A DNA stretch of 64,000 bases, taken from the NCBI GenBank assembly GCA_963791925.1, contig CAWBUA010000003.1, forward strand, positions 296,604 to 360,603, read 5' to 3'. Positions 1-64,000 of the stretch are shown piece after piece; position 1 is the first letter of the stretch; each line of letters opens with the position of its first letter. The stretch is from an uncultured Alphaproteobacteria bacterium (GTDB lineage: Bacteria; Pseudomonadota; Alphaproteobacteria; Rhizobiales; Xanthobacteraceae). Position numbers and translations under genes: made by a program. Under the pieces are notes generated by a model, which was given only the letters and a program-made list of their open reading frames with translations, had not been told where the DNA came from and did not search any database.

Positions 1-350
1 CCGGCGGCCACGCCGGCGAGGCCGCCCATCAAAAACACCAGCCCGACCGAGGCGACCGCAATGAAAAAATCGAGCCGCGTGGCGACGACGACGCGGCTGA
101 AGACATCGCGGCCGAGCTGGTCGGTGCCGAACCAGTGTTGCAGATTCGGCGGCTTCAACGCTTCGCTGGTATCGCTGGCGAGCGGATCATAGGGCACGAT
201 GTGCGGGCCGAACATTGCGGCAAGCACGATCAGGACGAACAGCGCAAACGCGAGACCGGTAACCGGATTTTCGCCGAGCACATAACGCGAATGGCGAATG
301 AGCGCGGTCAGGCCGCTTTCCGGCCGAGGCGCTGCGGCGATGTCGGTCAT
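1..350 (-). CDS. ABC transporter permease, DppC/OppC-like (N-terminal part; gene runs off the window start)
   Basis: Own translation of the minus strand from ATG at 350: MTDIAAAPRPESGLTALIRHSRYVLGENPVTGLAFALFVLIVLAAMFGPHIVPYDPLASD... This is a typical N-terminus of the second permease of peptide/nickel ABC importers. ATGA start/stop overlap with the upstream permease gene. Confidence 0.75.
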   Translation of the reverse strand, partial: MTDIAAAPRPESGLTALIRHSRYVLGENPVTGLAFALFVLIVLAAMFGPHIVPYDPLASDTSEALKPPNLQHWFGTDQLGRDVFSRVVVATRLDFFIAVASVGLVFLMGGLAGVAA

Positions 351-1360
351 GCTTCGAGCCTCACGCGCGGATCGATCAGCCCGTAGAGGATATCGATCAT
401 CAGATTGAGCATGACATACATCACTGCCATGGTCAGGACGAAGCCTTGCACCGGAGCGAAATCGGAAGCGAGCAGTGCCTCGACGGCGTAGGAGCCGATG
501 CCGGGCCAGGCGAACACTTTTTCCACCAGGACATTTGCGCCGAGGAGGAACGAGAACACCATGCCGAGTGTGGTGAGAACCGGCAGCATGGCGTTGCGGA
601 AGGCATAAGTGACGATCACCGTGTAGGCGGAGAGCCCGCTCGCCCGCGCCGTGCGCACGAAATCCGAGGACAGCACCGCGAGCATCGAGGCGCGCGTCAT
701 GCGGGTGATCGGCGCCAGCGAGAATATTCCGAGCGTCAGCGCCGGCAAAATGAGCTGCTTGAGGCTCGCGATGAATGTTCCGGGATCGCCCGCGATCAGG
801 CTGTCGATCAAATAGAAGCCGGTGACATGCGGCGGCTCGGTGTAGAACACGTCGAGGCGGCCGAGCGGCGCCGGCGCCCAGCCGAGCAGATAATAGAACA
901 CGTAAACCAGGATGAGCCCGGTGAAGAACACCGGCAGCGATACGCCGGCGGTCGAGATGATGCGGCAGGCTTGATCGATCAGCGAGTTCGGCTTGGTCGC
1001 GGCCAGAATGCCGAGCGGCACCGCGATGACGATCGAGACAATGAGCCCTAGCAGCGTCAGTTCCGCGGATGCCGGCAGCCGGTTGCGCAGCTCGGTGGCG
1101 ACTGGCTGGCCGGTGGTGAGCGAAGCGCCGAGATTGCCGTGGGCGAGATCGACAACGTAGCGGCCGAATTGCTCGATCAGCGGCTTATCGAGGCCGAGAT
1201 TGACCCGCACCTGTTGTATGGCCTGCGGCGTCGCAGCCGGACCGGCGAAATAGACGGCGGGATCGCCAGGGAGCGCGCGCGTCAGCAGAAAAGTGACGAT
1301 CACCACGCCGATCAGGCTTGGGACTGCCAGCGCCAGGCGTTTGACAATCATCGTCAACAT
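347..1360 (-). CDS. ABC transporter permease, DppB/OppB-like
   Basis: 337-aa ORF. N-terminus MIVKRLALAVPSLIGVVIVTFLLTRALPGDPA is the conserved start of peptide/nickel-family permease 1, and the protein has multiple hydrophobic helices. Confidence 0.9.
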   Translation of the reverse strand: MLTMIVKRLALAVPSLIGVVIVTFLLTRALPGDPAVYFAGPAATPQAIQQVRVNLGLDKPLIEQFGRYVVDLAHGNLGASLTTGQPVATELRNRLPASAELTLLGLIVSIVIAVPLGILAATKPNSLIDQACRIISTAGVSLPVFFTGLILVYVFYYLLGWAPAPLGRLDVFYTEPPHVTGFYLIDSLIAGDPGTFIASLKQLILPALTLGIFSLAPITRMTRASMLAVLSSDFVRTARASGLSAYTVIVTYAFRNAMLPVLTTLGMVFSFLLGANVLVEKVFAWPGIGSYAVEALLASDFAPVQGFVLTMAVMYVMLNLMIDILYGLIDPRVRLEA

Positions 1361-1376
1361 TTCGCGGCTTTCGCTA

Positions 1377-1431
1377 TGGGGTCGTCATGGTGGGGTCGTC
1401 ATGATGGGGTCGTCATGATGGGGCGTCATGG
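1377..1431. repeat. Intergenic tandem repeat, about 4 copies of a 14-nt unit TGGGGTCGTCATG(G/A)
   Basis: Units at 1377-1390, 1391-1404, 1405-1418 and 1419-1431 (the last lacks one T). Followed by a 9-bp-stem hairpin ATGGCCGGG/CCCGGCCAT at 1428-1450. Lies between the binding-protein and permease genes. Confidence 0.85.
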
Positions 1432-1536
1432 CCGGGTCTGCCCCGGCCATCCACGTCTTGATCGCCTCACGCTGGTCGAAGGCGTGGATGCCTGATGCCG
1501 TTGGAACGACCATGGCCGGGCATGACGGTATTGGGA

Positions 1537-3153
1537 TCATGCTTTTGCGAAGCTGCGGTAATCGAGCCGCCGGTGGAACCAGTATTGATAGCCGCTGATG
1601 TTCTTCTGCATCGCGACGTTGACATAGGGCTGGTAGAGCGGAATGCGGGGCATGTCGGTGAAGGCGAGATCGACGAAGCCTTTCACATCCTTGTTGTAGC
1701 TGTCCCAGTCGCCGGTGGCCGCCGCGGCGCGCGCGCCGTCGATGAACGTGTCCATCTGCGGCGACTGGTAGTCCATGGTGTTGAAGATCGATTTGCCGGA
1801 GTGGTAGCACCAGTAGAAGAAGTACTCGGGATAATCGAGCCAGCCCGAGAACACATTGGTGAACAGCGGCATGGTCTTTTTGGTGAGCTCGGTGCGCCAG
1901 TTCGCGCCGGGCACCTTGTCGATGGTGGTGGTGATGCCGATCTTTAGGAGGCTCTCCTGCACCAACTCGCAGATCGGCTGATTGACGCCGGCGAAACCGA
2001 GGTCGAATGAGATCGGCACGTTGATATTGCCGACGCCGGATTCGGCGAGGAGCTTTTTTGCCTTGTCGAGGTCGGTGCTGAATTTGTGCGGCTGCGGCCA
2101 GGCGACTTCGGTCGCTGCGTCCGCCGGCGCGCCGAACATCGGCTTGCCGAGCCCGTAGAGCACCACGTCCATGATTTTCTGATAGGGCAGGGCGTAGGCG
2201 ACCGCGTCGCGTACCTTGACGTCGTTGAACGGCGGATGCTGCACGTTCATGCCGATATATTGGATGCCGTTCGAGTAAGGCGTCGAAATGATCGTGAGCT
2301 TGCCGTCGTTTTTCAGCTCGTAAAAATCCTTGTTGGGAAGATCGTAGGAGACGTCGGCATCGCCGCGTTCGAGCAATGCGCGCCGGTTGCCGGCATCCGG
2401 CACGATGCGCCAGATCACGCGCTTGAGCTTCGGCAGCGGGCCGCCTTTCCATTTGTCGTTGCGCTCCAGCACCACCTGGGAGCCGGCGGTCCAGTTGGTC
2501 ACCTTATAGGCGCCCGAGCCGACGGTATTGAGCTTGGTATATTCGAGGCCCCATGGATCCTGCGGCGTGGCGTGCTTCTTCACCAGCTCCGAATTGATGA
2601 CGCAGGGCACGATGACCGCAAGGTCGGGGATGGTCAGCCGGTCCTTCTTGTTGAAATCGACGCGAAACGTGTGATCGTCGACGACGACGAACTGCTCCGG
2701 CTTGGTCAGCGAACCGGCGGCCATCTGGAACGTCGGGAAGCCGCCGACCGTCACCGCGCGGTCGAATGACCACTTGACGTCCTTGGCGGTGACCGGCGTG
2801 CCGTCCTGGAAATCCGCGTCTTTACGGAGCTTGAAGGTCGCCGACATGTCGCCGACGTTCATGTCTTCGGCAAGCTCGGGCTTGAACTTGGTCTTGTCGT
2901 AATACGGCGTGCCGTTCGGCAGCGTCTTCATTTCGTGGGTGATCAGGCGATCGTAGCAATTCCATGACACCTCGTAGCCGGGGACATTGGTGCCGACGCC
3001 GTGGATGTCGAGATTGTTCGGACCGCTTTCGGAGACGATGAGCAGCGTCTCCTGACGCGACTGCGCCTTGGCGGGAGACCAGACCGCCGGGGCGGGAACG
3101 GCTGCGGCCGCGGTCAAGGCGGTCATGGATTTGAGAAAATCGCGGCGCTTCAT
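1537..3153 (-). CDS. ABC transporter substrate-binding protein, family 5 (peptide/nickel type), Tat-like signal
   Basis: ORF 1537..3234. Preferred start is the ATG at 3153 (MKRRDFLKSMTALTAAAAVPAPAVWSPAKA), preceded by GGGAGG. Length and sequence are typical of SBP_bac_5 proteins. Confidence 0.9.
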   Translation of the reverse strand: MKRRDFLKSMTALTAAAAVPAPAVWSPAKAQSRQETLLIVSESGPNNLDIHGVGTNVPGYEVSWNCYDRLITHEMKTLPNGTPYYDKTKFKPELAEDMNVGDMSATFKLRKDADFQDGTPVTAKDVKWSFDRAVTVGGFPTFQMAAGSLTKPEQFVVVDDHTFRVDFNKKDRLTIPDLAVIVPCVINSELVKKHATPQDPWGLEYTKLNTVGSGAYKVTNWTAGSQVVLERNDKWKGGPLPKLKRVIWRIVPDAGNRRALLERGDADVSYDLPNKDFYELKNDGKLTIISTPYSNGIQYIGMNVQHPPFNDVKVRDAVAYALPYQKIMDVVLYGLGKPMFGAPADAATEVAWPQPHKFSTDLDKAKKLLAESGVGNINVPISFDLGFAGVNQPICELVQESLLKIGITTTIDKVPGANWRTELTKKTMPLFTNVFSGWLDYPEYFFYWCYHSGKSIFNTMDYQSPQMDTFIDGARAAAATGDWDSYNKDVKGFVDLAFTDMPRIPLYQPYVNVAMQKNISGYQYWFHRRLDYRSFAKA

Positions 3154-3408
3154 CAAGGCCTCCCAGAGCTGGCGCGTCGTTAGATCGCCGAGTCTCCGCA
3201 AGCGGCGTGCCAAGCGCCGCGCAGCACTTTGCACTGAAACAAAACGCGCATTTTAAAGGTCTTGACCGCGTCGTGTCGGCTCGGCAGCAACGCGGCTAGG
3301 CGACTTAAGCATTTGCCGCACATTTATTGTGCAGCTATCGCGACGCCGCATGTCGACGCCCTGGCCCTGATTTTGCACACTTATTGGCAGGCGAGGCAGG
3401 AGATCTGG

Positions 3409-4101
3409 GTGCTACGCGTACGGGTTGACGCCGAACCAGCTGCGGTAGTGGTCGAGCTCGCGGCCGCAGTACTGCTCATTATCGATATGCAGCGCGACTT
3501 TCTGGAGCCGGGCGGGTTCGGCGAAGCGCTCGGCAATGACGTTTCGCTTCTGCGCGCGGCCGTCGCGCCTTGCGCCGCGGTGCTTGCCGCGGCACGGCGC
3601 CTGAACCTGTTCGTCATTCACACCCGCGAAGGTCACCGGCCGGATCTGTCAGACGCCCCGCACCACAAGGTCGAGCGCGGCGATCCGTCGACACGCATCG
3701 GCGCCCGCGGTCCCATGGGCCGCATTCTCATTCGCGGCGAGCCCGGTCACGACATCATCCCGGAGCTTTATCCGCTCGAAAGCGAGCCCGTGATCGACAA
3801 GCCGGGAAAGGGGGCGTTCTACCAGACCGACCTTGAGCTGATGTTGCGCAATCGCGGCATCGATACGCTGTTCGTCGCCGGCGTCACGACGGAGGTCTGC
3901 GTCAATACGACGGTGCGCGAGGCCAACGATCGCGGGTTTCGCTGCGTCGTGCTCAGCGACTGCTGCGCCTCCTATTTCCCGGAATTCCACGATGCCGGGC
4001 TTGCCATGATCAAGGCTCAGGGCGGCATCTTCGGCTCGGTGACTGCATCGCCGCATCTGCTGCAGTCGCTGGCGGCCCTCGGCGGCCAGAAGATCGCCTA
4101 A
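3409..4101 (+). CDS. Isochorismatase-family cysteine hydrolase
   Basis: Motif LLIIDMQRDFLEPGG and later VTTEVCVNTTVREA (catalytic Cys context). Preferred GTG start at 3409 is 8 nt after AGGAG. The long ORF starts at 3262. Confidence 0.8.
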   Translation: MLRVRVDAEPAAVVVELAAAVLLIIDMQRDFLEPGGFGEALGNDVSLLRAAVAPCAAVLAAARRLNLFVIHTREGHRPDLSDAPHHKVERGDPSTRIGARGPMGRILIRGEPGHDIIPELYPLESEPVIDKPGKGAFYQTDLELMLRNRGIDTLFVAGVTTEVCVNTTVREANDRGFRCVVLSDCCASYFPEFHDAGLAMIKAQGGIFGSVTASPHLLQSLAALGGQKIA

Positions 4102-4401
4102 TTCGAACGAGATTTCCATGACTAGGCTGGGCGCGAGATGACGGCCGCGCCAGGGTGGCTATGCCGGCAGAATAAGCTCCCGGCGACCTCGGCATTTGCT
4201 GTCTGCCCATAAAGCAGGCGGCAACGTGCTGAAAAAAGCGGCCGACATCGGTGTCCGCTCTAGAACATGTCCCGATTTAATGGAATCGGGATACGCCCCA
4301 GCTGTTTGTTTTAGCATGTCCTTTTCGCAAAACCGGTCTCCACTTTTGCGGGACATGCTCTCATTGACCAAAGAGATCAGCGCTCTAACGCCGCAGAAAA
4401 C

Positions 4402-4417
4402 TGGCACATGCTTTGCG
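4402..4417 (+). promoter_or_regulatory. Sigma-54 (-24/-12) type promoter upstream of urtA
   Basis: TGGCAC-N5-TTGC (tggcacatgctttgcg) with canonical GG..GC spacing, 57 nt upstream of the urtA ATG. Palindromes lie at 4270-4291 and 4313-4359 upstream. Confidence 0.6.
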
Positions 4418-4473
4418 ATGGAGCCGGAGAGGGCGCCGTCCGTGCGCTCGCCCAAGCACAGCGAGGCTCATCC

Positions 4474-5787
4474 ATGTCCAGCAATTCGATCAAAACCTAT
4501 ACGCTTACGCGCCGCGGCTGGCTCGTCGGAGCCGGCGGAGTCACGCTTGGGTTATTGGGGGCGCTGCCGGCACTAGCCGAAGAAACCATCAAAGTCGGCA
4601 TTCTCCATTCGCTCTCCGGCACCATGGCGATCAGCGAAACGACGCTGAAAGACGTCATGCTGATGCTGATTGCCGAGCAGAACAAGAAGGGCGGCGTATT
4701 GGGCAAGAAGCTCGAAGCGGTCGTCGTCGATCCTGCGTCGAACTGGCCCTTGTTCGCCGAAAAAGCGCGCGAACTGATCAGCCAGGACAAAGTCGCCGCC
4801 GTGTTCGGCTGCTGGACTTCGGTGTCGCGCAAATCGGTGCTGCCGGTGTTCAAGGAGCTCGACAATATCCTGTTCTATCCCGTTCAATTCGAAGGCGAAG
4901 AAGGCGAGCGCAACGTGTTCTATACCGGCGCGGCGCCGAACCAGCAGGCGATCCCGGCGGTCGATTATCTCATGAGCGCGGATGGCGGCTCGGTGAAGCG
5001 CTGGGTGCTGGAAGGCACCGACTACGTCTATCCGCGCACCACCAACAAAATCCTCGAAGCCTATCTCAAGCAAAAAGGGGTAGCCGACGAGGACATCATG
5101 ATCAACTACACGCCGTTCGGTTTCTCCGATTGGCAGACCGAGGTGTCCAAGATCAAGGCATTCGGCTCGGCCGGCAAGAAGACGGCGGTGGTGTCCACCA
5201 TCAATGGCGACGCCAACGTGCCGTTCTACAAAGAGCTTGGCAATCAGGGCATCAAGGCGACCGATATTCCGGTCATGGCGTTCTCGGTCGGCGAAGAGGA
5301 ACTCGCCGGTCTCGACACCAAGCCACTGGTCGGACATCTCGCCGCCTGGAACTACTTCGAATCGATCAAGACGCCGGCGAATGCCGCCTTCATCAAGGAG
5401 TGGCACGCCTTCACCGGCAATCCGAAGCGCACAACAAACGACCCGATGGAGGCGCATTACATCGGCTTCAATATGTGGGTTAAGGCTGTGGAGAAGGCGA
5501 AGACCACCAATGCCGACAAGGTGATCGCCGCGCTGCCGGGCATCAAGCAACCGAATCTGACCGGCGGCGTCTCCGAAATGCTGCCCAACCACTACATCAC
5601 CAAGCCGGTGTTCATCGGCGAAATCCGCGCCGATGGGCAATTCGACGTGGTGTGGAAGACCAAATCCCTGGTGCCAGGGCAGGCGTGGTCGCCTTATCTG
5701 CCCGGCTCGAAAGACCTGGTCGCCGACTGGGTAAAGCTCAACTGCGGCAACTACAACACCGTCACCAAGACCTGCGGCGGCTCTTAG
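4474..5787 (+). CDS. urtA: Urea ABC transporter substrate-binding protein UrtA
   Basis: MSSNSIKTYTLTRRGWLVGAGGVTLGLLGALPALAEETIKVGILHSLSGTMAISE... is a typical UrtA (LivK-like) N-terminus. First gene of the urtABCDE order. Confidence 0.92.
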   Translation: MSSNSIKTYTLTRRGWLVGAGGVTLGLLGALPALAEETIKVGILHSLSGTMAISETTLKDVMLMLIAEQNKKGGVLGKKLEAVVVDPASNWPLFAEKARELISQDKVAAVFGCWTSVSRKSVLPVFKELDNILFYPVQFEGEEGERNVFYTGAAPNQQAIPAVDYLMSADGGSVKRWVLEGTDYVYPRTTNKILEAYLKQKGVADEDIMINYTPFGFSDWQTEVSKIKAFGSAGKKTAVVSTINGDANVPFYKELGNQGIKATDIPVMAFSVGEEELAGLDTKPLVGHLAAWNYFESIKTPANAAFIKEWHAFTGNPKRTTNDPMEAHYIGFNMWVKAVEKAKTTNADKVIAALPGIKQPNLTGGVSEMLPNHYITKPVFIGEIRADGQFDVVWKTKSLVPGQAWSPYLPGSKDLVADWVKLNCGNYNTVTKTCGGS

Positions 5788-5865
5788 CCGCGGCGCTGGT
5801 GCTTGGACGCTGATTTGCGGGAAGGCGGCGGTCGCCTTCCCGGCGCAACGCCGGGGAACATTGCG

Positions 5866-7488
5866 ATGGGTTTTGGCCGAGCTTGCCTCGTCGCGCTGGC
5901 TTTAGTCGTCGGCTTCGCCCTTACTGGCGCCTTCGGCGTAACCAAGGCGCATGCCGCAAGCCTTGACGAGGCAATCGCTCATTTCACGGCCGGCGATTTC
6001 GACGAAACGCTGGCCGGCGTCAAGGAATTGATCGCGATCGGCAGTCCACGCGCCAAGCCCATCATCGATGCGCTGCAGAACGGCTCGCTGATGTTCAGCG
6101 CCGAGAAGAAGACGGTCTACGTCCAGGATGACGCGGGTCATCTTTTCGATGCCGCCACCGGGGCCGCGGTGCCCGGGCCTGCTCCGGACGATCTCGACAA
6201 CGTCAATATCAACAATCGATTGCGCGGCGCCATCAACGCGGCGCTCGGCCAGCTCAATCTTCTTTCACCCGATCCGCAGAAGCGCTTTGCCGCGGCACAG
6301 GCGGTGTTCAAATCGCGCGATCTGGGCGCACTGCCGACGCTCGAAACCGCCATCGCCAAGGAGACCGACAGCCGCGCCAAACTGGCGCTGGAACAGGCGC
6401 GCGCCGCGCTGCTGTTGAACATTCCGACCACGTCCGATGCGGACAAGCTGAGCTCGATCGAGATCCTGCGCGCCCGCGGCGATCAGGATTCGCTGGCGCT
6501 TCTCACCGACATTCCCGCGCACGAAAAGCCCGCCATCGCCCAGGCCGCGAGGGCGGCGATCAGCTCCGTTCAGACCCGGCTCGCCGAATGGGATGCGGTG
6601 CAAAACGCCTGGTACGGCATCTCGCTCGGTTCGGTGCTGCTGCTCGCCGCAATCGGCCTCGCCATCACCTTCGGCGTGATGGGCGTCATCAACATGGCGC
6701 ATGGCGAGATGGTCATGCTCGGCGCCTATGTCACCTTTGTCGTACAGCAGGCGTTCCGCCAATATGATCCCGGTCTGTTCGACTACTCGCTGGCGATCGC
6801 AGTACCGCTGGCGTTCGTGTTCTCCGGCGGCGTCGGTATTCTCATCGAGCGTACCATCATCCGCTTCCTCTATGGCCGCCCGCTGGAGACGCTGCTGGCC
6901 ACCTGGGGTCTGTCGCTCGTCCTGCAGCAGGCCGTGCGCACGGCGTTCGGCCCGACCAACAAGGAAGTCGACAACCCGTCGTTCATGAGCGGCGCCTTCG
7001 ATCTCGGCGGCATTACCGTCACCTATAACCGGCTCTGGATCGTGTGCTTCGCGCTCGCCGTCTTTGTCGCGTTGATCGCGCTGTTGCGCTACACACGCCT
7101 TGGGCTCGAAATGCGCGCGGTCACGCAAAATCGCCCGATGGCGGCATCGATGGGCATTCGCACCAGCCGCATCGACGCGCTCACTTTCGGCCTTGGCTCC
7201 GGCATTGCGGGCATGGCGGGGGTAGCGTTGTCGCAGATCGACAATGTCAGCCCCAATCTCGGCCAGAGCTATATCATCGACAGCTTCATGGTCGTGGTGT
7301 TCGGCGGCGTCGGCAATCTTTGGGGCACTTTCGTCGGGTCCTTCGTGCTCGGTATCGCCAATAAATTTCTCGAGCCCTATGCCGGCGCCGTGCTTGGCAA
7401 GATCGCCATCCTCGTTCTGATCATCCTGTTCATCCAGAAGCGGCCGCGCGGGCTGTTCGCGCTGCGCGGCCGGGCGGTCGAAGCGTGA
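5866..7488 (+). CDS. urtB: Urea ABC transporter permease UrtB, with long N-terminal periplasmic/HEAT-like extension
   Basis: C-terminal about 300 aa is a LivH-like permease (GSVLLLAAIGLAITFGVMGVINMAHGE). Lies between urtA and urtC. ATG at 5866 follows the TTG-initiated ORF start at 5803. Confidence 0.9.
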   Translation: MGFGRACLVALALVVGFALTGAFGVTKAHAASLDEAIAHFTAGDFDETLAGVKELIAIGSPRAKPIIDALQNGSLMFSAEKKTVYVQDDAGHLFDAATGAAVPGPAPDDLDNVNINNRLRGAINAALGQLNLLSPDPQKRFAAAQAVFKSRDLGALPTLETAIAKETDSRAKLALEQARAALLLNIPTTSDADKLSSIEILRARGDQDSLALLTDIPAHEKPAIAQAARAAISSVQTRLAEWDAVQNAWYGISLGSVLLLAAIGLAITFGVMGVINMAHGEMVMLGAYVTFVVQQAFRQYDPGLFDYSLAIAVPLAFVFSGGVGILIERTIIRFLYGRPLETLLATWGLSLVLQQAVRTAFGPTNKEVDNPSFMSGAFDLGGITVTYNRLWIVCFALAVFVALIALLRYTRLGLEMRAVTQNRPMAASMGIRTSRIDALTFGLGSGIAGMAGVALSQIDNVSPNLGQSYIIDSFMVVVFGGVGNLWGTFVGSFVLGIANKFLEPYAGAVLGKIAILVLIILFIQKRPRGLFALRGRAVEA

Positions 7489-8658
7489 TGAACGCGAGCT
7501 CGCATATTCTTATCCGCTCGCTTGATCGTTGGGCCGTGATTTTCCTCGTTGTCGTTGCGGTGATCGCGGTCGGCGTCCCGATCCTCAATCTCTACGTGCC
7601 GCAGTCCTCGCCGTTTCATGTCTCGACCTATCTCGTCGCGTTGTTCGGCAAATACGCCTGTTACGCCATATTGGCGCTGTCGATCGATCTGATCTGGGGT
7701 TACTGCGGCATACTTTCGCTCGGTCACGGCGCGTTCTTCGCGCTCGGCGGCTACGCCATGGGCATGTATCTGATGCGCCAGATCGGCACCCGCGGCGTTT
7801 ATGCCAATCCGATCCTGCCGGATTTCATGGTGTTCCTGAACTGGAAGGAACTGCCTTACTCCTGGTACGGCTTCCAGCATTTCCCCTATGCCGCGCTGAT
7901 GATCGTGCTGGTGCCGGGCGCGCTCGCTTTCGTGTTCGGCTGGTTCGCCTTTCGCAGCCGCGTTTCCGGCGTTTATCTGTCGATCATCACGCAAGCGCTG
8001 ACTTATGCGCTGATGCTTGGCTTCTTCCGCAACAATTTCGGCTTCGGCGGCAACAATGGCTTGACCGATTTCAAGGATATTCTCGGCTTCGACGTGCGGG
8101 CGGAGACGACCCGCTCGGCATTGTTCTCGATCTCCTGCCTGACGCTGATGATCGGCTTTCTGGTCTGCCGCGCCATTGTGACGTCGAAATTCGGCAAGGT
8201 GCTGATCGCGATTCGCGACGCCGAGGCGCGCGCCCGGTTTCTCGGCTATCGGGTCGAGTCCTACAAGCTCTTTGTGTTTACGCTGTCGGCCTGTATGGCC
8301 GGCATTGCCGGCGCGCTCTATGTGCCGCAGGTCGGCATCATCAATCCCAGCGAATTCGCGCCCGGCAACTCGATCGAAGCGGTGATCTGGGTCGCGGTCG
8401 GCGGCCGCGGCACGCTTGCCGGCGCGGCACTCGGCGCCGTGCTGGTGAACTATGCCAAGACCTTTCTTCACCTCCGGCATGCTCGCGCCCTATTGGCTGT
8501 TCATGCTCGGCGGACTTTTCATCGGCGTTACCCTGCTGTTGCCGCGCGGCATAGTCGGCAGCTTGCACCATTGGAACGCGCTGCGCCGCGACCTCGCCTC
8601 GGCCGCGGTCGAGGACGGCGTCGCCGCGCCGCCTCCCGAGCCGATGCCGGCGGAATGA
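7485..8658 (+). pseudogene. urtC: Urea ABC transporter permease UrtC, interrupted by a +1 frameshift (or a 1-nt homopolymer sequencing error)
   Basis: Frame 1 (7485..) reads a LivM-like permease up to ...VLVNYAKTF, then becomes Arg/Ala junk. The natural C-terminus FFTSGMLAPYWLFMLGGLFIGVTLLLPRGIVG continues in the +1 frame (ORF 8452..8658). The switch point is the TTT run at 8463-8465. Confidence 0.8.
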
Positions 8659-8668
8659 GGATCGGCTG

Positions 8669-9463
8669 ATGGCGAAGATTCAAGACCGGTTGCGGGCGGC
8701 CGAAGAGAAGGCGATGGAAACCTTCGAGCGCACGCTGCTTTTCATCGAAGGCGTGACGGTGTCGTTCGACGGTTTCCGGGCGCTGAACAATCTGTCGCTT
8801 GCGATCGAGCCTGGTGAAATGCGCGCCATCATCGGTCCCAACGGTGCCGGCAAGACCACCATGATGGACGTGGTCACCGGCAAGACGCGCCCCGACACCG
8901 GCGCGGTGATCTTCGACAAGTTTCACGACCTCGCACGGCTCGACGAGACCGAGATTGCCGAACTTGGCATCGGCCGCAAATTCCAGAAGCCGACGGTGTT
9001 CGATAGCCACACCGTTTACGACAATCTGGAATTGGCGCTGAAAGCGGATCGCCGCGCCCGCGCGACACTGTGGTCGCGGGAAACCGCCGACGAGCGGCGC
9101 CGCATCGAAGAAATCCTGCACATCATTCGTCTGACGGCGGTACAGAACCGGCTCGCCGGCCGCCTGTCGCACGGTCAGAAGCAGTGGCTCGAGATCGGCA
9201 TGCTGCTGGCGCAGGATCCGAAACTGCTGCTGGTCGACGAACCGGTCGCCGGCATGACCGACGTCGAGACCCAGCAGACCGCGGAATTGCTCAAACAGAT
9301 CAATCGCGAGCATACCGTGGTCGTGGTCGAACACGACATGACTTTCGTGCGCGAGCTCGGCGTCAAGGTCACCTGTCTGCACGAGGGCTCGGTATTGGCC
9401 GAAGGCACGATCGACGAGGTCTCGGCGAACGAGCGCGTCGTCGAAGTCTATCTGGGACGCTGA
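8669..9463 (+). CDS. urtD: Urea ABC transporter ATP-binding protein UrtD
   Basis: Walker A GPNGAGKTT, signature LSHGQKQWLEIG, Walker B LLLVDEP. GAGGA lies 7 nt upstream of the ATG. Confidence 0.9.
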   Translation: MAKIQDRLRAAEEKAMETFERTLLFIEGVTVSFDGFRALNNLSLAIEPGEMRAIIGPNGAGKTTMMDVVTGKTRPDTGAVIFDKFHDLARLDETEIAELGIGRKFQKPTVFDSHTVYDNLELALKADRRARATLWSRETADERRRIEEILHIIRLTAVQNRLAGRLSHGQKQWLEIGMLLAQDPKLLLVDEPVAGMTDVETQQTAELLKQINREHTVVVVEHDMTFVRELGVKVTCLHEGSVLAEGTIDEVSANERVVEVYLGR

Positions 9464-9485
9464 TGCATGATCGCGGGGTAAGCTG

Positions 9486-10181
9486 ATGCTCGAAGCACAA
9501 GCCATCGATCTGCACTACGGCGCCGCTCAGGCGCTTCGCGCGGTGTCGCTCAAGGCGGAGCCCGGCAAAGTCACCTGCGTGCTCGGTCGCAACGGCGTCG
9601 GCAAAACAAGCCTTCTGGACGCGCTTGCCGGTCATATCCCGGTAAGCAACGGCAAAATCACGTGGGAGGGCAGCGACATCACCGCCCTGCGGCCGCCCGA
9701 GCGCGCCCGGCGCGGTATCGCTTACGTGCCCCAGGGGCGCGAAATCTTCCCGCTGCTCACGGTCGAGGAGAATCTGAAAACCGGATTTGCGCCCTTGCCG
9801 CGCGGCGAGCGCAACCTGCCTGAGGACGTGTTCTCGCTGTTCCCCGTGCTTAAGGGCATGCTGCGTCGACGCGGCGGCGACCTTTCCGGCGGCCAGCAGC
9901 AGCAGCTCGCGATCGGCCGCGCGCTGGTGATGCGGCCGCGGCTGCTTTTGCTCGACGAGCCGACCGAGGGCATCCAACCCTCGATCATCAAGGATATCGG
10001 GCGCGCCATCGATTACCTGCGATCGCTCGGCAAGATCGCCATCGTGCTGGTCGAGCAATATCTCGACTTCGCCCGGGAACTGGGCGACTATTTCGCGGTA
10101 ATGGACCGGGGAGCCGTGGTCTATTCGTGCGACCGCGACACGATCGATGAAGCGGCGCTGAAGCGGGCCATGGCCATTTGA
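9486..10181 (+). CDS. urtE: Urea ABC transporter ATP-binding protein UrtE
   Basis: Walker A GRNGVGKTS, signature LSGGQQQQLAIG, Walker B LLLLDEP. Last gene of the urt operon. Confidence 0.9.
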   Translation: MLEAQAIDLHYGAAQALRAVSLKAEPGKVTCVLGRNGVGKTSLLDALAGHIPVSNGKITWEGSDITALRPPERARRGIAYVPQGREIFPLLTVEENLKTGFAPLPRGERNLPEDVFSLFPVLKGMLRRRGGDLSGGQQQQLAIGRALVMRPRLLLLDEPTEGIQPSIIKDIGRAIDYLRSLGKIAIVLVEQYLDFARELGDYFAVMDRGAVVYSCDRDTIDEAALKRAMAI

Positions 10182-10215
10182 ACCCAATTGGCCGCGCCGA
10201 CGTGACGTTTGATCG

Positions 10216-11067
10216 ATGAACCTCGATGATGTGGCGATGCCAACCGTGCAGCCAAGCAATGAAGTTTTTGCCGGCAATCGCGCGACCGGCCGGATCGCGC
10301 TGAGCATTGCGGCGATGTCTGGTGACAGCCGGCCGGCCCATGTCCATGAATCCGGATCGCTCCGGGTCCGCTTCCCGCATCGCGAGGGCGAGGTTCTCGA
10401 CGCGGTCATTGTCAACACCGGCGGCGGCATGACCGGCGGCGATCGGTTCAGCCTTGATATCGATGTTGCCGCCGGCGCGCAGGCGAGGTTGACTACCGCT
10501 GCCGCGGAAAAAATCTATCGCTCGTTGGGTCCTGATGCCGTGCTGGACGTCAAACTCACTGTCGGCTCCGGTGGAATGCTGGCGTGGCTGCCCCAGGAGA
10601 CCATACTGTTCGATCGATCGCGGCTGCGGCGCACGATCGACGCCGATGTTGCGGCCGGCGCCGGTCTGCTTGTCGCGGAAGGCGCTATCTTCGGTCGCTC
10701 CGCCATGGGCGAGAGCGTCAAGTCAGGAAGCTTTTTCGACCGCTGGCGCATACGGGTCGGCGGCACTCTTGTTTTCGCCGATGCTATCCGTCTCGATGGC
10801 GGCATAGCGCAGGCTTTGGCCGAACGTCCCGTCGCCGCCGCCGGCGTCGCGATTGCAAGCGTGGTCAAGGTTCCCGGCAATGAGGAAAACGTAGCAGCGG
10901 TGCGGGCGCATCAGCAAGATTTTGCCGGTGAGGTCGGAGTATCTTCCTGGAATGGGCTTGCGATGGTGCGTTGTGTCGCTGCCGGCAGCGCGGTGCTGCG
11001 GCACGATTTAATGCAAGTGCTGACGGCGCTCGGTGCCGCGCCTTTGCCGCGGCTGTGGGTAAACTAG
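10216..11067 (+). CDS. ureD: Urease accessory protein UreD
   Basis: 283 aa immediately upstream of ureA. Contains the GGMTGGD motif typical of UreD/UreH. Confidence 0.85.
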
Positions 11068-11069
11068 CC

Positions 11070-11372
11070 ATGCAGCTTACGCCGCGCGAAAAGGACAAAC
11101 TTCTGATCTCTATGGCGGCAATCGTGGCGCGGCGTCGCCTGACACGCGGCGTCAAGCTCAATCACCCCGAAGCCATCGCGTTGATCTCGGACTTCATCCT
11201 GGAAGGCGCGCGCGACGGGCGCAGCGTCGCCGAACTGATGGAGCAGGGCGCCCACGTGCTCACCCGTGCGCAGGTGATGGACGGCATTGCCGAGATGATC
11301 CCCGAGATCCAGGTCGAGGCGACATTTCCGGATGGGACCAAGCTTGTGACCGTGCACCAGCCGATACGGTGA
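11070..11372 (+). CDS. ureA: Urease gamma subunit UreA
   Basis: 100 aa, [39 protein letters not shown]..., a near-canonical UreA sequence. Confidence 0.95.
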
Positions 11373-11419
11373 GGTATGTTTTGAGTTCTGACACTGCGAT
11401 TTGAAGAGCGATCGACCGA

Positions 11420-11902
11420 ATGCCGTACGAGTTCGATCCAATAGCGCAGAAGCTAAACGAGCTCGTAGGGGGTCAAGAGCTTTACTTTGGTTTACTTTGC
11501 TTCGATGGATTAAGCCTTGCGGAGAAAGTGCTAATTGGAACTTGGGAGTTGGTCAACGAACTTTATAACGGCGGGTTTCCGCAATATTTTTGTAATTCGA
11601 GCCGTGATCGGGCCGAGCCCATGATCCAGTTGCTGCACACCGTCGATGCCCATCGTGCCGGCGCCATGCTTGAAGAGGTGACTGCATTGATCGGCCCGGG
11701 GAGCCGCTTTGGTAGTGAGCGCAGCAGTGCGGCAGTCCGTAATTCGATGCCGGAGGAGATGCGGCAAAGAGTGAGAAGCCTTGAGCGCGCGTTCTACGAT
11801 GATCTAGATAATCTGCACCTTCTGGTCTTCAAATACCTGTCGAAGCATCGCGGTGAGATCGATGTGCCTTCCGATTTTTGGACGGAGCCATTAGACAAAT
11901 GA
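11420..11902 (+). CDS. DUF4375 / DMP19-like protein inserted between ureA and ureB
   Basis: 160 aa with [20 protein letters not shown], resembling the NGGFxQYFxNS core of DUF4375 (DMP19 C-terminal domain). Visibly lower GC than its neighbours. Its stop overlaps the ureB ATG (ATGA). Confidence 0.55.
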
Positions 11903-12204
11903 TCCCTGGCGAATTCCTCATCAAGGACGGTATAATCGAATTCAACAAGGGCCGCCGCACCGTCACGTTGACCGTGGCCAATGCCGGCGATCGGCCGATC
12001 CAGGTCGGCTCGCACTACCATTTCTTCGAAACCAACCCGGCGCTGCAGTTCGACCGCAAGAAAGCGCGCGGCATGCGGCTTGATATCGCGGCTGGCACCG
12101 CCGTGCGCTTCGAACCGGGACAGACGCGCGAGGTTACGTTGGTGGCGCTGGCCGGCAAGCGCGCAGTATACGGCTTCCGGCAGGAGATTATGGGCAAGCT
12201 TTAG
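11899..12204 (+). CDS. ureB: Urease beta subunit UreB
   Basis: [46 protein letters not shown]... is a canonical UreB. Confidence 0.95.
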
Positions 12205-12276
12205 CGCGCGATCCGGAATGCGACCCGGAAGATGGCTGCCGACTTTTCGGAAATGTCATAGACGAGGAGCGGTGCA

Positions 12277-13335
12277 ATGACCTCGGCAATGGAAATCGGT
12301 CTGATTTTGCAAGGCGGCGGCGCGCTTGGCGCCTACGAGTGGGGCGGCATTCTGGCGCTGTTCGATCTGATGGATGAGGCGGCCAGAGCCGGACGGAAGG
12401 TTACGCTGCGCGTCGTCACCGGGGTTTCGATCGGCGCGATCAACGCAGCGTGCGTGGTCGGCGCCGGCGATCGCAGCGACGCGCGGCGGCGCCTCGGCGC
12501 ATTATGGAACGACTTTATGATCAAGGCGCCGGCTTTCGTGCCTGCGGCGGTGACCTCCAATGTCGCACTGTTCGAGGTTCCGCATTTCTACCGGTACTCG
12601 CCAAGCTGGAACTTTACTTACCTGTATCAAACAAGAGCGCTCCTGAAGACGCTCTCGGAACACGTGGATTTTGCGGCGCTCAACGCAAACAAGACGGCGT
12701 TCGTCGTCACCTCCGTCGACGTAAAAAGCGGACAGCTCGCCTGTTTTGCGAACCAAAGCGTCGGCGAAATCGCGCCCAGGAGGATCGAGCCGAGGCACGT
12801 CCTTGCCAGCGGCAGCCTGGCGCCGCAATTTCCCTGGACGCAAATCGGCGAGGGCCAAGAGGCGCATTATTACTGGGACGGCGGTCTTGTCGACAACACG
12901 CCGCTTGGCGCCGCGATCGATGCTTTTCATGCGGACCCGAATGTCGGCAAGCTCCTGGTGGTGATGAATCTGTTTCCCCTGCAATCGAATTTGCCGAGCA
13001 GCTATACTGAAGTCAGCCAACGCGTCGATCAGCTCCGCTTCGGCAACCGCCTGCGTCAGGACACCAGCACCGCCAAGCAGTTCAACAAACTGATATCGGT
13101 TATCGAGCGCCTTGCCGCGCTCGTTCCGCAATTGCCGGCCGAGCTGCGCGATCTCCTGGCCACCTACAAGATCGTCGAGCCGATCGAAATCTCGCTTGGT
13201 CCGGCAGATTCCTTGACCGATCCATACGGCTTCCACGACTTCTCGCAGCGAGGCATTGAAGCGCGGCGTGACCGCGGCAAGGCCATCACCGAAGCCACGC
13301 TGAGACCGTTCTTCGCCGACAAGATTGCCGCCTGA
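12277..13335 (+). CDS. Patatin-like phospholipase inserted between ureB and ureC
   Basis: Oxyanion motif [12 protein letters not shown], nucleophile elbow GVSIG (GxSxG) and a later DGG motif ([12 protein letters not shown]). GAGGAG RBS. Confidence 0.85.
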
Positions 13336-13345
13336 GGAGCCGCCG

Positions 13346-15058
<1,713 letters not shown>

Positions 15059-15076
15059 AATTGAGGATTGCCCGCG

Positions 15077-15532
15077 ATGCGCGCCATTGCGATCAAACCG
15101 GCGGATAGCTGGTCGGGCGAGGCCACCGATCGCGTCGTGCTCGACTACGACGATCGCCATCGCCGGCGTATCGCCATGACCGGCAGCAAAGGCACCGCCT
15201 TTTTGCTCGACCTGCCGTCGTCGGCGGAACTGCGCGGCGGCGATGCGCTCTTGCTGGAGGACGGACGCCTGATCGAAATCGTCGCCGCGCCGGAAGCGCT
15301 GCTGGAAATTCGCTGCGCTGATGCAAGGCATCTCGCGCGAGTCGCTTGGCACATCGGCAATCGCCACGTCCCGGCGCAGATGTTGAGCCATGCGCTGCGC
15401 ATCCGCCGCGATCACGTTCTTGCCGATCTGGCGCGGCAGCTCGGCGCCGAAGTCGCGGAGATCGAGGCGCCATTCACGCCGGAAGGCGGCGCCTACCGAA
15501 GCGCGGCCACGCATGTTCATGAGCATGTCTAA
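15077..15532 (+). CDS. ureE: Urease accessory protein UreE
   Basis: Follows ureC. Motif [14 protein letters not shown] is typical of UreE. His-containing C-terminus (THVHEHV). Confidence 0.8.
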
Positions 15533-16304
15533 GACGCGGCCATTCGTTCGCGCGTCCGCACGAAAGCGGGGCCCGCGCCTGGGGTCCGGCTTGTGCGGCG
15601 AGGCGCGGTCGGGGCCTGATCGTCTCGAAGCCGCAGCGCTCTATCGGCTGATGGCATGGCTGTCGCCGGCCTATCCGGTCGGCGCATTTTCCTATTCGAG
15701 CGGCATCGAATGGGCGGTCGAAGCCGGCGACATTGGCGATGCTCATACGCTGCGCCGCTGGATCGAAGTCATGCTCACGGCCGGCGCCGGCATGAGCGAC
15801 GGTGTTTTCTTCAGCCATGCCCACCGGGCGGTGGCTTGCGGCGACGATGCGGCGCTTGTCGTGGTCGCCGAGCTTGCGGCGGCCTTCGTCCCGACCCGCG
15901 AACGCTTTCACGAAACCACGGCCATGGGGCGCGCCTTTCTCGACGTCACGCGAGCGGCCTGGCCATGTGCAGCACTCGACGGCCTGCTCGCGTTGTGGTC
16001 CGGCCCGCTTGCTTATCCGATTGCGGTTGGCACGGCCTGTGCCGGCCATGGCATCGCGCTTGACCTGGCGCTGCATGCATTTTTGACCGCGGTTTCGTCG
16101 AACTGGATTTCCGCGGGCATCCGGCTTGTTCCACTCGGGCATACGGATGGACAGCGCATCGCGAAAGCGCTCGAGCCCACAGTCACCGCAACGGCGCAAC
16201 GTGCCTTGGCGGCAACGCTCGACGAACTCGGCAGCGCGGTGTTCCGTGCCGACGTCGCCAGCGCCAGGCACGAAGCCCAATACACCCGTCTGTTTCGCAG
16301 CTAA
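15513..16304 (+). CDS. ureF: Urease accessory protein UreF
   Basis: [27 protein letters not shown] is a typical UreF block. The start is ambiguous between ATGs at 15513, 15519 and 15525, all overlapping the ureE end. Confidence 0.85.
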
Positions 16305-16315
16305 AGGAAGCGCAA

Positions 16316-16936
16316 GTGCCAAGCTCGAACGGTCCGCTTCGCGTCGGCATCGGAGGTCCTGTCGGCTCCGGCAAGACCGCCTTGATGGATGCGCTGTGCA
16401 AAGCCATGCGCGAGACCTACGACATCGCCGCCATCACCAATGACATTTATACCAAGTGGGATGCCGAGTTTCTGGTCCGCTCCGGTTCGCTCGCCGCCGA
16501 CCGCATCGCCGGCGTCGAAACCGGCGGCTGCCCGCATACCGCGATCCGCGAAGATGCCTCGATGAATCTGGCTGCGGTTGCCGACATGCGGGCGAAATTC
16601 CCGGAGCTCGATCTGGTGCTGATCGAATCCGGCGGCGACAATCTTGCCGCGACCTTCTCGCCGGAACTCGCTGACCTGACCATTTACGTCATCGACGTCG
16701 CCGGGGGCGATAAGATTCCCTCGAAGGGCGGCCCCGGCATCACGCGGTCGGATCTTCTCGTCATCAACAAGGTCGATCTCGCGCCTCATGTCGGTGCGTC
16801 GCTCGAAAAAATGCAAGCCGACGCCAAACGCATGCGCGGCGCGCGCCCATTCGTAATGACCAATCTTCGCGCCGGCGACGGCGTGCCGGCGATCGTGAGC
16901 TTCATTGAAACGAAGGGCGGCTTGGCGGGGCGCTAG
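16316..16936 (+). CDS. ureG: Urease accessory GTPase UreG
   Basis: [22 protein letters not shown] (P-loop) and ESGGDNL. GTG start follows AAGGAAG. Confidence 0.95.
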
Positions 16937-16968
16937 AGGGCCGGAGCAGCGGTCCCGATGACAGCCGA

Positions 16969-17379
16969 TCAATCGCGCGACGCTGCACGGCGTGTTTCTT
17001 CTGGATAGCTCGGCGGCGGCAGCACGGTGAGATCAAGCGCGCTTCGCGTCGGGTGAGGGTTGGTTTTGAGTCCGACGGTGGTCGTGCCCCAATCGCCGCA
17101 GTCGAGCGTCGTATACTTGATCCACTGGCGCAGTAAACGATTGTGCCGAAGCTCGCGGCGGATACGCAGCCCGAAATAGCCGGTGTGGGTGTTGTAAAAT
17201 CCAGGCGACTTGCCGCGCGCGCGGCCATGCCCGTGAACGAAGCGCAGCCGTGCCGCGCCCATCTCCCAGGCTTGCTGGACGATGGTTGCCATCGGCAGCC
17301 CGATGAAGTCGGCCGGTCGGTAGCCGTGCAGGTCGATCTTTGCAAGCAGCGCGTTGGGAGCTTCTGCCGACATCGCCAA
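16969..17379 (-). CDS. Smr domain-containing protein
   Basis: IDLHGYRPADFIGLPMATIVQQAWEMGAARLRFVHGHGRA resembles the Smr LDLHG...xHGxG pattern. Confidence 0.65.
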   Translation of the reverse strand: MAMSAEAPNALLAKIDLHGYRPADFIGLPMATIVQQAWEMGAARLRFVHGHGRARGKSPGFYNTHTGYFGLRIRRELRHNRLLRQWIKYTTLDCGDWGTTTVGLKTNPHPTRSALDLTVLPPPSYPEETRRAASRD

Positions 17380-17422
17380 CCTTTACAGGGATGATGCCGC
17401 TGTCGCGCAGCACCGGAATAGC

Positions 17423-17496
17423 TGGCTGGGGAACTAGGATTCGAACCTAGATTAACGGAGTCAGAGTCCGCAGTTCTACCGTTGAACTATTCCCCA
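17423..17496 (-). tRNA. tRNA-Gln (anticodon CUG), CCA encoded
   Basis: Reverse complement TGGGGAATAGTTCAACGGTAGAACTGCGGACTCTGACTCCGTTAATCTAGGTTCGAATCCTAGTTCCCCAGCCA folds as a cloverleaf. Acceptor TGGGGAA/TTCCCCA, D stem GTTC/GAAC, anticodon stem GCGGA/TCCGT with loop CTCTGAC, T stem CTAGG/CCTAG with TTCGAAT loop. Confidence 0.9.
17460..17496. repeat. Left copy (attL-like) of a 37-nt direct repeat, equal to nt 1-37 of tRNA-Gln
   Basis: gtcagagtccgcAgttctaccgttgaactattcccca matches 52916-52952 at 36 of 37 positions. Confidence 0.85.
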
Positions 17497-17539
17497 AAAC
17501 CTTTGCGGAACAAGCGCTTGTCATTCCGCTGCAACTTCC

Positions 17540-17557
17540 TAGCCTCGCTATAGCCTC
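17540..17557. repeat. 18-nt direct repeat TAGCCTCGCTATAGCCTC (left copy), a candidate arm-type recombinase site
   Basis: Identical 18-mer at 52775-52792. It contains two AGCCTC(G) heptamers 11 nt apart. Confidence 0.6.
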
Positions 17558-17724
17558 GGGTGAAAACATTCCGGGCGGTGGCCCGGGCAGGGTGTAGTCC
17601 ACCACCCGAAATTGGGCAAGCGCCTGCGCTATTGCGGCTCATGCTCACGTATGACCGCCGCCGCCCTTGCGGAGTGTCAAGCGCCGGGTTGGAATTCGCG
17701 CATGTCACTGGGCTTGTGTTGTCG

Positions 17725-18456
17725 TCACCATCGAGCCCATAGCCGTTTGGCCAATTGGTGCTCCTCCCGGCCGCTCACGTCGCCATAAATTGCGGTCGTG
17801 CGAAGCGACGCGTGGCCGAGCCATCGCTGGACCATGTGCGGCGGAACAGCTTGGAACGCGACCACTCCGAACGCGTGGCGCAAGCCCTTTGGCATGGCGG
17901 CGCTGCCGGAAATGCCCGCGTGCCTCATGACGTTCTTCACGTGGCGCCATCCGGTGCTGCAACTCCACTGCCACAGACGCCTGCCGGCGAGACCGACATC
18001 TTGCTCACGCTTCGGCAAATCAAAGACCGCGGCCAGCTCGTCGATCACTCGCGACGGCAGCGGCACTTGGCGTATGACGTGAGACCGGCGGCGTTTCAAC
18101 GTCTCTATGGCGACGATCCCGGCGTCGCGATCGATGGCGAGCGGGGTGATTGCCAATGCTTCGGAAACGCGGCAGCCGCTCCACATGAGTACCAGGCAAA
18201 ACACGCGAACCTGCGGAGGCATCGTCTCGGCCGCGGCGGCGAACCGCTGACGCTCCGTGGCATTGAGATATTTTCGCCCGCCGAAGTTCGTATGGAGGCT
18301 CATACTGTCGCGGGAGCGGCGAGCCACACTTGGGGATGAGACCGTTTGCTGCGCTCGATCGTGCAACACTATGGCCAATAGTGTTGCAATCGGATTCGCC
18401 AGCGTTTTGCGCGCGGTTGAGCGGAGGTGAAAAGCCTTTGTGAATCTCTTGGACAT
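17725..18456 (-). CDS. Small tyrosine recombinase / phage-integrase-family protein
   Basis: 243 aa. Catalytic-domain motifs SGCRVSEAL (Arg), GLRHAFG and WLGHASLRTTAIYGDV (His...Tyr). No long N-terminal arm-binding domain. Confidence 0.8.
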   Translation of the reverse strand: MSKRFTKAFHLRSTARKTLANPIATLLAIVLHDRAQQTVSSPSVARRSRDSMSLHTNFGGRKYLNATERQRFAAAAETMPPQVRVFCLVLMWSGCRVSEALAITPLAIDRDAGIVAIETLKRRRSHVIRQVPLPSRVIDELAAVFDLPKREQDVGLAGRRLWQWSCSTGWRHVKNVMRHAGISGSAAMPKGLRHAFGVVAFQAVPPHMVQRWLGHASLRTTAIYGDVSGREEHQLAKRLWARW

Positions 18457-18580
18457 ATTATTGGAGAATTATCTTGATAAATCAAAGCACTGAAACACTA
18501 TTGGCCATAGTGTACCAACTTTACCGGGGTGTGCATCTGCCTTCAGAAATTTCCACGCATTGGTGCCACGGGGGACGGCC

Positions 18581-19075
18581 ATGCGGAAAGTGCTTGTTGT
18601 TTGTATTGCGCTGTCCACCGCGCAGTGCGCTTCGACGCCGACCGTCGAGCAAGTCAATGCACAGCGCGCAAAATGGGAAGCTGACTGCAAACAAAAGGGA
18701 TATGCGCCTGACACGCAGGATTTTCAAACCTGCATTAGCCTCGCTCAGAGCCACGACCTGTCACAGCCGCTTTATAGCGGGGTGGCGGTCGGAGGTGCGA
18801 TGGGCGCGGCAGGTCTTGGCGCCATGCTTCTTGGGGCGTTTTCTGACATCCGCCTGAAGCGTGACATCGTCCGCGTGGGGCAACTTCCTAATGAAATTTC
18901 CCTGTATCGCTTCCGCTACAATTGGAGCGATGAGGAGTTTGTGGGCGTCATGGCGCAAGAGGTCCGACACATCATGCCCAAGGCGGTCATCGAAGGACCC
19001 GACGGATATCTTCGCGTCAACTACGGACTGCTCGGGTTGACGTTTATGACCTACGAACAATGGGCCGCCCAATGA
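18581..19075 (+). CDS. Secreted protein with C-terminal S74-type intramolecular chaperone (tail-fibre/endosialidase chaperone) domain
   Basis: N-terminal hydrophobic signal MRKVLVVCIALSTAQC. The C-terminal SDIRLKRDI...GVMAQEVRHIMPKAV...LRVNYGLL matches the SDxRxK...AQEV...P.AV pattern of Peptidase_S74. Confidence 0.65.
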   Translation: MRKVLVVCIALSTAQCASTPTVEQVNAQRAKWEADCKQKGYAPDTQDFQTCISLAQSHDLSQPLYSGVAVGGAMGAAGLGAMLLGAFSDIRLKRDIVRVGQLPNEISLYRFRYNWSDEEFVGVMAQEVRHIMPKAVIEGPDGYLRVNYGLLGLTFMTYEQWAAQ

Positions 19076-19128
19076 CGCCCTTCGGCTTGTGCTGCACGGC
19101 GGTCGGAGGCTGAACGGTTGAGGACCGG

Positions 19129-20859
19129 TTGAACTCGGAACCGGTGATTGCCAAGTATGCCCTGGGGGTTTGCGGGGGACTTGTGGGCATGGTTGCCGGC
19201 TTGTGCCGCGTTTTAGCGGCGCTGGCGATGTTGGCGGTTCCAGTCGTCGCCGTTGCGCAAGTCATTCCGCCGAGTGAGCAGCCCGGACGGGAGCGGCAGC
19301 AATTCATTCAGCCGCCCGCGCCGCTTGCACAGCCCGCCGCGCCAACGGTAACTTTGCCGAGCACGGTCGCGCCCAAAGGCGCCGAGAAGGTGTTTCTCCA
19401 TGTGCGCGGGGTTCGCATCGCCGGCTCGACGGTGTTCACCGCCGAGCAACTCGCGCCGCTGTATGCCGGTCTCATCGGCAAGCGTGTGTCGCTTGCGGCG
19501 ATCTACGAACTCGCGCAGCGCATCACGGCCAAATACGGCAGTGACGGCTACGTGTTGTCCCGCGCCGTCGTGCCGCCGCAGCAACTCGATCCCAAGGGCG
19601 CGGTCGTTCGCATCCAAGTCGTCGAAGGCTACATCGACAAGGTCGAATGGCCGCCGGGGCTTTCTCGCTACCGCGACTTTTTCACCGATTACGCCGCGCG
19701 GATTACCGCCCAGCGGCCGGCTAATATCCGCACCATCGAGCGCTATTTGCTCCTTGCCGGCGATTTGCCGGGCCTGAAATTTTCGAGCAGCTTGCGGCCG
19801 TCCAAAGAGACCAGTGCCTCGGTGCTCGTGGTTGCAGTTACCGAAAAGCCGTTTGACGCCAATGCGCACGTCGATAATCGCGGAACGGCGGCGCGCGGGC
19901 CGTTTGAATATTACGGCTCTGCGACCGTGAACAATTTGCTCGGGTGGCAGGAGGCGCTGACGCTGACGTATGCCGGCGTGGTGCCTCTCAAAGAACTCAA
20001 CTATGCCGCGGCCAATTACCGGCAGGTGCTTACCAGCGAAGGACTGGCGTTCTTTGCCGATTTCAGCGACGCCTGGGGCACGCCGGGAACGGCGTCGCTG
20101 GAAGCGCTGCAATACCGCACGCTCGGACCGTACGGCGACGCGGGGCTGTCGTATCCCGTCATCCGCTCGCGCGAGCGAAATCTTACGGTCTCGGGTCTGG
20201 GCTTCGCCAGCAACAGTGAGAGCGATGTATTGGGCGCGCCGTTTAACAACGACCGGCTGCGCGGCTTTCGCGCGCGGGCCGACGGCGACTTTGCCGACTC
20301 CTGGCAGGGCATCAATCAGGTCTACGGCATCGTCAGCCAAGGCATCAGGGGCCTGGGTAGCACGGCGAACGGCAATCCGCTGGCTTCGCGTGCCGTCGGC
20401 CGCGTCGATTTCAGCAAGGTCGAGGGATATGCCGGCCGCACGCAGCCGCTGCCAGCAAACTTTTCAACCTACATGGCGGCGTACGGCCAATATGCCTTTA
20501 CGCCGTTGCTAACTCCGGAACAATGCGGCTTCGGCGGCCGATATTTCGGCCGGGCGTTCGATCCGTCGCAACTACTGGGCGACTCCTGCATCGAAGCGAC
20601 CGGCGAGCTTCGATACGACTTCCGGTCCCTGCCGTGGCAGATTACGCAAGCGCAGTTCTACGGCTTCGCCGATTGGGGCGAGCTGCACACGCTCCAGGCG
20701 TCGCCCGGCACGCCGTCCATAGCCGATGCCGCGTCCGTGGGCGCCGGGACACGGCTGGGCTGGTCTAATCACATCGATGCCGACCTTTCCGTTGCGAAGG
20801 CAATCGAGGGGCCGCGCAACGACTGGCGGTTCTTTTTCGTCGTCGCGGCGAGGTATTAG
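19129..20859 (+). CDS. ShlB/FhaC/HecB-family two-partner secretion transporter (TpsB)
   Basis: POTRA-like block VRGVRIAGSTVFTAEQLAPLYAGLIGKRVSLAAIYELAQRITAKYGSDGYVLSRAVVPPQ...VVEGYIDKV, a beta-barrel C-terminus ending in aromatic residues, and a position directly upstream of the TPS-domain exoprotein. The start is uncertain (alternative ATG at 19189). Confidence 0.85.
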   Translation: MNSEPVIAKYALGVCGGLVGMVAGLCRVLAALAMLAVPVVAVAQVIPPSEQPGRERQQFIQPPAPLAQPAAPTVTLPSTVAPKGAEKVFLHVRGVRIAGSTVFTAEQLAPLYAGLIGKRVSLAAIYELAQRITAKYGSDGYVLSRAVVPPQQLDPKGAVVRIQVVEGYIDKVEWPPGLSRYRDFFTDYAARITAQRPANIRTIERYLLLAGDLPGLKFSSSLRPSKETSASVLVVAVTEKPFDANAHVDNRGTAARGPFEYYGSATVNNLLGWQEALTLTYAGVVPLKELNYAAANYRQVLTSEGLAFFADFSDAWGTPGTASLEALQYRTLGPYGDAGLSYPVIRSRERNLTVSGLGFASNSESDVLGAPFNNDRLRGFRARADGDFADSWQGINQVYGIVSQGIRGLGSTANGNPLASRAVGRVDFSKVEGYAGRTQPLPANFSTYMAAYGQYAFTPLLTPEQCGFGGRYFGRAFDPSQLLGDSCIEATGELRYDFRSLPWQITQAQFYGFADWGELHTLQASPGTPSIADAASVGAGTRLGWSNHIDADLSVAKAIEGPRNDWRFFFVVAARY

Positions 20860-20870
20860 GGGCGCATGCG

Positions 20871-23075
20871 ATGAGCCGATTGCAACGATTGTTGCTCACC
20901 ACTGCGGCGCTCCTGCCGCTCGGTTTCGCCCCGGCTTTCGCAGGGCCGAATGGCGCTACGGTCGTGGGTGGTGCGGCGACCGTGCAGGGACAGGGGACTG
21001 CGTCGGTCGTCGTCAATCAAACAACTCAGAACGCCATTATCAACTGGAACACGTTTAATATCGGCACTGGAGAGAAAACAGCGATCAATATGCCGGCCGC
21101 GAGTTCGGTCGAACTTGACCGCGTGACCGGCAATCTCGGACCTTCGCAAATTCTCGGTTCGCTTTTCTCTAACGGGCGCGTGTTTCTGGTCAATCCGGAC
21201 GGCATCCTGTTCGGGCAGGGCGCGAAGGTAAACGTCGGCGGCCTGCTGGCGACCACGCATGATATCGCCAACAGCGATTTCATGGCCGGTCGCTACAACT
21301 TTTCAATTCCCGGCATGCCGAACGCCTCCGTCGTCAACGAGGGAAGTATCACGGCGCAGACCGGCGGCTTCGCGGCGCTGGTGGCGCCCGGCGTGCGCAA
21401 CACCGGTATCATCACGGCGAAATTGGGCACCGTTGCGCTCGCGTCCGGCAATGCCTTCACGCTCGATTTCTACGGCGACAATCTCATCAATCTTGGTCTC
21501 AACGATTCCATTGCATCAAGCGTCACGGACGTTTCGACCGGACAGCCGCTCTCTTCGCTCGTAAGCAACGCCGGGACGCTGAAGGCTAATGGCGGGCGCG
21601 TCGAGCTGACCGCTGTGGCGGCCCGCGCGGTGGTTGACTCCGTCATCAACAATACCGGCGTCGTCGAAGCAAACACGATCGGCACCCATAACGGTATGAT
21701 TGTGCTTGGGGCTGCGACCGGAGCAAGCAAGCCGGCGGGGGCGCCGACGCAAACCGTCAAGGTCTCCGGCAAGCTCTCCGCGGCCGGCAAGCGCAAGGGA
21801 ACGGGCGGCACCGTGGTGGTTACGGGCGAGAATGTTCAGCTCAGCGCCGCGAACATCAATGCCTCCGGCCGCAGCGGCGGAGGGGCGGTGCTTATCGGCG
21901 GCGATACCGGCGGCGGCAATCCGAGCACGCTCGCGGCGTCAATTTCTGGAGCCGCGCTTGAGCCCTTCGCAGTGCCCACCGCCACGACGGTTGGCGTTGA
22001 CGCCAACTCCCTCATTAACGCATCGGCGACCGGCCGGGGCAATGGCGGTAAGGTCATCGTCTGGTCGAACGAGGCGACGACATTTTACGGAACCGTTCTC
22101 GCGACAGGTGGAGGTGGCGGCGGCAATGGCGGGTTTGTGGAAACGTCTGGGCATGTACTTGCCTTCAATGGCAAGGTGAATACAGGCGCACCGACCGGCG
22201 CGAAGGGCATGCTTCTGCTTGATCCTATGAACGCGATCATTGCCGCGACCGCCGGAAACGAGGTCATTACGGTCTCGTCGATTGAGAGCGCCCTGGCGAC
22301 AGGCGATGTTCTTGTTACGACCGCGGCGACGACCGGCGGCGAGGCTGGCGATATCTCGGTGGCATCGAGCCTCAGTTGGGCAAACGCCAACACGCTGACG
22401 CTCAACTCTTATCGCGACATCACCATCAATGACGGGGTGACCATTGCGAACACTGGAGCGGGAAACCTGGTGCTACGTGCTGACGCGACCGGCCTAGGCG
22501 TCGGCACGGTCAATTTCCTCGGCACCGGTCAGGTAGATTACTCGCAAAGCATTGGCGGGGTTTCAATTTACTACAACGCTGCGGACAATCCGGCAGGAAG
22601 CATTATCAACGCAACAAGCTACGCGAGCCCAACCGACTACTCACAATATGTGCTGACTAACAGCGCGGTGCCGGGACAGCTCGCGGCGTACATGCTCGTG
22701 AACTCAGTATATGATCTGCAAAATATTCAGAACAATCTGTCCGGCAATTACGCGCTCGGCGCGAATATCGACGCGAGTGGAACGGCGAGTTGGAACGCGG
22801 GTGCCGGGTTTGTGCCGATTGGGAATTCCAGTACACCATTCGTCGGAGCATTCGATGGCCAGGCACATACGATTGACAGTTTGGTAATTAACTCGTCCGC
22901 CCTTTACGTCGGATTATTCGGATATGTTGGAACATCTGGGATCGTTAAAAATCTTGGACTCACTAACGCGTTGATCGACAGCGGGCCAAACACGCTCGCC
23001 GCAGGCGGGATAGCGGGAGCGAATTCGGGACAATCGCAAATTCGTACGTCAGCGCGCCGGGGTCGGTGCCCGTGA
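20871..23075 (+). CDS. TpsA exoprotein, N-terminal segment (TPS secretion domain, beta-helix, first GLUG repeats), truncated by a frameshift
   Basis: Signal peptide followed by the TPS domain NAIINWNTFNIGTGE...VFLVNPDGILFG. Also GGGNGGFVETSG. It ends in out-of-frame junk (SQIRTSARRGRCP) after ...GGIAGANSG. Confidence 0.85.
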   Translation: MSRLQRLLLTTAALLPLGFAPAFAGPNGATVVGGAATVQGQGTASVVVNQTTQNAIINWNTFNIGTGEKTAINMPAASSVELDRVTGNLGPSQILGSLFSNGRVFLVNPDGILFGQGAKVNVGGLLATTHDIANSDFMAGRYNFSIPGMPNASVVNEGSITAQTGGFAALVAPGVRNTGIITAKLGTVALASGNAFTLDFYGDNLINLGLNDSIASSVTDVSTGQPLSSLVSNAGTLKANGGRVELTAVAARAVVDSVINNTGVVEANTIGTHNGMIVLGAATGASKPAGAPTQTVKVSGKLSAAGKRKGTGGTVVVTGENVQLSAANINASGRSGGGAVLIGGDTGGGNPSTLAASISGAALEPFAVPTATTVGVDANSLINASATGRGNGGKVIVWSNEATTFYGTVLATGGGGGGNGGFVETSGHVLAFNGKVNTGAPTGAKGMLLLDPMNAIIAATAGNEVITVSSIESALATGDVLVTTAATTGGEAGDISVASSLSWANANTLTLNSYRDITINDGVTIANTGAGNLVLRADATGLGVGTVNFLGTGQVDYSQSIGGVSIYYNAADNPAGSIINATSYASPTDYSQYVLTNSAVPGQLAAYMLVNSVYDLQNIQNNLSGNYALGANIDASGTASWNAGAGFVPIGNSSTPFVGAFDGQAHTIDSLVINSSALYVGLFGYVGTSGIVKNLGLTNALIDSGPNTLAAGGIAGANSGQSQIRTSARRGRCP

Positions 23076-26000
23076 GTACGGTGGGAACCAGCAACCAAAC
23101 CTACAGTACTTACGTGTTGGGACAATATGCGTATGTGGTCGAAGCCAACGATCTAAAAATCATAAATATCAATAATCCAAACAACCCACAGGTCGTCGGT
23201 TCCTATACGGGACTTTCAGGTGGTTATTCGGTGGTCGTTGTTGGTACCTATGCGTATGTGTCGGACTACGGTGCTGGTCTCAAAATTATAAATATTGGAA
23301 ATCCGGCGGCGCCGTCGTTGGTGGGTACGTTTCCAATTGCGATGAATTCAAACACTTCGATAGCAGTGTCAGGTAACTACGCATACCTCAACGACTATGT
23401 TAATGGCGCGGTGCGCATCGTCGATATAAGCAATCCCGCCAGCCCCAACCTCATTGCAACATACTTGCCGCCTGGTGGATTCCCAGGCTCGGTCGCGGTT
23501 TCAGGGCATTATCTCTACATCGGTGATTTTTCAGGAGCTGTCGAAATCGTCGATGTCTCAAATCCCGCCTCCCCTTCACTGGTGGGAAGTTATTTGGTCA
23601 GTCCGCTTCCTCAGCACCCAGCCGCCGGTACACCCAGTAGCCCTTTAGGGTTTTCTATTTCTGGAAACTATTTGTACGTGGCCGACCAGGGTACGGGGCT
23701 GTACATTCTTAACCTCGCAAACCCCACCTCACCGTCGCTCGTCGGCAGCTACGATCCGGGCGGCAATAGCGGTACTAGCTACACAGGTATTCAAATCGTG
23801 GGAAATTTTGCGTATTTGTCGGACAGCCTGGGAAGCTTAGTAAAGATTAACGTAAGCGATCCCGCGTTGCCGCAACTAGCGGGCGTGGCGGTCACGGGCG
23901 GAACGCCGTGGGATGTTTTCGTTGCAAATGGGTATGCATATGTGTCCGCTCGAAACAGCGGGCTGGAGATTTTCGATATCAACTCAATTGGTCCCGCCAT
24001 TAGCGGTGGTGGAAATTCGGCTGTCGGGGCGCTGGCCGGCAACAATTCTGGGGCGATCGATCAATCGTACGCAAGTGAAGTTGTCAGCGGGTATGTCAGC
24101 GTGGGAGGGCTTATTGGAGCAAACGCGGGAAGCATCTACGGATCATACGCAAGTGCACCGGTGGTCGGATTGGGACCCGTCGGGGGATTAGTCGGAAGTA
24201 ATTCAAATGCAATTTCGCAATCCTATGCGAGCGGCTCGGTCAATGGGACTACCACCGCGGGCGGACTGGTCGGAGACAATTCCGGTCCTATTTCTCAGGC
24301 GTTTGCCACTGGGAACGTATTCGGCTCAACCGCAGGGGGATTGATTGGTTCGAACGACGAATTGGGCGTGATCGCGCAAGACTTTGCGATCGGTGTGGTC
24401 GACGGCTATCAGTATACTGGCGGTCTGGTGGGTTCAAATTTGGGTCTAATTGAAGGGTCGTATGCGACTGGTGCCATTTTGGGAAATAACGACCTCGGAG
24501 GGCTGGTTGGAATAAACCTTGGAATAAACTACTCATTTACTGGAACAATTACGAATTCGTTTGCGACCGGCCCAATCCAATCCGTAGGGTACAACGTGGG
24601 AGGATTGGTCGGGGAAAACGACGGAACAATTTTTCAATCGTATGCCACAGGTGAAATAGTACAGGGCGGCGTGAATTCTGCTGGGGGCCTGGTGGGAACA
24701 AATTTTGGTTCTATCGATCAATCATACGCCAGCGGTACGGTCACCGGCGTAACAGACCTCGGTGGGCTGGTCGGACACAATAATAACGGATTGATAAGCA
24801 ACTCCTATGCGACCGGCTCTTTGGTTGATCCATACGGATTCTATCAAAATATCGGTGGGCTGGTCGGCTATGACGGCGGCAGCGTTACAGGGTCTTACTC
24901 GACGGGAGTGGTACCGGGAACAGGCAATGTTGGGGGATTGATTGGGGGCGGTGGTGGCGGACAAACAAACAATTCGTATTGGGATGTCTTGACTTCAGGA
25001 CAACCGAACAGCTTCGGTGGTAGTCCATCGCCGCCCGCACTGCTGAAGGGGGTGATCCCTGCGGGTTTCGATCAAACAATTTGGGCAATCGATGCTAACA
25101 CGAATTACGGCTACCCTTATCTACAATGGCAGCTGACGAACACAACTCAACCGCAGCTCGCGGGCTCATTGCCGACATGGTTCAGCAATTCGGTGTGGGG
25201 AAGCAATCCAAGCATCAATAACGGCTATCCCTATCTGCTGTGGCAGGTTGCGAGCACATCGCCGACAGCGCCAACGATTTTGACGCCGACAGCGGGATTA
25301 TCCCTGACACCACCTCCTCCGCCTCCACTATCTACGACAACGACCACCACGCAGAGCTTGCCGCCGGCACAGAATCAAATAAATCCGACGCAGTCGAATA
25401 CACAGGCGGCCGAATCGACGCCGCCGGTGATTGTCACACCGATTTGGAATGCGCCTCCAACCAACAACAATCTGATTCCTAACAGTTACATGTGGACCGG
25501 ACTTCTAGGCCCGATTACACCTGGAGAGCTTCTAAATAGGTCCAAGCCTCTCATTGATATAATAAATCAGTGGTGGACCAACACTGGAACTTACCAGGAT
25601 TGGACGTTCTTTGCAAAACAAATGGGCTATACCGATTTGGAGATTGCACTACTGAAACTCACTGGCTTTCAGGCTGCCGTCTACCTTACTCCGACAGGAC
25701 AACCTGTTCTCGTGTTTCAGTCAACAAAACCATGGTATCCGGCAGACTTAGCGACAGATGCCTTGAACGATCTATACGCTAAGATGGATATTCCGGATGA
25801 CGTGGCGCCCCAATACGGGTTCGCGGCTCTTTTAGCCGCTCAAGCGGAAAAGGACTATCCGTTTGGCAATCTTCTCCTGACGGGATTTTCGCTCGGCGGC
25901 GGGCTTGCCGCATATGCAGGCTCTATGGACAAGATACCCGCGGTAACGTTCGATCCGGCTGGGCTTACTCAAAGCTCTAATTACAATTCTCAATATGTTC

Positions 26001-26251
26001 TGAATTTTCAGCTCAACGGAGATCCCGCTCAAGCAGGGGGTAGTCTAATCGGCACGACAATTCAATTCGGGCAACAAACTTCAGAAGAAGCTCTTTCAGC
26101 TGTGGGAGTGCCAAGTGGAACCCCGAGCAGTTCCTTTTCGGCTCACGGCAAAGCGATGAATGCATTCAATTATCTAGCCACCACCTCCAACCTTGCAATT
26201 ATGAGCAGTACAAGCACCTCTGATACTCAGGTGTACGCTGTGGGGCCTTAG
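23066..26251 (+). CDS. TpsA exoprotein, C-terminal segment (LVIVD beta-propeller repeats, GLUG repeats, Pro/Thr linker, lipase-like alpha/beta-hydrolase end)
   Basis: About 7 repeats of the type G.YAYV.D...GL.I.D.SNP..P.LVG. Many GGLVG.N.G.I..SYA.G (GLUG) repeats. The linker is PPPPPPLSTTTTTTQ. The C-terminal domain has the GFSLGGGLAAYAG (GxSxG) nucleophile elbow. The reading frame continues upstream to about 23030 (TIANSYVSAPGS), joining the previous ORF. Confidence 0.8.
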   Translation: MPVSTVGTSNQTYSTYVLGQYAYVVEANDLKIININNPNNPQVVGSYTGLSGGYSVVVVGTYAYVSDYGAGLKIINIGNPAAPSLVGTFPIAMNSNTSIAVSGNYAYLNDYVNGAVRIVDISNPASPNLIATYLPPGGFPGSVAVSGHYLYIGDFSGAVEIVDVSNPASPSLVGSYLVSPLPQHPAAGTPSSPLGFSISGNYLYVADQGTGLYILNLANPTSPSLVGSYDPGGNSGTSYTGIQIVGNFAYLSDSLGSLVKINVSDPALPQLAGVAVTGGTPWDVFVANGYAYVSARNSGLEIFDINSIGPAISGGGNSAVGALAGNNSGAIDQSYASEVVSGYVSVGGLIGANAGSIYGSYASAPVVGLGPVGGLVGSNSNAISQSYASGSVNGTTTAGGLVGDNSGPISQAFATGNVFGSTAGGLIGSNDELGVIAQDFAIGVVDGYQYTGGLVGSNLGLIEGSYATGAILGNNDLGGLVGINLGINYSFTGTITNSFATGPIQSVGYNVGGLVGENDGTIFQSYATGEIVQGGVNSAGGLVGTNFGSIDQSYASGTVTGVTDLGGLVGHNNNGLISNSYATGSLVDPYGFYQNIGGLVGYDGGSVTGSYSTGVVPGTGNVGGLIGGGGGGQTNNSYWDVLTSGQPNSFGGSPSPPALLKGVIPAGFDQTIWAIDANTNYGYPYLQWQLTNTTQPQLAGSLPTWFSNSVWGSNPSINNGYPYLLWQVASTSPTAPTILTPTAGLSLTPPPPPPLSTTTTTTQSLPPAQNQINPTQSNTQAAESTPPVIVTPIWNAPPTNNNLIPNSYMWTGLLGPITPGELLNRSKPLIDIINQWWTNTGTYQDWTFFAKQMGYTDLEIALLKLTGFQAAVYLTPTGQPVLVFQSTKPWYPADLATDALNDLYAKMDIPDDVAPQYGFAALLAAQAEKDYPFGNLLLTGFSLGGGLAAYAGSMDKIPAVTFDPAGLTQSSNYNSQYVLNFQLNGDPAQAGGSLIGTTIQFGQQTSEEALSAVGVPSGTPSSSFSAHGKAMNAFNYLATTSNLAIMSSTSTSDTQVYAVGP

Positions 26252-26520
26252 TGACTTCTTTGCGCTGAAGCGCCCCAACCTATTGCGCCTAAAACAAGCA
26301 TAAAAAAGCCCGCCGTGAAGCCGGGGATAAAGACGAATATCGCGTCGGCACACCCGACGGTATTGCCATTCAGTTGACAATAGATAATGCCGAATACCCA
26401 CGGCCCAACCAATAATATCCCACCCAGGATCATAGTGTAAAAGCAGATGCGGTTGAAGATGTATTTCCTTTTCTTTGAGGATGATGGCTGCACGAGTTCT
26501 TTTTGTTCGCTAGTGTCCAT
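26248..26520 (-). CDS. Small membrane protein, hypothetical (convergent with tpsA)
   Basis: 90 aa with two to three hydrophobic helices (FYTMILGGILLVGPWVFGIIY, IFVFIPGFTAGFFMLVLGAIGWG). Low GC like the tpsA 3' part. Confidence 0.45.
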   Translation of the reverse strand: MDTSEQKELVQPSSSKKRKYIFNRICFYTMILGGILLVGPWVFGIIYCQLNGNTVGCADAIFVFIPGFTAGFFMLVLGAIGWGASAQRSH

Positions 26521-26866
26521 ACCGAAATCATAGCATACATTCTGAAATGCTTGGTCTTCGCGAAATCAAGTGAGTGGTTTCGGGATTGAACTCGGTGAGA
26601 AAGCCGAACGGCCGGCGCGCCAATTCAGTAGAGCGAATTTGCGATTGAAAAGCCCCGCACACCGGTGAAGGTGGCGGGGCTGAGTTCGCAGCGTTGCTCG
26701 GGCGCGAAGTTCAGAGAGTTGCTTAACGGCCCACGGCTGCTTCAAACGGATGGATTTTAAAAAGAAAGCTTCGCACTAATGCGGGGTCGCTTCGGCACAC
26801 AGGGGTCCACTAGGATGCGTCGCCTCAATGAGCACGCGCACTCCCCCTCGCCGTTCGCGCCGAAAG

Positions 26867-27052
26867 CTAGTCTTTGAAAAGAAGGAGTTCCGTATAGCGA
26901 CCCTCGACGCTCCGTTGAGAGGCAGGTCGAGTGTCTTCCTTCAATTCGAACAGGGTCAACAGTGGCTTTCGTGCTGCTTGGATTTGTTCACGCCGCAGGC
27001 GCCGAATTTCCTTCCAGTCGTACTGCTTGCCATCGATAACGATAGTGCGCAT
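26867..27052 (-). CDS. Hypothetical small protein (61 aa)
   Basis: ATG at 27052 lies 2 nt after the stop of the DUF3768 gene (MRTIVIDGKQYDWKEIRRLRREQIQ...). Supported by position only. Confidence 0.35.
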   Translation of the reverse strand: MRTIVIDGKQYDWKEIRRLRREQIQAARKPLLTLFELKEDTRPASQRSVEGRYTELLLFKD

Positions 27053-27054
27053 GC

Positions 27055-27396
27055 TCAATACTCGCTGGCATGCATGATGGTGAGGACCCGGCGGGTCTTG
27101 TCGGCATCCTCTGGTACTTCCGATCCCATGCGAAGGTCCAGCGCGTAGTAATCGAACTTCCAAAACCATTTTTGGTCGTGTAGGTCGATCGATCCGAAAT
27201 CGTGTTCATGGTGCGGATCGTTGTCGGCGTCAAATCGATCAAATTGCCGAACCGCGCTGAGGAGCTGGGCCTTTTTGTCATCATTCAGCTCCTGGACGGC
27301 AGGGGTGATCATGACCGCGCAGCCGGTGAAGGTGCGCCGAGCAAGATCGTTGAGCGTGCGTATGCGGTCGCGTTTAGAAGGAACAGCGGTGTCCAT
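27055..27396 (-). CDS. DUF3768 family protein (plasmid/ICE-associated)
   Basis: RIRTLNDLARRTFTG...DNDPHHEHDFGSIDLHDQKWFWKFDYY...TRRVLTIMHASEY matches the conserved DUF3768 pattern (DPxGEHDFG...FWKIDYY...RVLTIMLAxEY). Confidence 0.7.
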   Translation of the reverse strand: MDTAVPSKRDRIRTLNDLARRTFTGCAVMITPAVQELNDDKKAQLLSAVRQFDRFDADNDPHHEHDFGSIDLHDQKWFWKFDYYALDLRMGSEVPEDADKTRRVLTIMHASEY

Positions 27397-27619
27397 GCGA
27401 ACCTCCGTGTTTGGACAGTCCGCACTTCATTATGAGGGCAAATCAAAGTCGGCCGGGCGGAGGATGGGGATTGCGCTGCCAAGGTCGCTGCGTACAGAAG
27501 TGAAATAGTCGTCAAAAAAATATCTGTGTGTCGAGGATGACAGTGTCGCACGATGGGCAACAGCGAACAACGGCAAGTCAGTATACGGGCAACTTTCAAA
27601 CAGCTGTGACCACCGCTAT

Positions 27620-27887
27620 ATGATGCGCATGAGCTACGTGGTCCACAAAAAAGTGAAGGGGCGCTTGTACGCATATCTCCAGCGCTCATATCGGGTAGGC
27701 AAGAGGGTGAAGACGGAAAGCGTCTACCTCGGTGCAGCCGAACGTATGGCGATGGCCACCTTGGAGCGGGAGAACAAGGCGCTCGACGAGTGGCAGCGTA
27801 AGACATTTGGGATGACTGGCCGCGAGCGGCAAGAACACGAAGCGCAGACGACAAAATTCTCGCAAGATAAGTTTTTGAACGACACGC
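27620..27887 (+). pseudogene. Hypothetical gene interrupted near its 3' end by the IS256-family element
   Basis: Removing 27888-29326 (the IS plus one TSD copy) joins ...KFLNDT to QQGSDKEKPSEEG-stop (29327-29367) in frame, giving a 102-aa ORF. Confidence 0.55.
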
Positions 27888-29318
27888 GGTGCCGTCCGGA
27901 ATGCGGTTGGAATTCGGTGTGGCGCATTCTCCGGTAACATGAAGGTATCGTTTCAGGCTGCAAGGTCAATCGGCTGATCGATGGGCTTTGTAGCGAGCGT
28001 CTGCCAACCATCAACCTTGCGCATGTTGATCTGTCCTGAGGCGAGCAGCGCCCAGAACAGCATGGCAGCGGTGTCGGCGGATGGCAGAACAGTTTGGGTC
28101 TTGATCCGCCGCTTGAATTCCTCGTGCAATCGCTCGATGGCATTTGTGGTGCGTAAGCTGCGCCATTGGCTCGGAGGCAGGCGGGTGAAGGTGAACAAGC
28201 GTTCTCCGGCCTCCTCCAGGCTGTCGGCGACAGCGCGATGCTTGAGCCTCCATTTGCGGATGAAAGCCTTGCGGCGGATCTCTATCTCCTCAGGTGTCGC
28301 CGCGTAGATCATGTCGTTGTAATCCGCGGTGATCTCGTCATGCAGTCGCTCGGGGGCATGCGCGAACAGGTTTCTGTGCTTATGAACCGTGCAGCGCTGG
28401 ACCGGCACGCCATCCCAGACAGAGGCAATGGCCTTGTCGAGTCCTGGCGCACCGTCGACAATAAGGAACTCGGGTCGCCGCAGCCCGCGCTTGATAAGAT
28501 CGTCGAGGACAGTGCGCCAGGCCTCGGTGCTCTCGCCGCCCATGCTCTTGATCGCGAGCAGCACCTTCTGGCCGTCCGCGCGCACACCGAGAACGACCAG
28601 CAGCGAGATGGCAGTCGCTTTGCGATCGAGCCGCACACGAACGACGGTGCCGTCGAGGATCAGGCGCACAATCGGCTCCTCGGCCAGCGAGCGGGTGTTC
28701 CAGGCGTCCCAGTCGCTCTTTACCTTGCGCCATGTCCGGCTCACCGTGTCCTTGCCGACCGTTCCGCCGAACAAGGCCGCCAGCGCGCGACGCACCCGCC
28801 TTGTATTGGTGCCGGCGAGATACGTGCTCGCGATCAGGGCGTCGGCGGCAAGCGTGCGCCGCTGATAGGCCCGCAGCGCCTGACTTTTCCATTCCGCCGT
28901 CTTGCCCTCGGAAGTGGTCAGCCGGGCGCGCGGCACCGCAATCTCGATCGGCCCGAACGTGCCTGTCAGCGACCGCGTCCGGCTGCCGTGACGGTGACCC
29001 GCAACGCCGGCTCTTCCTTCATTGCCGGCCATCTGGCTTCGTCCGTAACGCGGCCGTGCCAGCAGAGCGTCGAGCTCGCCGCGGATCAACTCTTCGACGA
29101 ACTCACGCGCTCGAGCCCGCACCTCGGTCTCGATCGGATCAAACCAATTGTCGAAAAGATCAACAGCCATTTTGGCCGCAGGCTGCAAAGAATCAGGCTT
29201 CGTGGTATTGCTCGTCATGGCGTGGTCTCCAGTCCGACGCTTCAACGCCGGATGATTCGAGGTTGAACACCCCGGAGACTACGCCACCCTCAATTCCTAC
29301 CAACTCCGCGACGGCACC
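27888..29318. mobile_element. IS256-family insertion sequence (1431 bp) with 8-bp target-site duplication
   Basis: Perfect 9-bp termini GGTGCCGTC/GACGGCACC within imperfect inverted repeats of about 45 bp. Flanked by direct CGACACGC at 27880-27887 and 29319-29326. Carries one Mutator-type transposase gene. Confidence 0.85.
27953..29218 (-). CDS. IS256-family (Mutator-type) transposase
   Basis: The translation has the layout I recognise for IS256-family transposases (ELIRGELDALLARPRYGR, LILDGTVVRV, LIVDGAPGLDKAI, QRCTVHKHRNL, ERLHEEFKRRIK). ATG at 29218; the long ORF starts at 29245. Confidence 0.9.
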   Translation of the reverse strand: MTSNTTKPDSLQPAAKMAVDLFDNWFDPIETEVRARAREFVEELIRGELDALLARPRYGRSQMAGNEGRAGVAGHRHGSRTRSLTGTFGPIEIAVPRARLTTSEGKTAEWKSQALRAYQRRTLAADALIASTYLAGTNTRRVRRALAALFGGTVGKDTVSRTWRKVKSDWDAWNTRSLAEEPIVRLILDGTVVRVRLDRKATAISLLVVLGVRADGQKVLLAIKSMGGESTEAWRTVLDDLIKRGLRRPEFLIVDGAPGLDKAIASVWDGVPVQRCTVHKHRNLFAHAPERLHDEITADYNDMIYAATPEEIEIRRKAFIRKWRLKHRAVADSLEEAGERLFTFTRLPPSQWRSLRTTNAIERLHEEFKRRIKTQTVLPSADTAAMLFWALLASGQINMRKVDGWQTLATKPIDQPIDLAA

Positions 29319-29363
29319 CGACACGCAACAGGGCAGTGACAAAGAAAAGCCCTCCGAAGAGGG

Positions 29364-29963
29364 CTAGGCACGCTTTTTGAAGGGCACCACGGCGGAGGCC
29401 AACCATTTCGGCGGCAAAACCAGTTGCCCTTCCTTGCTGGCAACGAATCCGCTCAATGAGCCATCGGGATTGCGCACCGGAAAGTAGACGGCCTTGCGCT
29501 GTGCATGCCATCCGATGCCGAGACGCTCGGCGTCTGCCTGTGAGATTCCGAGAGCTTCCACTTCGGGCGAGTACGCAAGCTTCGCCGCAAACGCATCGGG
29601 GTCGAATGCCCGCTCGGGCTTGGTGGGGCTGGGTTGGGATTTCGCCGTCCTAGCCTCCCGTCTTGGTGGAGTTGTTGCAGTCGTTCCAGCCGCCTGAGCG
29701 GTCTGGAACTGTTCCTGCAAAACGAGAGCTGCTTTGTACATGCCGGTGCCGTTAACATGCGCATACAGGCTGATGCAGTCGCCGCTGATGTCTGCGGAGT
29801 GACAGCAAAACGAGTTGGTCTCGGGGTAGAGCTGGATGGCACGCTCGCTGTCGCAGACCGAACAATCTGCGCGGCCTTTAACGGCCTTGAGCTTGAGAAA
29901 GTCGGCTACGTCGGCGATGTCGATTTCCGTCGCGAGCTGCTTAAAGTCCACCTTGTAGGGCAC
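29364..29963 (-). CDS. Putative zinc-ribbon protein (primase-type zinc-finger-like)
   Basis: Cys cluster CSVCDSERAIQLYPETNSFCCHSADISGDCISL near the N-terminus, then a Pro/Thr/Ala-rich linker and a C-terminal domain. The family assignment is tentative. Confidence 0.4.
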   Translation of the reverse strand: MPYKVDFKQLATEIDIADVADFLKLKAVKGRADCSVCDSERAIQLYPETNSFCCHSADISGDCISLYAHVNGTGMYKAALVLQEQFQTAQAAGTTATTPPRREARTAKSQPSPTKPERAFDPDAFAAKLAYSPEVEALGISQADAERLGIGWHAQRKAVYFPVRNPDGSLSGFVASKEGQLVLPPKWLASAVVPFKKRA

Positions 29964-30128
29964 GGATGCCTCCTGTTCATAGTGAGAAGGGACGGTCCGT
30001 GACTAATGGTAACATGGAGGGAGAAGCTCACTTGGAGCGTGGGGAGGAGCGTTCGCGGATAGGTGACCATTTGGGTGGCCAGCTCCAAACTTCCTCCCCG
30101 CGCTTCAAACAACAGCGGGAGAAAGGAA

Positions 30129-30377
30129 ATGCGTATGAGCATTTCTGAGAGAGCGACCGCTCGCCGCCCGAAGCGGGCAGAGCGTCCAAAGCCTGATTAC
30201 ATTGCCCGGGCCAAGGTTGGCAACGGTTGGGTTTCAGTCGGGGCGGCCTGGCCGCTGCGAAGCGGCGAGGACGGCTTCAGCGTGAAGCTGACCACCATCC
30301 CGCTGAACTGGGACGGACGCTTTGTGTTGTTGCCGCTGCTGGAAAACGGCGATGAACCGGTTCCGACCGAGGAATAA
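30129..30377 (+). CDS. DUF736-like small protein (ICE/plasmid-associated)
   Basis: 82 aa. PDYIARAKVGNGWVSVGAAWPLRSGEDGFSVKLTTIP resembles the PDYRI...IGAAWKK.S..G..YLSVKLDDP core of DUF736. RBS-like GAGAAAGGAA precedes the ATG. Confidence 0.45.
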   Translation: MRMSISERATARRPKRAERPKPDYIARAKVGNGWVSVGAAWPLRSGEDGFSVKLTTIPLNWDGRFVLLPLLENGDEPVPTEE

Positions 30378-30382
30378 AAACT

Positions 30383-30410
30383 GCCCCCGCTAGTGAGCGG
30401 GGGCTTTTCT
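30383..30410. terminator. Bidirectional rho-independent terminator between convergent genes
   Basis: GCCCCCGCT-AGTG-AGCGGGGGC perfect 9-bp stem, followed by TTTTCTTT on the plus strand and a T-rich tract (GTTTTTATT) on the minus strand. Confidence 0.65.
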
Positions 30411-30596
30411 TTAAGTGAGCAGCGGTGCTTCTTTTTGAGGGCATGTGCGGGCGGTGTGCCCCTCACTGCCGCATTTACTGCATGCCTGCGGTTTGCGGGC
30501 GGTCTTTTCCCTGCCGGCGCCGTTCACCGCTTCGGCAATTTCGGCGTCGATAACGTCGCGCTTATCAAGCAAGTCGCGGAGCCTCTGCGTATCCAA
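30411..30596 (-). CDS. Small protein with CCHC zinc knuckle
   Basis: 61 aa. CSKCGSEGHTARTC is an exact C-x2-C-x4-H-x4-C. Its start abuts the stop of the Replic_Relax-like gene. Confidence 0.5.
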   Translation of the reverse strand: MDTQRLRDLLDKRDVIDAEIAEAVNGAGREKTARKPQACSKCGSEGHTARTCPQKEAPLLT

Positions 30597-31454
30597 CTAA
30601 ATCACCTCCTTCTTCAGTTGCAGGTTGGGATGCCCGACACGCTCCCATACGTCGTCAAGGAGAGAGAGGAGCGGTTCGGGATGTTTCTCGAACGAGCCGA
30701 GCGAAGGGATCGCCCGGTAGAGCAAGTGGTAGGACTTGGGCTGGGATGTGCCGTTCTGCTCGGCGATGGTGAAGAATAATTTCTTGATGTTTTCCAGGTG
30801 AGGCCTGCTGGTCGTCACTGTGAGGATGAAAGGCTGAGGGATGCCCCATAGCTTTTCTGTCGTCTTATTGAAGATGATGTCGCGGTAGCAAAGCAGTTTG
30901 CGGAGATAGGAATTGAGTTCGAGATTGTGGATGAGCAGATTTTCGGTATTGCGGTCGGCTTCGAGAAGAAAGTGGGCGTCGCCAATTGCGAAAACGGCAT
31001 CCGGCTCGATGGGTTTGCTGGCCTTCTGCGTGCCCCATTCGATGTAGCACGGTATCTTCAGCGGCTTCTGACCGAGCACCTCACGATTGGAGCGAAAGGA
31101 CAGACCATTCATTTTTGCGATGGTCTCGAAGGATAGGAGTATGTCGGAGACCATGAGCTGGTGCCAAAATTGCCGGCTGCCGGTCCAGCTGTTCAGTTCG
31201 ATGCCGTGTTGCTCCAACGCCGCGCGGCTTTTGTGCGTCAGTTCATATACGCGGGGCGCGTAGCGCGCGTTCCAACTCTGCTTTTGCTGGTCGGGCCGGC
31301 CGAGATAGCCGCATTTATAAAGTGTGCCCAAGCGGCGATGGACGTTCTGTTTGGAGCCGCCGACGAGCCGATGCAAGAAATTCGCGCGGCCATAGCGAAC
31401 GCGGTTGAGCGCTTTAAAAACGTCTATGTCGCGTGGAGTGATTTGCAACGTCAT
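30597..31454 (-). CDS. Replication-relaxation (Replic_Relax) family-like protein
   Basis: N-terminal winged-helix-like ITPRDIDVFKALNRVRYGRANFLHRLVGG...RRLGTLYKCGYLGR and a later IEPDAVFAIGDAHFLLEADRNTE block (PDa...E.DrgTE pattern). The ORF extends to 31490. Confidence 0.6.
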   Translation of the reverse strand: MTLQITPRDIDVFKALNRVRYGRANFLHRLVGGSKQNVHRRLGTLYKCGYLGRPDQQKQSWNARYAPRVYELTHKSRAALEQHGIELNSWTGSRQFWHQLMVSDILLSFETIAKMNGLSFRSNREVLGQKPLKIPCYIEWGTQKASKPIEPDAVFAIGDAHFLLEADRNTENLLIHNLELNSYLRKLLCYRDIIFNKTTEKLWGIPQPFILTVTTSRPHLENIKKLFFTIAEQNGTSQPKSYHLLYRAIPSLGSFEKHPEPLLSLLDDVWERVGHPNLQLKKEVI

Positions 31455-31557
31455 ACATGAGAGATAAATCCGGCGTCCGGCTTGGGTCAAAGGCGGCTAT
31501 GGCAAGCCGCGGCGTTCGGCGGGCAACGGTGGGCGGCAGTGAGCGCCACAAATAATT

Positions 31558-33867
31558 TTACCATTCTTCGCGGGACTGCTTCTTGTGTTTTGAGGTGTTG
31601 AGTTCGGCGGGCCCGGTTTGCGGAGCGTCAGAGGTTCGGCGATAGAGTATGTGGATGACGCTGCCCCGGGTGCCATCGGTTCGAAACGTGCCATAGTTGG
31701 GAAATCGGATTCGGTAACCCTCGCGCATATTGGCGGGGATCGAAACCTTCAGAGTCTTCCATTCGGTGCCATGTACATTGACCCGTACTTTGGCTGAGTA
31801 GAATCCCCCCTTATCCGCGACATTAGGATTGATATAATTTTCCTCGTACAGCTCGTCGGTCGGAATATCGCGCTTTGCATACCGTGCGCGCATGGTGAGC
31901 ATGAGCGTGTGATACTCGTAGTCACCGATGAGCGGGTATTGCAGCGTATCAGCAAACGTCTGCGTGTCGTCATTGAGCTTGTGGTGGGGAACTGGGAGCA
32001 GCTCCGCGGTTTTGGTTTTAAATTTCACAAACGCGGCAAAGTGCCCCTGGTCAATCGTAGCCAACACATCGGACGGGGTGTTAGGGAAGTAAGCGGAAGC
32101 CATGGGGTCTCCGGTGGTATTGAACAGCTTTATTGCACAGGTATTGAGCGAGGCGCGCACTTTTTCGTCGTCGATTTGTTTTAAAAACTGATGGGCGAAG
32201 GTGAGCGAGATGCGCTTGGATCGGAGTTGGGTAATCATATCGTCGATGTGCCTATCATTGGCGATGACGTAGTGAGCTTCATCGAGGAAGACATAGACTG
32301 GCTTCTTGCCTTTGCGCTGACGGCCGGCATACCAGATGAGTGCAAGAAAAAGGCGCCCAAGAAATTCAGAGCCAAAGGGACTTAAAAGGGTATAGCTATT
32401 GTTGATGCAGATGACTTTGCCGCTATCGAGCAAGTCCGCCATATTGATCCGCGTGTCCTTGCTGGAGAGAATGGGGCCGAGCCATTTGTTGTTTAAAATG
32501 ATACGTAACCGGGCCTGAATCTCCGCGCGGCGTTCGGCATAGCGTGGCCCGTTGAACTCTTTTTCAAAAAAGCGCTGATCTCGCGGGGGTAGCTGAGTGA
32601 TTTCTTTTTGATAAGCCTTCGCGCCGTCAACCACGATGTCCCAAAAGGTCTCCATCGTAGGCTTGGGTACTTTTTCCAGCAGATTGATGATTTGCGTGAA
32701 TGGAATGGATTGATGGGCGGTCAGGCCGGTATTGAAGACCCCAAACAGGTAGTCGAGAAATTCCGATGGGTGGCCAGTGGCGAACGGATTGATGGCGAGA
32801 GGATAGTCGGGCGTCGTTTCCAAAATGATCAGGCGGTCTTTGATGGCCGCGAGACGATGAAATGAGCTGAATAAATCACCTTTCGAATCAAGAATGATGA
32901 TAGTGGCGTCCTGCTCCAGGCGGTTGAGTATGAGGTGACGCAAAAGATTGGTTTTGCCGGCGCCGGATGCGGCCACAATCCAGCACGCCTCGAACCAGCG
33001 GTCCTCGGGGATATCGAAGGGGATGTCTACGGATTGATTAGAAATCTTGTGCCGGTGTGGGAAATAGGGAGAATAGAAAAAAGAGATTTCCCAGGCCTTG
33101 GTGTCCTGACGCACCTGCTTGTGCTGCTTGGCGTGGCGCTCTTTCCGTACTTTCCACAAGGACAAGTCTAGTTGCTGAAAGTCCTGCTTTCGGGTCCGTT
33201 CCCCGGCTTCGTGCCGACGCTTGCGGTCGCGCCAATCGGCCTTGTCCCATTTGTCATCTACGGGTTCGGATTCGGTGAAATAATCCGGATAAAAGATTGG
33301 CTCGGGCTCATCGAATTCGTCCCAGCAAGGGGGAAGGAATAAATTGCGGTGGGGGAAAATGCCGTGTTTGGCGAGCTGTTCGCAGGCCTCGGCAATCGGG
33401 GCGTTGAGGGCGTTTGGGATTTCGGCAAAGTCAGGAGCAAAATCGTCGGCGGCGAGAAGCGCGCGGGTGACTGAGAACAACGGCGAAGAGCGAACGTTTA
33501 GTGCTGTTCGTGCATGGGCCGGAAATCCCTTGGTGCACTCAACGAGGCTTTTAAGGAACGTTCTGAGAAATGTCTTATACGTTTCGGTTGGGTCTACGAG
33601 TTTGAGTAAATGTCGCTGCTGGTCGGTATCTGGCAAGTCGGCGGGAAACTCATCAGCATAAATATCCCCGATGGTTTCGATGAGCTTAGCAAGAAACTGT
33701 TTAGGCAGTATCAGATAGTCATACAACGGCGCTGCCTCCTGGAGATAAAGGTCCAAGAGACTTTCTTGAAGCCGCCGACGGGAATACGGCGCAAGGGCCG
33801 TACGCCATAGAGCACGGTTAAGCTCCAGTTCATAGACTTTGCGGCGTGCGGGATCGAGTACAGTCAT
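31558..33867 (-). CDS. FtsK/HerA/VirD4-superfamily P-loop ATPase (coupling-protein-like), 769 aa
   Basis: Walker A AASGAGKTN, Walker B PVYVFLDEAHYV, and downstream LTFAHQFLKQI. The C-terminal roughly 90 aa is a beta-rich extension (KVSIPANMREGYRIRFPNYG). Confidence 0.7.
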   Translation of the reverse strand: MTVLDPARRKVYELELNRALWRTALAPYSRRRLQESLLDLYLQEAAPLYDYLILPKQFLAKLIETIGDIYADEFPADLPDTDQQRHLLKLVDPTETYKTFLRTFLKSLVECTKGFPAHARTALNVRSSPLFSVTRALLAADDFAPDFAEIPNALNAPIAEACEQLAKHGIFPHRNLFLPPCWDEFDEPEPIFYPDYFTESEPVDDKWDKADWRDRKRRHEAGERTRKQDFQQLDLSLWKVRKERHAKQHKQVRQDTKAWEISFFYSPYFPHRHKISNQSVDIPFDIPEDRWFEACWIVAASGAGKTNLLRHLILNRLEQDATIIILDSKGDLFSSFHRLAAIKDRLIILETTPDYPLAINPFATGHPSEFLDYLFGVFNTGLTAHQSIPFTQIINLLEKVPKPTMETFWDIVVDGAKAYQKEITQLPPRDQRFFEKEFNGPRYAERRAEIQARLRIILNNKWLGPILSSKDTRINMADLLDSGKVICINNSYTLLSPFGSEFLGRLFLALIWYAGRQRKGKKPVYVFLDEAHYVIANDRHIDDMITQLRSKRISLTFAHQFLKQIDDEKVRASLNTCAIKLFNTTGDPMASAYFPNTPSDVLATIDQGHFAAFVKFKTKTAELLPVPHHKLNDDTQTFADTLQYPLIGDYEYHTLMLTMRARYAKRDIPTDELYEENYINPNVADKGGFYSAKVRVNVHGTEWKTLKVSIPANMREGYRIRFPNYGTFRTDGTRGSVIHILYRRTSDAPQTGPAELNTSKHKKQSREEW

Positions 33868-34733
33868 TTCTTCCAGTATCGCCGTATCTCGTCGGCAACG
33901 CTGTCTTCTTCGCTGGAACGGCGGCCAGAGGGCGGTGGTGCAGCCGCGCGCCTTACTTCGTCGAGCTTCGCGCTTAGAGCGGCTTCTTGTGCGGCTTCCT
34001 GCTCGGCCTGTGCGCGGCGTTGTTCACGGGCTGCTAGTTCGCGTTGTTTTTGCTGCTCGTCGGCCTCTCGCTTCGATCGGGTCTGTTTGACAAAATCAAG
34101 ATTATTCCACCATTTTCCGATCTGGTGGCCAATGAAGGTTGTAATTGCTAGTTCAACGGCGTTGACGACCAAAGGATAGTTCCACGAGAGTGGAAATGCC
34201 ACAATACAAACTCCGAGCGTCCATCCGGCCACGGCGCCTCCATATTCGCGGTCGAAACTTTCATGTTGATACAGAAGCACAATTCCTATCAAGCCTATAG
34301 CGCCAGCGATAGCCAGGAAGACGTATTGCGCAGTGGGAGCCGCGTTAATCCAGATAGTGCACCACACCGTGCCCAGAAGGAACAGCGTGAACGCGAACTG
34401 ATGACGGGATGATGTAACGTCATCTTTCTTCGGGACTTCGGGAAGTGTGTAGCCGGTGAGTTGTTCGCGCCACCATTTGATGGGAGGAATGTCAATGATG
34501 ATGAAAGTGATTGTGCATGCGAACAGGAGCGAACCCAACAAAACAGCGACTGGCATCCAAGGGGTGACCGTTAAGATGCCGGCGTCATAGGTGTCGACCA
34601 GGAAAGTACCAAACCAGGCCAGTAGAACGGTCGGAATTGCGAAGGAGACCCTAAAAACTGCGTCCTTCTGTTTGGGCGTCATGATACCAGTCCCCACTCC
34701 GCTTAATATTCCGGCCAAGAATACCACAACCAT
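33864..34733 (-). CDS. Multi-pass membrane protein with charged coiled-coil C-terminal tail
   Basis: At least 6 hydrophobic segments, then KREADEQQKQRELAAREQRRAQAEQEAAQEAA. The start is uncertain (ATG at 34733 or 34682; the ORF extends to 34931 and overlaps the upstream ATPase gene). Confidence 0.5.
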   Translation of the reverse strand: MVVVFLAGILSGVGTGIMTPKQKDAVFRVSFAIPTVLLAWFGTFLVDTYDAGILTVTPWMPVAVLLGSLLFACTITFIIIDIPPIKWWREQLTGYTLPEVPKKDDVTSSRHQFAFTLFLLGTVWCTIWINAAPTAQYVFLAIAGAIGLIGIVLLYQHESFDREYGGAVAGWTLGVCIVAFPLSWNYPLVVNAVELAITTFIGHQIGKWWNNLDFVKQTRSKREADEQQKQRELAAREQRRAQAEQEAAQEAALSAKLDEVRRAAAPPPSGRRSSEEDSVADEIRRYWKK

Positions 34734-35874
34734 CGGTGGGTAGTGGAGTCCTATTAAGCACGGCATGCGGGGGGCGGGAGAAGTTTTCCCAGTATTCATA
34801 GTTGGGAAGGTCGGACAGCATATCTGGATTGGTGAGCCCAAGATTGGGTGCAAGAACGCGGGCATCCTGGGGTGAGAGCGTGAAGCAGTCGATTGTGCCG
34901 ACATTGCCGAGCACGGCGGCGGAGAGATCATCGGGTATTTGCGCGAGCAGTTGGTGCGCGAGAATTAATTGAAGTCCGAACTTGCCGGCCTCACTCAAAA
35001 TGGTTGAGAACGTGTCCGTGGTGAAGTTTTGAAATTCATCCACGACCAGCACAAAAGTTTCGCGATTTGAGTTTTGGGCGGCTTGGTAGAGGGCATTTAC
35101 AAGCAGCGCACCAAGGAGCCGCGAGGGTGCGTCGCCGAGCTTGGCTTTGGAAAGATTGACCACGAGTTTGCGGCCGGTGTTCATGAGTTTGGCGAGGTTC
35201 AAGCAGTAGTCGGCGCCCAGTATGTTGCGCAGGACCGGGTCAGCGCCAAACTGACCGACTTTGTTGAGCACCGGGGCGATAGCGTCATTGCGGTAGCGAT
35301 CATCCCAGGCATCGAACTCGTAGCGCCAAAACGATGGTGCCGTCGCGCGCCGCAATGCGCGGCGTCGATAAGCAGGATCGGTCAACAGGGGGTGGATTTC
35401 CAAGAGGGAAGCATTGTTGTCGAGGAGCAAGCAAACGGAGTTGTAAAGTATCCATTCGAGCCGCGGGCCCCAGGAATCGCCCCATATCGCCTTGAAGGAC
35501 GAAATAATTTCGGCAGCGCGCAAGTGCCGTCTGTCACTACGTACGTTTTTCAAGACATTGAGTCCGATAGGGATGATGGTCGGGTCGAAATAGATGCAGT
35601 CCACGCGATCGGCGATCGCCTCCGCCAGATCGCCGTGGGGATCGAGCAGGCAAAAGCCGCCCGAACGGAGCATCAGGTCGAGGAGCAACGTGGATTTGCC
35701 GGTCCGAGTTTTCCCAAGAATGTAGCGATGCATTCGGCCAAAGCTCGCGGCAAAGTTCGCGCCAACCGCGTCGTTTGCAGTGGTCGCAATAGTTCGCCGC
35801 GAGGTTTGTTCGAAAGAACTGTCTGTTGTAATTGTAGCGTGTTGTTGGCCGCATCTTTTTGTCGTCTGCGGCAA
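34651..35874 (-). CDS. FtsK/HerA/VirD4-superfamily P-loop ATPase (coupling-protein-like), 407 aa
   Basis: Walker A GKTRTGKST, Walker B FVLVVDEFQNF, LILAHQLLAQI. A paralogue-like layout to the 769-aa protein. Confidence 0.7.
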   Translation of the reverse strand: MPQTTKRCGQQHATITTDSSFEQTSRRTIATTANDAVGANFAASFGRMHRYILGKTRTGKSTLLLDLMLRSGGFCLLDPHGDLAEAIADRVDCIYFDPTIIPIGLNVLKNVRSDRRHLRAAEIISSFKAIWGDSWGPRLEWILYNSVCLLLDNNASLLEIHPLLTDPAYRRRALRRATAPSFWRYEFDAWDDRYRNDAIAPVLNKVGQFGADPVLRNILGADYCLNLAKLMNTGRKLVVNLSKAKLGDAPSRLLGALLVNALYQAAQNSNRETFVLVVDEFQNFTTDTFSTILSEAGKFGLQLILAHQLLAQIPDDLSAAVLGNVGTIDCFTLSPQDARVLAPNLGLTNPDMLSDLPNYEYWENFSRPPHAVLNRTPLPTDGCGILGRNIKRSGDWYHDAQTEGRSF

Positions 35875-36092
35875 TAGCCGCGACCTTTGGCTTTTCCGCC
35901 CGGGCGCGCTGGCGCGCGCACGGTCCCGACCCGGTGTAGTGATAACTCACCGGCGAATTCGCCGAGGCTGTGCCGAGGCGAATGAGAGAGGGACGAAGGA
36001 GGGAAGGAATAAGACAAAGGTCGCGGCTGATAGGCCGTCGCAAAAAGTGCGGAATTGCGCCCAGTACGGGCATATGTTGCGTTGTAGGGCGG

Positions 36093-36121
36093 CTACAAAC
36101 AGGCGATAGCACTGTTTGTAG
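36093..36121. repeat. Perfect 10-bp inverted repeat CTACAAACAG-N9-CTGTTTGTAG (candidate operator or oriT hairpin)
   Basis: Intergenic, about 220 nt upstream of the ATPase operon start. A flanking direct repeat TTGTAGG(G/A)CG lies at 36082-36091 and 36115-36124. Confidence 0.6.
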
Positions 36122-36146
36122 GACGCACCGGGCCTGTGGAGACAAT

Positions 36147-36177
36147 GAAAAACGGCGCCCAGTGGCCACCGGGCGCC
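36147..36177 (-). terminator. Rho-independent terminator after the AlpA-like gene
   Basis: On the minus strand, GGCGCCC-N10-GGGCGCC hairpin followed by TTTTT, starting 17 nt after the stop at 36194. Confidence 0.55.
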
Positions 36178-36193
36178 GCCATTTCGCTCCTCG

Positions 36194-36439
36194 CTAGGAG
36201 GAGAAAGTCAGGTTCTCGGGAACCGGGAACCCTCGTCGTTTGAGCCAAGCGAGGACATCGAGCGTGTACCACTGAGGGTGAGAGTTGCGGTCGTTCACGG
36301 CCTTGAAGACCGGTGGAAACGGGTCCGCATTCTTCCTCGGATCCGACAAGCGGCCGGTATGCGTCCGACTATAAGGCCATCCTATCTTGGACTTCAGGTC
36401 CTTCCACGAAAGATAAAGTGGTAGCACCACGTTGAACAT
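36194..36439 (-). CDS. AlpA-like HTH regulator / putative excisionase
   Basis: 81 aa. YLSWKDLKSKIGWPYSRTHTGRL....FPPVFK.....HPQWYTLDVLAWLKRRG follows the AlpA pattern (HTH, FP.P.k, W...ev..Wl). Confidence 0.55.
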   Translation of the reverse strand: MFNVVLPLYLSWKDLKSKIGWPYSRTHTGRLSDPRKNADPFPPVFKAVNDRNSHPQWYTLDVLAWLKRRGFPVPENLTFSS

Positions 36440-36742
36440 CGGCTTTCTCCTTTAGGGGGAGATCACCGGTGTTCTCCCAGTCTGGGGTTGCCAGCTGGTG
36501 AGGCACTTGCCTCGATTGAGACACTAGCCGAACTGTGGAAGTTTGTGGAGCGGTTTGTTGGGCCTGGGGATTGTTTGTCCGTTCAACGTGCACCATGGCT
36601 ACCGTTGCGGCAGCGTGCCGCACAGTGTTCATGCTAGGTCATGTTTCCGCCGAATGGAAATGTCGCGTCAGGGATCGAAGCCGGACGGCGGAGACGCAGA
36701 GCGGCTCCGTTTACGAGAGCCCGGCGCCGAAGGCGGACGCTA

Positions 36743-37057
36743 CTAATGCTGCAGGCTTGATAAAATGTTGTTTGCGTCGCGGCGTTCATGGAGAACACGA
36801 ACGATTTCGGGAATGTTATCCGCGATTCGATAAAACACCGTGTAGGGGTGAACGGGGAAGCCGTGTATACCAGGGAGGAGTTCGGTGCGCTCGCGCCAGC
36901 CGAGTGGGTTCTCCACAATCAAGTGCTCCGCATCGCGGAGTTCGCCTGTGAGAGCGTCGGCAAACTCAGGGGATGCGATTTTGGCAAAATAAATCCAGAT
37001 ATCGACCAGGTCTTGCAATGCCGCCGGAGACCAAAGTGCGTCAACCTTGGGACTCAT
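36743..37057 (-). CDS. parE: ParE/RelE-family toxin
   Basis: WSPAALQDLVDIWIYFAK...VHPYTVFYRIADNIPEIVRVLHERRD is typical of ParE. It overlaps the antitoxin gene by 17 nt. Confidence 0.8.
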   Translation of the reverse strand: MSPKVDALWSPAALQDLVDIWIYFAKIASPEFADALTGELRDAEHLIVENPLGWRERTELLPGIHGFPVHPYTVFYRIADNIPEIVRVLHERRDANNILSSLQH

Positions 37058-37265
37058 GCTGGGTGCGGGCACGGCGATGTATTTTTGCGATATCGGCCGG
37101 CTGTCCCAATCCGGCATCCAACTCACGAATTCCAACTTGCAGCGCGGTTCTCGTTTGCTCGATGGTGCTCACGCGCTCCAGGACTTCCCGCGCGATCACT
37201 TCTTGTGCGTGACGGGGAAGCTCTGCCGCCTTGTCCATTGCCAGCTTCAAAGTTTTGGTGGTCAT
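37041..37265 (-). CDS. parD: Antitoxin cognate to ParE (ParD-like)
   Basis: 74 aa immediately upstream of, and overlapping, parE. Small helical protein (LKLAMDKAAELPRHAQEVIAREVLERV). Confidence 0.6.
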   Translation of the reverse strand: MTTKTLKLAMDKAAELPRHAQEVIAREVLERVSTIEQTRTALQVGIRELDAGLGQPADIAKIHRRARTQHESQG

Positions 37266-37426
37266 TTTGATATGTTGCCGGAATTAAACCGGAGTGGGTC
37301 TGATAAATCTTCGCGCAGCGAACATTCCTCCTCAATGGCGGACAATGCGTCAAAGGCGGCTATTCGAGCTTCTTTCGGCCAACTGATTACGCGGTCCAGG
37401 AGGTCATTAAGTTCGCTGCTTCGCAT
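37262..37426 (-). CDS. Hypothetical small protein, second antitoxin-like gene
   Basis: MRSSELNDLLDRVISWPKEARIAAFDALSAIEEE... resembles the N-terminus of the following antitoxin. ATGA overlap with the parD-like start. Weak support. Confidence 0.3.
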   Translation of the reverse strand: MRSSELNDLLDRVISWPKEARIAAFDALSAIEEECSLREDLSDPLRFNSGNISK

Positions 37427-37624
37427 GCTCCAAGTATACCAAACGAGCCTCGATGACGTTATCTTGACGAGACGAAATTTTCGTGTCGCACAAGTTATCT
37501 TGTGCGACACGTTATTTCGAACCTGTCAATGGTGCCCTTTTCTGGGTTTTTCCTCAATTTAAAGAACGAGCCCTGCTATTATTTGAATGCGTATTATCAT
37601 ACTGAGTATTCTTATATAGAAAGA

Positions 37625-37691
37625 CCGGCCGATTTTGCCGATCAGTCAGGCGAAGGTTGCCGGTCAAGACCGGCGAAATTTGCCGGTCAGG
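37625..37691. repeat. Three tandem iteron-like repeats of 21-23 bp (core TTGCCG(A/G)TCA)
   Basis: CCGGCCGATTTTGCCGATCAG / TCAGGCGAAGGTTGCCGGTCAAG / ACCGGCGAAATTTGCCGGTCAGG. They sit next to an AT-rich stretch (37561-37620) at the 3' end of the HTH_36 gene. Confidence 0.6.
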
Positions 37692-38131
37692 GACGGCGAG
37701 CCGGATTTCTTTACAGTTATCTGGAGGCGATAGAGATTAGTCTTGCCAAGGCCCCGTTGGGTTATTTCCAGGAGGCCGGCCGCCTCAAGCTCTTTGAGAT
37801 AGGTGCGAACGCTGCGCTCCCCCGCTCCCATGTCGTTTGCGAGTTTGGCTTGTCCAGGAAAACAGCCATCATCGTACCAGGCGTATTTAAGCAACATCGC
37901 GTAGGAGAGTTTGGCCCCAACCGAAATATCCTCCTTCGTTAAAATGAAATTTGGAACTTGCGTGAAGCCATATTGGGTCGCTGGGTCGGCGCCAATAAGT
38001 TCAATGTTCCTTTCTTTTATTATGTCGCCAATTGGCCGTGCGTCCACGAGGTAATTATACGGCCTCAAAAATGTTTGTTGACGGTTATCCCCTATCGTCC
38101 GAATGCGCGGGGTCGGCCGCCGCGGGTCCAA
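37664..38131 (-). CDS. HTH_36-type helix-turn-helix protein (replication-initiator-like)
   Basis: YGFTQVPNFILTKEDISVGAKLSYAMLLKYAWYDDGCFPGQAKLANDMGAGERSVRTYLKELEAAGLLEITQRG matches the HTH_36 pattern. The start is uncertain (47-nt overlap with the upstream ORF). Confidence 0.6.
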   Translation of the reverse strand: MDPRRPTPRIRTIGDNRQQTFLRPYNYLVDARPIGDIIKERNIELIGADPATQYGFTQVPNFILTKEDISVGAKLSYAMLLKYAWYDDGCFPGQAKLANDMGAGERSVRTYLKELEAAGLLEITQRGLGKTNLYRLQITVKKSGSPSLTGKFRRS

Positions 38132-38627
38132 GCAAGGGTGTGAGCATTTCCTGTAGGCGGGCGGTTATGATGTTGGTTTCCTTTACCCGCTCAAGCAGCA
38201 CGGTATTTTGTTCGCGCAAGAACGAATTCTCTTTTTCAAGGTGATCAAGGTAGCGGGCTTGGAAATCGGGCGCGTCTGGGCGGGCGGGGGCGTCGAGGGG
38301 CGCACCCCCTTCGGACTTGGAGATATGCGTGCCCTGTTCAGCGCTAGAGGGCGCGTCGGGGCGCGCGGGGACGCGTCCCGACGCGGCCAGGGCGTCCACG
38401 ATTTGCGCGATGTGGTGATCGACTGACTGGGCGGTGACGAGATATTTTTCGCCAAACGGCGTTTCTATCTTTCGGCATTGAAGATCGCCGCGAGCGCAAT
38501 ACTTTTGAAGGCGTCGAATAGTACGGGGATGGCCGGCGCCAGCGTAGCGCTCCGAAACTTCGTCTATGGTCAAAGTATATTCGCTGTCATCGAGGGGCGC
38601 GTCCGGGCGCGCTGGGGCGGGGGTCAT
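38085..38627 (-). CDS. Hypothetical protein with three ARPDAP peptide repeats and a C-terminal coiled-coil-like segment
   Basis: 180 aa. ARPDAP at residues 6-11, 88-93 and 115-120. The middle part (RTIRRLQKYCARGDL) could be a DNA-binding helix. Confidence 0.45.
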   Translation of the reverse strand: MTPAPARPDAPLDDSEYTLTIDEVSERYAGAGHPRTIRRLQKYCARGDLQCRKIETPFGEKYLVTAQSVDHHIAQIVDALAASGRVPARPDAPSSAEQGTHISKSEGGAPLDAPARPDAPDFQARYLDHLEKENSFLREQNTVLLERVKETNIITARLQEMLTPLLGPAAADPAHSDDRG

Positions 38628-38746
38628 TGATATCGATGATACCTCGTTTGGCTCGACCTCTCGGTAGTTATCCCCACACCCGGAGCAAATGAGCCTGGCC
38701 CACTCCGGACAGGTACGACTTTTATCGTGCTACTGTTTAGGGACGT

Positions 38747-39556
38747 ATGGATGCGGTTGTTGCGAAAGAGAAAGCCATCAGAGGGCTAGTTGAAACTGCT
38801 GTTCGCTCTTACGCATCCGGGTTCGAAGCGCGCCACGTGTCCCAGAAGGATGATCCGGACGGTGTCATCAACATGAAGGTGCATAACCCTTTCATCGCCG
38901 CCTTGGGAGCTGAGGTGCAATACTATTCGTCGCTGGTGCGTTCCTTGGACAGCTCGCTCGGTGATATGTTGGAGGGGCTCGCGGTGTCCATCGCGCAACT
39001 CTCGTACCAGGTTAGCCGAGAAGTTGAGGGATATCTGAGCGATAAGCAGACGGGAAAGATTGCGCGGCTTTTGGAGGAATACAAAAGGCGGGTGAAGCGA
39101 CCGGAAGTGAGTGACTACGCCCTTCTGATCGACAAGGGGGCAGACAGCGTGCGTAAAGTACGACACGACAGCGATTATTATTTGAAGGATGAAGAGACTG
39201 GCCGGCACTATTTGATTGAACTAAAAATTGGTGGTGACCTCGACAATAAAAAGGCGCGCGCAGAAAAAGAGGCATTGCTCGAACAATACGCCATCCTGGT
39301 GAACACGCTTGGCACGCCGGAGAAAGTCGCGGTTCGATTTGCTACAGCCTATAACCGCTTCGGGGAAGGGCAGCCGTGGGAGCAAGGGCGAGTGAAACAG
39401 TATTTCGCTCCGGAAGAGTTGCTGATTGGGAAGGAATTTTGGGACTTTGTTTGTAAGTCACCGAAAGGATATGAGGTAGTATTAGCTGAGTACAAGGCGC
39501 ACGCCGGTTTGATCGTTCAAGCTCTTAACAACGTGAAGGCTGCTTATTTGAACTAA
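38747..39556 (+). CDS. Putative type II restriction endonuclease (PD-(D/E)xK; possibly TdeIII-like)
   Basis: 269 aa, 11 nt upstream of the DNA methyltransferase gene. Candidate catalytic motif HDSDYYL...YLIELKIGGDLDNKK (D...ExK). The family name is tentative. Confidence 0.55.
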   Translation: MDAVVAKEKAIRGLVETAVRSYASGFEARHVSQKDDPDGVINMKVHNPFIAALGAEVQYYSSLVRSLDSSLGDMLEGLAVSIAQLSYQVSREVEGYLSDKQTGKIARLLEEYKRRVKRPEVSDYALLIDKGADSVRKVRHDSDYYLKDEETGRHYLIELKIGGDLDNKKARAEKEALLEQYAILVNTLGTPEKVAVRFATAYNRFGEGQPWEQGRVKQYFAPEELLIGKEFWDFVCKSPKGYEVVLAEYKAHAGLIVQALNNVKAAYLN

Positions 39557-39567
39557 TTAAAACATCT

Positions 39568-40377
39568 ATGGACGAAGTGGGGGCAATTTATACCGCCGAT
39601 AGTTTCAAAAAAATCAAAGAGGTTCCCGATCACTCCATCGATGTGATTCTCACTGACCCTCCCTACAATCTAGGTCAATATTCGACCGGTAACTTGAAAA
39701 TGAAGTGGCGCGGCGATTTTAATAATGACATTGCCGAGTGGGACAAGCAGACGTTTACCCCTGGCGAATGGGTCAATGAATTCAAGCGTATTCTAAAACC
39801 AACCGGCAACCTATTTGCCTTCACGAGCTATAATCTCCTGGGCAAATGGCATGAAGCATTTGATCCAGAATTCGATACGTTTCAGTTTATGGTGTGGCAC
39901 AAAACAAATCCGGCGCCGAAATTGAGGAGGGCAGGATTTCTAAATAGTTGCGAGCTGATCGTGTGCGCCTGGAACAAGGGACATACGTGGAATTTCGGTA
40001 GACAGAACGAGATGCACAACTTTATCCAAACGCCAATTTGCATGGGAAGAGAGAGACTAAAAGCTCCAAAGCACCCCACGCAGAAGCCGGTCAAAGTGCT
40101 CGACCACTTACTGAAGCTGGGCTCAAAGGAGGGTGATCTTGTGTTTGACCCATTTATGGGAGTTGGGTCATCCGGCGTCGCGGCTCTTAATATGAAACGG
40201 CGCTTCCTCGGCTTCGACACCGATCCTACTTATGTGAATGCCGCCGGCAAGCGCTTCGAAGATGTGTGTGGGGCGACGGTAGTGCCGCTCAAACGCGGGC
40301 AGCCACAGCCATTTTTGCTGACGCCGACGCCAATCAAAGTAGACAAGCTAAGGCAGTTTTTTGCCGTAGCAGCGTGA
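39568..40377 (+). CDS. DNA methyltransferase, N6-adenine/N4-cytosine beta class (N6_N4_Mtase)
   Basis: Catalytic ILTDPPYNLG near the N-terminus and the AdoMet motif DLVFDPFMGVGSSGVAA near the C-terminus (beta-class order). HPTQKP block also present. Confidence 0.9.
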   Translation: MDEVGAIYTADSFKKIKEVPDHSIDVILTDPPYNLGQYSTGNLKMKWRGDFNNDIAEWDKQTFTPGEWVNEFKRILKPTGNLFAFTSYNLLGKWHEAFDPEFDTFQFMVWHKTNPAPKLRRAGFLNSCELIVCAWNKGHTWNFGRQNEMHNFIQTPICMGRERLKAPKHPTQKPVKVLDHLLKLGSKEGDLVFDPFMGVGSSGVAALNMKRRFLGFDTDPTYVNAAGKRFEDVCGATVVPLKRGQPQPFLLTPTPIKVDKLRQFFAVAA

Positions 40378-40530
40378 ATTAAAACGATTGAGAATTAGCA
40401 GGTAGGCACTTGGGCACGACCCCGTTAGTCAAATACGACTCGACAAGATTGGTCGGTGGCTGAAGGGACCTCAACAGATCGTCGAAAGCAAAGTTCGCGT
40501 CTCTGCAAAATAGCGAAAGTTGCTCACTAT

Positions 40531-42030
40531 TCACATAGCTTTCGCAGAGAGTTCTAACAGCTTGGCGCGCTGGGCCGGATTGGTGACGTGCTTCGCAACG
40601 AGGTTCGTGACTTCGTTCAAGGCGACCGCAGCCGCGCCGCGTTTCGGGCTCACTTTAGTGAGCTTCACCTTGAGCTTGTCGAGGCTCGATTCCAATTGAG
40701 TGCGAAGAGCGGCCGTGGCCACATGTTTAGTCTTAGTCCTTGCTCGCAACACCGCGGATTTAAATCGCGAAAGCTCCGCTCGATCGAACGGTCGCTTTTG
40801 CTTGAGGCGGGTGCTCGTCTCGGTGATGACATTTCTCACTACCTGCTCGGAGTTGCGGGAAACTGAGGCGGATCGGCAGCGCTGGGTTATTTTCCCGGCG
40901 AGGGGGCCGAGCTGGACGAGTAGATTGTAATAGTGGTGATTTACCTCGAAATTGTCTCTGCGGGCATTGGGGACAATGCGGGGGTCGCAGATATGGATTT
41001 CCCCGATGCTCCAACCGTTAAATCGCGGCTCTTTGAAAATTTCGTCGAAAAGCCCTGCGTCGCCGACCTGTAGATCGCCGACGCGGGCTCTCAAGCCGCG
41101 TACCCCGAGAGCTGGCAGGATGCTACGGACATATTCGTGGTGAGCTATCCACGCGATGGCGCCTGTATCTCCGTCGACGTTGGCAAACTCTAGGAATTCG
41201 ATGTTCCCGATGCGCAGCTTATGTGCCGTTGCCGGGAAGATCATCTCATTTCGGAGGGGTCGGAACACTCGATCTCCCGCAACGACAAGATTGAGTGGCG
41301 TCCTGTTTACTTTGGAAGCCAAACCTTCTTCAATCTGGGCTCCGAAGCTGAATTCTGGAGAGAATGGCAGAGGAGCTACCTGGGAAAGGTAGTGCGCTAT
41401 GACGCGTTCATTCAGCAGGAGATCGTTTCGTAGACGCGCGATTTCTTTAAGGCGAACCTCAAAAAAATGATCGTCGGAATCATTTGCCGTTTCGTGAGAT
41501 ACCGACACAGTGTCGGCAATTATCCGACGAACGTCCCCTCCAAATGCAGCGTCGGTAAGCCGCTCGCGCAAGCCTCGACAATCCCACGAAACTGAAACGA
41601 TCTTTTTCTCTCCGGGCGCCTTGGTTCTGAATTCAAGTTCGCGGCAGTGTGCGAGTCCGGACAGACGACCAACTCCCCGAAATCCCCTAGCTTGCGAACC
41701 GCGCTTCGGCGACCCCCCAATCGCAACCAAAGTGGAGACGGCGTCCTGGGCTTTGATGCCGGCGCCGTTGTCTCGGATGGAAACGCTCCGGCCGCCCTGG
41801 TCAAAAGTAATTTCGACTCGCCCGTGCTCTCTGGGCGTGAGTACCCCTTTTTTTTTGGCTTGATCGATGGAATCAGCGGAATTCTGGATGTACTCCCGAT
41901 AGATCGTAGTGGGGGAGACATACATTCCCGATGTAACAATCTCTATAACGTCTTTTCCGACCCGGATGTCATCTATGTCGATCTGCTCGCGGGGGGGCAC
42001 GCGATTATGTAAGACGCTCGATTCCATCAC
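40531..42030 (-). CDS. GHKL-superfamily ATPase (HATPase_c_3 / MORC-like)
   Basis: N box EYIQNSADS, G1 box IRDNGAGI, G2 box ARGFRGVGRLSG. ATG at 42027 shares one nucleotide with the radical-SAM stop codon (TGATG). Confidence 0.8.
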   Translation of the reverse strand: MMESSVLHNRVPPREQIDIDDIRVGKDVIEIVTSGMYVSPTTIYREYIQNSADSIDQAKKKGVLTPREHGRVEITFDQGGRSVSIRDNGAGIKAQDAVSTLVAIGGSPKRGSQARGFRGVGRLSGLAHCRELEFRTKAPGEKKIVSVSWDCRGLRERLTDAAFGGDVRRIIADTVSVSHETANDSDDHFFEVRLKEIARLRNDLLLNERVIAHYLSQVAPLPFSPEFSFGAQIEEGLASKVNRTPLNLVVAGDRVFRPLRNEMIFPATAHKLRIGNIEFLEFANVDGDTGAIAWIAHHEYVRSILPALGVRGLRARVGDLQVGDAGLFDEIFKEPRFNGWSIGEIHICDPRIVPNARRDNFEVNHHYYNLLVQLGPLAGKITQRCRSASVSRNSEQVVRNVITETSTRLKQKRPFDRAELSRFKSAVLRARTKTKHVATAALRTQLESSLDKLKVKLTKVSPKRGAAAVALNEVTNLVAKHVTNPAQRAKLLELSAKAM

Positions 42031-43685
42031 GCTGCCTTCCTCTTATTTTTACGCTTGGATGGTATTTGAAGCGAAACAATATCGTCCTCAAGGCCTGCAT
42101 CCTCGACGATTTCTTCCTCAGTCATATTGATTTGCGCGGTCGTTTGTTGTGCAAGCCGCTCCCGTTGTATTTGCCGAATGCGGCTCTCAACTTCGCGGGT
42201 CAGCGGAAAATAGAAGCGCGCGACTTGCTGCATGTTAGGCGGCAGATCGCGGATGTCCCGCGTATACTCCGCTGGGTTTCTTCCGGACAAAAATGCGACA
42301 AGCTCAGTGTGTTCGGCCTGCGACAGTCGGCCGAGCTGTGCGCGGTATTCATCCAGCTCGCCCCGGCCCTCATAGCGCTCGTAGTATTGGCGATTGAAGA
42401 TCATATGGTGAGGTCGTGCCAGTATGCCTTCAAATTCATCGTGTGTGGCTCCAAACGCCGCTTTGAAGAACTCGGGCTCTCCGGAGACAACTCCGTGTGT
42501 CGCCTGAAGGACAAGCTGTACCGATCGGAGGAAGTATCTATTCCACTTCGGTCCGATATGTGACCGAACCGGCAAGTCGGTCGGCTGATACCGCATCGGG
42601 AACGAGTAAATGCGGATGGCCAGTTCCTCGTTGAGCCTCACGTTCAAATACATGCGCTCGAAGAGGTCTGCCGGTGTGTCGTGAAAATTATAAAGCATAT
42701 AGTTCGAGAGGTCGTTTAATCCGAACTCATGGGCATATCGAACTGCGGTTTCATAAGGGCCTTTGAGCCCAAGGTGGTCGAACGCGATGCGCAGCGGACT
42801 GAGACAGATTGAGGACAGCTCGCGCAAGTACATTCTGTCCTTGCACAGAATCCGAGCGTCCACTCCCTGATTAAAGTCCACGCGACGCAGAGCCCCGACG
42901 CGCTCTCCTTCGCGTTTGAGTTTGGCTCCGCGGATAAATCCAAGATCGCGGATTTCGGCGATGATTTCCTTGAAGCGCGCGGAAGCGACGACGTTGTTGT
43001 CCATCAACATGAGGTCGCGGCGCGGGCCGTACATGCGGTCAACGCCCTGGACGAATTCAGTGAGCGGGGTTGCGTCGCGCTGTGCTCCTTCCAGTTTGGG
43101 TACGCCGCAGAAGTGACACTTGCGAATACAGCCGCGCGACGCATACGCGAAATACGCGTCTCTGACGGGATACTTGTAGTCTATCTGATCAAGAATGCTG
43201 TAATCCGGGATAAGGTCTTCGATGGGAGAGCTGGTCACGTCGTCCGCATAAAAGTCGCCGTCGAAGGCGTCGAGCTGAAGCGATTTGGCCGGCGGGCCGT
43301 CTAGGAGGCCGCGGATAAAGCGGACGCCCCGCCACCGCGATTCTTGAAGGAACCGGTCATGCATGAGCGAGGCGGCGATGCCGCCCACGAATACGCGCTG
43401 CGACTGCCCGTGCACGGCATCGATGGCAAAATCGATCGTTTCAGCGATGGACTGATACTCGAATGAGAAGAGGGTCGTGATGTATATCCGGTCCCACGGG
43501 TGATTCGTGAGCCGGGGGTGCGTGCCCTTTGCGAAGGTGACGTGGTCGCGCTTGCCGGCTGGCCCGTGATACTGGGCAATTTTCATCAATCCCAGAGGCG
43601 GGTACTTGTTCTTATAGCCCGGCTCCAGCAGCAGAATTCGCTTATTTGGCATGGACTTCGACCCTAGCTTCGCCGCATCATACAT
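42027..43685 (-). CDS. Radical SAM protein with N-terminal Rossmann/B12-binding-like domain
   Basis: CIRKCHFC, i.e. CxxxCxxC at Cys186/190/193 (43107-43130). The N-terminal KRILLLEPGYKNKYPPLGLMKIAQY resembles class-B radical-SAM N-domains. Alternative start MPNKR at 43652. Confidence 0.8.
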   Translation of the reverse strand: MYDAAKLGSKSMPNKRILLLEPGYKNKYPPLGLMKIAQYHGPAGKRDHVTFAKGTHPRLTNHPWDRIYITTLFSFEYQSIAETIDFAIDAVHGQSQRVFVGGIAASLMHDRFLQESRWRGVRFIRGLLDGPPAKSLQLDAFDGDFYADDVTSSPIEDLIPDYSILDQIDYKYPVRDAYFAYASRGCIRKCHFCGVPKLEGAQRDATPLTEFVQGVDRMYGPRRDLMLMDNNVVASARFKEIIAEIRDLGFIRGAKLKREGERVGALRRVDFNQGVDARILCKDRMYLRELSSICLSPLRIAFDHLGLKGPYETAVRYAHEFGLNDLSNYMLYNFHDTPADLFERMYLNVRLNEELAIRIYSFPMRYQPTDLPVRSHIGPKWNRYFLRSVQLVLQATHGVVSGEPEFFKAAFGATHDEFEGILARPHHMIFNRQYYERYEGRGELDEYRAQLGRLSQAEHTELVAFLSGRNPAEYTRDIRDLPPNMQQVARFYFPLTREVESRIRQIQRERLAQQTTAQINMTEEEIVEDAGLEDDIVSLQIPSKRKNKRKAA

Positions 43686-43795
43686 CGGCCGAGATGGAAA
43701 CGCGATCGGGAAATTGACCGAAGTTGTATTTTTCTGGGGGCGGATAAGGAAAGGGGCCGTAATGAGTTGGCCACCAGCTGAGGGGGCTGGGAAGC

Positions 43796-45208
43796 ATGGG
43801 ACGAAGAAAACGGCCTAGATTTCGAAAAAAAGAGGCCCCCGGGCGAGCTGTACCAAAGGGCCAAACATTGACCGGGCTAATATCCGGCGATGCTTTGAAG
43901 CCTGTCTACGCTGTGAAAGCCAAAGCGGTCGACGAAAAGACAGTCTCCGCTTCAAGGCCGGAAGCTCTAGCTGCCAAAATCGAGGCTGAGAAGGCTGATG
44001 GGTGGCACGTTCTTCGTAACAGTGCAAAATCGGCTCGCCTCGCCAAAGACAAGCCCATCGACCGCCAACTTGAAGATGACGTCTGGTCACTTTTATATCG
44101 AATGGGCTTCAAGGAACTGAACTTTGATCGCAATTTTTCCGTCAAAATCAACGATGGAACGGCAGAGCGGCAGCTCGACGTGTTCGCGAAAGACGACGAG
44201 ACTGTGTTCATCGTGGAATGCACTCACGCGCGGGAAGTCGGCACAAAATCCGTCAAGACTCTTCTAGAGAAAATCGCTGCAATCCGTCCGGAGGTCATTC
44301 AGGCGATTCAAAAGCACTATGGACGTGAAAGCAAGCTCAAGATCAAATTTACAATTGCGACTCGCAATATCGAATGGCGCGGCGCAGATAGAACTTTGGC
44401 TGAGAGCTCCGGCGTACCAATCATAACTGAAGAAGACCTAACGTACTTCAGTCGTCTGACCAGCATACTAAAGCACGCGGCTCGCTTTCAATTCCTCGGT
44501 CGATACTTTGAGGGGGAGAAGGTGGAAGGGCTGAGATCGAAGGTGCCCGCGACGCAAGGGCGCATCGGTAATAAGACTTTCTATAACTTCCTCATCTCGC
44601 CACACGATCTGCTGCGCATTTCTTACATCAGTCACATGGCCAAGGCTTCCAACGACGATCTGGAAACGTACCAACGGATGGTGAAGCCTTCTCGATTGGC
44701 CGCGATTGGTCAATATATCGACGACGGTGGCACCTTTCCAACAAACATTGTCATAAATTTAAAACGAGAAAATCTTCATTTCGATGTCAAAGAAAAATTC
44801 GGCGACACGGCGACCGGGATTCTTAGCCTGCCAGGACTGTATGGGTCAGCGTGGATCGTCGATGGGCAACATCGGCTTTATGGCTATGCCTACGCAACTC
44901 GCAAAGTCGAGGAAGACCGCTCGGTCGTCCCCGTACTAGCTTATGAGAACTTGCCCGTCCGCGAAGAAATTGAGCTCTTCGTGGACATCAATACTAAGCA
45001 AGTAAAAGTGAGTCGAAATCTAGTCAACGAAATTGTTTCCAGTCTGAATGTCGATGATCCAGATGCGAGAAAGCGCCTCGACGCGATGTGCGCACGTGTC
45101 GCACTTCGGCTCGACTCGCATTCGACGTCACCTCTAAAAGATCGAAGTCTTAACGGTGGCCCAGGAGAAGAATCATACCCGCTGTTTGACTCTGACTTCG
45201 CTCGCTGA
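43796..45208 (+). CDS. DGQHR-domain (DndB/ParB-like) protein with N-terminal nuclease-fold-like region, 5' segment truncated by a frameshift
   Basis: WIVDGQHRLYGYAYA (44861-44875), YQRMVKPSRLAAIGQYI, FPTNIVINL. The N-terminal QLDVFAKDDETVFIVECTHA resembles a degenerate PD-(D/E)xK core. The ORF ends in junk after ...STSPLK. Confidence 0.8.
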   Translation: MGRRKRPRFRKKEAPGRAVPKGQTLTGLISGDALKPVYAVKAKAVDEKTVSASRPEALAAKIEAEKADGWHVLRNSAKSARLAKDKPIDRQLEDDVWSLLYRMGFKELNFDRNFSVKINDGTAERQLDVFAKDDETVFIVECTHAREVGTKSVKTLLEKIAAIRPEVIQAIQKHYGRESKLKIKFTIATRNIEWRGADRTLAESSGVPIITEEDLTYFSRLTSILKHAARFQFLGRYFEGEKVEGLRSKVPATQGRIGNKTFYNFLISPHDLLRISYISHMAKASNDDLETYQRMVKPSRLAAIGQYIDDGGTFPTNIVINLKRENLHFDVKEKFGDTATGILSLPGLYGSAWIVDGQHRLYGYAYATRKVEEDRSVVPVLAYENLPVREEIELFVDINTKQVKVSRNLVNEIVSSLNVDDPDARKRLDAMCARVALRLDSHSTSPLKDRSLNGGPGEESYPLFDSDFAR

Positions 45209-46202
45209 TGGCATAGCGGAGAACAATCTTATTGGTTCTCTCTATAGGGCGCAAAAAGGCGGTGTGACGATGCTAGTTGCTGGCCCGCTCAGCGACCCAT
45301 CGGTCGATTCTAAGCTGAGCATGGACAAGGCGGTTGAAACGCTTTCGCGGTACTATGCGCTTTTTGCGAAAGGCCTCGAAAGCCATTGGGCACTCGGAGA
45401 TGATAAAGGCGGATTTCTCGCCACCAACCTCGGTCTTCGCGCCATCACGCAATTGCTTCGGCGCCTAATAGCATTTGTCGAACGGAAGGAAGAGGTGAGC
45501 GCATCGACGCTCGACCCTGAAGATATTGTCGATCGCATTAAGCCTTATGTTGATCCCGTGATTGAATTTTTCCAAACAGCAAATGCAAGTGACATTGCTA
45601 AGTTTCGCAATCGTGGCAGTTCATTACAAAGCGTTGATCAAAACTGCATGCAAATGATGGCGATCATTCACGGCGTAAAAGGGGATACCTTCGATTTAGT
45701 CGAGGTGCGGGATTGGATTCAAAGTCAAGATGCGCAGGGTACCAAGCAAGCTGGGGATATGATTGATGAGATCAACCGAATTATTTTTGCCGATGTTATC
45801 GATAGACTTAAGACAAAGTTTGGCAGCAATGAAAAGGAATGGTGGGTCCAAGGTGTGCCGGCAAAGGTACGCAACGACTGCGACAAGCAGTACAATGAAT
45901 TAAACGGCGAACATGAGAGATGGCAATTTCTTTATCTAATAAGTTATGTTGATATCGTTCTATATAATGATAATTGGGATTTGTTCAAAGAGTACTACGA
46001 CTTCTATGGCGGGGGCAAAAAGGCCGACCGTGTGCGTTGGATCGTGAAACTTAACAAGGCTCGGCAGGTAACGCATCACGCAGAGAAGGGGCCTCTTTCC
46101 AAGGATCAGGTTGAATTCGTACGACGTGTGCACGCCTTGGTCAAAGAGCACATCGAGCAGCGTAATAAGGTGACGCCAAAGCACTGCTACCTTCCGGAAT
46201 GA
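45156..46202 (+). CDS. 3' segment of the same DGQHR gene, a helical region ending in a Swt1-like HEPN-type domain
   Basis: The frame is open from 45138 (KIEVLTVAQEKNHTRCLTLTSLADGI). The C-terminus WWVQGVPAKVRNDCDKQYN...NWDLFKEYY...KLNKARQVTHHAEKG (R-x4-H at 46062-46079) parallels the HEPN end of the 47994..49118 protein. Confidence 0.7.
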   Translation: MAQEKNHTRCLTLTSLADGIAENNLIGSLYRAQKGGVTMLVAGPLSDPSVDSKLSMDKAVETLSRYYALFAKGLESHWALGDDKGGFLATNLGLRAITQLLRRLIAFVERKEEVSASTLDPEDIVDRIKPYVDPVIEFFQTANASDIAKFRNRGSSLQSVDQNCMQMMAIIHGVKGDTFDLVEVRDWIQSQDAQGTKQAGDMIDEINRIIFADVIDRLKTKFGSNEKEWWVQGVPAKVRNDCDKQYNELNGEHERWQFLYLISYVDIVLYNDNWDLFKEYYDFYGGGKKADRVRWIVKLNKARQVTHHAEKGPLSKDQVEFVRRVHALVKEHIEQRNKVTPKHCYLPE

Positions 46203-46228
46203 TCGAGTAGGCGCCGAATCAGCAAGAA

Positions 46229-46536
46229 ATGACCTGGACCGATCCACAAACGTTGTCTGCTATAGCCGCCGCCTCGGCAGCGGGGGCCGCTTTTACCGTC
46301 GCAGGCATCCAGCTGTATATAGGGCACCGACAATCGAAAGCGGCGCTGCGGTCGGCTGATGCCGCCCTGATGAGTGCGCAAAACGCTGGCCGTCATAGGG
46401 TGGCGGAGTTTCGGCAGGAATGGATAAACAAGGTGATCGATATACTTTCAGAACATCATGGCATTGTCTCGTCTATTCCGGCGGAACAAATGGCTGGTCC
46501 TGATGACGAACGGAGGCTCGCGGGCCTAAGAACTAA
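46229..46536 (+). pseudogene. Small membrane-anchored protein gene, 5' part, split by the IS630-family element
   Basis: N-terminal TM helix LSAIAAASAAGAAFTVAGIQLYI. Removing 46537-47715 joins ...RRLAGLRT to KLAILLNPNEPDTV... (47716-47893) in frame, giving 161 aa. Confidence 0.65.
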
Positions 46537-46549
46537 TACCAACTCCACA

Positions 46550-47107
46550 TCAGAGTGAGTTGGCGATATATGGAAAGGATGTGATGGAGCGGACGAGTTT
46601 GCGGTTGTGCTCGATGTAGAGGATGGCCTGTTTGAGTTTAGCGCGCACGGCGTCGATGGATTTCAGCGCGTAATTCTTGAAGATTTTCTCGCGGATTTCA
46701 TCCCAGAGATTTTCCTTTGGATTAAGTTCGGGCGAATACGGTGGAAGGTACAAGAGCTTGATATTGTCGGGAAGGGTCAGTTGGCCACAGCGATGGTTGG
46801 GCGCGCCGTCGAGAACCAAAAGGATGTCCTGGCGGGCGAACCTGCGCGCCAGCACGTCGAGGAAGGCCTGAAAGCAGGCGGTGTTCGACGTCGGCATGAT
46901 CAGATAGACGCAAACTCCGTCTTTTGGAGAGACTGCGCCGTACAAATAGATGTATTCGCGAATGAGCTGAGCGGCGACCGCTGGTCTCGTTCCGATCGGC
47001 GCCCAGCATGGCCGTGGCCGATTAATGCGGCCGAAGCGCGCTTCATCGGCGAACATGATGCGCAGATGCCGACCGCGCCTCTTGGCCGCCCGCCGAGCCT
47101 GCCTCAC
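46550..47107 (-). CDS. IS630-family transposase, DDE-domain part (orfB)
   Basis: FADEARFG, LVLDGAPNHRC and YLPPYSPELNPKENLWDEIR form the typical DD(34)E region. The frame is open upstream to 47128, inside the A7 run. Confidence 0.85.
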   Translation of the reverse strand: MRQARRAAKRRGRHLRIMFADEARFGRINRPRPCWAPIGTRPAVAAQLIREYIYLYGAVSPKDGVCVYLIMPTSNTACFQAFLDVLARRFARQDILLVLDGAPNHRCGQLTLPDNIKLLYLPPYSPELNPKENLWDEIREKIFKNYALKSIDAVRAKLKQAILYIEHNRKLVRSITSFPYIANSL

Positions 47108-47595
47108 TGCATCAGGAAAGCCGTTTTTTTAAAAGCTTTTTGCGCCGCGAGGTCGCGCTTGGGATGAAACGGCCGCGGCATCAGCTTGCGCCAGCCCTGC
47201 CGGTGCAAGAGATTGTACACCGTGCTGTCGCTGGTCACATGCCCGATCGCCTGTTCATAGGCCGCTTTGAGATCGTGAATGTTCAACATCTCGCCGGCGC
47301 CGGCAGCTTTGGCAAAGCGCGCCAGCAAGGCCTTTTCCGTCGCCACGGTCATGTTCTCGTGCTTGCGTCCGCCATTCGGCTTGGGCTTAAGCGCCTTGAT
47401 GCCACCGTGAGCATAGGCCATGTGCGCGCGGTTCACCGTGCTCAGCGATACACCCATCGCTGCCGCAATCGCGCCCTGCGTCATCCCGCTCTCGCGTAAC
47501 AGCACCATTTGAATGCGCTGGCGCTGTCCGGCCGTGATCTTCCATCGTAGCGCGGTTTTGAGCCGCCGAACCTCGGCTTTGCTGCATTCGACCAT
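47104..47595 (-). CDS. IS630-family transposase, HTH part (orfA)
   Basis: RQRIQMVLLRESGMTQGAIAAAMGVSLSTVNR (HTH) and VYNLLHRQGWRKL. ATG at 47595 lies inside the element. orfB is in the -1 frame. Confidence 0.8.
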   Translation of the reverse strand: MVECSKAEVRRLKTALRWKITAGQRQRIQMVLLRESGMTQGAIAAAMGVSLSTVNRAHMAYAHGGIKALKPKPNGGRKHENMTVATEKALLARFAKAAGAGEMLNIHDLKAAYEQAIGHVTSDSTVYNLLHRQGWRKLMPRPFHPKRDLAAQKAFKKTAFLMQ

Positions 47596-47715
47596 CTGTT
47601 TTCCCCGAATCAGATAGCCAAGCGAATCACACTCAGCGCCTCGAAAACAATTCCCCTGCCTTCCGCTCTCAGCGCAGAAGACTGCCCGATTCAATCCGTT
47701 ATGGAGCTGGTATAA

Positions 47716-47893
47716 GTTGGCAATTTTGTTAAATCCCAATGAGCCCGATACTGTAACCCTTCTCGGTGTGATCGAAAAGCTAGATCAGAGCCGCACTGAT
47801 CAGACGTTCACGGCGGCTGAAGCGGAAATGCTGACCGTGGCGCGCGCTTTGCTCAAGCGAGAATGGGTTCGCATTAAAGAAGAGCTTAAGTGA
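47716..47893 (+). pseudogene. 3' part of the IS630-split gene
   Basis: KLAILLNPNEPDTVTLLGVIEKLDQSRTDQTFTAAEAEMLTVARALLKREWVRIKEELK-stop, in frame with 46229-46536 after IS removal. Confidence 0.6.
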
Positions 47894-47993
47894 TATCGGA
47901 GTTGGTCTTCAGGTGAGCAACCAACCCAAAACCGACGGGCAGCGGCAAGGGTGCACTGGGCGAAACGTGCACGCGGTCAATACGAGGTGGGTC

Positions 47994-49118
47994 CTACGTC
48001 GCTTCGAGGGTCTTGCTGAGTACTCGTTCAAACCACATAATTCCGGCCTCGCCCTCTGTCCGCACAATATCATCGACGAACCGGCTATGACGAAGGGCAT
48101 TTCGCAATGCGGCTATTTGTCCGAATTTGATAGTGAGGGCCTCCTGAGTGCCGAAGCGGTCGACGAACCTCGGCCAAAGCATTTTGTTTATGAGCGCCAT
48201 CTCAAGTTCACGGAGATCACAAAATTCGAGCTTGTTGGGTAGGGATTTGTAGCGCGCGGGGTCAAAGGCGGCATTGCGCTTCATCTCATCAGCTATTCGC
48301 CGTTGAGCCCGTTCGTTGATTTCGGATGGTAGTTGTTTTGGATCGCTTCCGATTGTCGAGGTAATAAGGATGCGCAGTTGCAGTTCTATGGCCTCAAGCC
48401 TGGCGTCGAGCGCCTTGATCTTGGATCGCGAAGAAAATAGTTCATCAGCGCGCTCAAACCTGTCTATGGCATTGGTAGTCTCGGTGGGACGAAGGACATA
48501 CAGGGGGCAATGCTGTTCGTTCTGTTCGGGCAACAGAATCATCGTGAACCCGCAGCGCTTAAGTATTGCCTCGCCGTCGCGAGATTGTGCGAAGGCGGTA
48601 TACGTGCGCTGCTCCAGCGGCTCGTAATGCTTACGAAGAAATTCCTTCATTTTGAGAAGAAGCACTTCACCCGCAACTAGCGAGCTAAACCGCCTTTGGT
48701 GTGGGTTCCTGAGGATGGTCGCAATGTGGAGGTACGTTGCAGACGAAGTGCCAGCCGCCGGCACAATGTGATCGAGTGTGAGTGACCGTTCGCTAATCGC
48801 TCCCGAAATGACGCCCACGCCGGCAGTGGCCGTAAGTGGAAAAATATCGAAAAAGCCTATTAGTTGATTGTTTTCATCAACGACCGATGTGAACACTAAC
48901 GAGTTTTGCCTCCGCCATTCTTTATAGTCCGCGTATGTAATGGCGTGCTTGTCTAGTTCGCGACGCACAATGTTATTGGCAGTTGAGGCGATGGACTCGT
49001 CATCCCGCGAACCAAAATGAACAACTTCCAACGCACCGTCAATCGCGAAAAGCAAAGAACCGTCAGCGTAATCGGTACGCTTCCTCTGATATATTCGTCT
49101 AAAGAGGTTCGTAAACAT
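47994..49118 (-). CDS. GNAT-like N-terminal domain fused to a Swt1-like HEPN domain
   Basis: The C-terminus LPSEINERAQRRI...LEFCDLRELEMALINKMLWPRFVDRF...GQIAALRNALRHS contains the R-N-x3-H HEPN motif (48087-48104). The N-terminal half ends in the GNAT-like ...AFAQSRDGEAILKRCGFTMI. Confidence 0.65.
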   Translation of the reverse strand: MFTNLFRRIYQRKRTDYADGSLLFAIDGALEVVHFGSRDDESIASTANNIVRRELDKHAITYADYKEWRRQNSLVFTSVVDENNQLIGFFDIFPLTATAGVGVISGAISERSLTLDHIVPAAGTSSATYLHIATILRNPHQRRFSSLVAGEVLLLKMKEFLRKHYEPLEQRTYTAFAQSRDGEAILKRCGFTMILLPEQNEQHCPLYVLRPTETTNAIDRFERADELFSSRSKIKALDARLEAIELQLRILITSTIGSDPKQLPSEINERAQRRIADEMKRNAAFDPARYKSLPNKLEFCDLRELEMALINKMLWPRFVDRFGTQEALTIKFGQIAALRNALRHSRFVDDIVRTEGEAGIMWFERVLSKTLEAT

Positions 49119-49140
49119 TCAGACGTGCTCGTGGCCTACA

Positions 49141-49656
49141 TTAGTGAAGAGTGCGGACCATATATTGGGCGGTGTCGCCGTATGAACGCAGCTTCTCAGT
49201 CAGGTCCACCCGCTGGACGATCTCGAAGCCGCATTTCATCCAGAGGGGATGGGTGTTGTATACCGAGACCAAAGCGAGCGCAGGAATGAGGCATTCTCGT
49301 GCAGCGTCGGCAACAATCTCTATAAACCGCTGAGCAGCACCGTGTCCTCTCGCAGAAGGCATGACGACTACGTCATGTATGAAAATGCAGTCCGGCTGAG
49401 AGGGCAGTTCCTTTAGATAGGTATCCAGTGGGGGAATCTTATTGAGATGCCAGGGATGAGAAATTCCGTAGCCGACGGTCTCGCCGGAATAGGTCAGGAC
49501 CCGACAGCCCGAGGGGAATAGACCGAGCTTCTCCGCAAAGACTTCGGGCCGCTCCGGCAGGCTAGTATGTATACCATTCCCAATGGCATCTATTGCCTTC
49601 AAATCCTCGGTAGTCGCCTGGCGCCATTGGGGGGTGGTCTGATCATTCATAGACAA
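49141..49656 (-). CDS. GNAT-family N-acetyltransferase
   Basis: IHDVVVMPSARGHGAAQRFIEIV (motif A Q/RxxGxG/A) and NTHPLWMKCGFEIV. Lies 22 nt upstream of the GNAT-HEPN gene. Confidence 0.8.
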   Translation of the reverse strand: MSMNDQTTPQWRQATTEDLKAIDAIGNGIHTSLPERPEVFAEKLGLFPSGCRVLTYSGETVGYGISHPWHLNKIPPLDTYLKELPSQPDCIFIHDVVVMPSARGHGAAQRFIEIVADAARECLIPALALVSVYNTHPLWMKCGFEIVQRVDLTEKLRSYGDTAQYMVRTLH

Positions 49657-49766
49657 CCATCATTCTCAGGGGAGTGGTAGGCTGTTTATACATCCGACTT
49701 TGATTTTGTGCACTCCCGTGACAATCCCCAAATAATTAATATTGTGCCCTTGCCCCAACTCAGCGG

Positions 49767-51594
49767 ATGACTTCCCACACCGAGAATATATTATCCAGCC
49801 AAGGGGGTGGGAGGCACAGCATGGCGATCACCGATCAAGCTATCGATCAGGTCTTTTCCGATTTGAAAAGGACTTGCGGCGGAGTACGCAATGACTACTT
49901 CGCTCTTTTGTATTTGATGCAGGAGTTTGGCTTAGAGCGCGACCTGGCGATTTAGCAAGTGGCGTTCGGGGGGAATGATTATGGCATTGATGGTTTTCAT
50001 TTCGACGCTTTGAAACGAAACTTCTATCTCTTTCAGTTCAAATATTCCACGTCATATGAACAATTCAAGCCGTCATTCAAACGACTGGCGGACTTTGGTA
50101 TGGAGCGAATTTTTGGGGCGCGCACCCAGGACCAACATCAGAACCAGTTGTTACTTCAAATAAAAAGTTGTCTTCTCGAAAATGAAGCAATTATAGACCG
50201 GGTATATATTCACTTTGTCTTTACAGGGGACCCGGCGGAGGCTGAGCGTAGCCAGGTGCTCGATAAGCTGCGCGAGAATCTGGAAGATAAAAAATATCTC
50301 ATAGACCAGCGTTTCGACCGCCCCGTGACGCTGGTGATCGAGTTTCGTTCCGCCCGAACCCGAAAGGTCGGAGCGGCCACCCATTTACGTAAGACGCATA
50401 GCTACCCGATTGAACTCGACAAAACAATAACCCGCGCTGGTCCGAATGGTGAGACAATGACGGTGGGCTTCATCCGAACTCGTTGATCTCAATGCTATGT
50501 ATAGAGAAATGGGAGCGCGCTTCTTTGAGCGCAATATTCGCGCTGCGCTAGCAGAGGATAAAGCTGTCAATCGATCTATCCAGCAGTCGTTCAAAGCTAT
50601 TGTCTTGGAAGGCAAGGAGGAAGCCAGTATCTTCGCATTCAATCATAACGGTGTTACTTTGTTCGCGGAAGACCTGCACCAAGTGAATGGCTCATTTAAT
50701 AAAATTACAGAACCGCGTGTTTTGAATGGCGCGCAGACGGTTACGACGTTTGCACGATTTATGAAGGCCAATGAGGGAAATAGCAGATTAGCAGAGCGTA
50801 AAGACGCCTTAAACGATCTTAGTGTGATGTGCCGCATCATCACAAATGCCGTGCCGGAATTTGTCACCACCGTCACAATTAATAACAACCGTCAAAATCC
50901 GGTTGACCCTTGGAACCTCCACGCGAATGATATGATTTAACTGGAACTACAAGATAAATTTCGGGACGAGCTTGGCATCTATTATGAACGTCAGGAGAAG
51001 GCATTTGAAAATTTGAGCGATGAGGAGCTTTGGGAGCAACAAATCACCGAGCATCGTGCGCTGGAATTAACGCGGGTTGCGCGAACATTCCTCGTAAGTG
51101 ATGGCGACATCGATAAACTTGCACGATTTAGGGAAGTATTTGAGGACGACCGGATTTACAGCCAGGTGTTTAGTGACAATAGGCTGAGAGCAGATTTGAG
51201 AAAGATTGTCCTTTGCTACAAGGTGCAGTTCAGACTGGGGCGCCTGAGTTACGACATTGTAGATAAGGGAGCCAACAAATATGCCTACGTTCTTCGCTCG
51301 CGCAATTTGCTGTGGGCCTTACTCTGTCAGGCAATTCTTAACGACCCAAAGCTGGAAGAGCGCGCTGAGAAGTTCGGCAAGGGCCTCAGCTTAGAGGCAC
51401 AGTACACAGAGTACCTTTCGGGCTTAGCCACAACACGCTGCCGCTTCGTTCTTGCGGACCTTGTTGCGGACAAAACGTATGCTGGAAAGAGTGCGGAAGG
51501 AAATTTCAGCTTTATGCGGACTAACGCAGCGTACAAGAGGGCGATGGAAATCGCCTATAAGCGCTGGCACTGGGTGGAAAAGCGTTTGAGGTAA
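49767..51594 (+). pseudogene. AIPR-family abortive-infection gene, decayed (two in-frame stops and one frameshift)
   Basis: Four consecutive ORFs read as one AIPR-like protein: GGNDYGIDGFHF...LFQFKYS and later FNHNGVTLFAEDL...VLNGAQTVTTF. TAG at 49953-49955 and TAA at 50938-50940 are in frame. There is a +1 shift near 50474-50476. Confidence 0.75.
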
Positions 51595-51635
51595 TTCAGA
51601 TGAATAGCGGCACGTTCAGCAGTGGTGACCAACGG

Positions 51636-52772
51636 TCATGCCGCTCGGGCGGTGTCAGGTACGTCTTCGGCGGCAGGGAGCTTCGAAAGATAATTCTCCC
51701 ATTTTTCAATGGCCGCCCGCATCTCTGGCAAATAGGTATAAACGTCGTACGTGCGCTCCATATCTGTTCGGGCTGAGATGTGATTGACGAGCCGCTCGGC
51801 TATGTGGGGTGCTACGCCCAACTTGCCGAGGTTGGTGCGGAAGGTCCGGCGAATGTCGTGCAGCGTCCAGCTGGTGACACCGCTTATTCGATCGAGCGTG
51901 GCCTTGGCTTTGCCCCAGCCGCAGAATGGCTTGTTGGGCTTATTCCTGGCGGGGAACAGAAGTCCTATATCGGCTTGCGCCGCGAGTATCTCTTTCGCCC
52001 GTGCGCTGATTGGAAGGGTATGCGCCTGCTTGTTTTTGGTGATCTCGCCGGGGAGCGTAATGGCGTCAGTCCCGATCCAGGCCCGGTTGAGCGCGGCGGT
52101 TTCCGTTTCGCGCTGACCTAGGAGAATCAGCAATCGGACCATCGTTTGAAAATGTCGCGGGAGTTTCTCGGAGTTGCACGCGTCCCAAATCTTTTTCAAT
52201 TCAACATCGGTCAGAATGCGGGACCGGCGTTTGCGCTCATAGGCTGATATGCCAACTACAGGATTGTCGGTGATGTAGCGGCGCCCCATGCACCAATTGA
52301 AAAAAATAATGGCAACGGTGCGGGCATGATTATGCTCGGCCGGCACGTCTTTCAATCTTTGGAGCCGGTGCGCGATCTGCGCGTGAGTTACATCCCTCAA
52401 CTGACCCTTGAAGGAGAAATGTCGTTTGAGGTGTCGCGTGTAGTCGGCGAGGGTGCGCGGTCTGGCGCTCTTGGCTTTCTCCGCGAGGAAAAGCTGCACC
52501 GCCTCGGAATAGGGGAGGGACTGCGGACGCAGCCGGCCAAGGGTGAATTCGGCGAGCAGCCGTTTTGCTTCAGCGCGCGCTTCCTGGAGCGAAATGACGG
52601 GGTATCGGCCTAAGGAAATAAAGCGACGGTCCGACCCAACCTGCAAAAAGAAGGTGCGTGTATCGCCCTGAGATACACGGACTCCAAATCCATGCAGGGT
52701 GTCATCGCAGAGTTTGATCTGACCCTTGGCAGGCACAGGTGTCGCTCGGATCGCAACGTCGGTGAGACGCAT
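51636..52772 (-). CDS. P4-type tyrosine integrase (DUF4102 arm-binding N-domain plus catalytic domain)
   Basis: N-terminus MRLTDVAIRATPVPAKGQIKLCDDTLHGFGVRVSQGDTRTFFLQ is typical of P4-like integrases. C-terminus HDIRRTFRTNLGKLG...LVNH...YDVYTY carries the catalytic residues. Lies 143 nt from the tRNA-derived repeat. Confidence 0.9.
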   Translation of the reverse strand: MRLTDVAIRATPVPAKGQIKLCDDTLHGFGVRVSQGDTRTFFLQVGSDRRFISLGRYPVISLQEARAEAKRLLAEFTLGRLRPQSLPYSEAVQLFLAEKAKSARPRTLADYTRHLKRHFSFKGQLRDVTHAQIAHRLQRLKDVPAEHNHARTVAIIFFNWCMGRRYITDNPVVGISAYERKRRSRILTDVELKKIWDACNSEKLPRHFQTMVRLLILLGQRETETAALNRAWIGTDAITLPGEITKNKQAHTLPISARAKEILAAQADIGLLFPARNKPNKPFCGWGKAKATLDRISGVTSWTLHDIRRTFRTNLGKLGVAPHIAERLVNHISARTDMERTYDVYTYLPEMRAAIEKWENYLSKLPAAEDVPDTARAA

Positions 52773-52774
52773 CT

Positions 52775-52792
52775 TAGCCTCGCTATAGCCTC
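52775..52792. repeat. 18-nt direct repeat TAGCCTCGCTATAGCCTC (right copy)
   Basis: Identical to 17540-17557. Starts 3 nt upstream of the integrase start codon. Confidence 0.6.
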
Positions 52793-52915
52793 AGACAGCC
52801 CCGGTGCTGGGGCGTGAAGCTATGCGCGACGTTGGATCAGAAGTGGCCGGTAATAAAGGACAAGTTCGACGTTGATGTGGAACGGTGGAGCACCATGAAA
52901 CAGGTGCGGCACTAT

Positions 52916-52952
52916 GTCAGAGTCCGCTGTTCTACCGTTGAACTATTCCCCA
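52916..52952 (-). repeat. Right copy (attR-like) of the 37-nt repeat, a tRNA-Gln 5'-half fragment
   Basis: gtcagagtccgcTgttctaccgttgaactattcccca. The only difference from the intact gene is at tRNA position 25 (unpaired). No 3' half follows. Confidence 0.85.
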
Positions 52953-53143
52953 TCTAAGTCTTTGGTAACTTAGCTCTTTTTTGCGATTTTACAATCCCGC
53001 TTTGGCCGTTTCACAATCCCCGCGGTTAGGGGCCTCTTTCTACTTGATATGGGCGCCGCTGGCCACTCGGACGTTCCGGGGCCACGACGTCGCCTCATTG
53101 AAGTAAACGACTTGATCGACAACGGCGGGTGCGGACGCAAGGA

Positions 53144-53182
53144 CCGTGGGACACCGCCGTGGGACACCGCCGTGGGACACCT
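53144..53182. repeat. Intergenic tandem repeat, 3 copies of the 13-nt unit CCGTGGGACACCG
   Basis: Units at 53144-53156, 53157-53169 and 53170-53182 (the last ends in T). Confidence 0.85.
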
Positions 53183-53253
53183 GGGTCGGTGCCCCGGCAT
53201 TTGACGAATGAAGGGTCGCCTGCAGCAAGGCGGCTGGGGCGCTTGAGGCGATG

Positions 53254-53955
53254 TTACTGCTGGTCCGCCAGTTTTACTTTGCACTCATAGTAATTCCACA
53301 GCAACGCAAACAGCCGCGGATTAAATGTGCCCTCGCTGCAATCGCGCGCCTCATCGTCCGTCAGCGGGATGGCGCCACCCGCGATCTCAGCCTGAAGCTG
53401 AATGTGAGCGTTTTCTTCGAGGAACGTGCAGGCAAAGAGCGCTTCTTCGGGACTGCTGCCGACGACGACGCTGCCATGACCGCGCATTTGCGCCGCGCAA
53501 TGGTGGCCCAACGTCCTCGACAGGTCGCCGGCTTGTTCGTCGTTCACCACGAGGCGTGGGTTGTTCCATGTGGGCACGCCGGTGCACAGAAAAGCACCGT
53601 GCAGAAATACCGGCACCAATGGCTTGCCGGCAATTGCCATGGCGCGGGCATGCGGCGCATGGAGGTGGCACACGCACATGGCATCCGGCCGATCCCGATG
53701 GATCTGCGTGTGAATCCGCCACTCGAGCGGGATGAGGCCGCCGGGATGCTCGATGATGCTGCCGCCGATGTCATAGACGAATATTTGCTCGGGTCTGACG
53801 GTGCTTTTCTCCGTGCTGGCGCCCGGACTGATGAAGCATTTATTGGTGCCGGGCACGCGAATCGACACGTGCCCGAACATTCCGATACTGCCCTGCAAAT
53901 TGAGCATGCGCGTGAGGGTGGCGGTCTTCTCGCGCAACTGCATTTCATCGTTCAT
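53254..53955 (-). CDS. Class II aldolase/adducin-family protein
   Basis: GMFGHVSIRVPG...FISP, CHLHAPHARAMA and MRGHGSVVVG are typical metal-binding His blocks of this family. The alternative TTG start at 53991 is less likely. Confidence 0.8.
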   Translation of the reverse strand: MNDEMQLREKTATLTRMLNLQGSIGMFGHVSIRVPGTNKCFISPGASTEKSTVRPEQIFVYDIGGSIIEHPGGLIPLEWRIHTQIHRDRPDAMCVCHLHAPHARAMAIAGKPLVPVFLHGAFLCTGVPTWNNPRLVVNDEQAGDLSRTLGHHCAAQMRGHGSVVVGSSPEEALFACTFLEENAHIQLQAEIAGGAIPLTDDEARDCSEGTFNPRLFALLWNYYECKVKLADQQ

Positions 53956-53997
53956 CGACGCCGAACTCCGGTCCCAAGAGCTGAGTGTCAATTTCGG

Positions 53998-54981
53998 TCA
54001 GAGGGTTTTCGCGACGCCGGCGCGTTCGATGAGCTTGCCCCAGCGGTCGATTTCCGAGGCAAGGAACGTTTGCAGCTCGGCTGGCGGTGGGCTTTTCACC
54101 GGAAGCGTGCCGAGCCTGATGATCAGCGATTGCACCTCCGACGTCTCCGTGGCCGTTCTTATTTCGTCGGCCAGCTTGTCGATGATCGGTTTCGGTGTCG
54201 CAGCGGGGGCGCAGATCAGCGTCCAGCCCACCGCTTCGAAGCCGGGGACCCCGGCGTCGGCAATGGTTGGCACGCCGGGCAGCGCCGGAACGCGCTCCGT
54301 CGAGCTTACACCCAACGCCCGCACCTGGCCGGCCTTGATCTGCGCGACCACGCTGCCGGCGTCTGCAAACATCAGCGCAACACGGCCGGCAATGACATCG
54401 GTAAGTGCGGGCGGCGCTCCCCTATAGGAGACCCCGACCATTTTGGTGCCAGTCATCGCTTGGAAGAGCTCCGCCGCCAGATGAATGGCCGAACCGGGTC
54501 CGCCGTGCCCGAAATTGATCTGGTCGGGCTTTTGCTTGAGGTAGGAAATCAGCTCCTTGACCGAATGGACCGGCATCTCCGGGTTGACCACCAGCGCAAG
54601 CGGCGTGCGAAACACCAGAGAGACCGCCTGGAAATCCTTAAGCGTATCGAAGGGCAAGGATTTGAACAAAGTAGGATTGGCGGCAAGCGAGCTCGCCGAG
54701 GCGAGCAGGGTCAAACCGTCCGGCGTCGCTTTGGCGACAACTTCGGTGCCCAGCACGCCGCTGGCGCCGGGCCGGTCCTCGACCACGATGGCCTTGCCCA
54801 ATCGAGGCTGCAACTGCTGGGCCAGTGCGCGTGTAACGGTGTCGAGGCTGCCGCCGGCCGGGAAATTGACGATGAACTTCACCGGACCTGTGGGATATTC
54901 GGCGGCCAGTGCGGCGCGATTGAACGGGATGCCCGCGCCGATAAGCAGGGGCGCTGCGAGCATGGAACGTCGTGTGAGCAT
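53998..54981 (-). CDS. Bug/TctC-family tripartite tricarboxylate transporter substrate-binding protein
   Basis: Signal peptide followed by YPTGPVKFIVNFPAGGSLDTVTRALAQQL...VVEDRPGASG, typical of the Bug family. Confidence 0.9.
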   Translation of the reverse strand: MLTRRSMLAAPLLIGAGIPFNRAALAAEYPTGPVKFIVNFPAGGSLDTVTRALAQQLQPRLGKAIVVEDRPGASGVLGTEVVAKATPDGLTLLASASSLAANPTLFKSLPFDTLKDFQAVSLVFRTPLALVVNPEMPVHSVKELISYLKQKPDQINFGHGGPGSAIHLAAELFQAMTGTKMVGVSYRGAPPALTDVIAGRVALMFADAGSVVAQIKAGQVRALGVSSTERVPALPGVPTIADAGVPGFEAVGWTLICAPAATPKPIIDKLADEIRTATETSEVQSLIIRLGTLPVKSPPPAELQTFLASEIDRWGKLIERAGVAKTL

Positions 54982-55044
54982 GTTTTCCTCTCGGTTTCTT
55001 AATGCGGTGCGCGAAGCAGTACGCCGAACTCACCGCCGGTCGCG

Positions 55045-56043
55045 TCAGTCGTCGAGCGTTTCCGGCAAGAACAAATCTTCCGGCTTGAATCGCCGTTTCG
55101 ACAAGCCTTGCTCGTGATGGTAGCGCAGGAAGGTGTCGATCGCCTTGTAGTTACGCTGCAATCCGTATGGGAACCATTCGTCGCCGAGCAGGGACTGCAC
55201 CTCCAAAAAATGCTGTGTGATCCACGGCACCATGAACATGCGATGCATGTTCTCCGCCTGGTGCCGATAAAGCGCATACGCGCTGTCGCGAGCATCCTTG
55301 AACGCCTTGTAGAGCGATTTTGCGACCCAAGGATTCGCCTCGTATACATCGCGGCGGATCGCGACGACATGCTGTATCGGGAAGATGCCCGTTGTTTTGT
55401 AGTATTCGCGCTCGACTTTCTCGAAGTCGGGAAACAGCCTGCGGATATTCTTCGACCCATGCACCATGGACGGCGGCACGAGCGCGGAGAACAGTGCGTC
55501 GATTTCGCCCGCGTCGAGCATCTTGTCGAGCGTCGTGTCGGTGCCGATGTGCCTGACCTTGATGTGCGCCGGCGGCTTCTGCTTGTACCAGGATAGCGGC
55601 GGAGTGGGCCGTTCGACGCCGCCGATGAGGTTTTCATAGCTGTCGATCGGCACGCCGTAATGGTCCTGCAAAATGCCCTTGGCCCACGTGCCCGCATCGT
55701 GGCCGTAAAGGAAGAACTCGCCGATCTTCTTGCCGATCAAATCCCTTGGTTGCTCGATGCCTCTGTTGGTGTTGATGTAGATGGCCGAATGTGAAAATAG
55801 CCGGATCGGGAACGCCGGTATGGCGACAAACGGCGGCTGCTCTTCCTGCAATTTATCGAGATAGAAGGTCAGGCCCAGCTCCGAAGCCTCGAACTCATGC
55901 TTGCCCATCATGCGGTGAAAGGTCGCCGCCGGAAACGAATTGTGATAAGTAAGGTCGATCCCCTCCGGCTTTACCGTTCCGTCCATCAGCGCGCGCGTGC
56001 GGTCGTAGTTCCAGCACGCCAGCGTCATTTTCAAGTTTGCCAT
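55045..56043 (-). CDS. PhtD-like protein (family often annotated 4,5-dihydroxyphthalate decarboxylase; NMT1/periplasmic-binding fold)
   Basis: N-terminus MANLKMTLACWNYDRTRALMDGTVKPEGIDL is characteristic of this family. No signal peptide. Confidence 0.55.
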   Translation of the reverse strand: MANLKMTLACWNYDRTRALMDGTVKPEGIDLTYHNSFPAATFHRMMGKHEFEASELGLTFYLDKLQEEQPPFVAIPAFPIRLFSHSAIYINTNRGIEQPRDLIGKKIGEFFLYGHDAGTWAKGILQDHYGVPIDSYENLIGGVERPTPPLSWYKQKPPAHIKVRHIGTDTTLDKMLDAGEIDALFSALVPPSMVHGSKNIRRLFPDFEKVEREYYKTTGIFPIQHVVAIRRDVYEANPWVAKSLYKAFKDARDSAYALYRHQAENMHRMFMVPWITQHFLEVQSLLGDEWFPYGLQRNYKAIDTFLRYHHEQGLSKRRFKPEDLFLPETLDD

Positions 56044-56156
56044 GGAATACCTCAGGGGATTTCTTGCCGCTGCAACGGCGCGGTGCGGCCGTTTCGTTGG
56101 TGATCCGATGGGCCGGCCGCGCTAGGCCAGTTAACGCCGTCGCGCGGCCGCCGCGC

Positions 56157-56882
56157 TCATCCGCTATCACTGCGCACCGGCATCGCGTTCATGCCTTTTC
56201 GGCTCAGTACCATGGCGACGCGCGGCCCCGCCAGGAAGTCGATGAGCGCCTTGCCGGCTTCCGGCTCCTTCGCGTCGCGCGTGAGGCCGACCGAATAGAT
56301 CGTTTCCATTTGCAGTTCCGCGGGCAGCGTCCCGGCGATCTCAATTCCGGGAACGGTCATCAGCTCGGGAATTTGCTGCAGTCCGAGTTCCACTTGTCCG
56401 CTCCGTACGAAGGTGCCGATCAGGCCATTTGGTCCGCCGGGACCGTAGAGCAGCTTCGGCTTGAGTGCGTCGGCAATGCCAAGCTTGGCAAAGATCATGG
56501 CCAGATGCGCACCACTCGCTCCGCCGCCGTCCGGATTGCTCATCGCGATCGATTTGGCGGCGAGCAGGGCGCGCTTGAGCCCTTCGGGTGTCGAGATGTC
56601 CGGCCGGCCCGCGCCCCGGCGAACAGCGAGACCGATGACCGAGCTCGCAATGTCCTTGCGGCTCTCCGCCACTATTTTGCAGGTGGCGATCAGATTATCG
56701 CATTGCGGCCCGGTGGCGACCACGATGTCGCAGAATTCGCCGGCAGCCATGCGCCTGGCAATCTGCGCGGACGGCGCGTAGGCGAGAACGACCACGTGCC
56801 GACACGCATGTTCGAAATCGGCAAGAACTTCATCGAAGGTAGGCTTTAACGCCGTGCTGGCGAGGACTGTTATTTTGGACAT
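56157..56882 (-). CDS. ModA-like periplasmic-binding-fold protein without signal peptide
   Basis: 241 aa. ITVLASTALKPTFDEVLADFE... and ...EAGKALIDFLAG resemble molybdate/substrate-binding domain proteins. Confidence 0.5.
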   Translation of the reverse strand: MSKITVLASTALKPTFDEVLADFEHACRHVVVLAYAPSAQIARRMAAGEFCDIVVATGPQCDNLIATCKIVAESRKDIASSVIGLAVRRGAGRPDISTPEGLKRALLAAKSIAMSNPDGGGASGAHLAMIFAKLGIADALKPKLLYGPGGPNGLIGTFVRSGQVELGLQQIPELMTVPGIEIAGTLPAELQMETIYSVGLTRDAKEPEAGKALIDFLAGPRVAMVLSRKGMNAMPVRSDSG

Positions 56883-56959
56883 CGCGCATTGTCAGGTCGT
56901 TGCAATCGCTGCGACGCACAAGTCGGGCCGCCTTGAGGTTACGCAAGCATCGAGCCGTG

Positions 56960-57958
56960 TCACAGCGAGCCCGCCAAGCCTGCCTGTTGGACGACCTTGC
57001 CCCAGCGCGCAATCTCCGTTGCGAGGAACGCCTTCAATTGCGGCACAGGAACGGTCGGCTCATCGACCGGAATAAGGCCGAGTGCACGCATCCGCTCCTT
57101 CTGTTGAGGTTCGTCAAGGATGGCCTTGAGTTCGCTCTGCAGCCTTTCGATGACCGCTGGCGGAACGCCTGCGGGCGCTACGATCATATGCCATGAGACG
57201 ACGTTGAAACCCGGGATGGTTTCCGAGATAGGCGCCACATTCGGCAAGGCAGGTACGGAGGCCGCCGAGGTGACGCCAAGAAACCGGATCTTGTTGGTGG
57301 CGAGCAGCGATCGCGCAACGCCGATGTCAGAGAAGCCCAATGGCAGAACTCCGGAGAGTACGTCATTGAGGGCGGCCGGTCCGCCATCGCGATAAAACAC
57401 CGGCGTCATGCTGATGCCGGCCTCGCGCTTGAAAATTTCACCGGTCAAATGATAGACGCCACCGACCGTCGAAGCGGCGTAGGAGATCTTTCCGGGACGC
57501 GCCTTGATGTAGGCGATCAAGTCCGCAACCGACTTGACCGGCAATGCGGAATTGACCACCAGCCCGGTTGGAAGGTCGACGTAATGGGCGATCGGCACGA
57601 AATCCTTCATCGGATCGTAAGAGAGGTGCTTGTGCAGCGCAGCTTCAATGGTGAACGTGCCGCTCGGTGCGGCAAGCAACGTGTAACCGTCGGGAGCCGC
57701 TTGCGCCACGTAGGCCGCGCCAATCACGGTGCCGCCGCCGGGCTTGTTTTCAACGACGACCGGTTGCCCGAGGCGCGCGCCGAGTTCCGCGGCGATGCTC
57801 CGCGCCATAAGATCGACCGAGCCGCCGGCGCCCAAGGGCACGACCAGCTTTATCGGCTGGCTGGGATAGGTTCCCGCGCTCGCCTGTGACGCTGCGAGAA
57901 AAAACCAAGCCAAGCCTGCGGACAGCAAATGCGTCAGCTTCACGATGAACCTCCCCAT
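56960..57958 (-). CDS. Bug/TctC-family substrate-binding protein
   Basis: Signal peptide followed by YPSQPIKLVVPLGAGGSVDLMARSIAAEL...VVENKPGGGG-like block. Confidence 0.9.
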   Translation of the reverse strand: MGRFIVKLTHLLSAGLAWFFLAASQASAGTYPSQPIKLVVPLGAGGSVDLMARSIAAELGARLGQPVVVENKPGGGTVIGAAYVAQAAPDGYTLLAAPSGTFTIEAALHKHLSYDPMKDFVPIAHYVDLPTGLVVNSALPVKSVADLIAYIKARPGKISYAASTVGGVYHLTGEIFKREAGISMTPVFYRDGGPAALNDVLSGVLPLGFSDIGVARSLLATNKIRFLGVTSAASVPALPNVAPISETIPGFNVVSWHMIVAPAGVPPAVIERLQSELKAILDEPQQKERMRALGLIPVDEPTVPVPQLKAFLATEIARWGKVVQQAGLAGSL

Positions 57959-57997
57959 ATTTTTGTCCGGTTTGCATCCGGATCTGACGTGCCTCGA

Positions 57998-58333
57998 TCA
58001 GCCGCGCGGCGCGGCTGATTTCACTTCAACGAGAATCGACCTGAGGTCCGAGTCCTCGAGATTGAACAGTTCATGCGGACCATCCCCGGATTCGCGGTAT
58101 TTGACGTCGCCCGATTTGTCGACGAGGTCGCGCGTGCGGCCGTCTTCCCACTTCATCACCGATTTGCCTTCGCTCAGCGGCACGATGAGATAGGGCAGAT
58201 GGTGCTCATGCAGCGGCTGGTGTCCTTTCGGCCCGAGCTCAAGCGCCCAGACGCGCAGGTAGTCGTTTTCGAACACGACCTTGGTAGCGATCGGGCCGAG
58301 CGGAGTGCCTTTCTTTGATAATGTGGATGACAT
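57998..58333 (-). CDS. Cupin-domain protein
   Basis: 111 aa. HEHHLPYLIVPLSEG and DGPHELFN fit the two cupin motifs. Confidence 0.65.
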   Translation of the reverse strand: MSSTLSKKGTPLGPIATKVVFENDYLRVWALELGPKGHQPLHEHHLPYLIVPLSEGKSVMKWEDGRTRDLVDKSGDVKYRESGDGPHELFNLEDSDLRSILVEVKSAAPRG

Positions 58334-58412
58334 GGACAGCTCCGATTGGATGCTTCGATTATTGTTGTCTTGCTGAACGGCTGCCAGGCTCTCGTCCGGC
58401 TGCGTCTTGTTT

Positions 58413-59531
58413 CTATTCAGCCGCTATCGCACTTACGTGCTTCCGAAGAGCGGGCATGACCTGCTGAGCGAATAGCCGCATGGATTCTCGTTCCCAATCG
58501 CGATTCTTTCCGGCCCAATCGAGGCCGGTCATCAAAAGCCCGCCGAACGGGCCGACCTCTTCGCGGAAGGCTACTAGCTTGTCGATCACGGTTCGCGGCG
58601 AACCGTAGATCACGCAGCCCTCGGTTATCGCCTCGACCGTAGCGTCCTGGTCCGGCATGTCGCCGCGCGGTTTCAAGAGTATCAGTTGCCCGACGCTGTT
58701 TAGAACCTCGCGCATATAAGTGTAGAAGTATCTGTTCGATCCCTCTGGCCCGAACGCCCGATCTTCCGCCTCTGCATCCGACGACGCCACCATGATGTTC
58801 CGCGCCACGCGCCAATCATCGCCGCGCGCGGCAACACCGGCGGCGGCGCAGGCGGCGCTATAGACCTTCCAGTGAGAGGCCACCGAATAAGTTGGAATGA
58901 TGTTGGCGGAAATCATGCCCCAGCCGTTCTGTGCCGCGGTCTTGGCCGACGACGAGTTGGGGCTGGCGAGCGAAATGAAAATCGGCGGCCGCGGCTTTTG
59001 GAACGGCTTCGGCATATAGCCGATGCCGAGCGCGGCGTTGATGCCTGCCGTGACGGTGATGTCCCAGAACTCCCCCTTCAGCTCGTAGGGCGGATCCTGC
59101 GACCAAATGCGCTCGATGAAGCTAACGGCCTCCACGACCATCCTGTTGCGGGCGTGGACGTCGGGATTTTTGAATAGTTCAAAATCCGAAATAAGCCCGC
59201 CGGGGCCGACACCCATGAGGAAGCGGCCCTTGCTCATGTGATCGAATTGCGCGGCTTCTGCAGCCACAATCGCGGGGTGGTGGTTCGGCAGATTGATGAC
59301 GGCCGTGCCGAATTTGAGATTTTTGGTGCGCGCCAGAAGGTTGGCAAAGAACATCATCGGCGAAGCAAACGGCTCCGTGCTGGCGGAAAAATGCTCGCCG
59401 AGCCACAATTCTTCGAAGCCGAGCTGATCGGCGAGCAGGGACTTTTCGGTGTCTTCGTCGCACACGCTCGACAGCTGACGGTCCGCCGGATGCACCGGCA
59501 TCATGAACATTCCGAGTCGCATGGCCGACAT
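58413..59531 (-). CDS. LLM-class flavin-dependent oxidoreductase (luciferase-like monooxygenase)
   Basis: MSAMRLGMFMMPVH...LADQLGFEELWLGEHF and later TIM-barrel blocks. ATG at 59531 follows GGCGGGAAG. The ORF extends to 59759. Confidence 0.85.
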   Translation of the reverse strand: MSAMRLGMFMMPVHPADRQLSSVCDEDTEKSLLADQLGFEELWLGEHFSASTEPFASPMMFFANLLARTKNLKFGTAVINLPNHHPAIVAAEAAQFDHMSKGRFLMGVGPGGLISDFELFKNPDVHARNRMVVEAVSFIERIWSQDPPYELKGEFWDITVTAGINAALGIGYMPKPFQKPRPPIFISLASPNSSSAKTAAQNGWGMISANIIPTYSVASHWKVYSAACAAAGVAARGDDWRVARNIMVASSDAEAEDRAFGPEGSNRYFYTYMREVLNSVGQLILLKPRGDMPDQDATVEAITEGCVIYGSPRTVIDKLVAFREEVGPFGGLLMTGLDWAGKNRDWERESMRLFAQQVMPALRKHVSAIAAE

Positions 59532-59938
59532 CTTCCCGCCGTCGTTATGTTTACATTCCGGAGCGTTGGCTATAGTCCCAATGCCCGGGGGGCCTGCCCT
59601 GGAAAGGGTGGTCGACCGGGCTTTGGCGAGCGGCGCCGTAGTTGGAAAGCCGGCTGGCGATGCGCGATCAGCCGTCCCCGGTCGTGACTCTAACCTGACA
59701 CAGCCTCGATCCGCCGGGCGATAAAAATCATGAAGTTTCGCATAGCGAAATATGCCCATTCGCCCCTTCCGAAAGGTGGCATCGGCGTCCTATATTCGAT
59801 CGCAACAGGCAATAAAGCAGTTAGACAATTCGGAGCGCGGCGATTGGTGCCCCCGACGGCACAATGTGTCACGCATCCGCATCAACGCGTAGTCTACGGA
59901 ACAAACGTGCCGGGCGAGATGCCCCGGGGAGGTATCCG

Positions 59939-61138
59939 ATGAGCGGCAACGGACTAAGCAATCGTCTGCAGACGCCGATATCGACGGCCGAGCTGGAGCG
60001 GCGTTGGGCCGCGGTACGCGCTGCGATGGAGCGCGCCAAGATCGACGTGCTGCTCATGCAGAACAACAACGATCACATGGGCGGGTGCGTGAAATATTTC
60101 ACCGATATGCCGGCCACCAATGGCTATCCGATTGCCGTCGTATTCCCTCGCGACGATGCGATGACTGTGGTGATGCAGGGTCCTTTCGGCGGCGATCGCA
60201 GGCCTGAGGCCGATCTCTGGCGGGGCGTAAAGCGCATTCTCACGACACCGAGCTATTCGTCCGCACATTATACGCAGGACTACAATTCAGAGTTGGTCGC
60301 CAAGGCTTTGCAACCCTACGCCACGGCAACCATCGGCTTTGTCGGCATCTTCCAGATGTCATATGCCCTTGGTGACTTCATCAAGAAAAGCTTCCCGGGC
60401 GCAAAGTTTGTCGATGCCAGCGAGTTGGTGGACCGCGTCAAGGTCATCAAAAGCGCCGAAGAATTGGAGCTCATCCGGCGCACGGCGAAAATGCAGGACG
60501 GCGCGATGAAGGCGGCCTTTGCCGCCGTGAAGCCCGGCGTGCGCGATACCGAAGTGGCCGCGATTGCCCAGCATTACAGCCAGACGCAGGGCAGCGAGAA
60601 CGGCATTTATCTCTGCGCTTCGACGCCGCTCGGCCAGCCCGCCAAGTTTGGCCAGCGGCACGTGCAGAACCGGACCATTCAGAAGGGCGATTCCATCGCG
60701 CTCCTGGTCGAGGATTCCGGACCCGGCGGGATGTACACCGAGCTCGGCCGCACCTGTGTGGTGGGCGTAAAGGCGCCGCAGCAGATGAAAGAGGAGCTGT
60801 TATTCTGCATGGAAGCGCGCAAGGTTACGCTTGATCTCCTCAAGCCGGGCACGCCATGCAAGGAAATCTGGGACGCCTTCAACGCCTTCATGCGCAAGCA
60901 CGGCCGTCCGGAAGAAGCGCGTCTGTACTGCCACGGTCAAGGCTATGATCTGGTCGAGCGGCCGCTGATCCGCAACGATGAACCATGGACGATCGAGAAG
61001 GACATGAACATCGTCGTCCACCCGACCTACCCCTATGGCGGCTATCTCAATTGGCTGTGCGACAACTACGTTATCGGCGGCAACGGGCCTGGACCCCGCA
61101 TTCACGAATTCCCGCAGGAAATCGTCGAGGTCGGCTGA
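59939..61138 (+). CDS. M24-family metallopeptidase (creatinase/prolidase type)
   Basis: N-terminal creatinase-like domain plus pita-bread blocks (DSIALLVEDSGPGGMYTELGRT, HGQGYDLVERP). GGAGG RBS before the ATG at 59939. Confidence 0.8.
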   Translation: MSGNGLSNRLQTPISTAELERRWAAVRAAMERAKIDVLLMQNNNDHMGGCVKYFTDMPATNGYPIAVVFPRDDAMTVVMQGPFGGDRRPEADLWRGVKRILTTPSYSSAHYTQDYNSELVAKALQPYATATIGFVGIFQMSYALGDFIKKSFPGAKFVDASELVDRVKVIKSAEELELIRRTAKMQDGAMKAAFAAVKPGVRDTEVAAIAQHYSQTQGSENGIYLCASTPLGQPAKFGQRHVQNRTIQKGDSIALLVEDSGPGGMYTELGRTCVVGVKAPQQMKEELLFCMEARKVTLDLLKPGTPCKEIWDAFNAFMRKHGRPEEARLYCHGQGYDLVERPLIRNDEPWTIEKDMNIVVHPTYPYGGYLNWLCDNYVIGGNGPGPRIHEFPQEIVEVG

Positions 61139-61171
61139 TCGCAAGCGTCAGCCGGAGCCGGTCACATTTCG

Positions 61172-62125
61172 ATGAACCTGCTGATATTCCTCATGCATCC
61201 GGAGCCAACGCGCTCGGGATATGAAAAATGGCTCGCGCCACGGCACCCGGAACTGACCATCAAAACCGTCGGAACGCTCGCGGAGGCCAAGGCGAACATT
61301 CGCGACGCCGATATTTTCATGGCGTTCGGTCCGCAGCTGGACGCCGAATTCTTTCGCCATGTCCCGCGGTTGAAATGGGTCAATTCGCTCGGGACCGGAA
61401 CTGACGGCATCGCCGATTCCCCGCATCTGGACAAACAAGTGATCGTGACCGCAACGCGCGGGATTCACGGCGTGCCGATGTCGGAGATGGCGTTTCTCCT
61501 GATGCTCGCGTTCAACCGCGACTTCCGCCGTATCGAACGGCAGCGCGCGAGCGCGACTTGGGAGCGCTATCCCGGAAAACTGCTCGACAGGAAGTCGGTC
61601 GGTATTCTCGGTCTGGGAGCGATTGCCGAAGTGATGGCGCCGCGGCTTAAGGCCTTCGGCATGCGGGTCATCGGCATTTCCCGCACCGATCGAGCAGTTC
61701 CGGGTGTCGACGAGATTTTTCCGCGCGCCGCAATCGTGCGGGCGGTCAAAGATCTGGACTATCTTATTTTGCTTGCGCCGCTCGACCCCGATACGCGCAA
61801 TGTCGTCAACGAGACGGTGCTGTCGGCGATGAAGCCGACAAGCATCCTGATAAACCTCGCGCGCGGCGGGGTGCTCGATGAGGATGCCTTGATGCGCGCG
61901 CTGCAGCAGAAAAAGATCGCCGGGGCCGCCCTTGATGCGCTCGACAAGGAGCCGTTGCCAGCGGACCACCCGCTTTGGACCATGCAAAACGTGATCATAA
62001 CGCCGCACGTCGGCGGCTATTGCGATACCTATGTCGAAATGGCCGCCGAGCAATTCGAGGAAAGGTTGACGCATTTTTTGGCAGGCCGGCCCGACCTGAT
62101 GTTGCATCGTGTTGCCCGTCGTTGA
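61172..62125 (+). CDS. D-isomer-specific 2-hydroxyacid dehydrogenase family protein
   Basis: NAD-binding GILGLGAIAEVMAPRLKAFGMRVIG and NLARGGVLDEDAL...ITPHVGG. Confidence 0.85.
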   Translation: MNLLIFLMHPEPTRSGYEKWLAPRHPELTIKTVGTLAEAKANIRDADIFMAFGPQLDAEFFRHVPRLKWVNSLGTGTDGIADSPHLDKQVIVTATRGIHGVPMSEMAFLLMLAFNRDFRRIERQRASATWERYPGKLLDRKSVGILGLGAIAEVMAPRLKAFGMRVIGISRTDRAVPGVDEIFPRAAIVRAVKDLDYLILLAPLDPDTRNVVNETVLSAMKPTSILINLARGGVLDEDALMRALQQKKIAGAALDALDKEPLPADHPLWTMQNVIITPHVGGYCDTYVEMAAEQFEERLTHFLAGRPDLMLHRVARR

Positions 62126-62151
62126 ACGCAGGCGGCGGACTGGAGGTAGCG

Positions 62152-63150
62152 ATGTTCGAAGCAAATCTGAACCCGGGCTTTAATGTCACTCGGGCAAGCC
62201 ATGCGGTGCTTACTGTTCGCGATCTCGACGCCACCGAGGCGTTCTATTGCGACCTGCTCGGTCTCATCAGAAGCAGCCGTGACGCCGACGCGCTCTATTT
62301 GCGCGGCATCGAGGAGCGTTCGCATCACAGCCTGGTGTTCAAAAAGTCGGCACAGCCAGCGGCCAGCGAACGGGTCGGTTTGCGGATGTTGACTGACGAC
62401 GATCTCAAGCGCGCCTACGATTACTTCCGCGGCATCGGCTGCAATCCGCAATGGGCGGAGGTTCCCTACCAGGGTCTCACGCTTCACGTCGACGATGCGA
62501 TCGGCACGCCGCTCGAGTTCTGCGCGACGATGGAAGAGCTTCCCAGCAATTTGCAGAAATTCGAGCTTTATCGCGGCGCAAGCCCGATGCGGCTCGATCA
62601 TTTTCAAATCGTCGCCCAAGACGTCAGGAAAGCCACCGACTTCTATCTTGCGATGGGCTTTCGATTGACGGAATACACCGCAACAGACGGAAAGGACGAG
62701 ATCTGGGGCTCCTGGCTGCAGCGCAAGGGCAACCCGCACGACGTCGTCTTCTCCAACGGCCGCGGTCCGCGGTTGCATCATTTCGCCTACGGCGTACCGG
62801 AAGTCCGGGACGTCGTGCATGTGTGCGATGTCGCCGGCAGTCTCGGCTTCGCCAAGCATTTCGAGCGCGGGCCGGGCCGGCACGGCATCGGCAACGCGTT
62901 TTTCGTCTATTTCCGCGATCCCGACGGGCACCGGGTGGAGCTGTTCAACGCGCATTACCAGGCGATCGATATCAATCAGACGCCGTTGCGTTGGGATTTG
63001 TCGGACACTCGGCGCTCGCAATTATGGGGCCTGCCGGCGACCGCCAAGTGGTTCTACGAGGCGACGGAATTTTCGCGGCAGACGTCGCAAGAACCGGTGC
63101 TCAAGGCCAGTCCCGTGACCCTCGAGACATTTTTGGGCGGTCAGTTCTGA
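62152..63150 (+). CDS. VOC-family extradiol ring-cleavage dioxygenase (catechol / homoprotocatechuate 2,3-dioxygenase-like)
   Basis: SHAVLTVRDLDATEAFYCDLLGL..., MRLDHFQIV, HHFAY and FYFRDPDGHRVEL. GGAGG RBS before the ATG at 62152. Confidence 0.8.
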   Translation: MFEANLNPGFNVTRASHAVLTVRDLDATEAFYCDLLGLIRSSRDADALYLRGIEERSHHSLVFKKSAQPAASERVGLRMLTDDDLKRAYDYFRGIGCNPQWAEVPYQGLTLHVDDAIGTPLEFCATMEELPSNLQKFELYRGASPMRLDHFQIVAQDVRKATDFYLAMGFRLTEYTATDGKDEIWGSWLQRKGNPHDVVFSNGRGPRLHHFAYGVPEVRDVVHVCDVAGSLGFAKHFERGPGRHGIGNAFFVYFRDPDGHRVELFNAHYQAIDINQTPLRWDLSDTRRSQLWGLPATAKWFYEATEFSRQTSQEPVLKASPVTLETFLGGQF

Positions 63151-63203
63151 TGACTCGGCGTGGCGGCTTCGACCGATTGCATAATTCTCCTGCGAGCTGA
63201 TCG

Positions 63204-64000
63204 ATGCCGGGCCGGATTGACGTCCACCATCACTTCATGTCGAAGCAGTATCTCGACGCTGTCGGCATCGAACGCGCCGCCTCTCCGGGCTCGGCCGGAC
63301 ATGTAGAGCCGTGGAGCGCCGCGCAATCCCTCGAATTCATGGAGGCGGCAGGCATCACGGGCGCGGTCCTTTCGGTGTCGGCGCCCGGAATTGGACTTGA
63401 TAGCGCGGAAAAGACGGCGGCACTGGCGCGGGAGTGCAATGAGGCGCAGGCGCGAATTGTCGGCGACCATCCTGGGCGATTTGGTTTCTTCGCAATTTTG
63501 CCGTTGCCGGACATCGAGACGAGCTTGCGCGAACTTACCTATGCTCACGACGCGCTCTCGGCGGACGGAATCGTCCTGATGAGCAATTATAGCGGCGATT
63601 ACGTCGGCAGCCCGAAGTTTCGTCCGATCTTTGCCGAACTCAATCGCCGTCGGGGAACAGCTTTTGTGCATCCGACGCTGCCGCACGGGTATCGAGGATT
63701 TCCCGGCGTTTCGCTGTCCACCCTGGAATTCCCATTCGATACCGCCCGCGCGATCGTGAGCATGCTTTACGACGGCACGTCCGAGTGGTTTGCAGACGTG
63801 AAAGTCATCTGGTCGCATGCGGGCGGCGCGATGCCGTATCTTGCAGGGCGGACTGCTGTGCTGTCGCGACGTAACACCGAGTTTCACCTCAACGGCGACA
63901 AGTTGCTGCCGGCCATGGCCGGGTTCTTCTACGATCTGACGCAATCCTGCAACCTCGCTACCTTTGCGGCTTTGCGGGCTCTTGTGCCGCTTGACCATCT
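63204..64000 (+). CDS. Amidohydrolase-2 (ACMSD-like) family protein, 5' part (runs off the window end)
   Basis: Own translation from ATG 63204: MPGRIDVHHHFMSKQYLDAVG...FVHPT...WSHAGGAMPYL. The HxH metal motif lies at the N-terminus. The frame stays open to the window edge. Confidence 0.75.
   Translation, partial: MPGRIDVHHHFMSKQYLDAVGIERAASPGSAGHVEPWSAAQSLEFMEAAGITGAVLSVSAPGIGLDSAEKTAALARECNEAQARIVGDHPGRFGFFAILPLPDIETSLRELTYAHDALSADGIVLMSNYSGDYVGSPKFRPIFAELNRRRGTAFVHPTLPHGYRGFPGVSLSTLEFPFDTARAIVSMLYDGTSEWFADVKVIWSHAGGAMPYLAGRTAVLSRRNTEFHLNGDKLLPAMAGFFYDLTQSCNLATFAALRALVPLDH

Follow-up and report, generated by a model that had tools for sequence, protein, structure and literature searches.

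Sequence analysis of the window, the 64,000-nt stretch of DNA examined in this study, indicated that positions 17497–52952 very probably form a single integrative element, whose integrase recombined an attP carrying nt 1–37 of tRNA-Gln(CTG) into the anticodon loop of the chromosomal gene. The element is 35,456 bp long and is probably mobilisable. [quoted passage not shown] The features of the locus are listed in Table 1.

Table 1. Features of the element, its ends and the adjoining host sequence (window positions)
Feature	Position	Strand	Basis
Intact tRNA-Gln(CTG)	17423..17496	minus	ARAGORN; Rfam tRNA 67.9 bits; repeat search
Native 3′ half of intact tRNA-Gln	17423-17459	minus	Repeat search
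attL core repeat copy (nt 1–37 of intact tRNA-Gln)	17460-17496	minus	Repeat search
Element arm P′, present upstream region of intact tRNA	17497..17724	minus	Sequence; promoter/terminator scan
Accessory tyrosine recombinase, 243 aa, catalytic domain only	17725..18456	minus	Pfam Phage_integrase 1e-15
Two-partner secretion module: ShlB/POTRA transporter, TPS-domain exoprotein, LVIVD/GLUG repeat protein	19129..26251	plus	Pfam
IS256/Mutator-family transposase, secondary insertion	27953..29245	minus	Pfam Transposase_mut 1.3e-67
Mobilisation module: Replic_Relax, VirD4/TraG-like coupling ATPase, AAA/TraG-D_C protein	30597..35874	minus	Pfam
Defence-type cargo, middle of element	38747..46202	.	Pfam; PADLOC MTase_II and DpdB
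IS630-family transposase, two ORFs (HTH, DDE_3)	46550..47739	minus	Pfam
Main integrase, 378 aa, P4-like tyrosine	51636..52772	minus	Pfam; alignment; homologs
Element arm P, 143 bp, between orphan half and integrase ATG	52773..52915	minus	Sequence; identity to L001; 18-mer; terminator scan
Orphan native 5′ half of tRNA-Gln (nt 1–37), attR core copy	52916..52952	minus	Sequence, repeat search
Promoter-like site GTGAAA, 17 nt, TAAAAT	52986..53014	minus	Consensus scan

A sequence-only reading of this DNA had placed an intact minus-strand tRNA-Gln at 17423–17496 with its 5′ end toward the island, and this was confirmed by the geometry of the locus and by ARAGORN, which predicted a tRNA-Gln(CTG) as the sole tRNA within the window. 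The 37-mer representing nt 1–37 of this gene occurred at 17460–17496 (0 mismatches) and at 52916–52952 (1 mismatch, 36/37), compared with a chance expectation of 0.00 matches in dinucleotide-preserving shuffles. The repeat search also verified that this second copy is the only other one, as had been claimed; a third copy of the core repeat was found neither inside the interval nor elsewhere in the window. On one side the identity broke off precisely at tRNA nt 1, and on the other it did so at the final base of the anticodon loop. A second copy of the 3′ half (17423–17459) was not detected in the window, even when 3 mismatches were allowed. The two copies are co-oriented, and the orphan fragment lies upstream of the 5′ end of the intact gene. 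Their one mismatch (T in the intact gene, A in the orphan) falls on the unpaired base that separates the D stem from the anticodon stem, a position consistent with a crossover located 3′ of it.

Both ends of the element carry a candidate recombinase-binding site. The 18-nt sequence GAGGCTAtagcGAGGCTA was present exactly twice in the window (0.01 occurrences expected), at 17540–17557 in the P′ arm and at 52775–52792 in the P arm, in the same orientation and just inside each element end; the P-arm copy ends 2 nt short of the integrase ATG. The two copies are described here as putative arm-type repeats, one on each attP arm. The integrase is encoded by an intact ORF, whose start lies 143 bp away from the orphan half. 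Pfam analysis identified an Arm-DNA-bind_3 domain (2.5e-11) and a Phage_integrase catalytic domain (1.7e-09) in its product, and the catalytic residues R221, K246, H305, R308, H331, and Y342 were invariant in a family alignment of 26 sequences. An arm-binding domain combined with R-K-H-R-H-Y residues places the protein in the heterobivalent (lambda/P4-type) class, and it resembles P4-like integrases with an N-terminal Arm-DNA-bind_3 (DUF4102) domain both in domain architecture and in the tandem arm-type repeats of the att arms.

The sequences flanking the two tRNA copies agree with the earlier claim that the element supplied or displaced the 5′ half together with the promoter region. The native 5′ half is still joined to a promoter-like site (53014–52986), which is predicted to be probably the native tRNA-Gln promoter and is now directed through the orphan half toward the integrase. 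In turn, island-borne sequence from 17497 onward now lies upstream of the intact gene, as the geometry requires and as had been claimed. A consensus scan found no sigma-70 promoter in the P′ arm, the region that now precedes the rebuilt tRNA. The four available P′ arms (window, L012, L102, and L104) were also compared by eye, and no convincing common -35/-10 elements emerged. The terminator scan detected a terminator-like hairpin in the P′ arm (17571–17586) and none in the P arm of the window. As the P′ arm combines this hairpin with the lack of a recognised promoter, expression of the rebuilt tRNA is assumed. An enrichment of 5′-type arms in terminators that would shield the integrase from the native tRNA promoter was considered and rejected (4/35 vs 3/45; 0 in the window).

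The gene content is that of a mobile element with cargo. The coupling ATPase of the mobilisation module had a weak VirD4-like match in NCBIfam, and no type IV secretion (mating-pair) components were detected among ORFs of ≥100 aa. Because the secretion apparatus is absent from these ORFs although Replic_Relax and a VirD4/TraG-like protein are present, the element is not considered an ICE and is better called a putative integrative mobilisable element. The defence-type cargo comprises a TdeIII-type endonuclease with an N6/N4 methyltransferase, a GHKL ATPase pair, and a DndB/DpdB-like protein with its partner. The two IS elements and a truncated AIPR/AbiU gene within the element suggest some decay, and its mobility today is uncertain for this reason.

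The left part of the element is occupied by a conserved backbone of mobilisation and two-partner secretion genes. The accessory recombinase beside the P′ arm marks one end of this backbone, and its homologs occupy the same backbone end in L107–L110. A possible origin as a decayed integrase copy from a tandem array was rejected, as it shares 26% identity with the main integrase, lacks an arm-binding domain, and is accompanied by no third core.

The G + C content is 0.57–0.65 at 17–22 kb, approximately 0.52 at 23–53 kb, and 0.60–0.64 in the flanks. The resemblance of the left part to the flanks could mean that only the low-GC region of about 22–53 kb is foreign, that the recombinase and ShlB genes at 17.5–22 kb are native, and that the true left junction lies elsewhere, in which case the tRNA would have kept its native upstream DNA. 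This explanation is highly unlikely, however, as the recombinase–ShlB–TPS–Replic_Relax backbone recurs in L107–L110: recombinase homologs (90% and 84% identity) adjoin ShlB, TpsA, a DnaG-like protein, and Replic_Relax in four contigs with differing surroundings, so that the two-partner secretion module belongs to the backbone, and in L110 the backbone terminates at tRNA-Leu with a conventional integrase. Moreover, the arm-type site at 17540–17557 is identical to the one preceding the integrase, with no core copy between them.

Replicate loci supported the junctions of a single element spanning the whole interval. The window, L001, L003, L018, and L050 all show the order host flank, tRNA-Gln nt 1–37, arm, and integrase. 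The flank common to L003 and L018 is unrelated to those of the window, L001, and L050, which also bear no relation to one another. The window and L001 were 91.5% identical over 352 bp covering the orphan half, the P arm, and the integrase start. L003 and L018, whose integrases share 82 and 46% identity with that of the window, respectively, were 91% identical over 3,048 bp of host flank and 5′ half, and their similarity ended approximately 11 nt beyond the loop. On the opposite side, L102 and L104 were 97% identical downstream of a point that lies approximately 10 nt before tRNA nt 1; upstream of it, their sequences were unrelated. Pairs that share a flank and carry different islands (L003/L018 and L102/L104) put one boundary at tRNA nt 1 and the other at the anticodon loop. 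The sequence-only reading had allowed for a different junction in island-free relatives; the same junction positions recur in independent loci.

A complete 5′-type island was found in the cultivable Nitrobacter sp. TKz-YC01 (NZ_CP181167; L012), with an Arg-TCG orphan half, an integrase, and an intact tRNA 6.7 kb downstream. Its arm repeats, 7-mer pairs with an 11-bp period, occur on both arms, including the one upstream of the intact tRNA. Other loci have a 7-mer pair on the sequenced arm, which lies upstream of the tRNA in L102 and L104 and before the integrase in most others. L064 was not used as a second complete 5′-type island, because its downstream tRNA-Thr differs from the orphan half, the arm repeats lie on the 3′ side, and the locus is complex.

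A survey of 80 integrase relatives in species-representative genomes identified approximately 32 loci with a 5′ orphan half beside the integrase (5′-type) and approximately 46 with a 3′ half (3′-type), whereas 2 were unresolved. The loop end of the orphan half faced the integrase in ~78 of the 80 relatives, and its distance to the integrase start was 127–188 bp. Both types have the same host-side core arm and differ only in the inversion of the loop. The earlier claim that the crossover maps to the anticodon loop or stem is backed by this comparison, in which the loop is the only common element-proximal end. In typical P4-like islands, the integrase adjoins the 3′ end of an intact tRNA. In contrast, the integrases of this clade adjoin the orphan half in nearly all 80 loci, and an intact tRNA was near the integrase in almost none. 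The two types are intermixed in the integrase tree (neighbour-joining, no support values), and integrases of opposite type share up to 70–71% identity.

Considering that the island holds two IS elements and that ~58% of the clade is 3′-type, a conventional 3′-type insertion might have been rearranged later by inversion, deletion, or tandem recombination, which would have duplicated the 5′ half by accident. Such an accident would not repeat precise junctions and constant spacing in ~32 loci on at least 10 different tRNAs, nor would it readily account for the compact and complete 5′-type island L012, while the different tRNAs and the scatter of 5′-type loci in the tree disfavour a single rearranged ancestor. 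We therefore regard a rearranged origin as extremely improbable.

We give equally little credence to a decayed tRNA 3′ half in the P arm, that is, to an attP derived from a whole captured tRNA and an attR that still encodes a tRNA-like RNA. The full Rfam tRNA model did align to 52875–52952, where 6 of the 7 acceptor pairs are formed and a T-arm-like hairpin is present. However, the score of 17.4 bits was below the 29-bit threshold (E = 0.53) and was carried by the genuine 5′ half, and the acceptor complementarity of the arms in 34 5′-type loci (5.79 of 7) did not exceed that in mismatched controls (5.89 of 7).

Finally, an origin of the 37-nt fragment from a separate, unrelated tRNA-Gln gene through decay, as raised by the sequence-only reading, or its presence as a chance match, in an interval without att bounds, has next to no probability and is effectively refuted by the replicate junctions. 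A single mismatch cannot by itself date the event, and the search for an empty site in this host lineage gave none. However, the identity breaks off precisely at nt 1 and at the loop with zero such matches expected by chance, the same truncated half stands at the same integrase distance in at least four other loci with at least two further unrelated flanks, and matching arm-type sites lie just within both ends.

An island-free syntenic relative or empty attB for this host lineage was sought via the flanking genes, and none was found. Exact look-ups of UreG and the integrase returned no recorded match, and aldolase homologs (84–90% identity) retained synteny only for TctC–aldolase, with no tRNA nearby. 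L105 stops short of the site and is diverged in its intergenic DNA, and the gene order of L106 differs. Indirect support comes from the pairs that share a flank and carry different islands (L003/L018 and L102/L104) and from L103, which has an unoccupied-looking site. A scan of viral contigs with the 18-mer arm site gave only nine unrelated low-GC matches.

[quoted passage not shown] The native 5′ half and its promoter would have been displaced by 35.5 kb to 52916–52952, directly upstream of the integrase gene. Strand exchange presumably takes place inside the 7-nt loop between the dyad-symmetric arms of the anticodon stem, at a position within the 37-nt identity. The dyad symmetry of the stem would allow the same integrase scaffold to use a tRNA in either orientation, which would explain the mix of 5′-half and 3′-half elements in the clade. 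The rebuilt tRNA would be transcribed from the element, either from a promoter that escaped recognition within the 228-bp P′ arm or by read-through from the upstream recombinase, and the displaced native tRNA promoter would now read into the integrase gene.

A wider scheme can be put forward only tentatively, and we consider it rather doubtful: elements of this clade would have switched repeatedly between the 3′ and 5′ halves of the same tRNA (~40% 5′-type), probably because the dyad-symmetric anticodon stem offers an identical core arm either way round, and a promoter swap would couple integrase expression, tRNA supply, and element retention. In the 5′-type state, a strong native tRNA promoter would be directed into the integrase with no intervening terminator, and the element would drive an important host tRNA. 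This promoter-swap coupling may be new for bacteria.

The rule that the part of the tRNA gene regenerated by integrases is almost always the 3′ one is in agreement with Islander, in which it applies to 96% (PMC4383910), and 159 of 3,919 tDNA islands in Table 1 of that study have 5′ fragments (Hudson, Lau and Williams, NAR 2015; PMC4383910). The exception noticed in the window is real, but its implied novelty was overstated, because 5′ exceptions had already been catalogued as the 159 Islander entries, pTN3, and Klebsiella arg2. Among the features by which Islander defines an island, the element shows an intact tDNA, a cognate 5′ fragment upstream, a tyrosine integrase, and a length within 2–200 kb. 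It is similar to the 5′-fragment class, in which the cognate fragment is co-oriented and the tyrosine integrase lies between it and the intact tDNA, and for which the configuration filter of Islander provides (PMC4383910). The Islander paper gives these islands as a count only and is silent on integrase clade, promoter effect, and alternation with 3′-type relatives (PMC4383910).

Integrases with anticodon-loop sublocation, as cited from Williams 2002 in later work, usually take the stretch between the loop and the 3′ end (10.1101/2020.11.02.365908, PMC8371274), and reviews quote the same study for "very few exceptions" in bacteria. As far as these accounts describe the class, the element is similar in having a segment bounded by the 7-nt loop and the dyad-symmetric stem and in the varied tRNA identities within a subfamily, whereas it differs from the usual members by carrying nt 1 to the loop. 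In Thermococcus, elements of the pTN3/TKV4 type also use an attB in the 5′ half of a tRNA gene, with 41-bp identity and a minimal site of nt 2–44 (Cossu et al. 2017, PMC5495485; review PMC8371274). Their archaeal SSV-type "suicidal" integrase is encoded by an ORF that spans attP and is split on integration, and the tRNA is reportedly expressed from the integrase promoter (PMC5495485; PMC8371274). The present element is pTN3-like in its use of the 5′ half and, with an intact integrase ORF, is not a member of the SSV-type family; its integrase is bacterial and P4-like, unsplit, encoded at the element end opposite the rebuilt tRNA, and accompanied by arm-type sites. The arg2 islands of Klebsiella pneumoniae (integrase clade I.d) lie upstream of the tDNA and have a repeat over its 5′ part (10.1101/2020.11.02.365908). 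[quoted passage not shown]

Island-finding pipelines that consider only 3′ fragments will miss or misplace ~40% of the members of this clade, and those that expect an integrase beside an intact tRNA will miss or misplace nearly all of them. Relatives of the 5′- and 3′-type paired on the same tRNA offer a clean system for studying the evolution of att orientation at a symmetric core. The standard reason for regeneration of the 3′ part is that the tRNA gene retains its own promoter. Since 5′-type islands break this rule, they provide natural tests of the takeover of host tRNA transcription by an element, and they also show the outcome of redirecting a strong tRNA promoter into an integrase gene.

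The only tRNA gene detected in the window by ARAGORN was a tRNA-Gln(CTG) gene, which stands rebuilt at one end of a 35,456-bp element (17497–52952). Nucleotides 1–37 of this tRNA (TGGGGAATAGTTCAACGGTAGAACTGCGGACTCTGAC), whose 3′ limit is the last base of the anticodon loop, were present as two copies on the same strand (17460–17496 and 52916–52952) with one mismatch and a start-to-start distance of 35,456 bp. The similarity between the copies was limited exactly to nt 1 and the loop end. A repeat search yielded no second copy of the tRNA 3′ half in the window, no third copy of the 37-nt core was present there, and shuffled sequence gave zero matches to the core. These analyses confirmed the repeat as the sequence-only reading had described it, an intact tRNA-Gln and a 36/37 copy of its nt 1–37. 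The orphan half with its adjoining arm (52875–52952, minus strand) scored 17.4 bits against the Rfam tRNA model, with 6/7 acceptor pairs, and a tRNA-like reading of this stretch was rejected when a clade-wide control demonstrated that it was not a conserved feature.

Features of the element and its flanks
Feature	Position	Strand	Remarks
14-nt tandem repeat ATGGGGTCGTCATG	1376–1430		4 copies, where two minus-strand ORFs meet
Rfam RF02514 (5′ ureB sRNA) match	13499–13787	minus	99.6 bits; antisense within 5′ part of large urease subunit gene
tRNA-Gln(CTG), intact	17423–17496	minus	ARAGORN; Rfam 67.9 bits
Accessory recombinase	17725–18456		243 aa
ShlB/TPS two-partner secretion module	inside element		
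Replic_Relax and VirD4-like mobilisation genes	inside element		
23-nt tandem repeat	37621–37699		Partly palindromic, ~3 copies; non-coding island stretch between mobilisation and restriction-modification genes; could be an origin or binding array
TdeIII-type restriction-modification pair	inside element		
GHKL ATPase pair	inside element		
DndB/DpdB-like gene	inside element		
GNAT acetyltransferase	inside element		
Two IS elements (IS256, IS630)	inside element		
AIPR/AbiU-like gene	50497–50940	plus	Truncated, 147 aa vs 308-position profile
Tyrosine integrase	51636–52772	minus	378 aa; Arm-DNA-bind_3 and catalytic domains
Consensus promoter, presumed native tRNA-Gln promoter	53014–52986	minus	Only one near right end
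13-nt tandem repeat CCGTGGGACACCG	53144–53181		Perfect, 2.9 copies; between presumed native promoter and aldolase gene
Paralogous TctC-family solute receptors	53998–54981 and 56960–57958	minus	Right flank, ~3 kb apart; DNA repeats 71–74% identity

The catalytic residues of the integrase were invariant in the family alignment. Its start codon lies 143 bp from the orphan 5′ half, and transcription is directed away from the half, into the element. The 18-mer GAGGCTAtagcGAGGCTA, a 7-mer repeated with an 11-bp period, is separated from the integrase ATG by 2 nt (52775–52792); its single further copy has the same orientation and stands 43 bp 5′ of the rebuilt tRNA (17540–17557; 0.01 expected by chance). 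Judged from sequence, this pair matches the pattern that would be expected for arm-type sites on the P arm (between the orphan half and the integrase) and the P′ arm (upstream of the rebuilt tRNA) of attP. The attP of the element carries tRNA nt 1–37, each of its arms has a candidate arm site for the heterobivalent integrase, and the native half left as an orphan adjoins the integrase.

An island-free relative of the host was not found by flanking-gene and integrase look-ups or homolog synteny; therefore, replicate junctions and polymorphic sites were used to fill this gap. Integrase homologs in loci L001/L002, L003, L050, and L018 (87, 82, 76, and 46% identity, respectively) shared one layout, in which tRNA-Gln nt 1–37 ending at the loop is followed by a ~140-bp arm and the integrase ATG, with no intact tRNA near the integrase. 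The window, L001, and L050 have mutually unrelated host flanks, none of them related to the flank common to L003 and L018. The latter two loci were 91% identical over 3,048 bp of host flank and half-tRNA; this similarity ended ~11 nt past the loop, and their islands differ. Scanning metagenomes with the tRNA 3′ end and the downstream gene as anchor yielded contigs L102, L103, and L104. L102 and L104 were 97% identical from ~10 nt before tRNA nt 1 onward and unrelated upstream, where arm repeats and type I restriction-modification genes are present in L102. In L103, the tRNA is preceded by a promoter-like motif and a UDP-glucose dehydrogenase gene, the layout expected of an unoccupied site. Together, these junctions and comparisons place the element boundaries at tRNA nt 1 and the anticodon loop.

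The flanks are chromosomal: the left one holds urease accessory genes, the right one a class II aldolase and TctC receptors. The RF02514 family was described in Helicobacter, and the match here may reflect conserved coding sequence only, rather than a real antisense RNA. The GC content falls only from ~22 kb onward, which raised the possibility that 17.5–22 kb is native. This was ruled out by homologs of the 243-aa recombinase (90 and 84% identity), with which a common Replic_Relax, DnaG-like, TpsA, and ShlB backbone ends in four other contigs. The recurrence of this recombinase-ended backbone indicates that the whole interval is one element. In one of these contigs, L110, the integrase is instead a conventional one of 406 aa that lies beside the tRNA-Leu(CAA) 3′ end, and the window element belongs to a family exchanging integration modules. 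The truncated AIPR/AbiU-like gene and the IS256 and IS630 copies point to decay of the island cargo. The left half of the island (17725–35874) is a conserved mobile backbone of a small tyrosine recombinase, ShlB transporter, TPS exoprotein, DnaG-type zinc-ribbon protein, and Replic_Relax, found beside different integration modules in L107–L110; its carriers look like a family of integrative elements with two-partner secretion.

To survey the clade, the integrase-family alignment was run against one genome per species, and 80 loci were returned. Intact tRNAs less than 1.5 kb away from the integrase were almost absent; ~32 loci instead had a tRNA 5′ half reading in the integrase sense (5′-type) and ~46 an antisense 3′ half (3′-type), the anticodon-loop end lying 127–188 bp upstream of the integrase start in every case. 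The tRNAs included Gln, Thr, Arg, Lys, Met, Phe, Cys, Pro, and Leu, and identical tRNA species served both orientations. Read in the integrase sense, the host-side core arm was equal in both types for Arg-CCT (ACGGT), Met-CAT (GCGGA), and Thr-CGT (CCGCA), and was GCGGA vs ACGGA between types for Gln-CTG. Between 5′- and 3′-type cores, only the 7-nt loop was inverted, and the spacing to the integrase was unchanged. The two types were intermixed in a neighbour-joining integrase tree, and the nearest neighbour was of the opposite type for 12 of the 80 classified integrases. For example, the 5′-type integrase L033 shares 70–71% identity and an arm motif with 3′-type Thr-CGT integrases. Nitrobacter sp. 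TKz-YC01 (L012) carries a complete 6.9-kb 5′-type island on tRNA-Arg(TCG); arm repeats precede its integrase, and others lie on the 5′ side of the rebuilt tRNA.

Several additional observations were made among these loci. Many P arms of both types (L004–L083) contain a CATAG/CATGG-like motif pair ~11 bp apart (e.g., CATAGcatcaCATAG), 10–40 nt to the integrase side of the core, besides the 7-mer pair that immediately precedes the ATG; a possible role is that of further sites for protein binding (integrase arm, IHF, or excisionase). At locus L064 (9800–14480), the integrase lies beside an orphan Thr-TGT 5′ half whose sequence differs from that of an intact tRNA-Thr(TGT) 4.4 kb downstream. This intact tRNA is followed at its 3′ end by arm-type repeats, and a segment from upstream of it has a second copy close to the orphan; the arrangement is probably nested or tandem. 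In both small 5′-type islands, the terminal feature directly ahead of the P′ arm is a short ORF (L012, 16380–16520; L064, 14120–14210) with a conserved cysteine motif (FC..YC..W), which could encode a recombination directionality factor.

We propose that the anticodon loop would serve as the overlap region, as it does in the established anticodon-loop class. Because the flanking stem is a dyad, an equivalent core arm would be offered to the integrase in either orientation. How the loop copy is oriented in attP would then set the direction of insertion and, with it, the tRNA half that the element must carry. In the window, the presumed native tRNA promoter would now be aimed through the orphan half into the integrase; no terminator-like hairpin was found between them, nor in most 5′-type relatives. 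Upstream of the rebuilt tRNA lie, in order, a terminator-like hairpin, the arm site, and 43 bp in which no recognisable promoter was found.

In the Islander database paper, islands bearing 3′ fragments number 3,760 and those bearing 5′ fragments 159, the 5′ configuration being built into its filters (PMC4383910). According to a review, a rebuilt bacterial tRNA retains its original promoter with very few exceptions, and the tRNA 5′ half is used by pTN3-like archaeal integrases, a usage “seldomly encountered in bacteria” (PMC8371274). In Klebsiella, islands that insert upstream of arg2 have the D-loop as their sublocation (10.1101/2020.11.02.365908). The window element resembles pTN3 in principle in using the 5′ half, but it is not a member of that family, since its integrase ORF is not split. 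Given these precedents, the element belongs to a known but rare kind. The earlier interpretation of a 5′-half island was supported by the replicate junctions and clade survey, but its novelty had been overstated. Neither how common the 5′ type is within this clade nor the repeated 5′/3′ alternation on the same tRNAs was described in the literature searched; Williams (2002), the study behind the anticodon-loop class, lay outside that search, and an earlier description is possible. The clade-level pattern and the proposed promoter exchange are of somewhat greater interest than the single locus.

Follow-up and report, generated by a model that had tools for sequence, protein, structure and literature searches.

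A mosaic two-partner secretion protein with a lipase-like end, probably a polymorphic effector, on a mobile island of an uncultured alphaproteobacterium

What does a protein of predicted export do that carries a lipase-like domain at its tip, and is it still made from a gene whose reading frame is broken? Both questions are raised by tpsA (20871-26251, plus strand), a gene within a stretch of 64,000 nucleotides from an uncultured alphaproteobacterium, which is called the window. On the same strand lies tpsB (19129..20859, putative start; GC3 0.76), encoding the predicted outer-membrane transporter partner, with Pfam matches to POTRA_2 (E 4.1e-18, 65.4 bits) and ShlB (E 1.5e-17, 64.5 bits). TpsA begins with an N-terminus that resembles a signal peptide by eye alone (20871-20942, plus strand; MSRLQRLLLTTAALLPLGFAPAFA followed by G) and continues with a TPS secretion domain at aa 25-282 (20943..21716, plus strand). 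An earlier, sequence-only reading of this DNA had recognized the domain by its NPDG motif; the motif lies at 21192-21203 (aa 108-111), and the domain was confirmed by both Pfam TPS (E 2.5e-28, 100.1 bits, cut-off 33.5) and TIGR01901 adhes_NPXG (E 3.9e-17, 61.9 bits, cut-off 29.1). The sequence matches support a two-partner secretion (type Vb) TpsA/TpsB system. The secretion domain is followed by a constant stalk reaching to about aa 650 (21717..22824, plus strand), as judged from sequence conservation among relatives: many relatives with different distal parts share it at 73-88% identity, and the DNA homology of tpsA to two related loci, L005 and L006, stops at 22822-22824. No Pfam family was assigned to the stalk, which, by analogy with TpsA biology, may be a beta-helix.

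The sequence-only reading had described tpsA as the gene of a protein of about 1790 aa. The ATG at 20871 and the stop at 26251 were borne out; the span between them, however, is 5381 nt, which three does not divide, so that tpsA in the window is no single open reading frame. One frame (ORF1, 20871-23075) encodes 734 aa and overlaps by 10 nt with another (ORF2), which runs from a GTG at 23066 to 26251 (1061 aa) and within which a public gene call of 1006 aa (P0125) has its start. The frame change cuts through a single GLUG repeat unit, GGIAGAN/GTIANSY. We placed a 1-nt deletion at 23024..23025 (plus strand), where the window has GAAT/TCGGG and soil-metagenome contigs have GAAT-C-TCGGG or GAAT-C-TAGGG. 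Contigs from three runs of public soil metagenome data contain the extra C, with thin support (a word depth of 2-3.3 in each run); one contig (X1) is 100% identical to the window except for this base, and two others (X2 and X4) are ~96% variants in which the codon at the site is a synonymous CTA/CTC. Adding the C restores the reading ...GGIAGANLGTIANSY... and yields a protein of 1793 aa, so the proposed size holds for the public contigs and the continuous frame does not hold for the window. Since contigs built from public short reads lack the deletion, the window probably shows either an error of assembly or a lesion of very recent origin, and tpsA is probably intact in the population.

If the deletion were instead real and tpsA a decaying pseudogene, just a 734-aa TpsA with the TPS domain, the stalk and one GLUG unit would be made, while the LVIVD, GLUG and lipase part would remain untranslated or, even if made, could not be secreted. 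The split is seen both in the window sequence and in the public gene call, and an IS256-family transposase inserted nearby in the island (27953-29245) suggests an island under reshaping. We nevertheless regard decay, and with it the loss of the distal part, as unlikely, given the extra C in contigs of three runs, the 1074 codons past the deletion with no second stop or frameshift, and a sister assembly (L001) in which tpsA is likewise broken, there as three separate calls within one gene (124, 635 and 326 aa). The 10-nt overlap and the GTG start of ORF2 could also be taken to mean that the two frames are genuine separate genes, or are joined by a programmed -1 frameshift. This is very improbable: one GLUG unit is divided by the frame change, ORF2 alone would be without signal peptide and TPS domain, and every relative reads straight across this point; moreover, we saw by eye no slippery heptamer at GAATTCGGGACA, and the public contigs regain the frame through a base, not through slippage.

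The restored frame leads from the stalk into a series of repeats and modules. By regular expression, ten GLUG units were mapped, one before and about nine after an inserted LVIVD region, and Pfam Glug (PF07581) matched in six stretches (82.3 bits, cut-off 20.5, E 1.2e-23); the array after the insertion (24005..24985, plus strand) is built of units of the form GGLVG.N.G.I..SY and has an SYWD motif at its end. The sequence-only reading had counted about seven LVIVD blades within the GLUG repeats at 23.1-24.0 kb, and Pfam LVIVD (PF08309) indeed found seven stretches at 23111..23986, plus strand (182.3 bits, cut-off 20.2, E 8.5e-55). An AlphaFold model of this region has 28 strands (7 x 4; pLDDT 85.2, pTM 0.86) and matches seven-bladed (WD40) propellers in Foldseek (TMq 0.78-0.79); the propeller is likely to be a binding module. 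Two GYPYLxWQ modules follow (25109..25246, plus strand; motifs at 25109-25132 and 25223-25246), a type found in 54 of the 121 family members scanned, and then a Pro6/Thr6 linker (25310-25351), all as read earlier. Linker and a junction box, QNQINP...AESTPPV (25370-25429; together 25310..25429, plus strand), stand ahead of the C-terminal cassette. The box, with the family consensus QNQINP...A[GE]STPxV, occurs in 13 of 54 relatives, each time 88-327 aa from the C-terminus, compared with a single match when the N-terminal 800 aa were scanned in 121 proteins. DNA homology to L006 (25190-25388) ends at this box.

The C-terminal domain (25430..26248, plus strand) resembles Tle and class-3 lipases, which are alpha/beta-hydrolases. 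Direct comparison with Pfam gave no significant match (the best was Abhydrolase_1, E 0.031), and neither Lipase_3 nor Mbeg1-like was listed even at a maximum E-value of 10. However, relatives of the domain exceed Pfam thresholds, P0001 and P0030 for Mbeg1-like (PF11187, DUF2974) and P0030 also for Lipase_3, and P0121, whose C-terminal domain is 51-53% identical, has a precomputed PF26363 'Phospholipase-like' assignment. A profile of the domain and its relatives matched Enterobacter cloacae Tle (E 3.2e-11) and Thermomyces lipase (~1e-8) among PDB entries. The best Foldseek match of the AlphaFold model (pLDDT 78.6, pTM 0.83, with loops of low confidence close to the Asp and His candidates) was again Tle, 9cys_A (E 2.3e-5, probability 1.0, TM-score just 0.49), followed by fungal class-3 lipases. 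Profile and predicted fold together support a lipase-like end related to the antibacterial T6SS phospholipase Tle, so that what had been proposed by eye stands on these comparisons and not on a direct Pfam match. The GFSLGG motif lies where it had been seen (25883-25900), and its nucleophile elbow GxSLGGGLA, with Ser1674, is invariant in our alignment (A1). Candidates for the rest of a catalytic triad in that alignment, Asp1718 (NGDPAQ, 26015-26032) and His1759 (SAHGK, 26138-26152), are shared by the window's domain and most of the relatives aligned. At the Asp site P0001 lacks an acidic residue, and the sequences of P0122 and P0123 stop short of one or both sites.

A family of 3621 relatives was recovered at E<=1e-10. 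Relatives are 60-77% identical to TpsA across the first 40% of the protein and have diverse ends (Peptidase_S8, CHAP, MBG_2, Phospholipase-like and unassigned domains); polymorphic toxins are recognized by such a pattern, in which an N-terminal part for trafficking and stalk is conserved and the C-terminal domains vary. The family is best read as a large, modular 'GLUG-type' TpsA family of soil Hyphomicrobiales-like bacteria. Best matches differ by segment: for the N-terminus the best is P0003 (88% identity), for the middle P0001 (48-58%), and for the C-terminal domain P0006/P0121 (53%), where P0001 reaches only 40%. It is because these matches are discordant, and not because of GC, that the distal part can be called mosaic, as had been suggested. 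The intact protein P0001 (1986 aa, 'filamentous hemagglutinin family protein', from a JGI soil metagenome) has the same order of TPS, GLUG, LVIVD x7, GLUG, GYPxL and lipase-like parts, and at its locus, too, TpsB is encoded upstream, a small membrane ORF follows directly in convergent orientation, and T4CP/Replic_Relax genes lie in the neighbourhood. In contrast to the window protein, to which it is 55% identical overall, P0001 has two MBG_2 domains before its C-terminal domain, which is of a GHSLGG subtype and is accompanied by an unrelated 118-aa membrane protein of four hydrophobic segments.

Directly behind tpsA, a 90-aa protein is encoded on the opposite strand (26248-26520, minus strand), its stop codon overlapping that of tpsA. 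This convergent gene is the sole small gene adjacent to tpsA, with no same-strand immunity gene directly downstream. The protein has two hydrophobic segments by hydropathy and, in alignment A4, a conserved loop C-x4-N-x2-GC-x-D. Its homologues (BLASTP 2e-14 and 7e-8) lie tail-to-tail behind the GFSLGG-type domain in L001, L004, L007 and L089, and a two-segment protein stands behind all five GFSLGG loci found (window, L001, L004 and L007/L089), which represent four lineages. Both loci of the GHSLGG subtype have an unrelated four-segment membrane protein instead, and L005 and L008, with other C-terminal types, have other small membrane partners; no membrane protein is adjacent in L006, a relative with a CHAP-like end. 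The sequence-only reading had named the 90-aa protein as the immunity candidate, and its co-variation with the lipase subtype makes it a credible one.

With CdiB/CdiA/CdiI the locus has in common a TpsB partner, a TPS exoprotein, a conserved N-terminus, a highly variable C-terminal cassette after a short conserved junction, a small neighbouring gene whose kind changes with that of the cassette, and a location on a mobile island. Unlike CdiA, TpsA has no recognizable receptor-binding or YP domain, and the stalk is made of GLUG repeats, to which an LVIVD propeller may or may not be added. FHA-2 and VENN elements carry CdiA toxins into target cells. Neither ORF of tpsA gave a Fil_haemagg or Fil_haemagg_2 match (FHA-1/FHA-2 repeats) in Pfam at E<=0.1, and motif and Pfam searches of TpsA found no VENN, VDNN or ELYN motif and no DUF637. 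Orphan C-terminal/immunity cassettes are absent downstream of tpsA. The candidate immunity gene runs convergent to tpsA and has a membrane protein as its predicted product, whereas immunity genes in CDI or Tle systems are co-directional.

E. cloacae Tle, an antibacterial PLA1/A2, has a Ser-Glu-His triad, and the known Tli immunity proteins are not membrane proteins but soluble lipoproteins of the periplasm (PMC11470151). The window family shares with Tle (PDB 9CYS/7UBZ) the GHSLGGGLA...TF(N/D)xAG sequence, the class-3-lipase-like alpha/beta-hydrolase and the Ser-acid-His triad (a candidate in the window). It differs in the GFSLGG of the window, in the window's candidate Asp at the place of the Glu of Tle, in delivery, which would be by two-partner secretion at the tip of a 1793-aa protein rather than by the T6SS, and in the partner, which is 90 aa long with two hydrophobic segments where Tli is an ankyrin-repeat lipoprotein. 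Lipase-like alpha/beta-hydrolases have been predicted as membrane-targeting C-terminal toxins of polymorphic systems, Tox-ABhydrolase-1 mainly with phage-baseplate modules and Tox-ABhydrolase-2 and -3 with classical polymorphic toxins (Zhang et al. 2012, PMC3482391). The text of that survey does not contain the word GLUG (PMC3482391).

Taken together, the locus probably encodes a polymorphic T5b effector with a Tle-like lipase end and an immunity-like partner, on a mobile island. TpsB, with its POTRA domain and ShlB barrel, would export TpsA via the N-terminal TPS domain, and the conserved stalk of ~650 aa would bear the variable distal part of GLUG solenoid, LVIVD propeller, two GYPYLxWQ modules, Pro/Thr linker and junction box. 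The cassette of ~270 aa at the end would be a class-3/Tle-like lipase with a candidate Ser-Asp-His triad and with the membrane (phospho)lipids of neighbouring cells as its most likely substrate, and the convergent 90-aa protein, predicted to reside in the inner membrane, most likely protects the producer. The tpsBA operon would travel as cargo of a 35.4-kb integrative mobilizable island.

Several observations count against the effector reading: FHA-2 and VENN, which might bring a lipase to a target's periplasm, are lacking, the window's own C-terminal domain has no direct Pfam lipase match, the TM-score to Tle is 0.49 in a model whose loops beside the candidate Asp and His are of low confidence, the candidate partner is convergent and, unlike Tli, a membrane protein, and L006 has no adjacent membrane protein. 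TpsA could, alternatively, be a secreted or surface lipase-adhesin that helps the cell to scavenge nutrients, to colonise surfaces or to interact with fungi, plants or protists, and that is no toxin against other bacteria. In that case a different task would fall to the small membrane protein, for instance protection of the producer during export alone, or a function in the mobile element. LVIVD propellers and GLUG repeats are typical features of surface proteins. Together with the missing CdiA-type translocation elements (FHA repeats, VENN, DUF637) and the convergent rather than operonic partner, this fits such a role, as do the general hydrolases (Peptidase_S8, CHAP) at the ends of other family members and the very large lipase superfamily (13761 clusters at E<=1e-3), which is mostly not toxin-linked. 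We still consider both parts of this alternative rather unlikely. Which small membrane protein is present depends strictly on the C-terminal subtype, with tail-to-tail packing in 5/5 GFSLGG loci, and the nearest relative of the domain, by solved structure and by sequence, is an antibacterial effector and no digestive lipase; the cassette-like junction and the C-terminal polymorphism also fit polymorphic toxin logic (PMC3482391).

A wider proposal, which we make tentatively and with some doubt, extends the effector reading to the whole family. In soil Alphaproteobacteria, GLUG-type TpsA proteins may form a class of type Vb polymorphic effectors that has not been described before, in which lipase, protease, amidase and membrane-active cassettes are swapped at the QNQINP...AGSTPxV box, each with a cognate convergent small inner-membrane immunity protein, and which are spread by tRNA-integrating mobilizable islands. 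If this were true, the window protein would be the T5SS-delivered counterpart of the T6SS phospholipase Tle, and the 90-aa protein would neutralise the lipase through a 12-residue Cys-bounded periplasmic loop.

Base composition had also been taken as a sign that the distal part was swapped. A discontinuity within tpsA was indeed computed: the 5' 1.5 kb has a GC of 0.622, as do the flanks (0.605-0.622), and the 3' 3.65 kb has 0.523, below the minimum of 0.597 for 125 equal-sized windows outside the island. The drop starts at ~22.5 kb, and GC3 falls too (from 0.67-0.79 to 0.45-0.57), so that the drop is not a matter of amino-acid composition. However, GC3 declines within the gene in 5/5 relatives examined, irrespective of their distal domains, and low GC runs on for ~30 kb through the mobile island that holds the whole tpsBA operon, returning to ~0.61 past 53 kb; the drop is therefore no evidence of a recent swap in tpsA. 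The island spans 35.4 kb between two tRNA-Gln-derived repeats (36/37 identity). At the left boundary, 37 nt (17460..17496, minus strand) correspond to the 5' half of tRNA-Gln(CTG) (gene at 17423-17496; ARAGORN and exact-word search), and the right end (51636..52952, minus strand) comprises an integrase at 51636-52772 (Pfam Arm-DNA-bind_3 and Phage_integrase) and the second repeat, located by alignment, at 52916-52952. The linkage to T4CP/Replic_Relax genes is shared by 6/7 other distinct loci (L001-L005, L008), and L007 ends before that module. From sequence, the element is best read as an integrative mobilizable island with the tpsBA operon as cargo. Directly upstream of tpsB it also encodes a short tyrosine recombinase of 243 aa (17725..18456, minus strand; Pfam Phage_integrase E 1e-15, with weak NCBIfam Xer/invertase matches), which is 87.7% identical in DNA to L005 7426-8236, and the gene order is shared with L005.

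The tpsA gene (20871-26251, + strand) had been read from the sequence alone as a single open reading frame of about 1790 aa. The window, however, does not contain such a frame. The stretch is 5381 nt long, which is not a multiple of three, and a mechanical ORF listing divides it into two frames: ORF1 (20871-23075, 734 aa) and ORF2, which starts with a GTG at 23066 and ends at 26251 (1061 aa), in a frame that is open from about 23030. The frame changes at 23024-23030, cutting through one GLUG unit, GGIAGAN..GTIANSYVSAPG. All three public soil metagenome runs whose contigs were aligned to this region carry one extra C after 23024 (GAATCTCGGG, as opposed to GAATTCGGG in the deletion form). In the first run, six contig pieces are 100% identical to the window except for the extra C, and a seventh (21498-21638) differs from it at 14 positions; the contigs of the other two runs are variants with about 96% identity. 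The restored codons read AAT CTC GGG ACA in the first run and AAT CTA GGG ACA, with a synonymous Leu codon, in the other two, and the gene with the restored C encodes a single protein of 1793 aa.

The split is present in the deposited assembly, since the public gene call on this contig (P0125, 1006 aa) starts within ORF2. Because the contig word depth is only 2-3.3, we word the origin of the frameshift with caution: most likely the deletion arose as an error of the assembly or is a lesion of very recent date, while a real pseudogene in the strain represented by the window is possible but seems to us rather improbable. Two separate genes, or a programmed frameshift, would also account for two frames and merit hardly any weight; inspection by eye reveals no slippery site, and in the public contigs the frame is regained through an additional base. 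The public assembly thus likely carries a consensus indel, through which one gene of 1793 aa is called as two. The tpsA homologue of another locus, L001 (ENA contig, 7518-10981), is called as three fragments of 124, 635 and 326 aa, which suggests indel errors in that assembly also; if the window comes from an L001-like assembly, its frameshift is more likely to be an assembly error.

The architecture of the restored protein is largely that recognized by eye. Pfam identifies a TPS domain at aa 25-282 (E 2.5e-28), with the NPDG motif where expected and an additional NCBIfam adhes_NPXG match, as well as GLUG repeats (E 1.2e-23) and seven LVIVD repeats (E 8.5e-55). The proposed insertion of about seven LVIVD blades was borne out: an AlphaFold model of 23051-24019 has 28 strands (7 x 4; pLDDT 85, pTM 0.86) and superposes on seven-bladed propellers with a TM of 0.78-0.79, and one GLUG unit precedes it and about nine follow, so that the propeller sits inside the GLUG array. 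The two GYPYLxWQ motifs, the P6/T6 linker and the GFSLGG motif were all found at the positions where they had been placed. The ORF directly upstream (19129-20859, + strand) encodes a TpsB with POTRA_2 and ShlB domains (Pfam).

The C-terminal domain had been called lipase-like. Taken alone, it gives only marginal matches, to Abhydrolase_1 in Pfam (E 0.031) and to the nucleophile elbow of lipoprotein lipase among PDB sequences (E 0.045). The assignment is nevertheless firm, because relatives pass or carry lipase families: P0001 and P0030 pass Pfam Mbeg1-like, P0030 passes Lipase_3 too, and P0121, P0005 and P0006, which are 50-53% identical to the window's domain, carry PF26363 'Phospholipase-like' in their source annotation. 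In an alignment of nine such domains the G-x-S-L-G-G-G-L-A elbow is invariant, and a class-3-lipase-like 'F(R/A/Q)(G/S)T' strand and a 'TF(D/N)xAG' motif are also present. The profile of this alignment matches, in the PDB, the E. cloacae T6SS lipase effector Tle (7UBZ/9CYS; E 3.2e-11), followed by Thermomyces class-3 lipases at about 1e-8. Consistent with this, 9cys_A was the sole Foldseek match below 1e-3 (E 2.3e-5, TM 0.49) for the AlphaFold model of the domain (pLDDT 78.6, pTM 0.83), and fungal class-3 lipases came next. By alignment, Ser1674, Asp1718 and His1759 form a candidate catalytic triad, in which the Asp and His are putative because they lie beside low-confidence loops of the model. 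A word-indexed homologue search with the domain alone returned 4 matches, and an exhaustive profile search was needed to reveal the superfamily, with 13761 clusters at E<=1e-3 and only 30 at E<=1e-30. A scan of GTDB representative genomes with the C-terminal profile detected no close TpsA; its matches, in Luteimonas, Dyella and Terrabacter among others, were all remotely related lipase domains that share at most 41% identity over stretches of at least 100 residues.

A small ORF (26248-26520, - strand, 90 aa) overlaps the tpsA stop codon tail to tail. Its product has two hydrophobic segments by hydropathy, basic residues ahead of the first, and an inter-segment loop of the form C48-x4-N-x2-G-C57-x-D59. 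Every GFSLGG-type C-terminal domain examined is followed, in the same convergent arrangement, by a homologue that shares this loop (BLASTP with the window copy, 2e-14 and 7e-8); these homologues are found in L001 (83 aa), L004, L007 (97 aa) and L089, the last being the L007 element from a different sample. This strengthens the earlier proposal that the protein is an immunity candidate. Their alignment has 13 invariant columns. A profile of the family found only the L004 copy in the homologue search and one locus, the same element as L007, in the metagenome scan; the family is rare and rarely called as a gene. Other C-terminal types have other partners. Behind the GHSLGG subtype (L002, L003) lie mutually homologous proteins of 118-124 aa with four hydrophobic segments, unrelated to the window's small-protein family; the partner in L005, whose TpsA ends differently, is another sort of multi-pass membrane protein (132 aa), and that in L008 is a co-directional membrane protein of 98 aa, while no adjacent membrane protein was found in L006, which has a CHAP-like end. 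Such co-variation of the partner with the C-terminal type is the pattern expected of cognate immunity genes, and makes the small protein a candidate for this role. In contrast to CdiI and Tli, it is convergent and membrane-located.

Taken together, we consider it reasonably probable that the system is a TPS-exported, Tle-like lipase effector with a small membrane immunity protein. TpsA would be exported through the Sec pathway and then TpsB, displaying a stalk of about 650 aa that would bear the GLUG solenoid with its propeller, which is likely to serve in binding, as well as a flexible Pro/Thr linker and the lipase; the latter would attack the membrane lipids of neighbouring cells, and the small inner-membrane protein would protect the producer and its kin via its periplasmic loop. 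A surface lipase-adhesin that is no interbacterial toxin we regard as unlikely; the partners that change with the C-terminal type are as cognate immunity genes would be. The antibacterial effector Tle has phospholipase A1/A2 activity and a Ser-Glu-His triad, and Tli, a periplasmic ankyrin lipoprotein, neutralizes it (PMC11470151); that polymorphic toxins can end in lipase-like domains was predicted in 2012 (PMC3482391). The individual parts are already known, and databases hold intact relatives of the same architecture, annotated only as filamentous haemagglutinin family proteins, among thousands of family members. In the literature library searched, no paper joins 'GLUG' with 'two-partner secretion', and broader searches brought up none on a TpsA with a lipase end. 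If the effector reading is true, a two-partner secretion protein can deliver a Tle-like antibacterial phospholipase on a non-CdiA scaffold, in which GLUG repeats form a solenoid that in some cases has an LVIVD propeller inserted, and a minimal membrane protein, as opposed to a soluble periplasmic lipoprotein, can give immunity to a lipase.

The protein is a mosaic, as seen from similarity rather than GC content, because the closest relative shifts along its length: P0003 for aa 1-300 (88% identity), P0015 for aa 301-650 (78%), P0007 for aa 651-732 (62%), P0001 for the propeller, second GLUG array and GYPYL modules (48-58%), and P0006/P0121 for the C-terminal domain (53%, with P0001 at only 40%). 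DNA homology to L005 and L006 stops at 22822-22824. The same lipase subtype is found on propeller-less scaffolds (P0005, P0121) or with a Calx-beta domain (P0006), and propellers are paired with non-lipase ends in P0007, P0034 and P0081. Ahead of the C-terminal cassette, 13 of the 54 relatives with a GYPxL module have a short box, QNQINP...[VMAI][AS][GENR]ST..V, whose distance to the C-terminus is always 88-327 residues; the pattern has a single match when the N-terminal 800 residues of 121 proteins are searched. A further stretch of DNA homology with L006 (25190-25388) ends at this box. It resembles the junction motifs of polymorphic toxins, but TpsA has no VENN motif (motif search) and no FHA-repeat or DUF637 match in Pfam. 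L002 also encodes, at 22627-23233, a second TPS+GLUG protein (1290 aa, weak DUF6861 match); it lies on the strand opposite to P0001 and about 9 kb downstream of it, so at least one contig has more than one family member.

The GC discontinuity noticed by eye is real: the first 1.5 kb of tpsA has a flank-like GC of 0.622, and the last 3.65 kb has 0.523, below all 125 equal-sized windows outside the island described below. Amino-acid composition is not the cause, since GC3 falls too (about 0.75 to about 0.52); between about 22.4 and 22.8 kb, values of 0.67-0.79 give way to 0.45-0.57. The swap of the distal part that this drop had suggested, however, does not follow. GC3 declines along tpsA in all 5 relatives whose DNA was compared, regardless of their distal domains: the first 300-400 codons have values of 0.56-0.83, the distal part about 0.4-0.6. 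In the window, low GC runs on to about 53 kb.

The region is flanked, at 17460-17496 and 52916-52952, by direct repeats of 37 nt that agree at 36 positions and correspond to the 5' half of tRNA-Gln, and they place the whole tpsBA operon inside a 35.4-kb island. Its low-GC stretch holds DUF3768-like small genes, a Replic_Relax relaxase and a TrwB/DUF87-type coupling protein, and an integrase lies at 51636-52772. A T4CP/Replic_Relax module occurs within 10 kb in 6/7 other distinct loci (L001-L005, L008); L007 shows DUF3768-type small genes before its contig ends, and the L006 locus has none of these island-type genes. In L003, L005 and L008, tpsB has recombinases or integrases on its upstream side, and the 243-aa recombinase directly upstream of tpsB in L005 is shared with the window (87.7% DNA identity). 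Given the family's large size, its location on mobilizable islands and its frequent occurrence in soil metagenomes, soil Hyphomicrobiales could be using it widely as a competition system.

The repeat covers the tRNA-Gln gene (17423-17496) from its 5' end to the anticodon loop, not the usual 3' part, and the integrase lies at the other end of the island from the intact tRNA, an arrangement opposite to that typical of tRNA islands. The 243-aa tyrosine recombinase has a copy of a 19-23-nt palindrome (ACACTATGGCCAATAGTGT; 18366-18388 and 18491-18513) on either side of its start codon; the two copies could be operator or recombinase-binding sites. The enzyme weakly matches FimB/FimE-type invertase models; a shufflon or silent cassettes inverted by it were considered and rejected, as tblastn and blastn found no second copy of distal tpsA, direct or inverted, in the window. 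Relative to L005, an insertion of about 600 bp (18521-19117) separates recombinase and tpsB and contains an ORF (18560-19075, 171 aa) with a fragment of a Peptidase_S74 (endosialidase chaperone) domain (E 3.2e-8). An IS256/Mutator-family transposase (27953-29245, - strand; Pfam E 1.3e-67), 1.4 kb downstream of the immunity candidate, has host-like GC (0.63, GC3 0.75) within the low-GC island, which it probably entered recently from the host genome. At 33864-35874 (- strand), adjoining the coupling-protein gene, ORFs of 355 aa and 407 aa, the latter with weak AAA_22 and TraG-D_C matches, overlap by about 280 nt in different frames, which could be another assembly indel or a real overlap. A type II restriction-modification pair carried as cargo of the island (38747-40377; TdeIII-family endonuclease, E 7.5e-37, and N6_N4 methyltransferase, E 3.4e-33) precedes a possible defence cluster at 40531-46202, where a GHKL-ATPase protein (HATPase_c_3) and its unassigned 552-aa partner on the minus strand come before a DpdB/DndB-like gene (PADLOC DpdB, E 1.1e-16), and where a 348-aa ORF weakly matches PDC-M34B.

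Follow-up and report, generated by a model that had tools for sequence, protein, structure and literature searches.

A widespread gene set built around a radical-SAM enzyme and an Hsp90-like GHKL ATPase, with a candidate role in DNA marking, present as a decayed copy in an alphaproteobacterial island

The radical-SAM, GHKL and DGQHR-fusion genes of a locus from an uncultured alphaproteobacterium constitute a conserved linked set and not a group of chance neighbours. This gene set, found in hundreds of bacterial species and among anti-phage genes, may carry out a new kind of DNA marking: its most likely function, to which we give a probability of roughly 0.45, would be a Dnd/Dpd/Ssp-like DNA-marking defence with the radical-SAM enzyme as a writer, and, as a part of the same tentative reading, the locus would belong, as a decayed copy, to a modular conflict system that is widespread and as yet without a name. 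An ORF scan of the window (the entire analyzed stretch of 64,000 nucleotides) placed the ORFs of the locus and its flanks at the positions given by the first-pass annotation. The features discussed below are:

17473-17496, no strand: left 24-nt direct repeat GTTCTACCGTTGAACTATTCCCCA, 5' end of tRNA-Gln (17423-17496, minus strand)
40531-42027, minus strand: Hsp90-like GHKL ATPase, 498 aa (Pfam, NCBIfam and PDB matches; N, G1 and G2 boxes)
42025-42029, minus strand: TGATG stop/start overlap of the radical-SAM and GHKL genes (TGA 42029-42027, ATG 42027-42025)
42027-43652, minus strand: radical-SAM enzyme, 541 aa from Met12 (the ORF reaches 43685; the public gene call and homologues start at Met12)
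43653-43795, no strand: 143-bp divergent intergenic region separating the long DGQHR gene from the radical-SAM/GHKL operon
43796-45208, plus strand: 5' ORF of the long DGQHR gene, with putative REase-like domain and DGQHR/ParB-fold domain
~45138-45160, plus strand: +1 frameshift splitting the long DGQHR gene
45156-46202, plus strand: 3' ORF of the long DGQHR gene, with helical region and C-terminal HEPN-like domain
46229-46535, plus strand: 5' part of the 161-aa gene, with one N-terminal hydrophobic helix
46536-47714, minus strand: IS630-like insertion, two overlapping transposase ORFs
47715-47893, plus strand: 3' part of the 161-aa gene, beyond the IS
51636-52772, minus strand: tyrosine-type integrase at the right island end, assigned by homology to recurrent cluster C7
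52929-52952, no strand: right copy of the 24-nt direct repeat, matching the left copy; the other island boundary

The radical-SAM gene had been described as combining a CxxxCxxC motif with a B12-type Rossmann domain, and both were recovered: the motif (CIRKCHFC, residues 186-193 in the numbering of the longer ORF; 43107-43130) directly in the sequence, and the fold by an AF2 model (pLDDT 89.8) and its Foldseek matches (MgmA, TsrM, MiaB, OxsB, CysS and TokK, E 3.5e-10 to 3e-6), the window protein scoring under threshold with the Pfam models Radical_SAM (16.4 bits) and B12-binding. MgmA, a protein methylase, ranks first among these matches, which also include RimO. In the 541-aa numbering, the enzyme comprises a B12-binding-like Rossmann domain (approximately residues 5-125), a radical-SAM core (~166-355) and a helical C-terminal domain (~372-502), with a basic tail (KRKNKRKAA). 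Its PPLGLMK and VGG motifs resemble B12-domain motifs, and the three motif cysteines are the only ones invariant across homologues.

The adjoining GHKL ATPase carries all three anticipated boxes (N, EYIQNSAD, 41872-41895; G1, DNGAG, 41758-41772; G2, GFRGVG, 41668-41685), which are invariant in 26 homologues, and matches Pfam HATPase_c_3 (35.6 bits vs. a cut-off of 25; 1.1e-8). Its proposed MORC-like identity was rejected, since its closest matches are Hsp90/HtpG (NCBIfam HSP90 family, 3.6e-12; HtpG N-domain as the best PDB match in a profile search, 2.7e-11); the ~350 aa beyond the Bergerat fold contain no known domain. The TGATG overlap was confirmed to the base, with the public gene call placing the GHKL start at the same ATG, and this overlap together with a GGAAGG just 5' of the start codon suggests translational coupling of the two genes. 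The divergent layout towards the long DGQHR gene was likewise upheld, but not the 110-bp length ascribed to the intergenic region, which measures 143 bp because the radical-SAM start, judged by homologues and the public gene call, is Met12; this region presumably contains the promoters of both transcription units.

The long DGQHR gene, divergent from this operon and encoding ~800 aa when intact, had been read as an REase-like/DGQHR/HEPN fusion. The central part of this reading is firm (DGQHR motif at 44861-44875; TIGR03187, 137.8 bits vs. a cut-off of 58.85, 5.5e-40; Pfam DndB, 40.7 bits, 2.1e-10; PADLOC DpdB, 1.1e-16, for the 5' ORF), and the PD-(D/E)xK and HEPN domains are candidate assignments by motifs and weak profile matches. 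The former comprises the REase-like residues D128...E141-C-T143...K151 (invariant in the homologue alignment; 44177-44224), with a PADLOC match of the 5' ORF to the Mrr-like region of ZorD (1.9e-4). The latter comprises an R-x4-H motif (RQVTHH, 46062-46079), kept in 11 of 13 aligned homologues, and a weak PADLOC match of the 3' ORF to PDC-M34B (9.6e-5). The Swt1-like HEPN family includes a ParB-HEPN fusion (PMC3710099), with which the window protein is possibly identical. The reported frameshift is real: tblastn alignments of intact homologues pass from frame 2 to frame 3 at 45138-45160, and 17 homologues are unbroken single ORFs of 707-856 aa. Long-form genes are also split in six other loci (L079, L089, L095, L101, L141 and L143), and such splits may be MAG assembly errors.

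The small membrane-protein gene is, as annotated, interrupted by an IS: removal of 46536-47714 restores the 161-aa reading frame, and the element has imperfect terminal inverted repeats (46531-46558 and 47691-47718) flanked by TA on both sides, its ORF layout, size and TA target being IS630-like. Frameshift and insertion together bear out the decay of this copy. The membrane protein itself, previously counted as a system member, has a relative in one of 80 homologous loci by tblastn (L003), where it is not adjacent, and shows no match to C9, a recurrent membrane protein of 220 aa; it probably lies outside the system.

The surrounding island was correctly recognized as tRNA-integrated, with a length of ~35 kb, 24-nt direct repeats of the tRNA-Gln 5' end at both ends, an integrase and low GC (the drop spans 22-53 kb of the window). 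It carries a HEPN protein and the type II R-M pair and AIPR gene reported as neighbours, the pair being a TdeIII-type REase and an N4/N6 MTase by profile search and the AIPR gene being fragmented. The defence-island setting extends to homologous loci, whose neighbours include Septu, Gabija, PARIS, MADS, DndH and PD-T7 genes; the closest neighbours match mad8, PD-T7-1, PD-T7-5, DndH, HerA, PtuA, GajA/B and AriA, and 3 of 85 sampled neighbours are DndH-like (PADLOC counts without a background control). PADLOC, Pfam, NCBIfam and full-text literature searches assigned the gene set to no named system, in agreement with the first-pass annotation. The absence of dnd, ssp, dpdA and viperin genes, also claimed there, holds for the nine proteins of the locus and flanks, to which the PADLOC scan was confined and which matched none of these models.

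Comparison of 80 species loci containing the radical-SAM gene (partner counts over 78 loci, within a 10-kb range) provides the main support for a conserved set, confirming the linkage of all three genes outside this genome. In 78/80 loci, the GHKL gene comes directly after the radical-SAM gene and in the same orientation, the other two ending at a contig edge; this pairing persists in relatives at 42-49% identity and is seen in 24 of the 46 contigs of viral or MGE origin. One or more partner modules lie within 10 kb in 75/78 loci: a short DGQHR protein (43/78, in 34 directly upstream), the long DGQHR protein (17/78), an SNF2 cassette of ParB/REase/SNF2/ParB composition (35/78), a PIN and second GHKL pair (36/78), or a GHKL and C8 module (7/78). 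The usual operon is headed by a short stand-alone DGQHR gene, and the pair has at least three further alternative partner modules, neither of which featured in the earlier description. The three-gene form (radical-SAM, GHKL, long DGQHR) occurs in L007, L008, L053, L059 and many metagenome contigs, as well as in L081-84 at 42% radical-SAM identity, and the divergent layout of the window recurs in L096 and L102. Long-form relatives of at least 40% identity almost always adjoin the pair (19 loci), and those at ~30% are mostly away from it. In P0214, a natural fusion protein, the radical-SAM enzyme and a short-DGQHR-like region form a single chain (BLASTP 1e-19 over 271 aa; HMM 101 bits); its locus adjoins Eco57I and ThsB-TIR.

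Divergence from the radical-SAM enzyme is matched most closely by GHKL (Mantel r 0.84) and long DGQHR (0.83), followed by short DGQHR (0.58), SNF2 (0.40) and PIN (0.36), a correlation that can partly reflect shared host phylogeny. Mean identity is highest for the radical-SAM enzyme (0.68-0.72) and falls to 0.44 in GHKL and 0.25 in PIN, as would be expected of a constant writer and effectors that diversify. The partner modules are variable and only moderately co-inherited, and some may be independent neighbouring systems. DNA-directed partners include ParB-fold proteins and the SNF2 helicase (DpdE/ZorD matches, 1e-35 to 1e-40), alongside PIN_8 and a small PD...EAK-motif protein. The genomic setting of a phage relative at 31% identity, described below, likewise speaks for the DNA-marking reading.

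In the proposed DNA-marking mechanism, the core would be the B12-domain-type radical-SAM enzyme coupled to the Hsp90-like GHKL ATPase, acting with a DndB/DpdB-type, ParB-fold DGQHR protein, either the short form that is first in the operon or, as in the window, the long form with its putative additional REase-like and HEPN domains. ATP-driven GHKL and the ParB-like protein would bring the enzyme to DNA, where it would covalently mark the DNA of the host itself; nuclease modules would read this mark and attack incoming unmarked DNA or RNA, the candidate reader-effectors being the long DGQHR-HEPN protein and, elsewhere, the ParB/REase/SNF2/ParB cassette or the PIN and GHKL pair. We infer DNA as the substrate from the partners; among the fold neighbours, MgmA and RimO have protein substrates, MiaB has tRNA, and TsrM, OxsB, CysS and TokK have small molecules, which counts against DNA marking, with no DNA-acting enzyme among the Foldseek matches and no sequence-specificity subunit evident in the system. 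A toxic effector would fit the combination of broken effector and intact writer here and the split long-form genes in other loci. Since the effector gene is frameshifted and the writer pair is intact, the window copy is probably defence-dead and may still mark DNA.

Viperins are radical-SAM enzymes serving as defence effectors, and an alternative, though unlikely, explanation is abortive infection without any self-marking, in which GHKL and DGQHR would sense infection and the radical-SAM enzyme would act by a toxic or chain-terminating nucleotide, as in viperins, or by direct radical damage to nucleic acid. The essential radical-SAM component of Ophion, the maturase of HXS, the HEPN and PIN domains (RNase domains typical of such systems) and the missing specificity subunit all agree with this explanation. 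However, PADLOC viperin models do not match, the fold is of B12-domain/MTTase and not viperin type, a nucleotide kinase or like partner is not conserved, effectors are already supplied by several separate nuclease modules, and conservation far above that of the partners would be unusual in an arms-race effector.

Still less likely is a function for mobile elements instead of host defence, by which an element would modify or handle its own DNA against host restriction or rival elements, or for its maintenance. Loci are indeed found on plasmids (L023, L029), where ParB-like proteins are common, in islands bounded by a homologous integrase (13/78 loci, and the window), in one element that also encodes ERF, RadC and DUF932 (L085) and in contigs from IMG/VR, and a distant phage relative (31% identity) sits in a replication module among clamp, UDG/exonuclease, PolA, Dam methylase and clamp-loader genes. 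Such elements carry defence systems too, however, and the conserved partners are restriction-type nucleases and helicases, not partition or replication genes, with defence genes as neighbours.

Protein maturation, with the radical-SAM enzyme modifying GHKL or another protein and the ATPase as the true functional unit, appears improbable: it would explain the MgmA and RimO fold matches and the strict, translationally coupled pairing, but not the GHKL paralogues that pair with PIN or C8 without a radical-SAM partner, nor the DGQHR fusion, which ties the enzyme to a DNA-binding fold and not to the ATPase. Finally, chance co-location of an independent single-gene DGQHR-HEPN defence with an unrelated pair, compatible with the ~30% relatives lacking the pair and with the varying position and orientation of the long form, is already disfavoured to the point of being very improbable by the near-constant adjacency of the ≥40% subfamily, linkage at 42% radical-SAM identity, the long-form Mantel correlation, and a short paralogue inside the operon and fused to the enzyme.

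A side-by-side comparison with known systems reveals partial likeness to several of them. Class B radical-SAM enzymes and MTTases (MgmA, TsrM, TokK, CysS, OxsB; MiaB, RimO) share the Rossmann N-domain and radical-SAM barrel (Foldseek probability 1.0), but at 12-16% identity and a TM-score of about 0.4-0.5; the window enzyme lacks a TRAM domain, has a helical C-domain of its own and, because its N-domain is without conserved cysteines, lacks the MTTase auxiliary cluster, and the substrates of known members are proteins, tRNA or metabolites. Viperins, Ophion (OpnABC) and HXS also place a radical-SAM enzyme in an anti-phage setting, yet viperins are small and produce ddh-nucleotides, the Ophion enzyme has PHP and PRTase proteins as partners, HXS acts in the maturation of a repeat peptide, and all three lack a B12-type N-domain as well as any GHKL or DGQHR partner. 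ParaMORC and Ymh GHKL-HEPN systems encode a GHKL ATPase with restriction-type nucleases and HEPN (PMC3710099), whereas here the ATPase is nearest to the Hsp90/HtpG N-domain, HEPN resides on a separate ParB-fold protein, and the radical-SAM partner is one not described for paraMORCs.

Parallels are also offered by modification-based systems. SspE combines a ParB-fold NTPase-like domain with nuclease domains in one protein beside a modification module, as the long DGQHR protein also appears to do, but with DUF262 instead of DGQHR and HNH instead of REase-like and HEPN nucleases, and sspABCD are absent here. In Dnd, a DGQHR/DndB-family gene similarly heads or faces an operon for a DNA-associated ATPase and an Fe-S enzyme, the nuclease/helicase restriction modules are separate and exchangeable, and defence islands and mobile elements are home; here, however, DndA, DndC, DndD and DndE homologues are absent (PADLOC), the place of the Fe-S enzyme is taken by a true radical-SAM protein carrying a B12-type domain instead of a PP-loop enzyme, that of the ATPase by a GHKL instead of an SMC-like protein, and the DGQHR protein misses the cut-off of the DndB-associated equivalog TIGR04172 (74.5 vs. 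450 bits). The present system differs from Dpd in having no TGT-like DpdA or preQ0 pathway genes, a radical-SAM enzyme as the candidate writer, and a DGQHR protein below the DpdB equivalog cut-off (57 vs. 300 bits). Nevertheless, DpdB is the top PADLOC match of both DGQHR forms (1e-16, 7e-17), and the SNF2 helicase of the common partner cassette matches DpdE (4.5e-35). In Dpd, the DGQHR ATPase aids the action of the modifying enzyme on DNA, and this is the same role as that proposed here for the DGQHR protein.

A survey of related loci across genomes indicates that the radical-SAM gene of the window, the GHKL ATPase gene coupled to it and a DGQHR-domain protein very likely constitute a functionally linked module. 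The ORF map of the locus agrees with what the first-pass annotation had observed, and its features are as follows:

40531-42027, minus strand: GHKL ATPase gene, 498 aa, recognized by N, G1 and G2 boxes and a profile match
42025-42029, minus strand: TGATG stop/start overlap of the radical-SAM TGA with the GHKL ATG, with GGAAGG just upstream
42027-43685, minus strand: radical-SAM gene (ORF map), likely true start at 43652 (541 aa), a start common to all radical-SAM homologues and the public gene call
43796-45208 and 45156-46202, divergent from the core pair: long DGQHR gene in two ORFs, starting 143 bp from the radical-SAM gene
46229 (start): membrane-protein gene with one N-terminal hydrophobic helix, 161 aa after removal of the insertion sequence
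46536-47714: IS630-like element with TA on both sides, interrupting the 161-aa gene

The radical-SAM family is large, with more than 6,600 relatives at E <= 0.001 among 90%-identity clusters (the best 120 of which are all at least 73% identical), and the protein is present in 262 GTDB species and 46 IMG/VR contigs. The taxa represented are Alphaproteobacteria, Acidobacteriota, Gemmatimonadota, Gammaproteobacteria, Binatia and Verrucomicrobiota, and cultured hosts of the family include strains of Rhizobium, Bradyrhizobium, Mesorhizobium, Sphingomonas and Sphingopyxis. Two of these cultured strains, Rhizobium leguminosarum Tri-43 (L051) and Sphingomonas solaris R4DWN (L022), have fuller loci, and examples of an intact three-gene set are L007, L008, L053 and L059. 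In 78 of the 80 species loci fetched for these relatives, the radical-SAM gene has the GHKL gene 3' of it on the same strand; the remaining two loci are cut by a contig end. Clustering of all flanking ORFs of the fetched loci defined the recurrent partners of this pair. In 34 loci, the gene directly preceding the pair in its operon encodes a short, stand-alone DGQHR protein of ~345 aa (Pfam DndB; PADLOC DpdB, 7e-17), and the long REase-like/DGQHR/HEPN-like form, varying in position and orientation, is found in 17 loci. A four-gene cassette is present in 35 loci; two of its products are ParB-like, a third is 137 aa long and contains a PD...EAK motif, and the fourth is an SNF2 helicase whose matches reach DpdE/ZorD level. 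A PIN_8 protein of ~620 aa together with a second, paralogous GHKL protein stands beside the core pair in 36/78 loci (e.g., L061, 13287-16746); in 7 loci, this paralogous GHKL is paired with an uncharacterised protein of ~300 aa (cluster C8). At least one partner module occurs in 75/78 loci. The window carries the long DGQHR form only, and both the SNF2 cassette and the PIN/GHKL pair are absent from it. The core set described in the first-pass annotation stands, and what that description missed is the modular nature of the system with its alternative partner modules.

The same associations extend to distant relatives. A search of 1.84 billion representatives yielded 1,563 clusters at E <= 0.001 (269 at <= 1e-30), including a relative with 42% identity (P0127) followed on four contigs by a GHKL gene and a convergent gene for a 771-aa DndB-domain protein, and another with 49% identity (P0130) encoded after the ParB/small/SNF2/ParB cassette and before the GHKL gene; in a third radical-SAM subfamily the order is GHKL, then radical SAM. 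In the reciprocal test, a metagenome scan with the long DGQHR alignment, relatives of at least 40% identity adjoin the core pair in 19 loci, with exceptions mostly on short contigs; one exception with long flanks (L087) has the SNF2 cassette in place of the radical-SAM/GHKL pair, and relatives of ~30% identity mostly stand alone. The window layout, with a divergent long DGQHR gene beside the core pair, recurs in two loci (L096 and L102). A natural fusion is also present (P0214; L213, 1019-3394): the radical-SAM enzyme is joined to a region resembling short DGQHR, in which the DGQHR motif is degenerate. Neighbouring genes encode a resolvase, an Eco57I-type IIG enzyme, SLATT and ThsB-TIR. Pairwise identities correlate with those of the radical-SAM enzyme, by far the most conserved component of the module, at r 0.84 for GHKL and 0.83 for long DGQHR, and more weakly for short DGQHR (0.58), SNF2 (0.40) and PIN (0.36). 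Neighbours of related loci match many defence models (PADLOC, 85 sampled neighbours, a survey run with no background control).

Some of the remote relatives are found in other surroundings. On a 66.8-kb viral contig (L182, 5356-12712), a relative with 31% identity is encoded between a gene for UDG and 3'-5' exonuclease and a family-A DNA polymerase gene, flanked by genes for a sliding clamp, a Dam-type methylase and a clamp loader. In two further loci (L183, L205), the gene after the relative is another radical-SAM gene, distinct from the first.

The assignment of the central enzyme is based on its motif and predicted fold. The motif CIRKCHFC occupies residues 186-193 of the 552-aa ORF (43107-43130), and its cysteines (C186, C190 and C193, CxxxCxxC) do not vary across 19 close and 40 diverse homologues. 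Searches with the profiles of Pfam, PADLOC and NCBIfam yielded no match above threshold for this protein (PF04055 at 16.4 bits vs. a cut-off of 29.5, a cut-off passed by ~40%-identity relatives P0127 and P0129 with 31.0 and 29.9 bits, respectively), and sequence searches against the PDB gave motif-level matches only. A confident AF2 model (pLDDT 89.8), comprising a Rossmann domain, a radical-SAM barrel and an all-helical C-terminal domain, required a 40-sequence alignment including distant representatives, as compared to a pLDDT of 56.5 from a shallow alignment of close homologues. The top 15 Foldseek matches of this model in the PDB are all radical-SAM enzymes (E 3.5e-10 to 3e-6), the best solved folds being the cobalamin-type and methylthiotransferase-type enzymes MgmA, TsrM, MiaB, MtaB, OxsB, CysS, RimO and TokK, and the predicted Rossmann N-domain appears to match those of TsrM, OxsB, CysS, TokK and MgmA. 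The window protein has no match to Pfam B12-binding, which is weakly matched by one relative (P0207, 21.5 bits vs. a cut-off of 32.1). Since no conserved cysteine was found outside CxxxCxxC among the 40 aligned sequences, a MiaB-like auxiliary cluster is excluded, leaving a B12-type or a cofactor-less Rossmann domain. A methylthiotransferase (MiaB/RimO) identity was rejected on the absence of auxiliary-cluster cysteines and on the C-terminal domain, which is all-helical and not TRAM. A viperin identity was likewise rejected, with no PADLOC profile match and no viperin among the listed fold matches.

The N, G1 and G2 boxes of the GHKL ATPase are invariant in 26 homologues (E45, N49, D52, D86, G88 and G115-L122), and the protein matches Pfam HATPase_c_3 at 35.6 bits vs. 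a cut-off of 25. In a profile search of the PDB, the HtpG/Hsp90 N-domain is its nearest match (2.7e-11); its best 60 matches there are all Hsp90-family N-domains, with no MORC or MutL entry among them, and its NCBIfam matches are to the HSP90 family, HtpG and sacsin-like proteins. No S5 or MORC match was found for it, and the ~350 aa following the Bergerat fold match nothing known. The MORC (or paraMORC) label that the ATPase had initially received is therefore rejected in favour of an Hsp90-like identity.

Read together, the two ORFs of the long DGQHR gene correspond to one uninterrupted protein (707-856 aa) in each of 17 other genomes, and a +1 frameshift is located at ~45138-45160. The middle of the protein contains the TIGR03187 DGQHR domain (137.8 bits vs. 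a cut-off of 58.85), with DGQHRLYGY invariant in 13 aligned long-form sequences, and matches Pfam DndB at 40.7 bits. Scores for the DndB-associated equivalog TIGR04172 (74.5 vs. 450) and the DpdB equivalog NF041060 (57.2 vs. 300) are below their cut-offs. On sequence grounds, the DGQHR proteins thus belong to the DGQHR domain family and fail both equivalog cut-offs. Membership in the Dnd system was rejected, as TIGR04172 falls far below its cut-off and no Dnd model matches any of nine proteins of the locus and its flanks (among proteins scanned from related loci, the only Dnd matches are DndH-like genes, 3/85 sampled neighbours); membership in the Dpd system was rejected with NF041060 below cut-off and no TGT-like (dpdA-type) gene found. 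In the N-terminal third, a candidate PD-(D/E)xK nuclease region, D128, E141-C-T143 and K151 are invariant, with Thr at the canonical lysine position, and this region is weakly matched by the Mrr-like region of ZorD (PADLOC, 1.9e-4). The R-x4-H of the putative Swt1-like HEPN domain at the C-terminus is kept in 11/13 sequences; the C-terminus has no Pfam HEPN match and matches PADLOC PDC-M34B only (9.6e-5). A PDB profile search with the long DGQHR alignment found nothing.

The membrane protein had been counted as part of the gene set, an assignment that we drop: by tblastn, a relative is detected in only 1/80 loci and is not adjacent there. A role as effector was rejected as well on this lack of conserved linkage and of any match to the recurrent membrane protein C9. 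The latter is a multi-pass protein of ~220 aa unrelated to the 161-aa protein of the window; several loci (L064, 13202-13876; L067, L074, L078, L085, L100) encode it directly after the GHKL gene.

In agreement with the earlier suggestion of a decayed copy, the window combines a frameshifted DGQHR gene and an IS-split membrane-protein gene with an intact radical-SAM/GHKL pair. DGQHR genes are split in two unusually often, here and in seven other loci (the long form in most of them, i.e., L079, L089, L095, L101, L141 and L143, and the short form in L020), next to intact radical-SAM genes. If the effector is toxic, decay of this kind, with the putative effector broken and the putative writer intact, would be expected, and assembly errors in metagenome-assembled genomes could mimic it; the split genes reflect either recurrent inactivation of such an effector or errors of this kind.

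The locus sits in a low-GC stretch of the window, within an integrated island whose defence cargo, as originally annotated, holds up. Features of this island are:

17473-17496 and 52929-52952: 24-nt direct repeat, the 5' end (5' half) of tRNA-Gln, bounding the island
27953-29245: Mutator-family transposase
30597-31490: Replic_Relax (relaxase-like) protein
31558-33867: TraG/VirD4-like coupling protein
49141-49656, minus strand: GNAT acetyltransferase, directly upstream of a gene for a 374-aa protein (region 47994-49656)
49767-51594, plus strand: AIPR abortive-infection gene in three or four ORF pieces (Pfam AIPR 2e-16 on 50497-50940)
51636-52772: integrase gene

The cargo includes a TdeIII-type REase with an N4/N6 methylase and the AIPR gene, which, being broken, is a second decayed defence gene of the island. 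The 374-aa protein has a C-terminal R-x4-H (RNALRH, 48087-48104) and matches PDC-M34B, the PADLOC candidate family also matched by the putative HEPN end of long DGQHR; it may form a separate GNAT/HEPN pair with the acetyltransferase. The genes between 27953 and 33867 resemble what is left of an integrative element, mobilisable or conjugative. No tRNA adjoining the integrase was found, and the island is bounded instead by the repeat of a distant tRNA-Gln. The attachment geometry is unusual, with the repeat corresponding to the 5' half of the tRNA and not to the usual 3' end, and with the integrase adjoining the partial copy (52929-52952), not the intact tRNA. A second exact repeat of 18 nt (TAGCCTCGCTATAGCCTC; 17540-17557 and 52775-52792), not collinear with the first, has one copy ~44 nt from the tRNA-Gln 5' end and the other immediately beside the integrase gene start, and could be an arm-type site of the integrase. 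A plus-strand segment (19129-26251) lies within the repeat-bounded island yet at host-like GC, and the island may be composite; the segment encodes a ShlB/POTRA transporter and a TPS-domain exoprotein, which form a two-partner-secretion set, as well as an LVIVD/GLUG repeat protein of 1061 aa. Outside the island, an Rfam 5_ureB_sRNA match (13499-13787, minus strand; 99.6 bits vs. a gathering score of 40) lies within a 746-aa ORF (13286-15526) or antisense to it; this ORF presumably encodes a urease subunit.

As for function, the module probably has a defence or conflict role. The conserved partners are all DNA-handling or nuclease proteins (ParB folds, SNF2 helicase, REase-like domains, PIN, HEPN), and the radical-SAM enzyme, the most conserved part of the module, is the sole candidate writer. 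These features, together with the Dnd/Dpd-like operon, the relative in a phage replication module and the defence neighbours, favour a modification-dependent defence. In such a system, the radical-SAM/GHKL pair and the DGQHR protein would mark host DNA, and the interchangeable nuclease modules would restrict unmarked nucleic acid. That the module marks DNA at all is a tentative proposition, with chances somewhat short of even. Its most specific form, to which we assign a probability of roughly 0.3, is that a cobalamin-type enzyme, brought to DNA by the Hsp90-like GHKL and the ParB-fold DGQHR proteins, would install a novel radical-derived mark on genomic DNA (e.g., a C-methyl or other carbon-centred group on base, sugar or backbone), which at least three interchangeable nuclease modules would recognise as self. 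Less likely alternatives are an abortive-infection design, in which the radical-SAM enzyme would itself be the effector, a selfish mobile-element function (e.g., anti-restriction hypermodification), and maturation of the GHKL protein by the radical-SAM enzyme. Chance adjacency is disfavoured.

The undescribed status claimed for the gene set is borne out in PADLOC-DB v2.0.0 and in searchable full text, and with the 78/80 pairing and the recurrent partners the core interpretation of a conserved set in a defence island proved right. Neither the radical-SAM nor the GHKL protein is covered by a model in PADLOC-DB v2.0.0, which assembled no named system, its matches being a DpdB-like one for DGQHR only and, for the partner modules, only generic SNF2 models and a weak PDC-M38A. 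The gene set is undescribed in the openly searchable full-text literature, and a 2024 reappraisal of Dnd makes no mention of it. A 2013 HEPN census (PMC3710099) placed a ParB-HEPN fusion, Saro_3948, in a Swt1-like family and made no radical-SAM link; this protein is probably the long DGQHR form.

Overall, the family is large, strongly conserved and present in cultured strains, and thus directly testable. A DNA mark, if real, would bring to four the chemistries of modification-based immunity, the others being methylation, phosphorothioation and 7-deazaguanine; the leading reading would make this the first defence system with a radical-SAM writer acting on DNA, and Hsp90-like ATPases would gain a role in DNA transactions. 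Should the DNA-mark idea fail, the locus would still represent an immune or mobile-element module not characterised before, one that combines an obligate radical-SAM/GHKL pair with exchangeable nuclease partners.

Among known systems, Ophion (radical SAM, PHP and PRTase) and HXS (a radical-SAM-matured peptide) differ in gene content from the radical-SAM/GHKL/DGQHR set. The long DGQHR-nuclease fusion resembles the SspE-type reader-effectors of Ssp. The operon order of DGQHR protein, Fe-S enzyme and ATPase is the same as that of dndB-dndC-dndD in Dnd, and in Dpd, DpdB assists the action of DpdA on DNA, similar to the role proposed here for the DGQHR protein.
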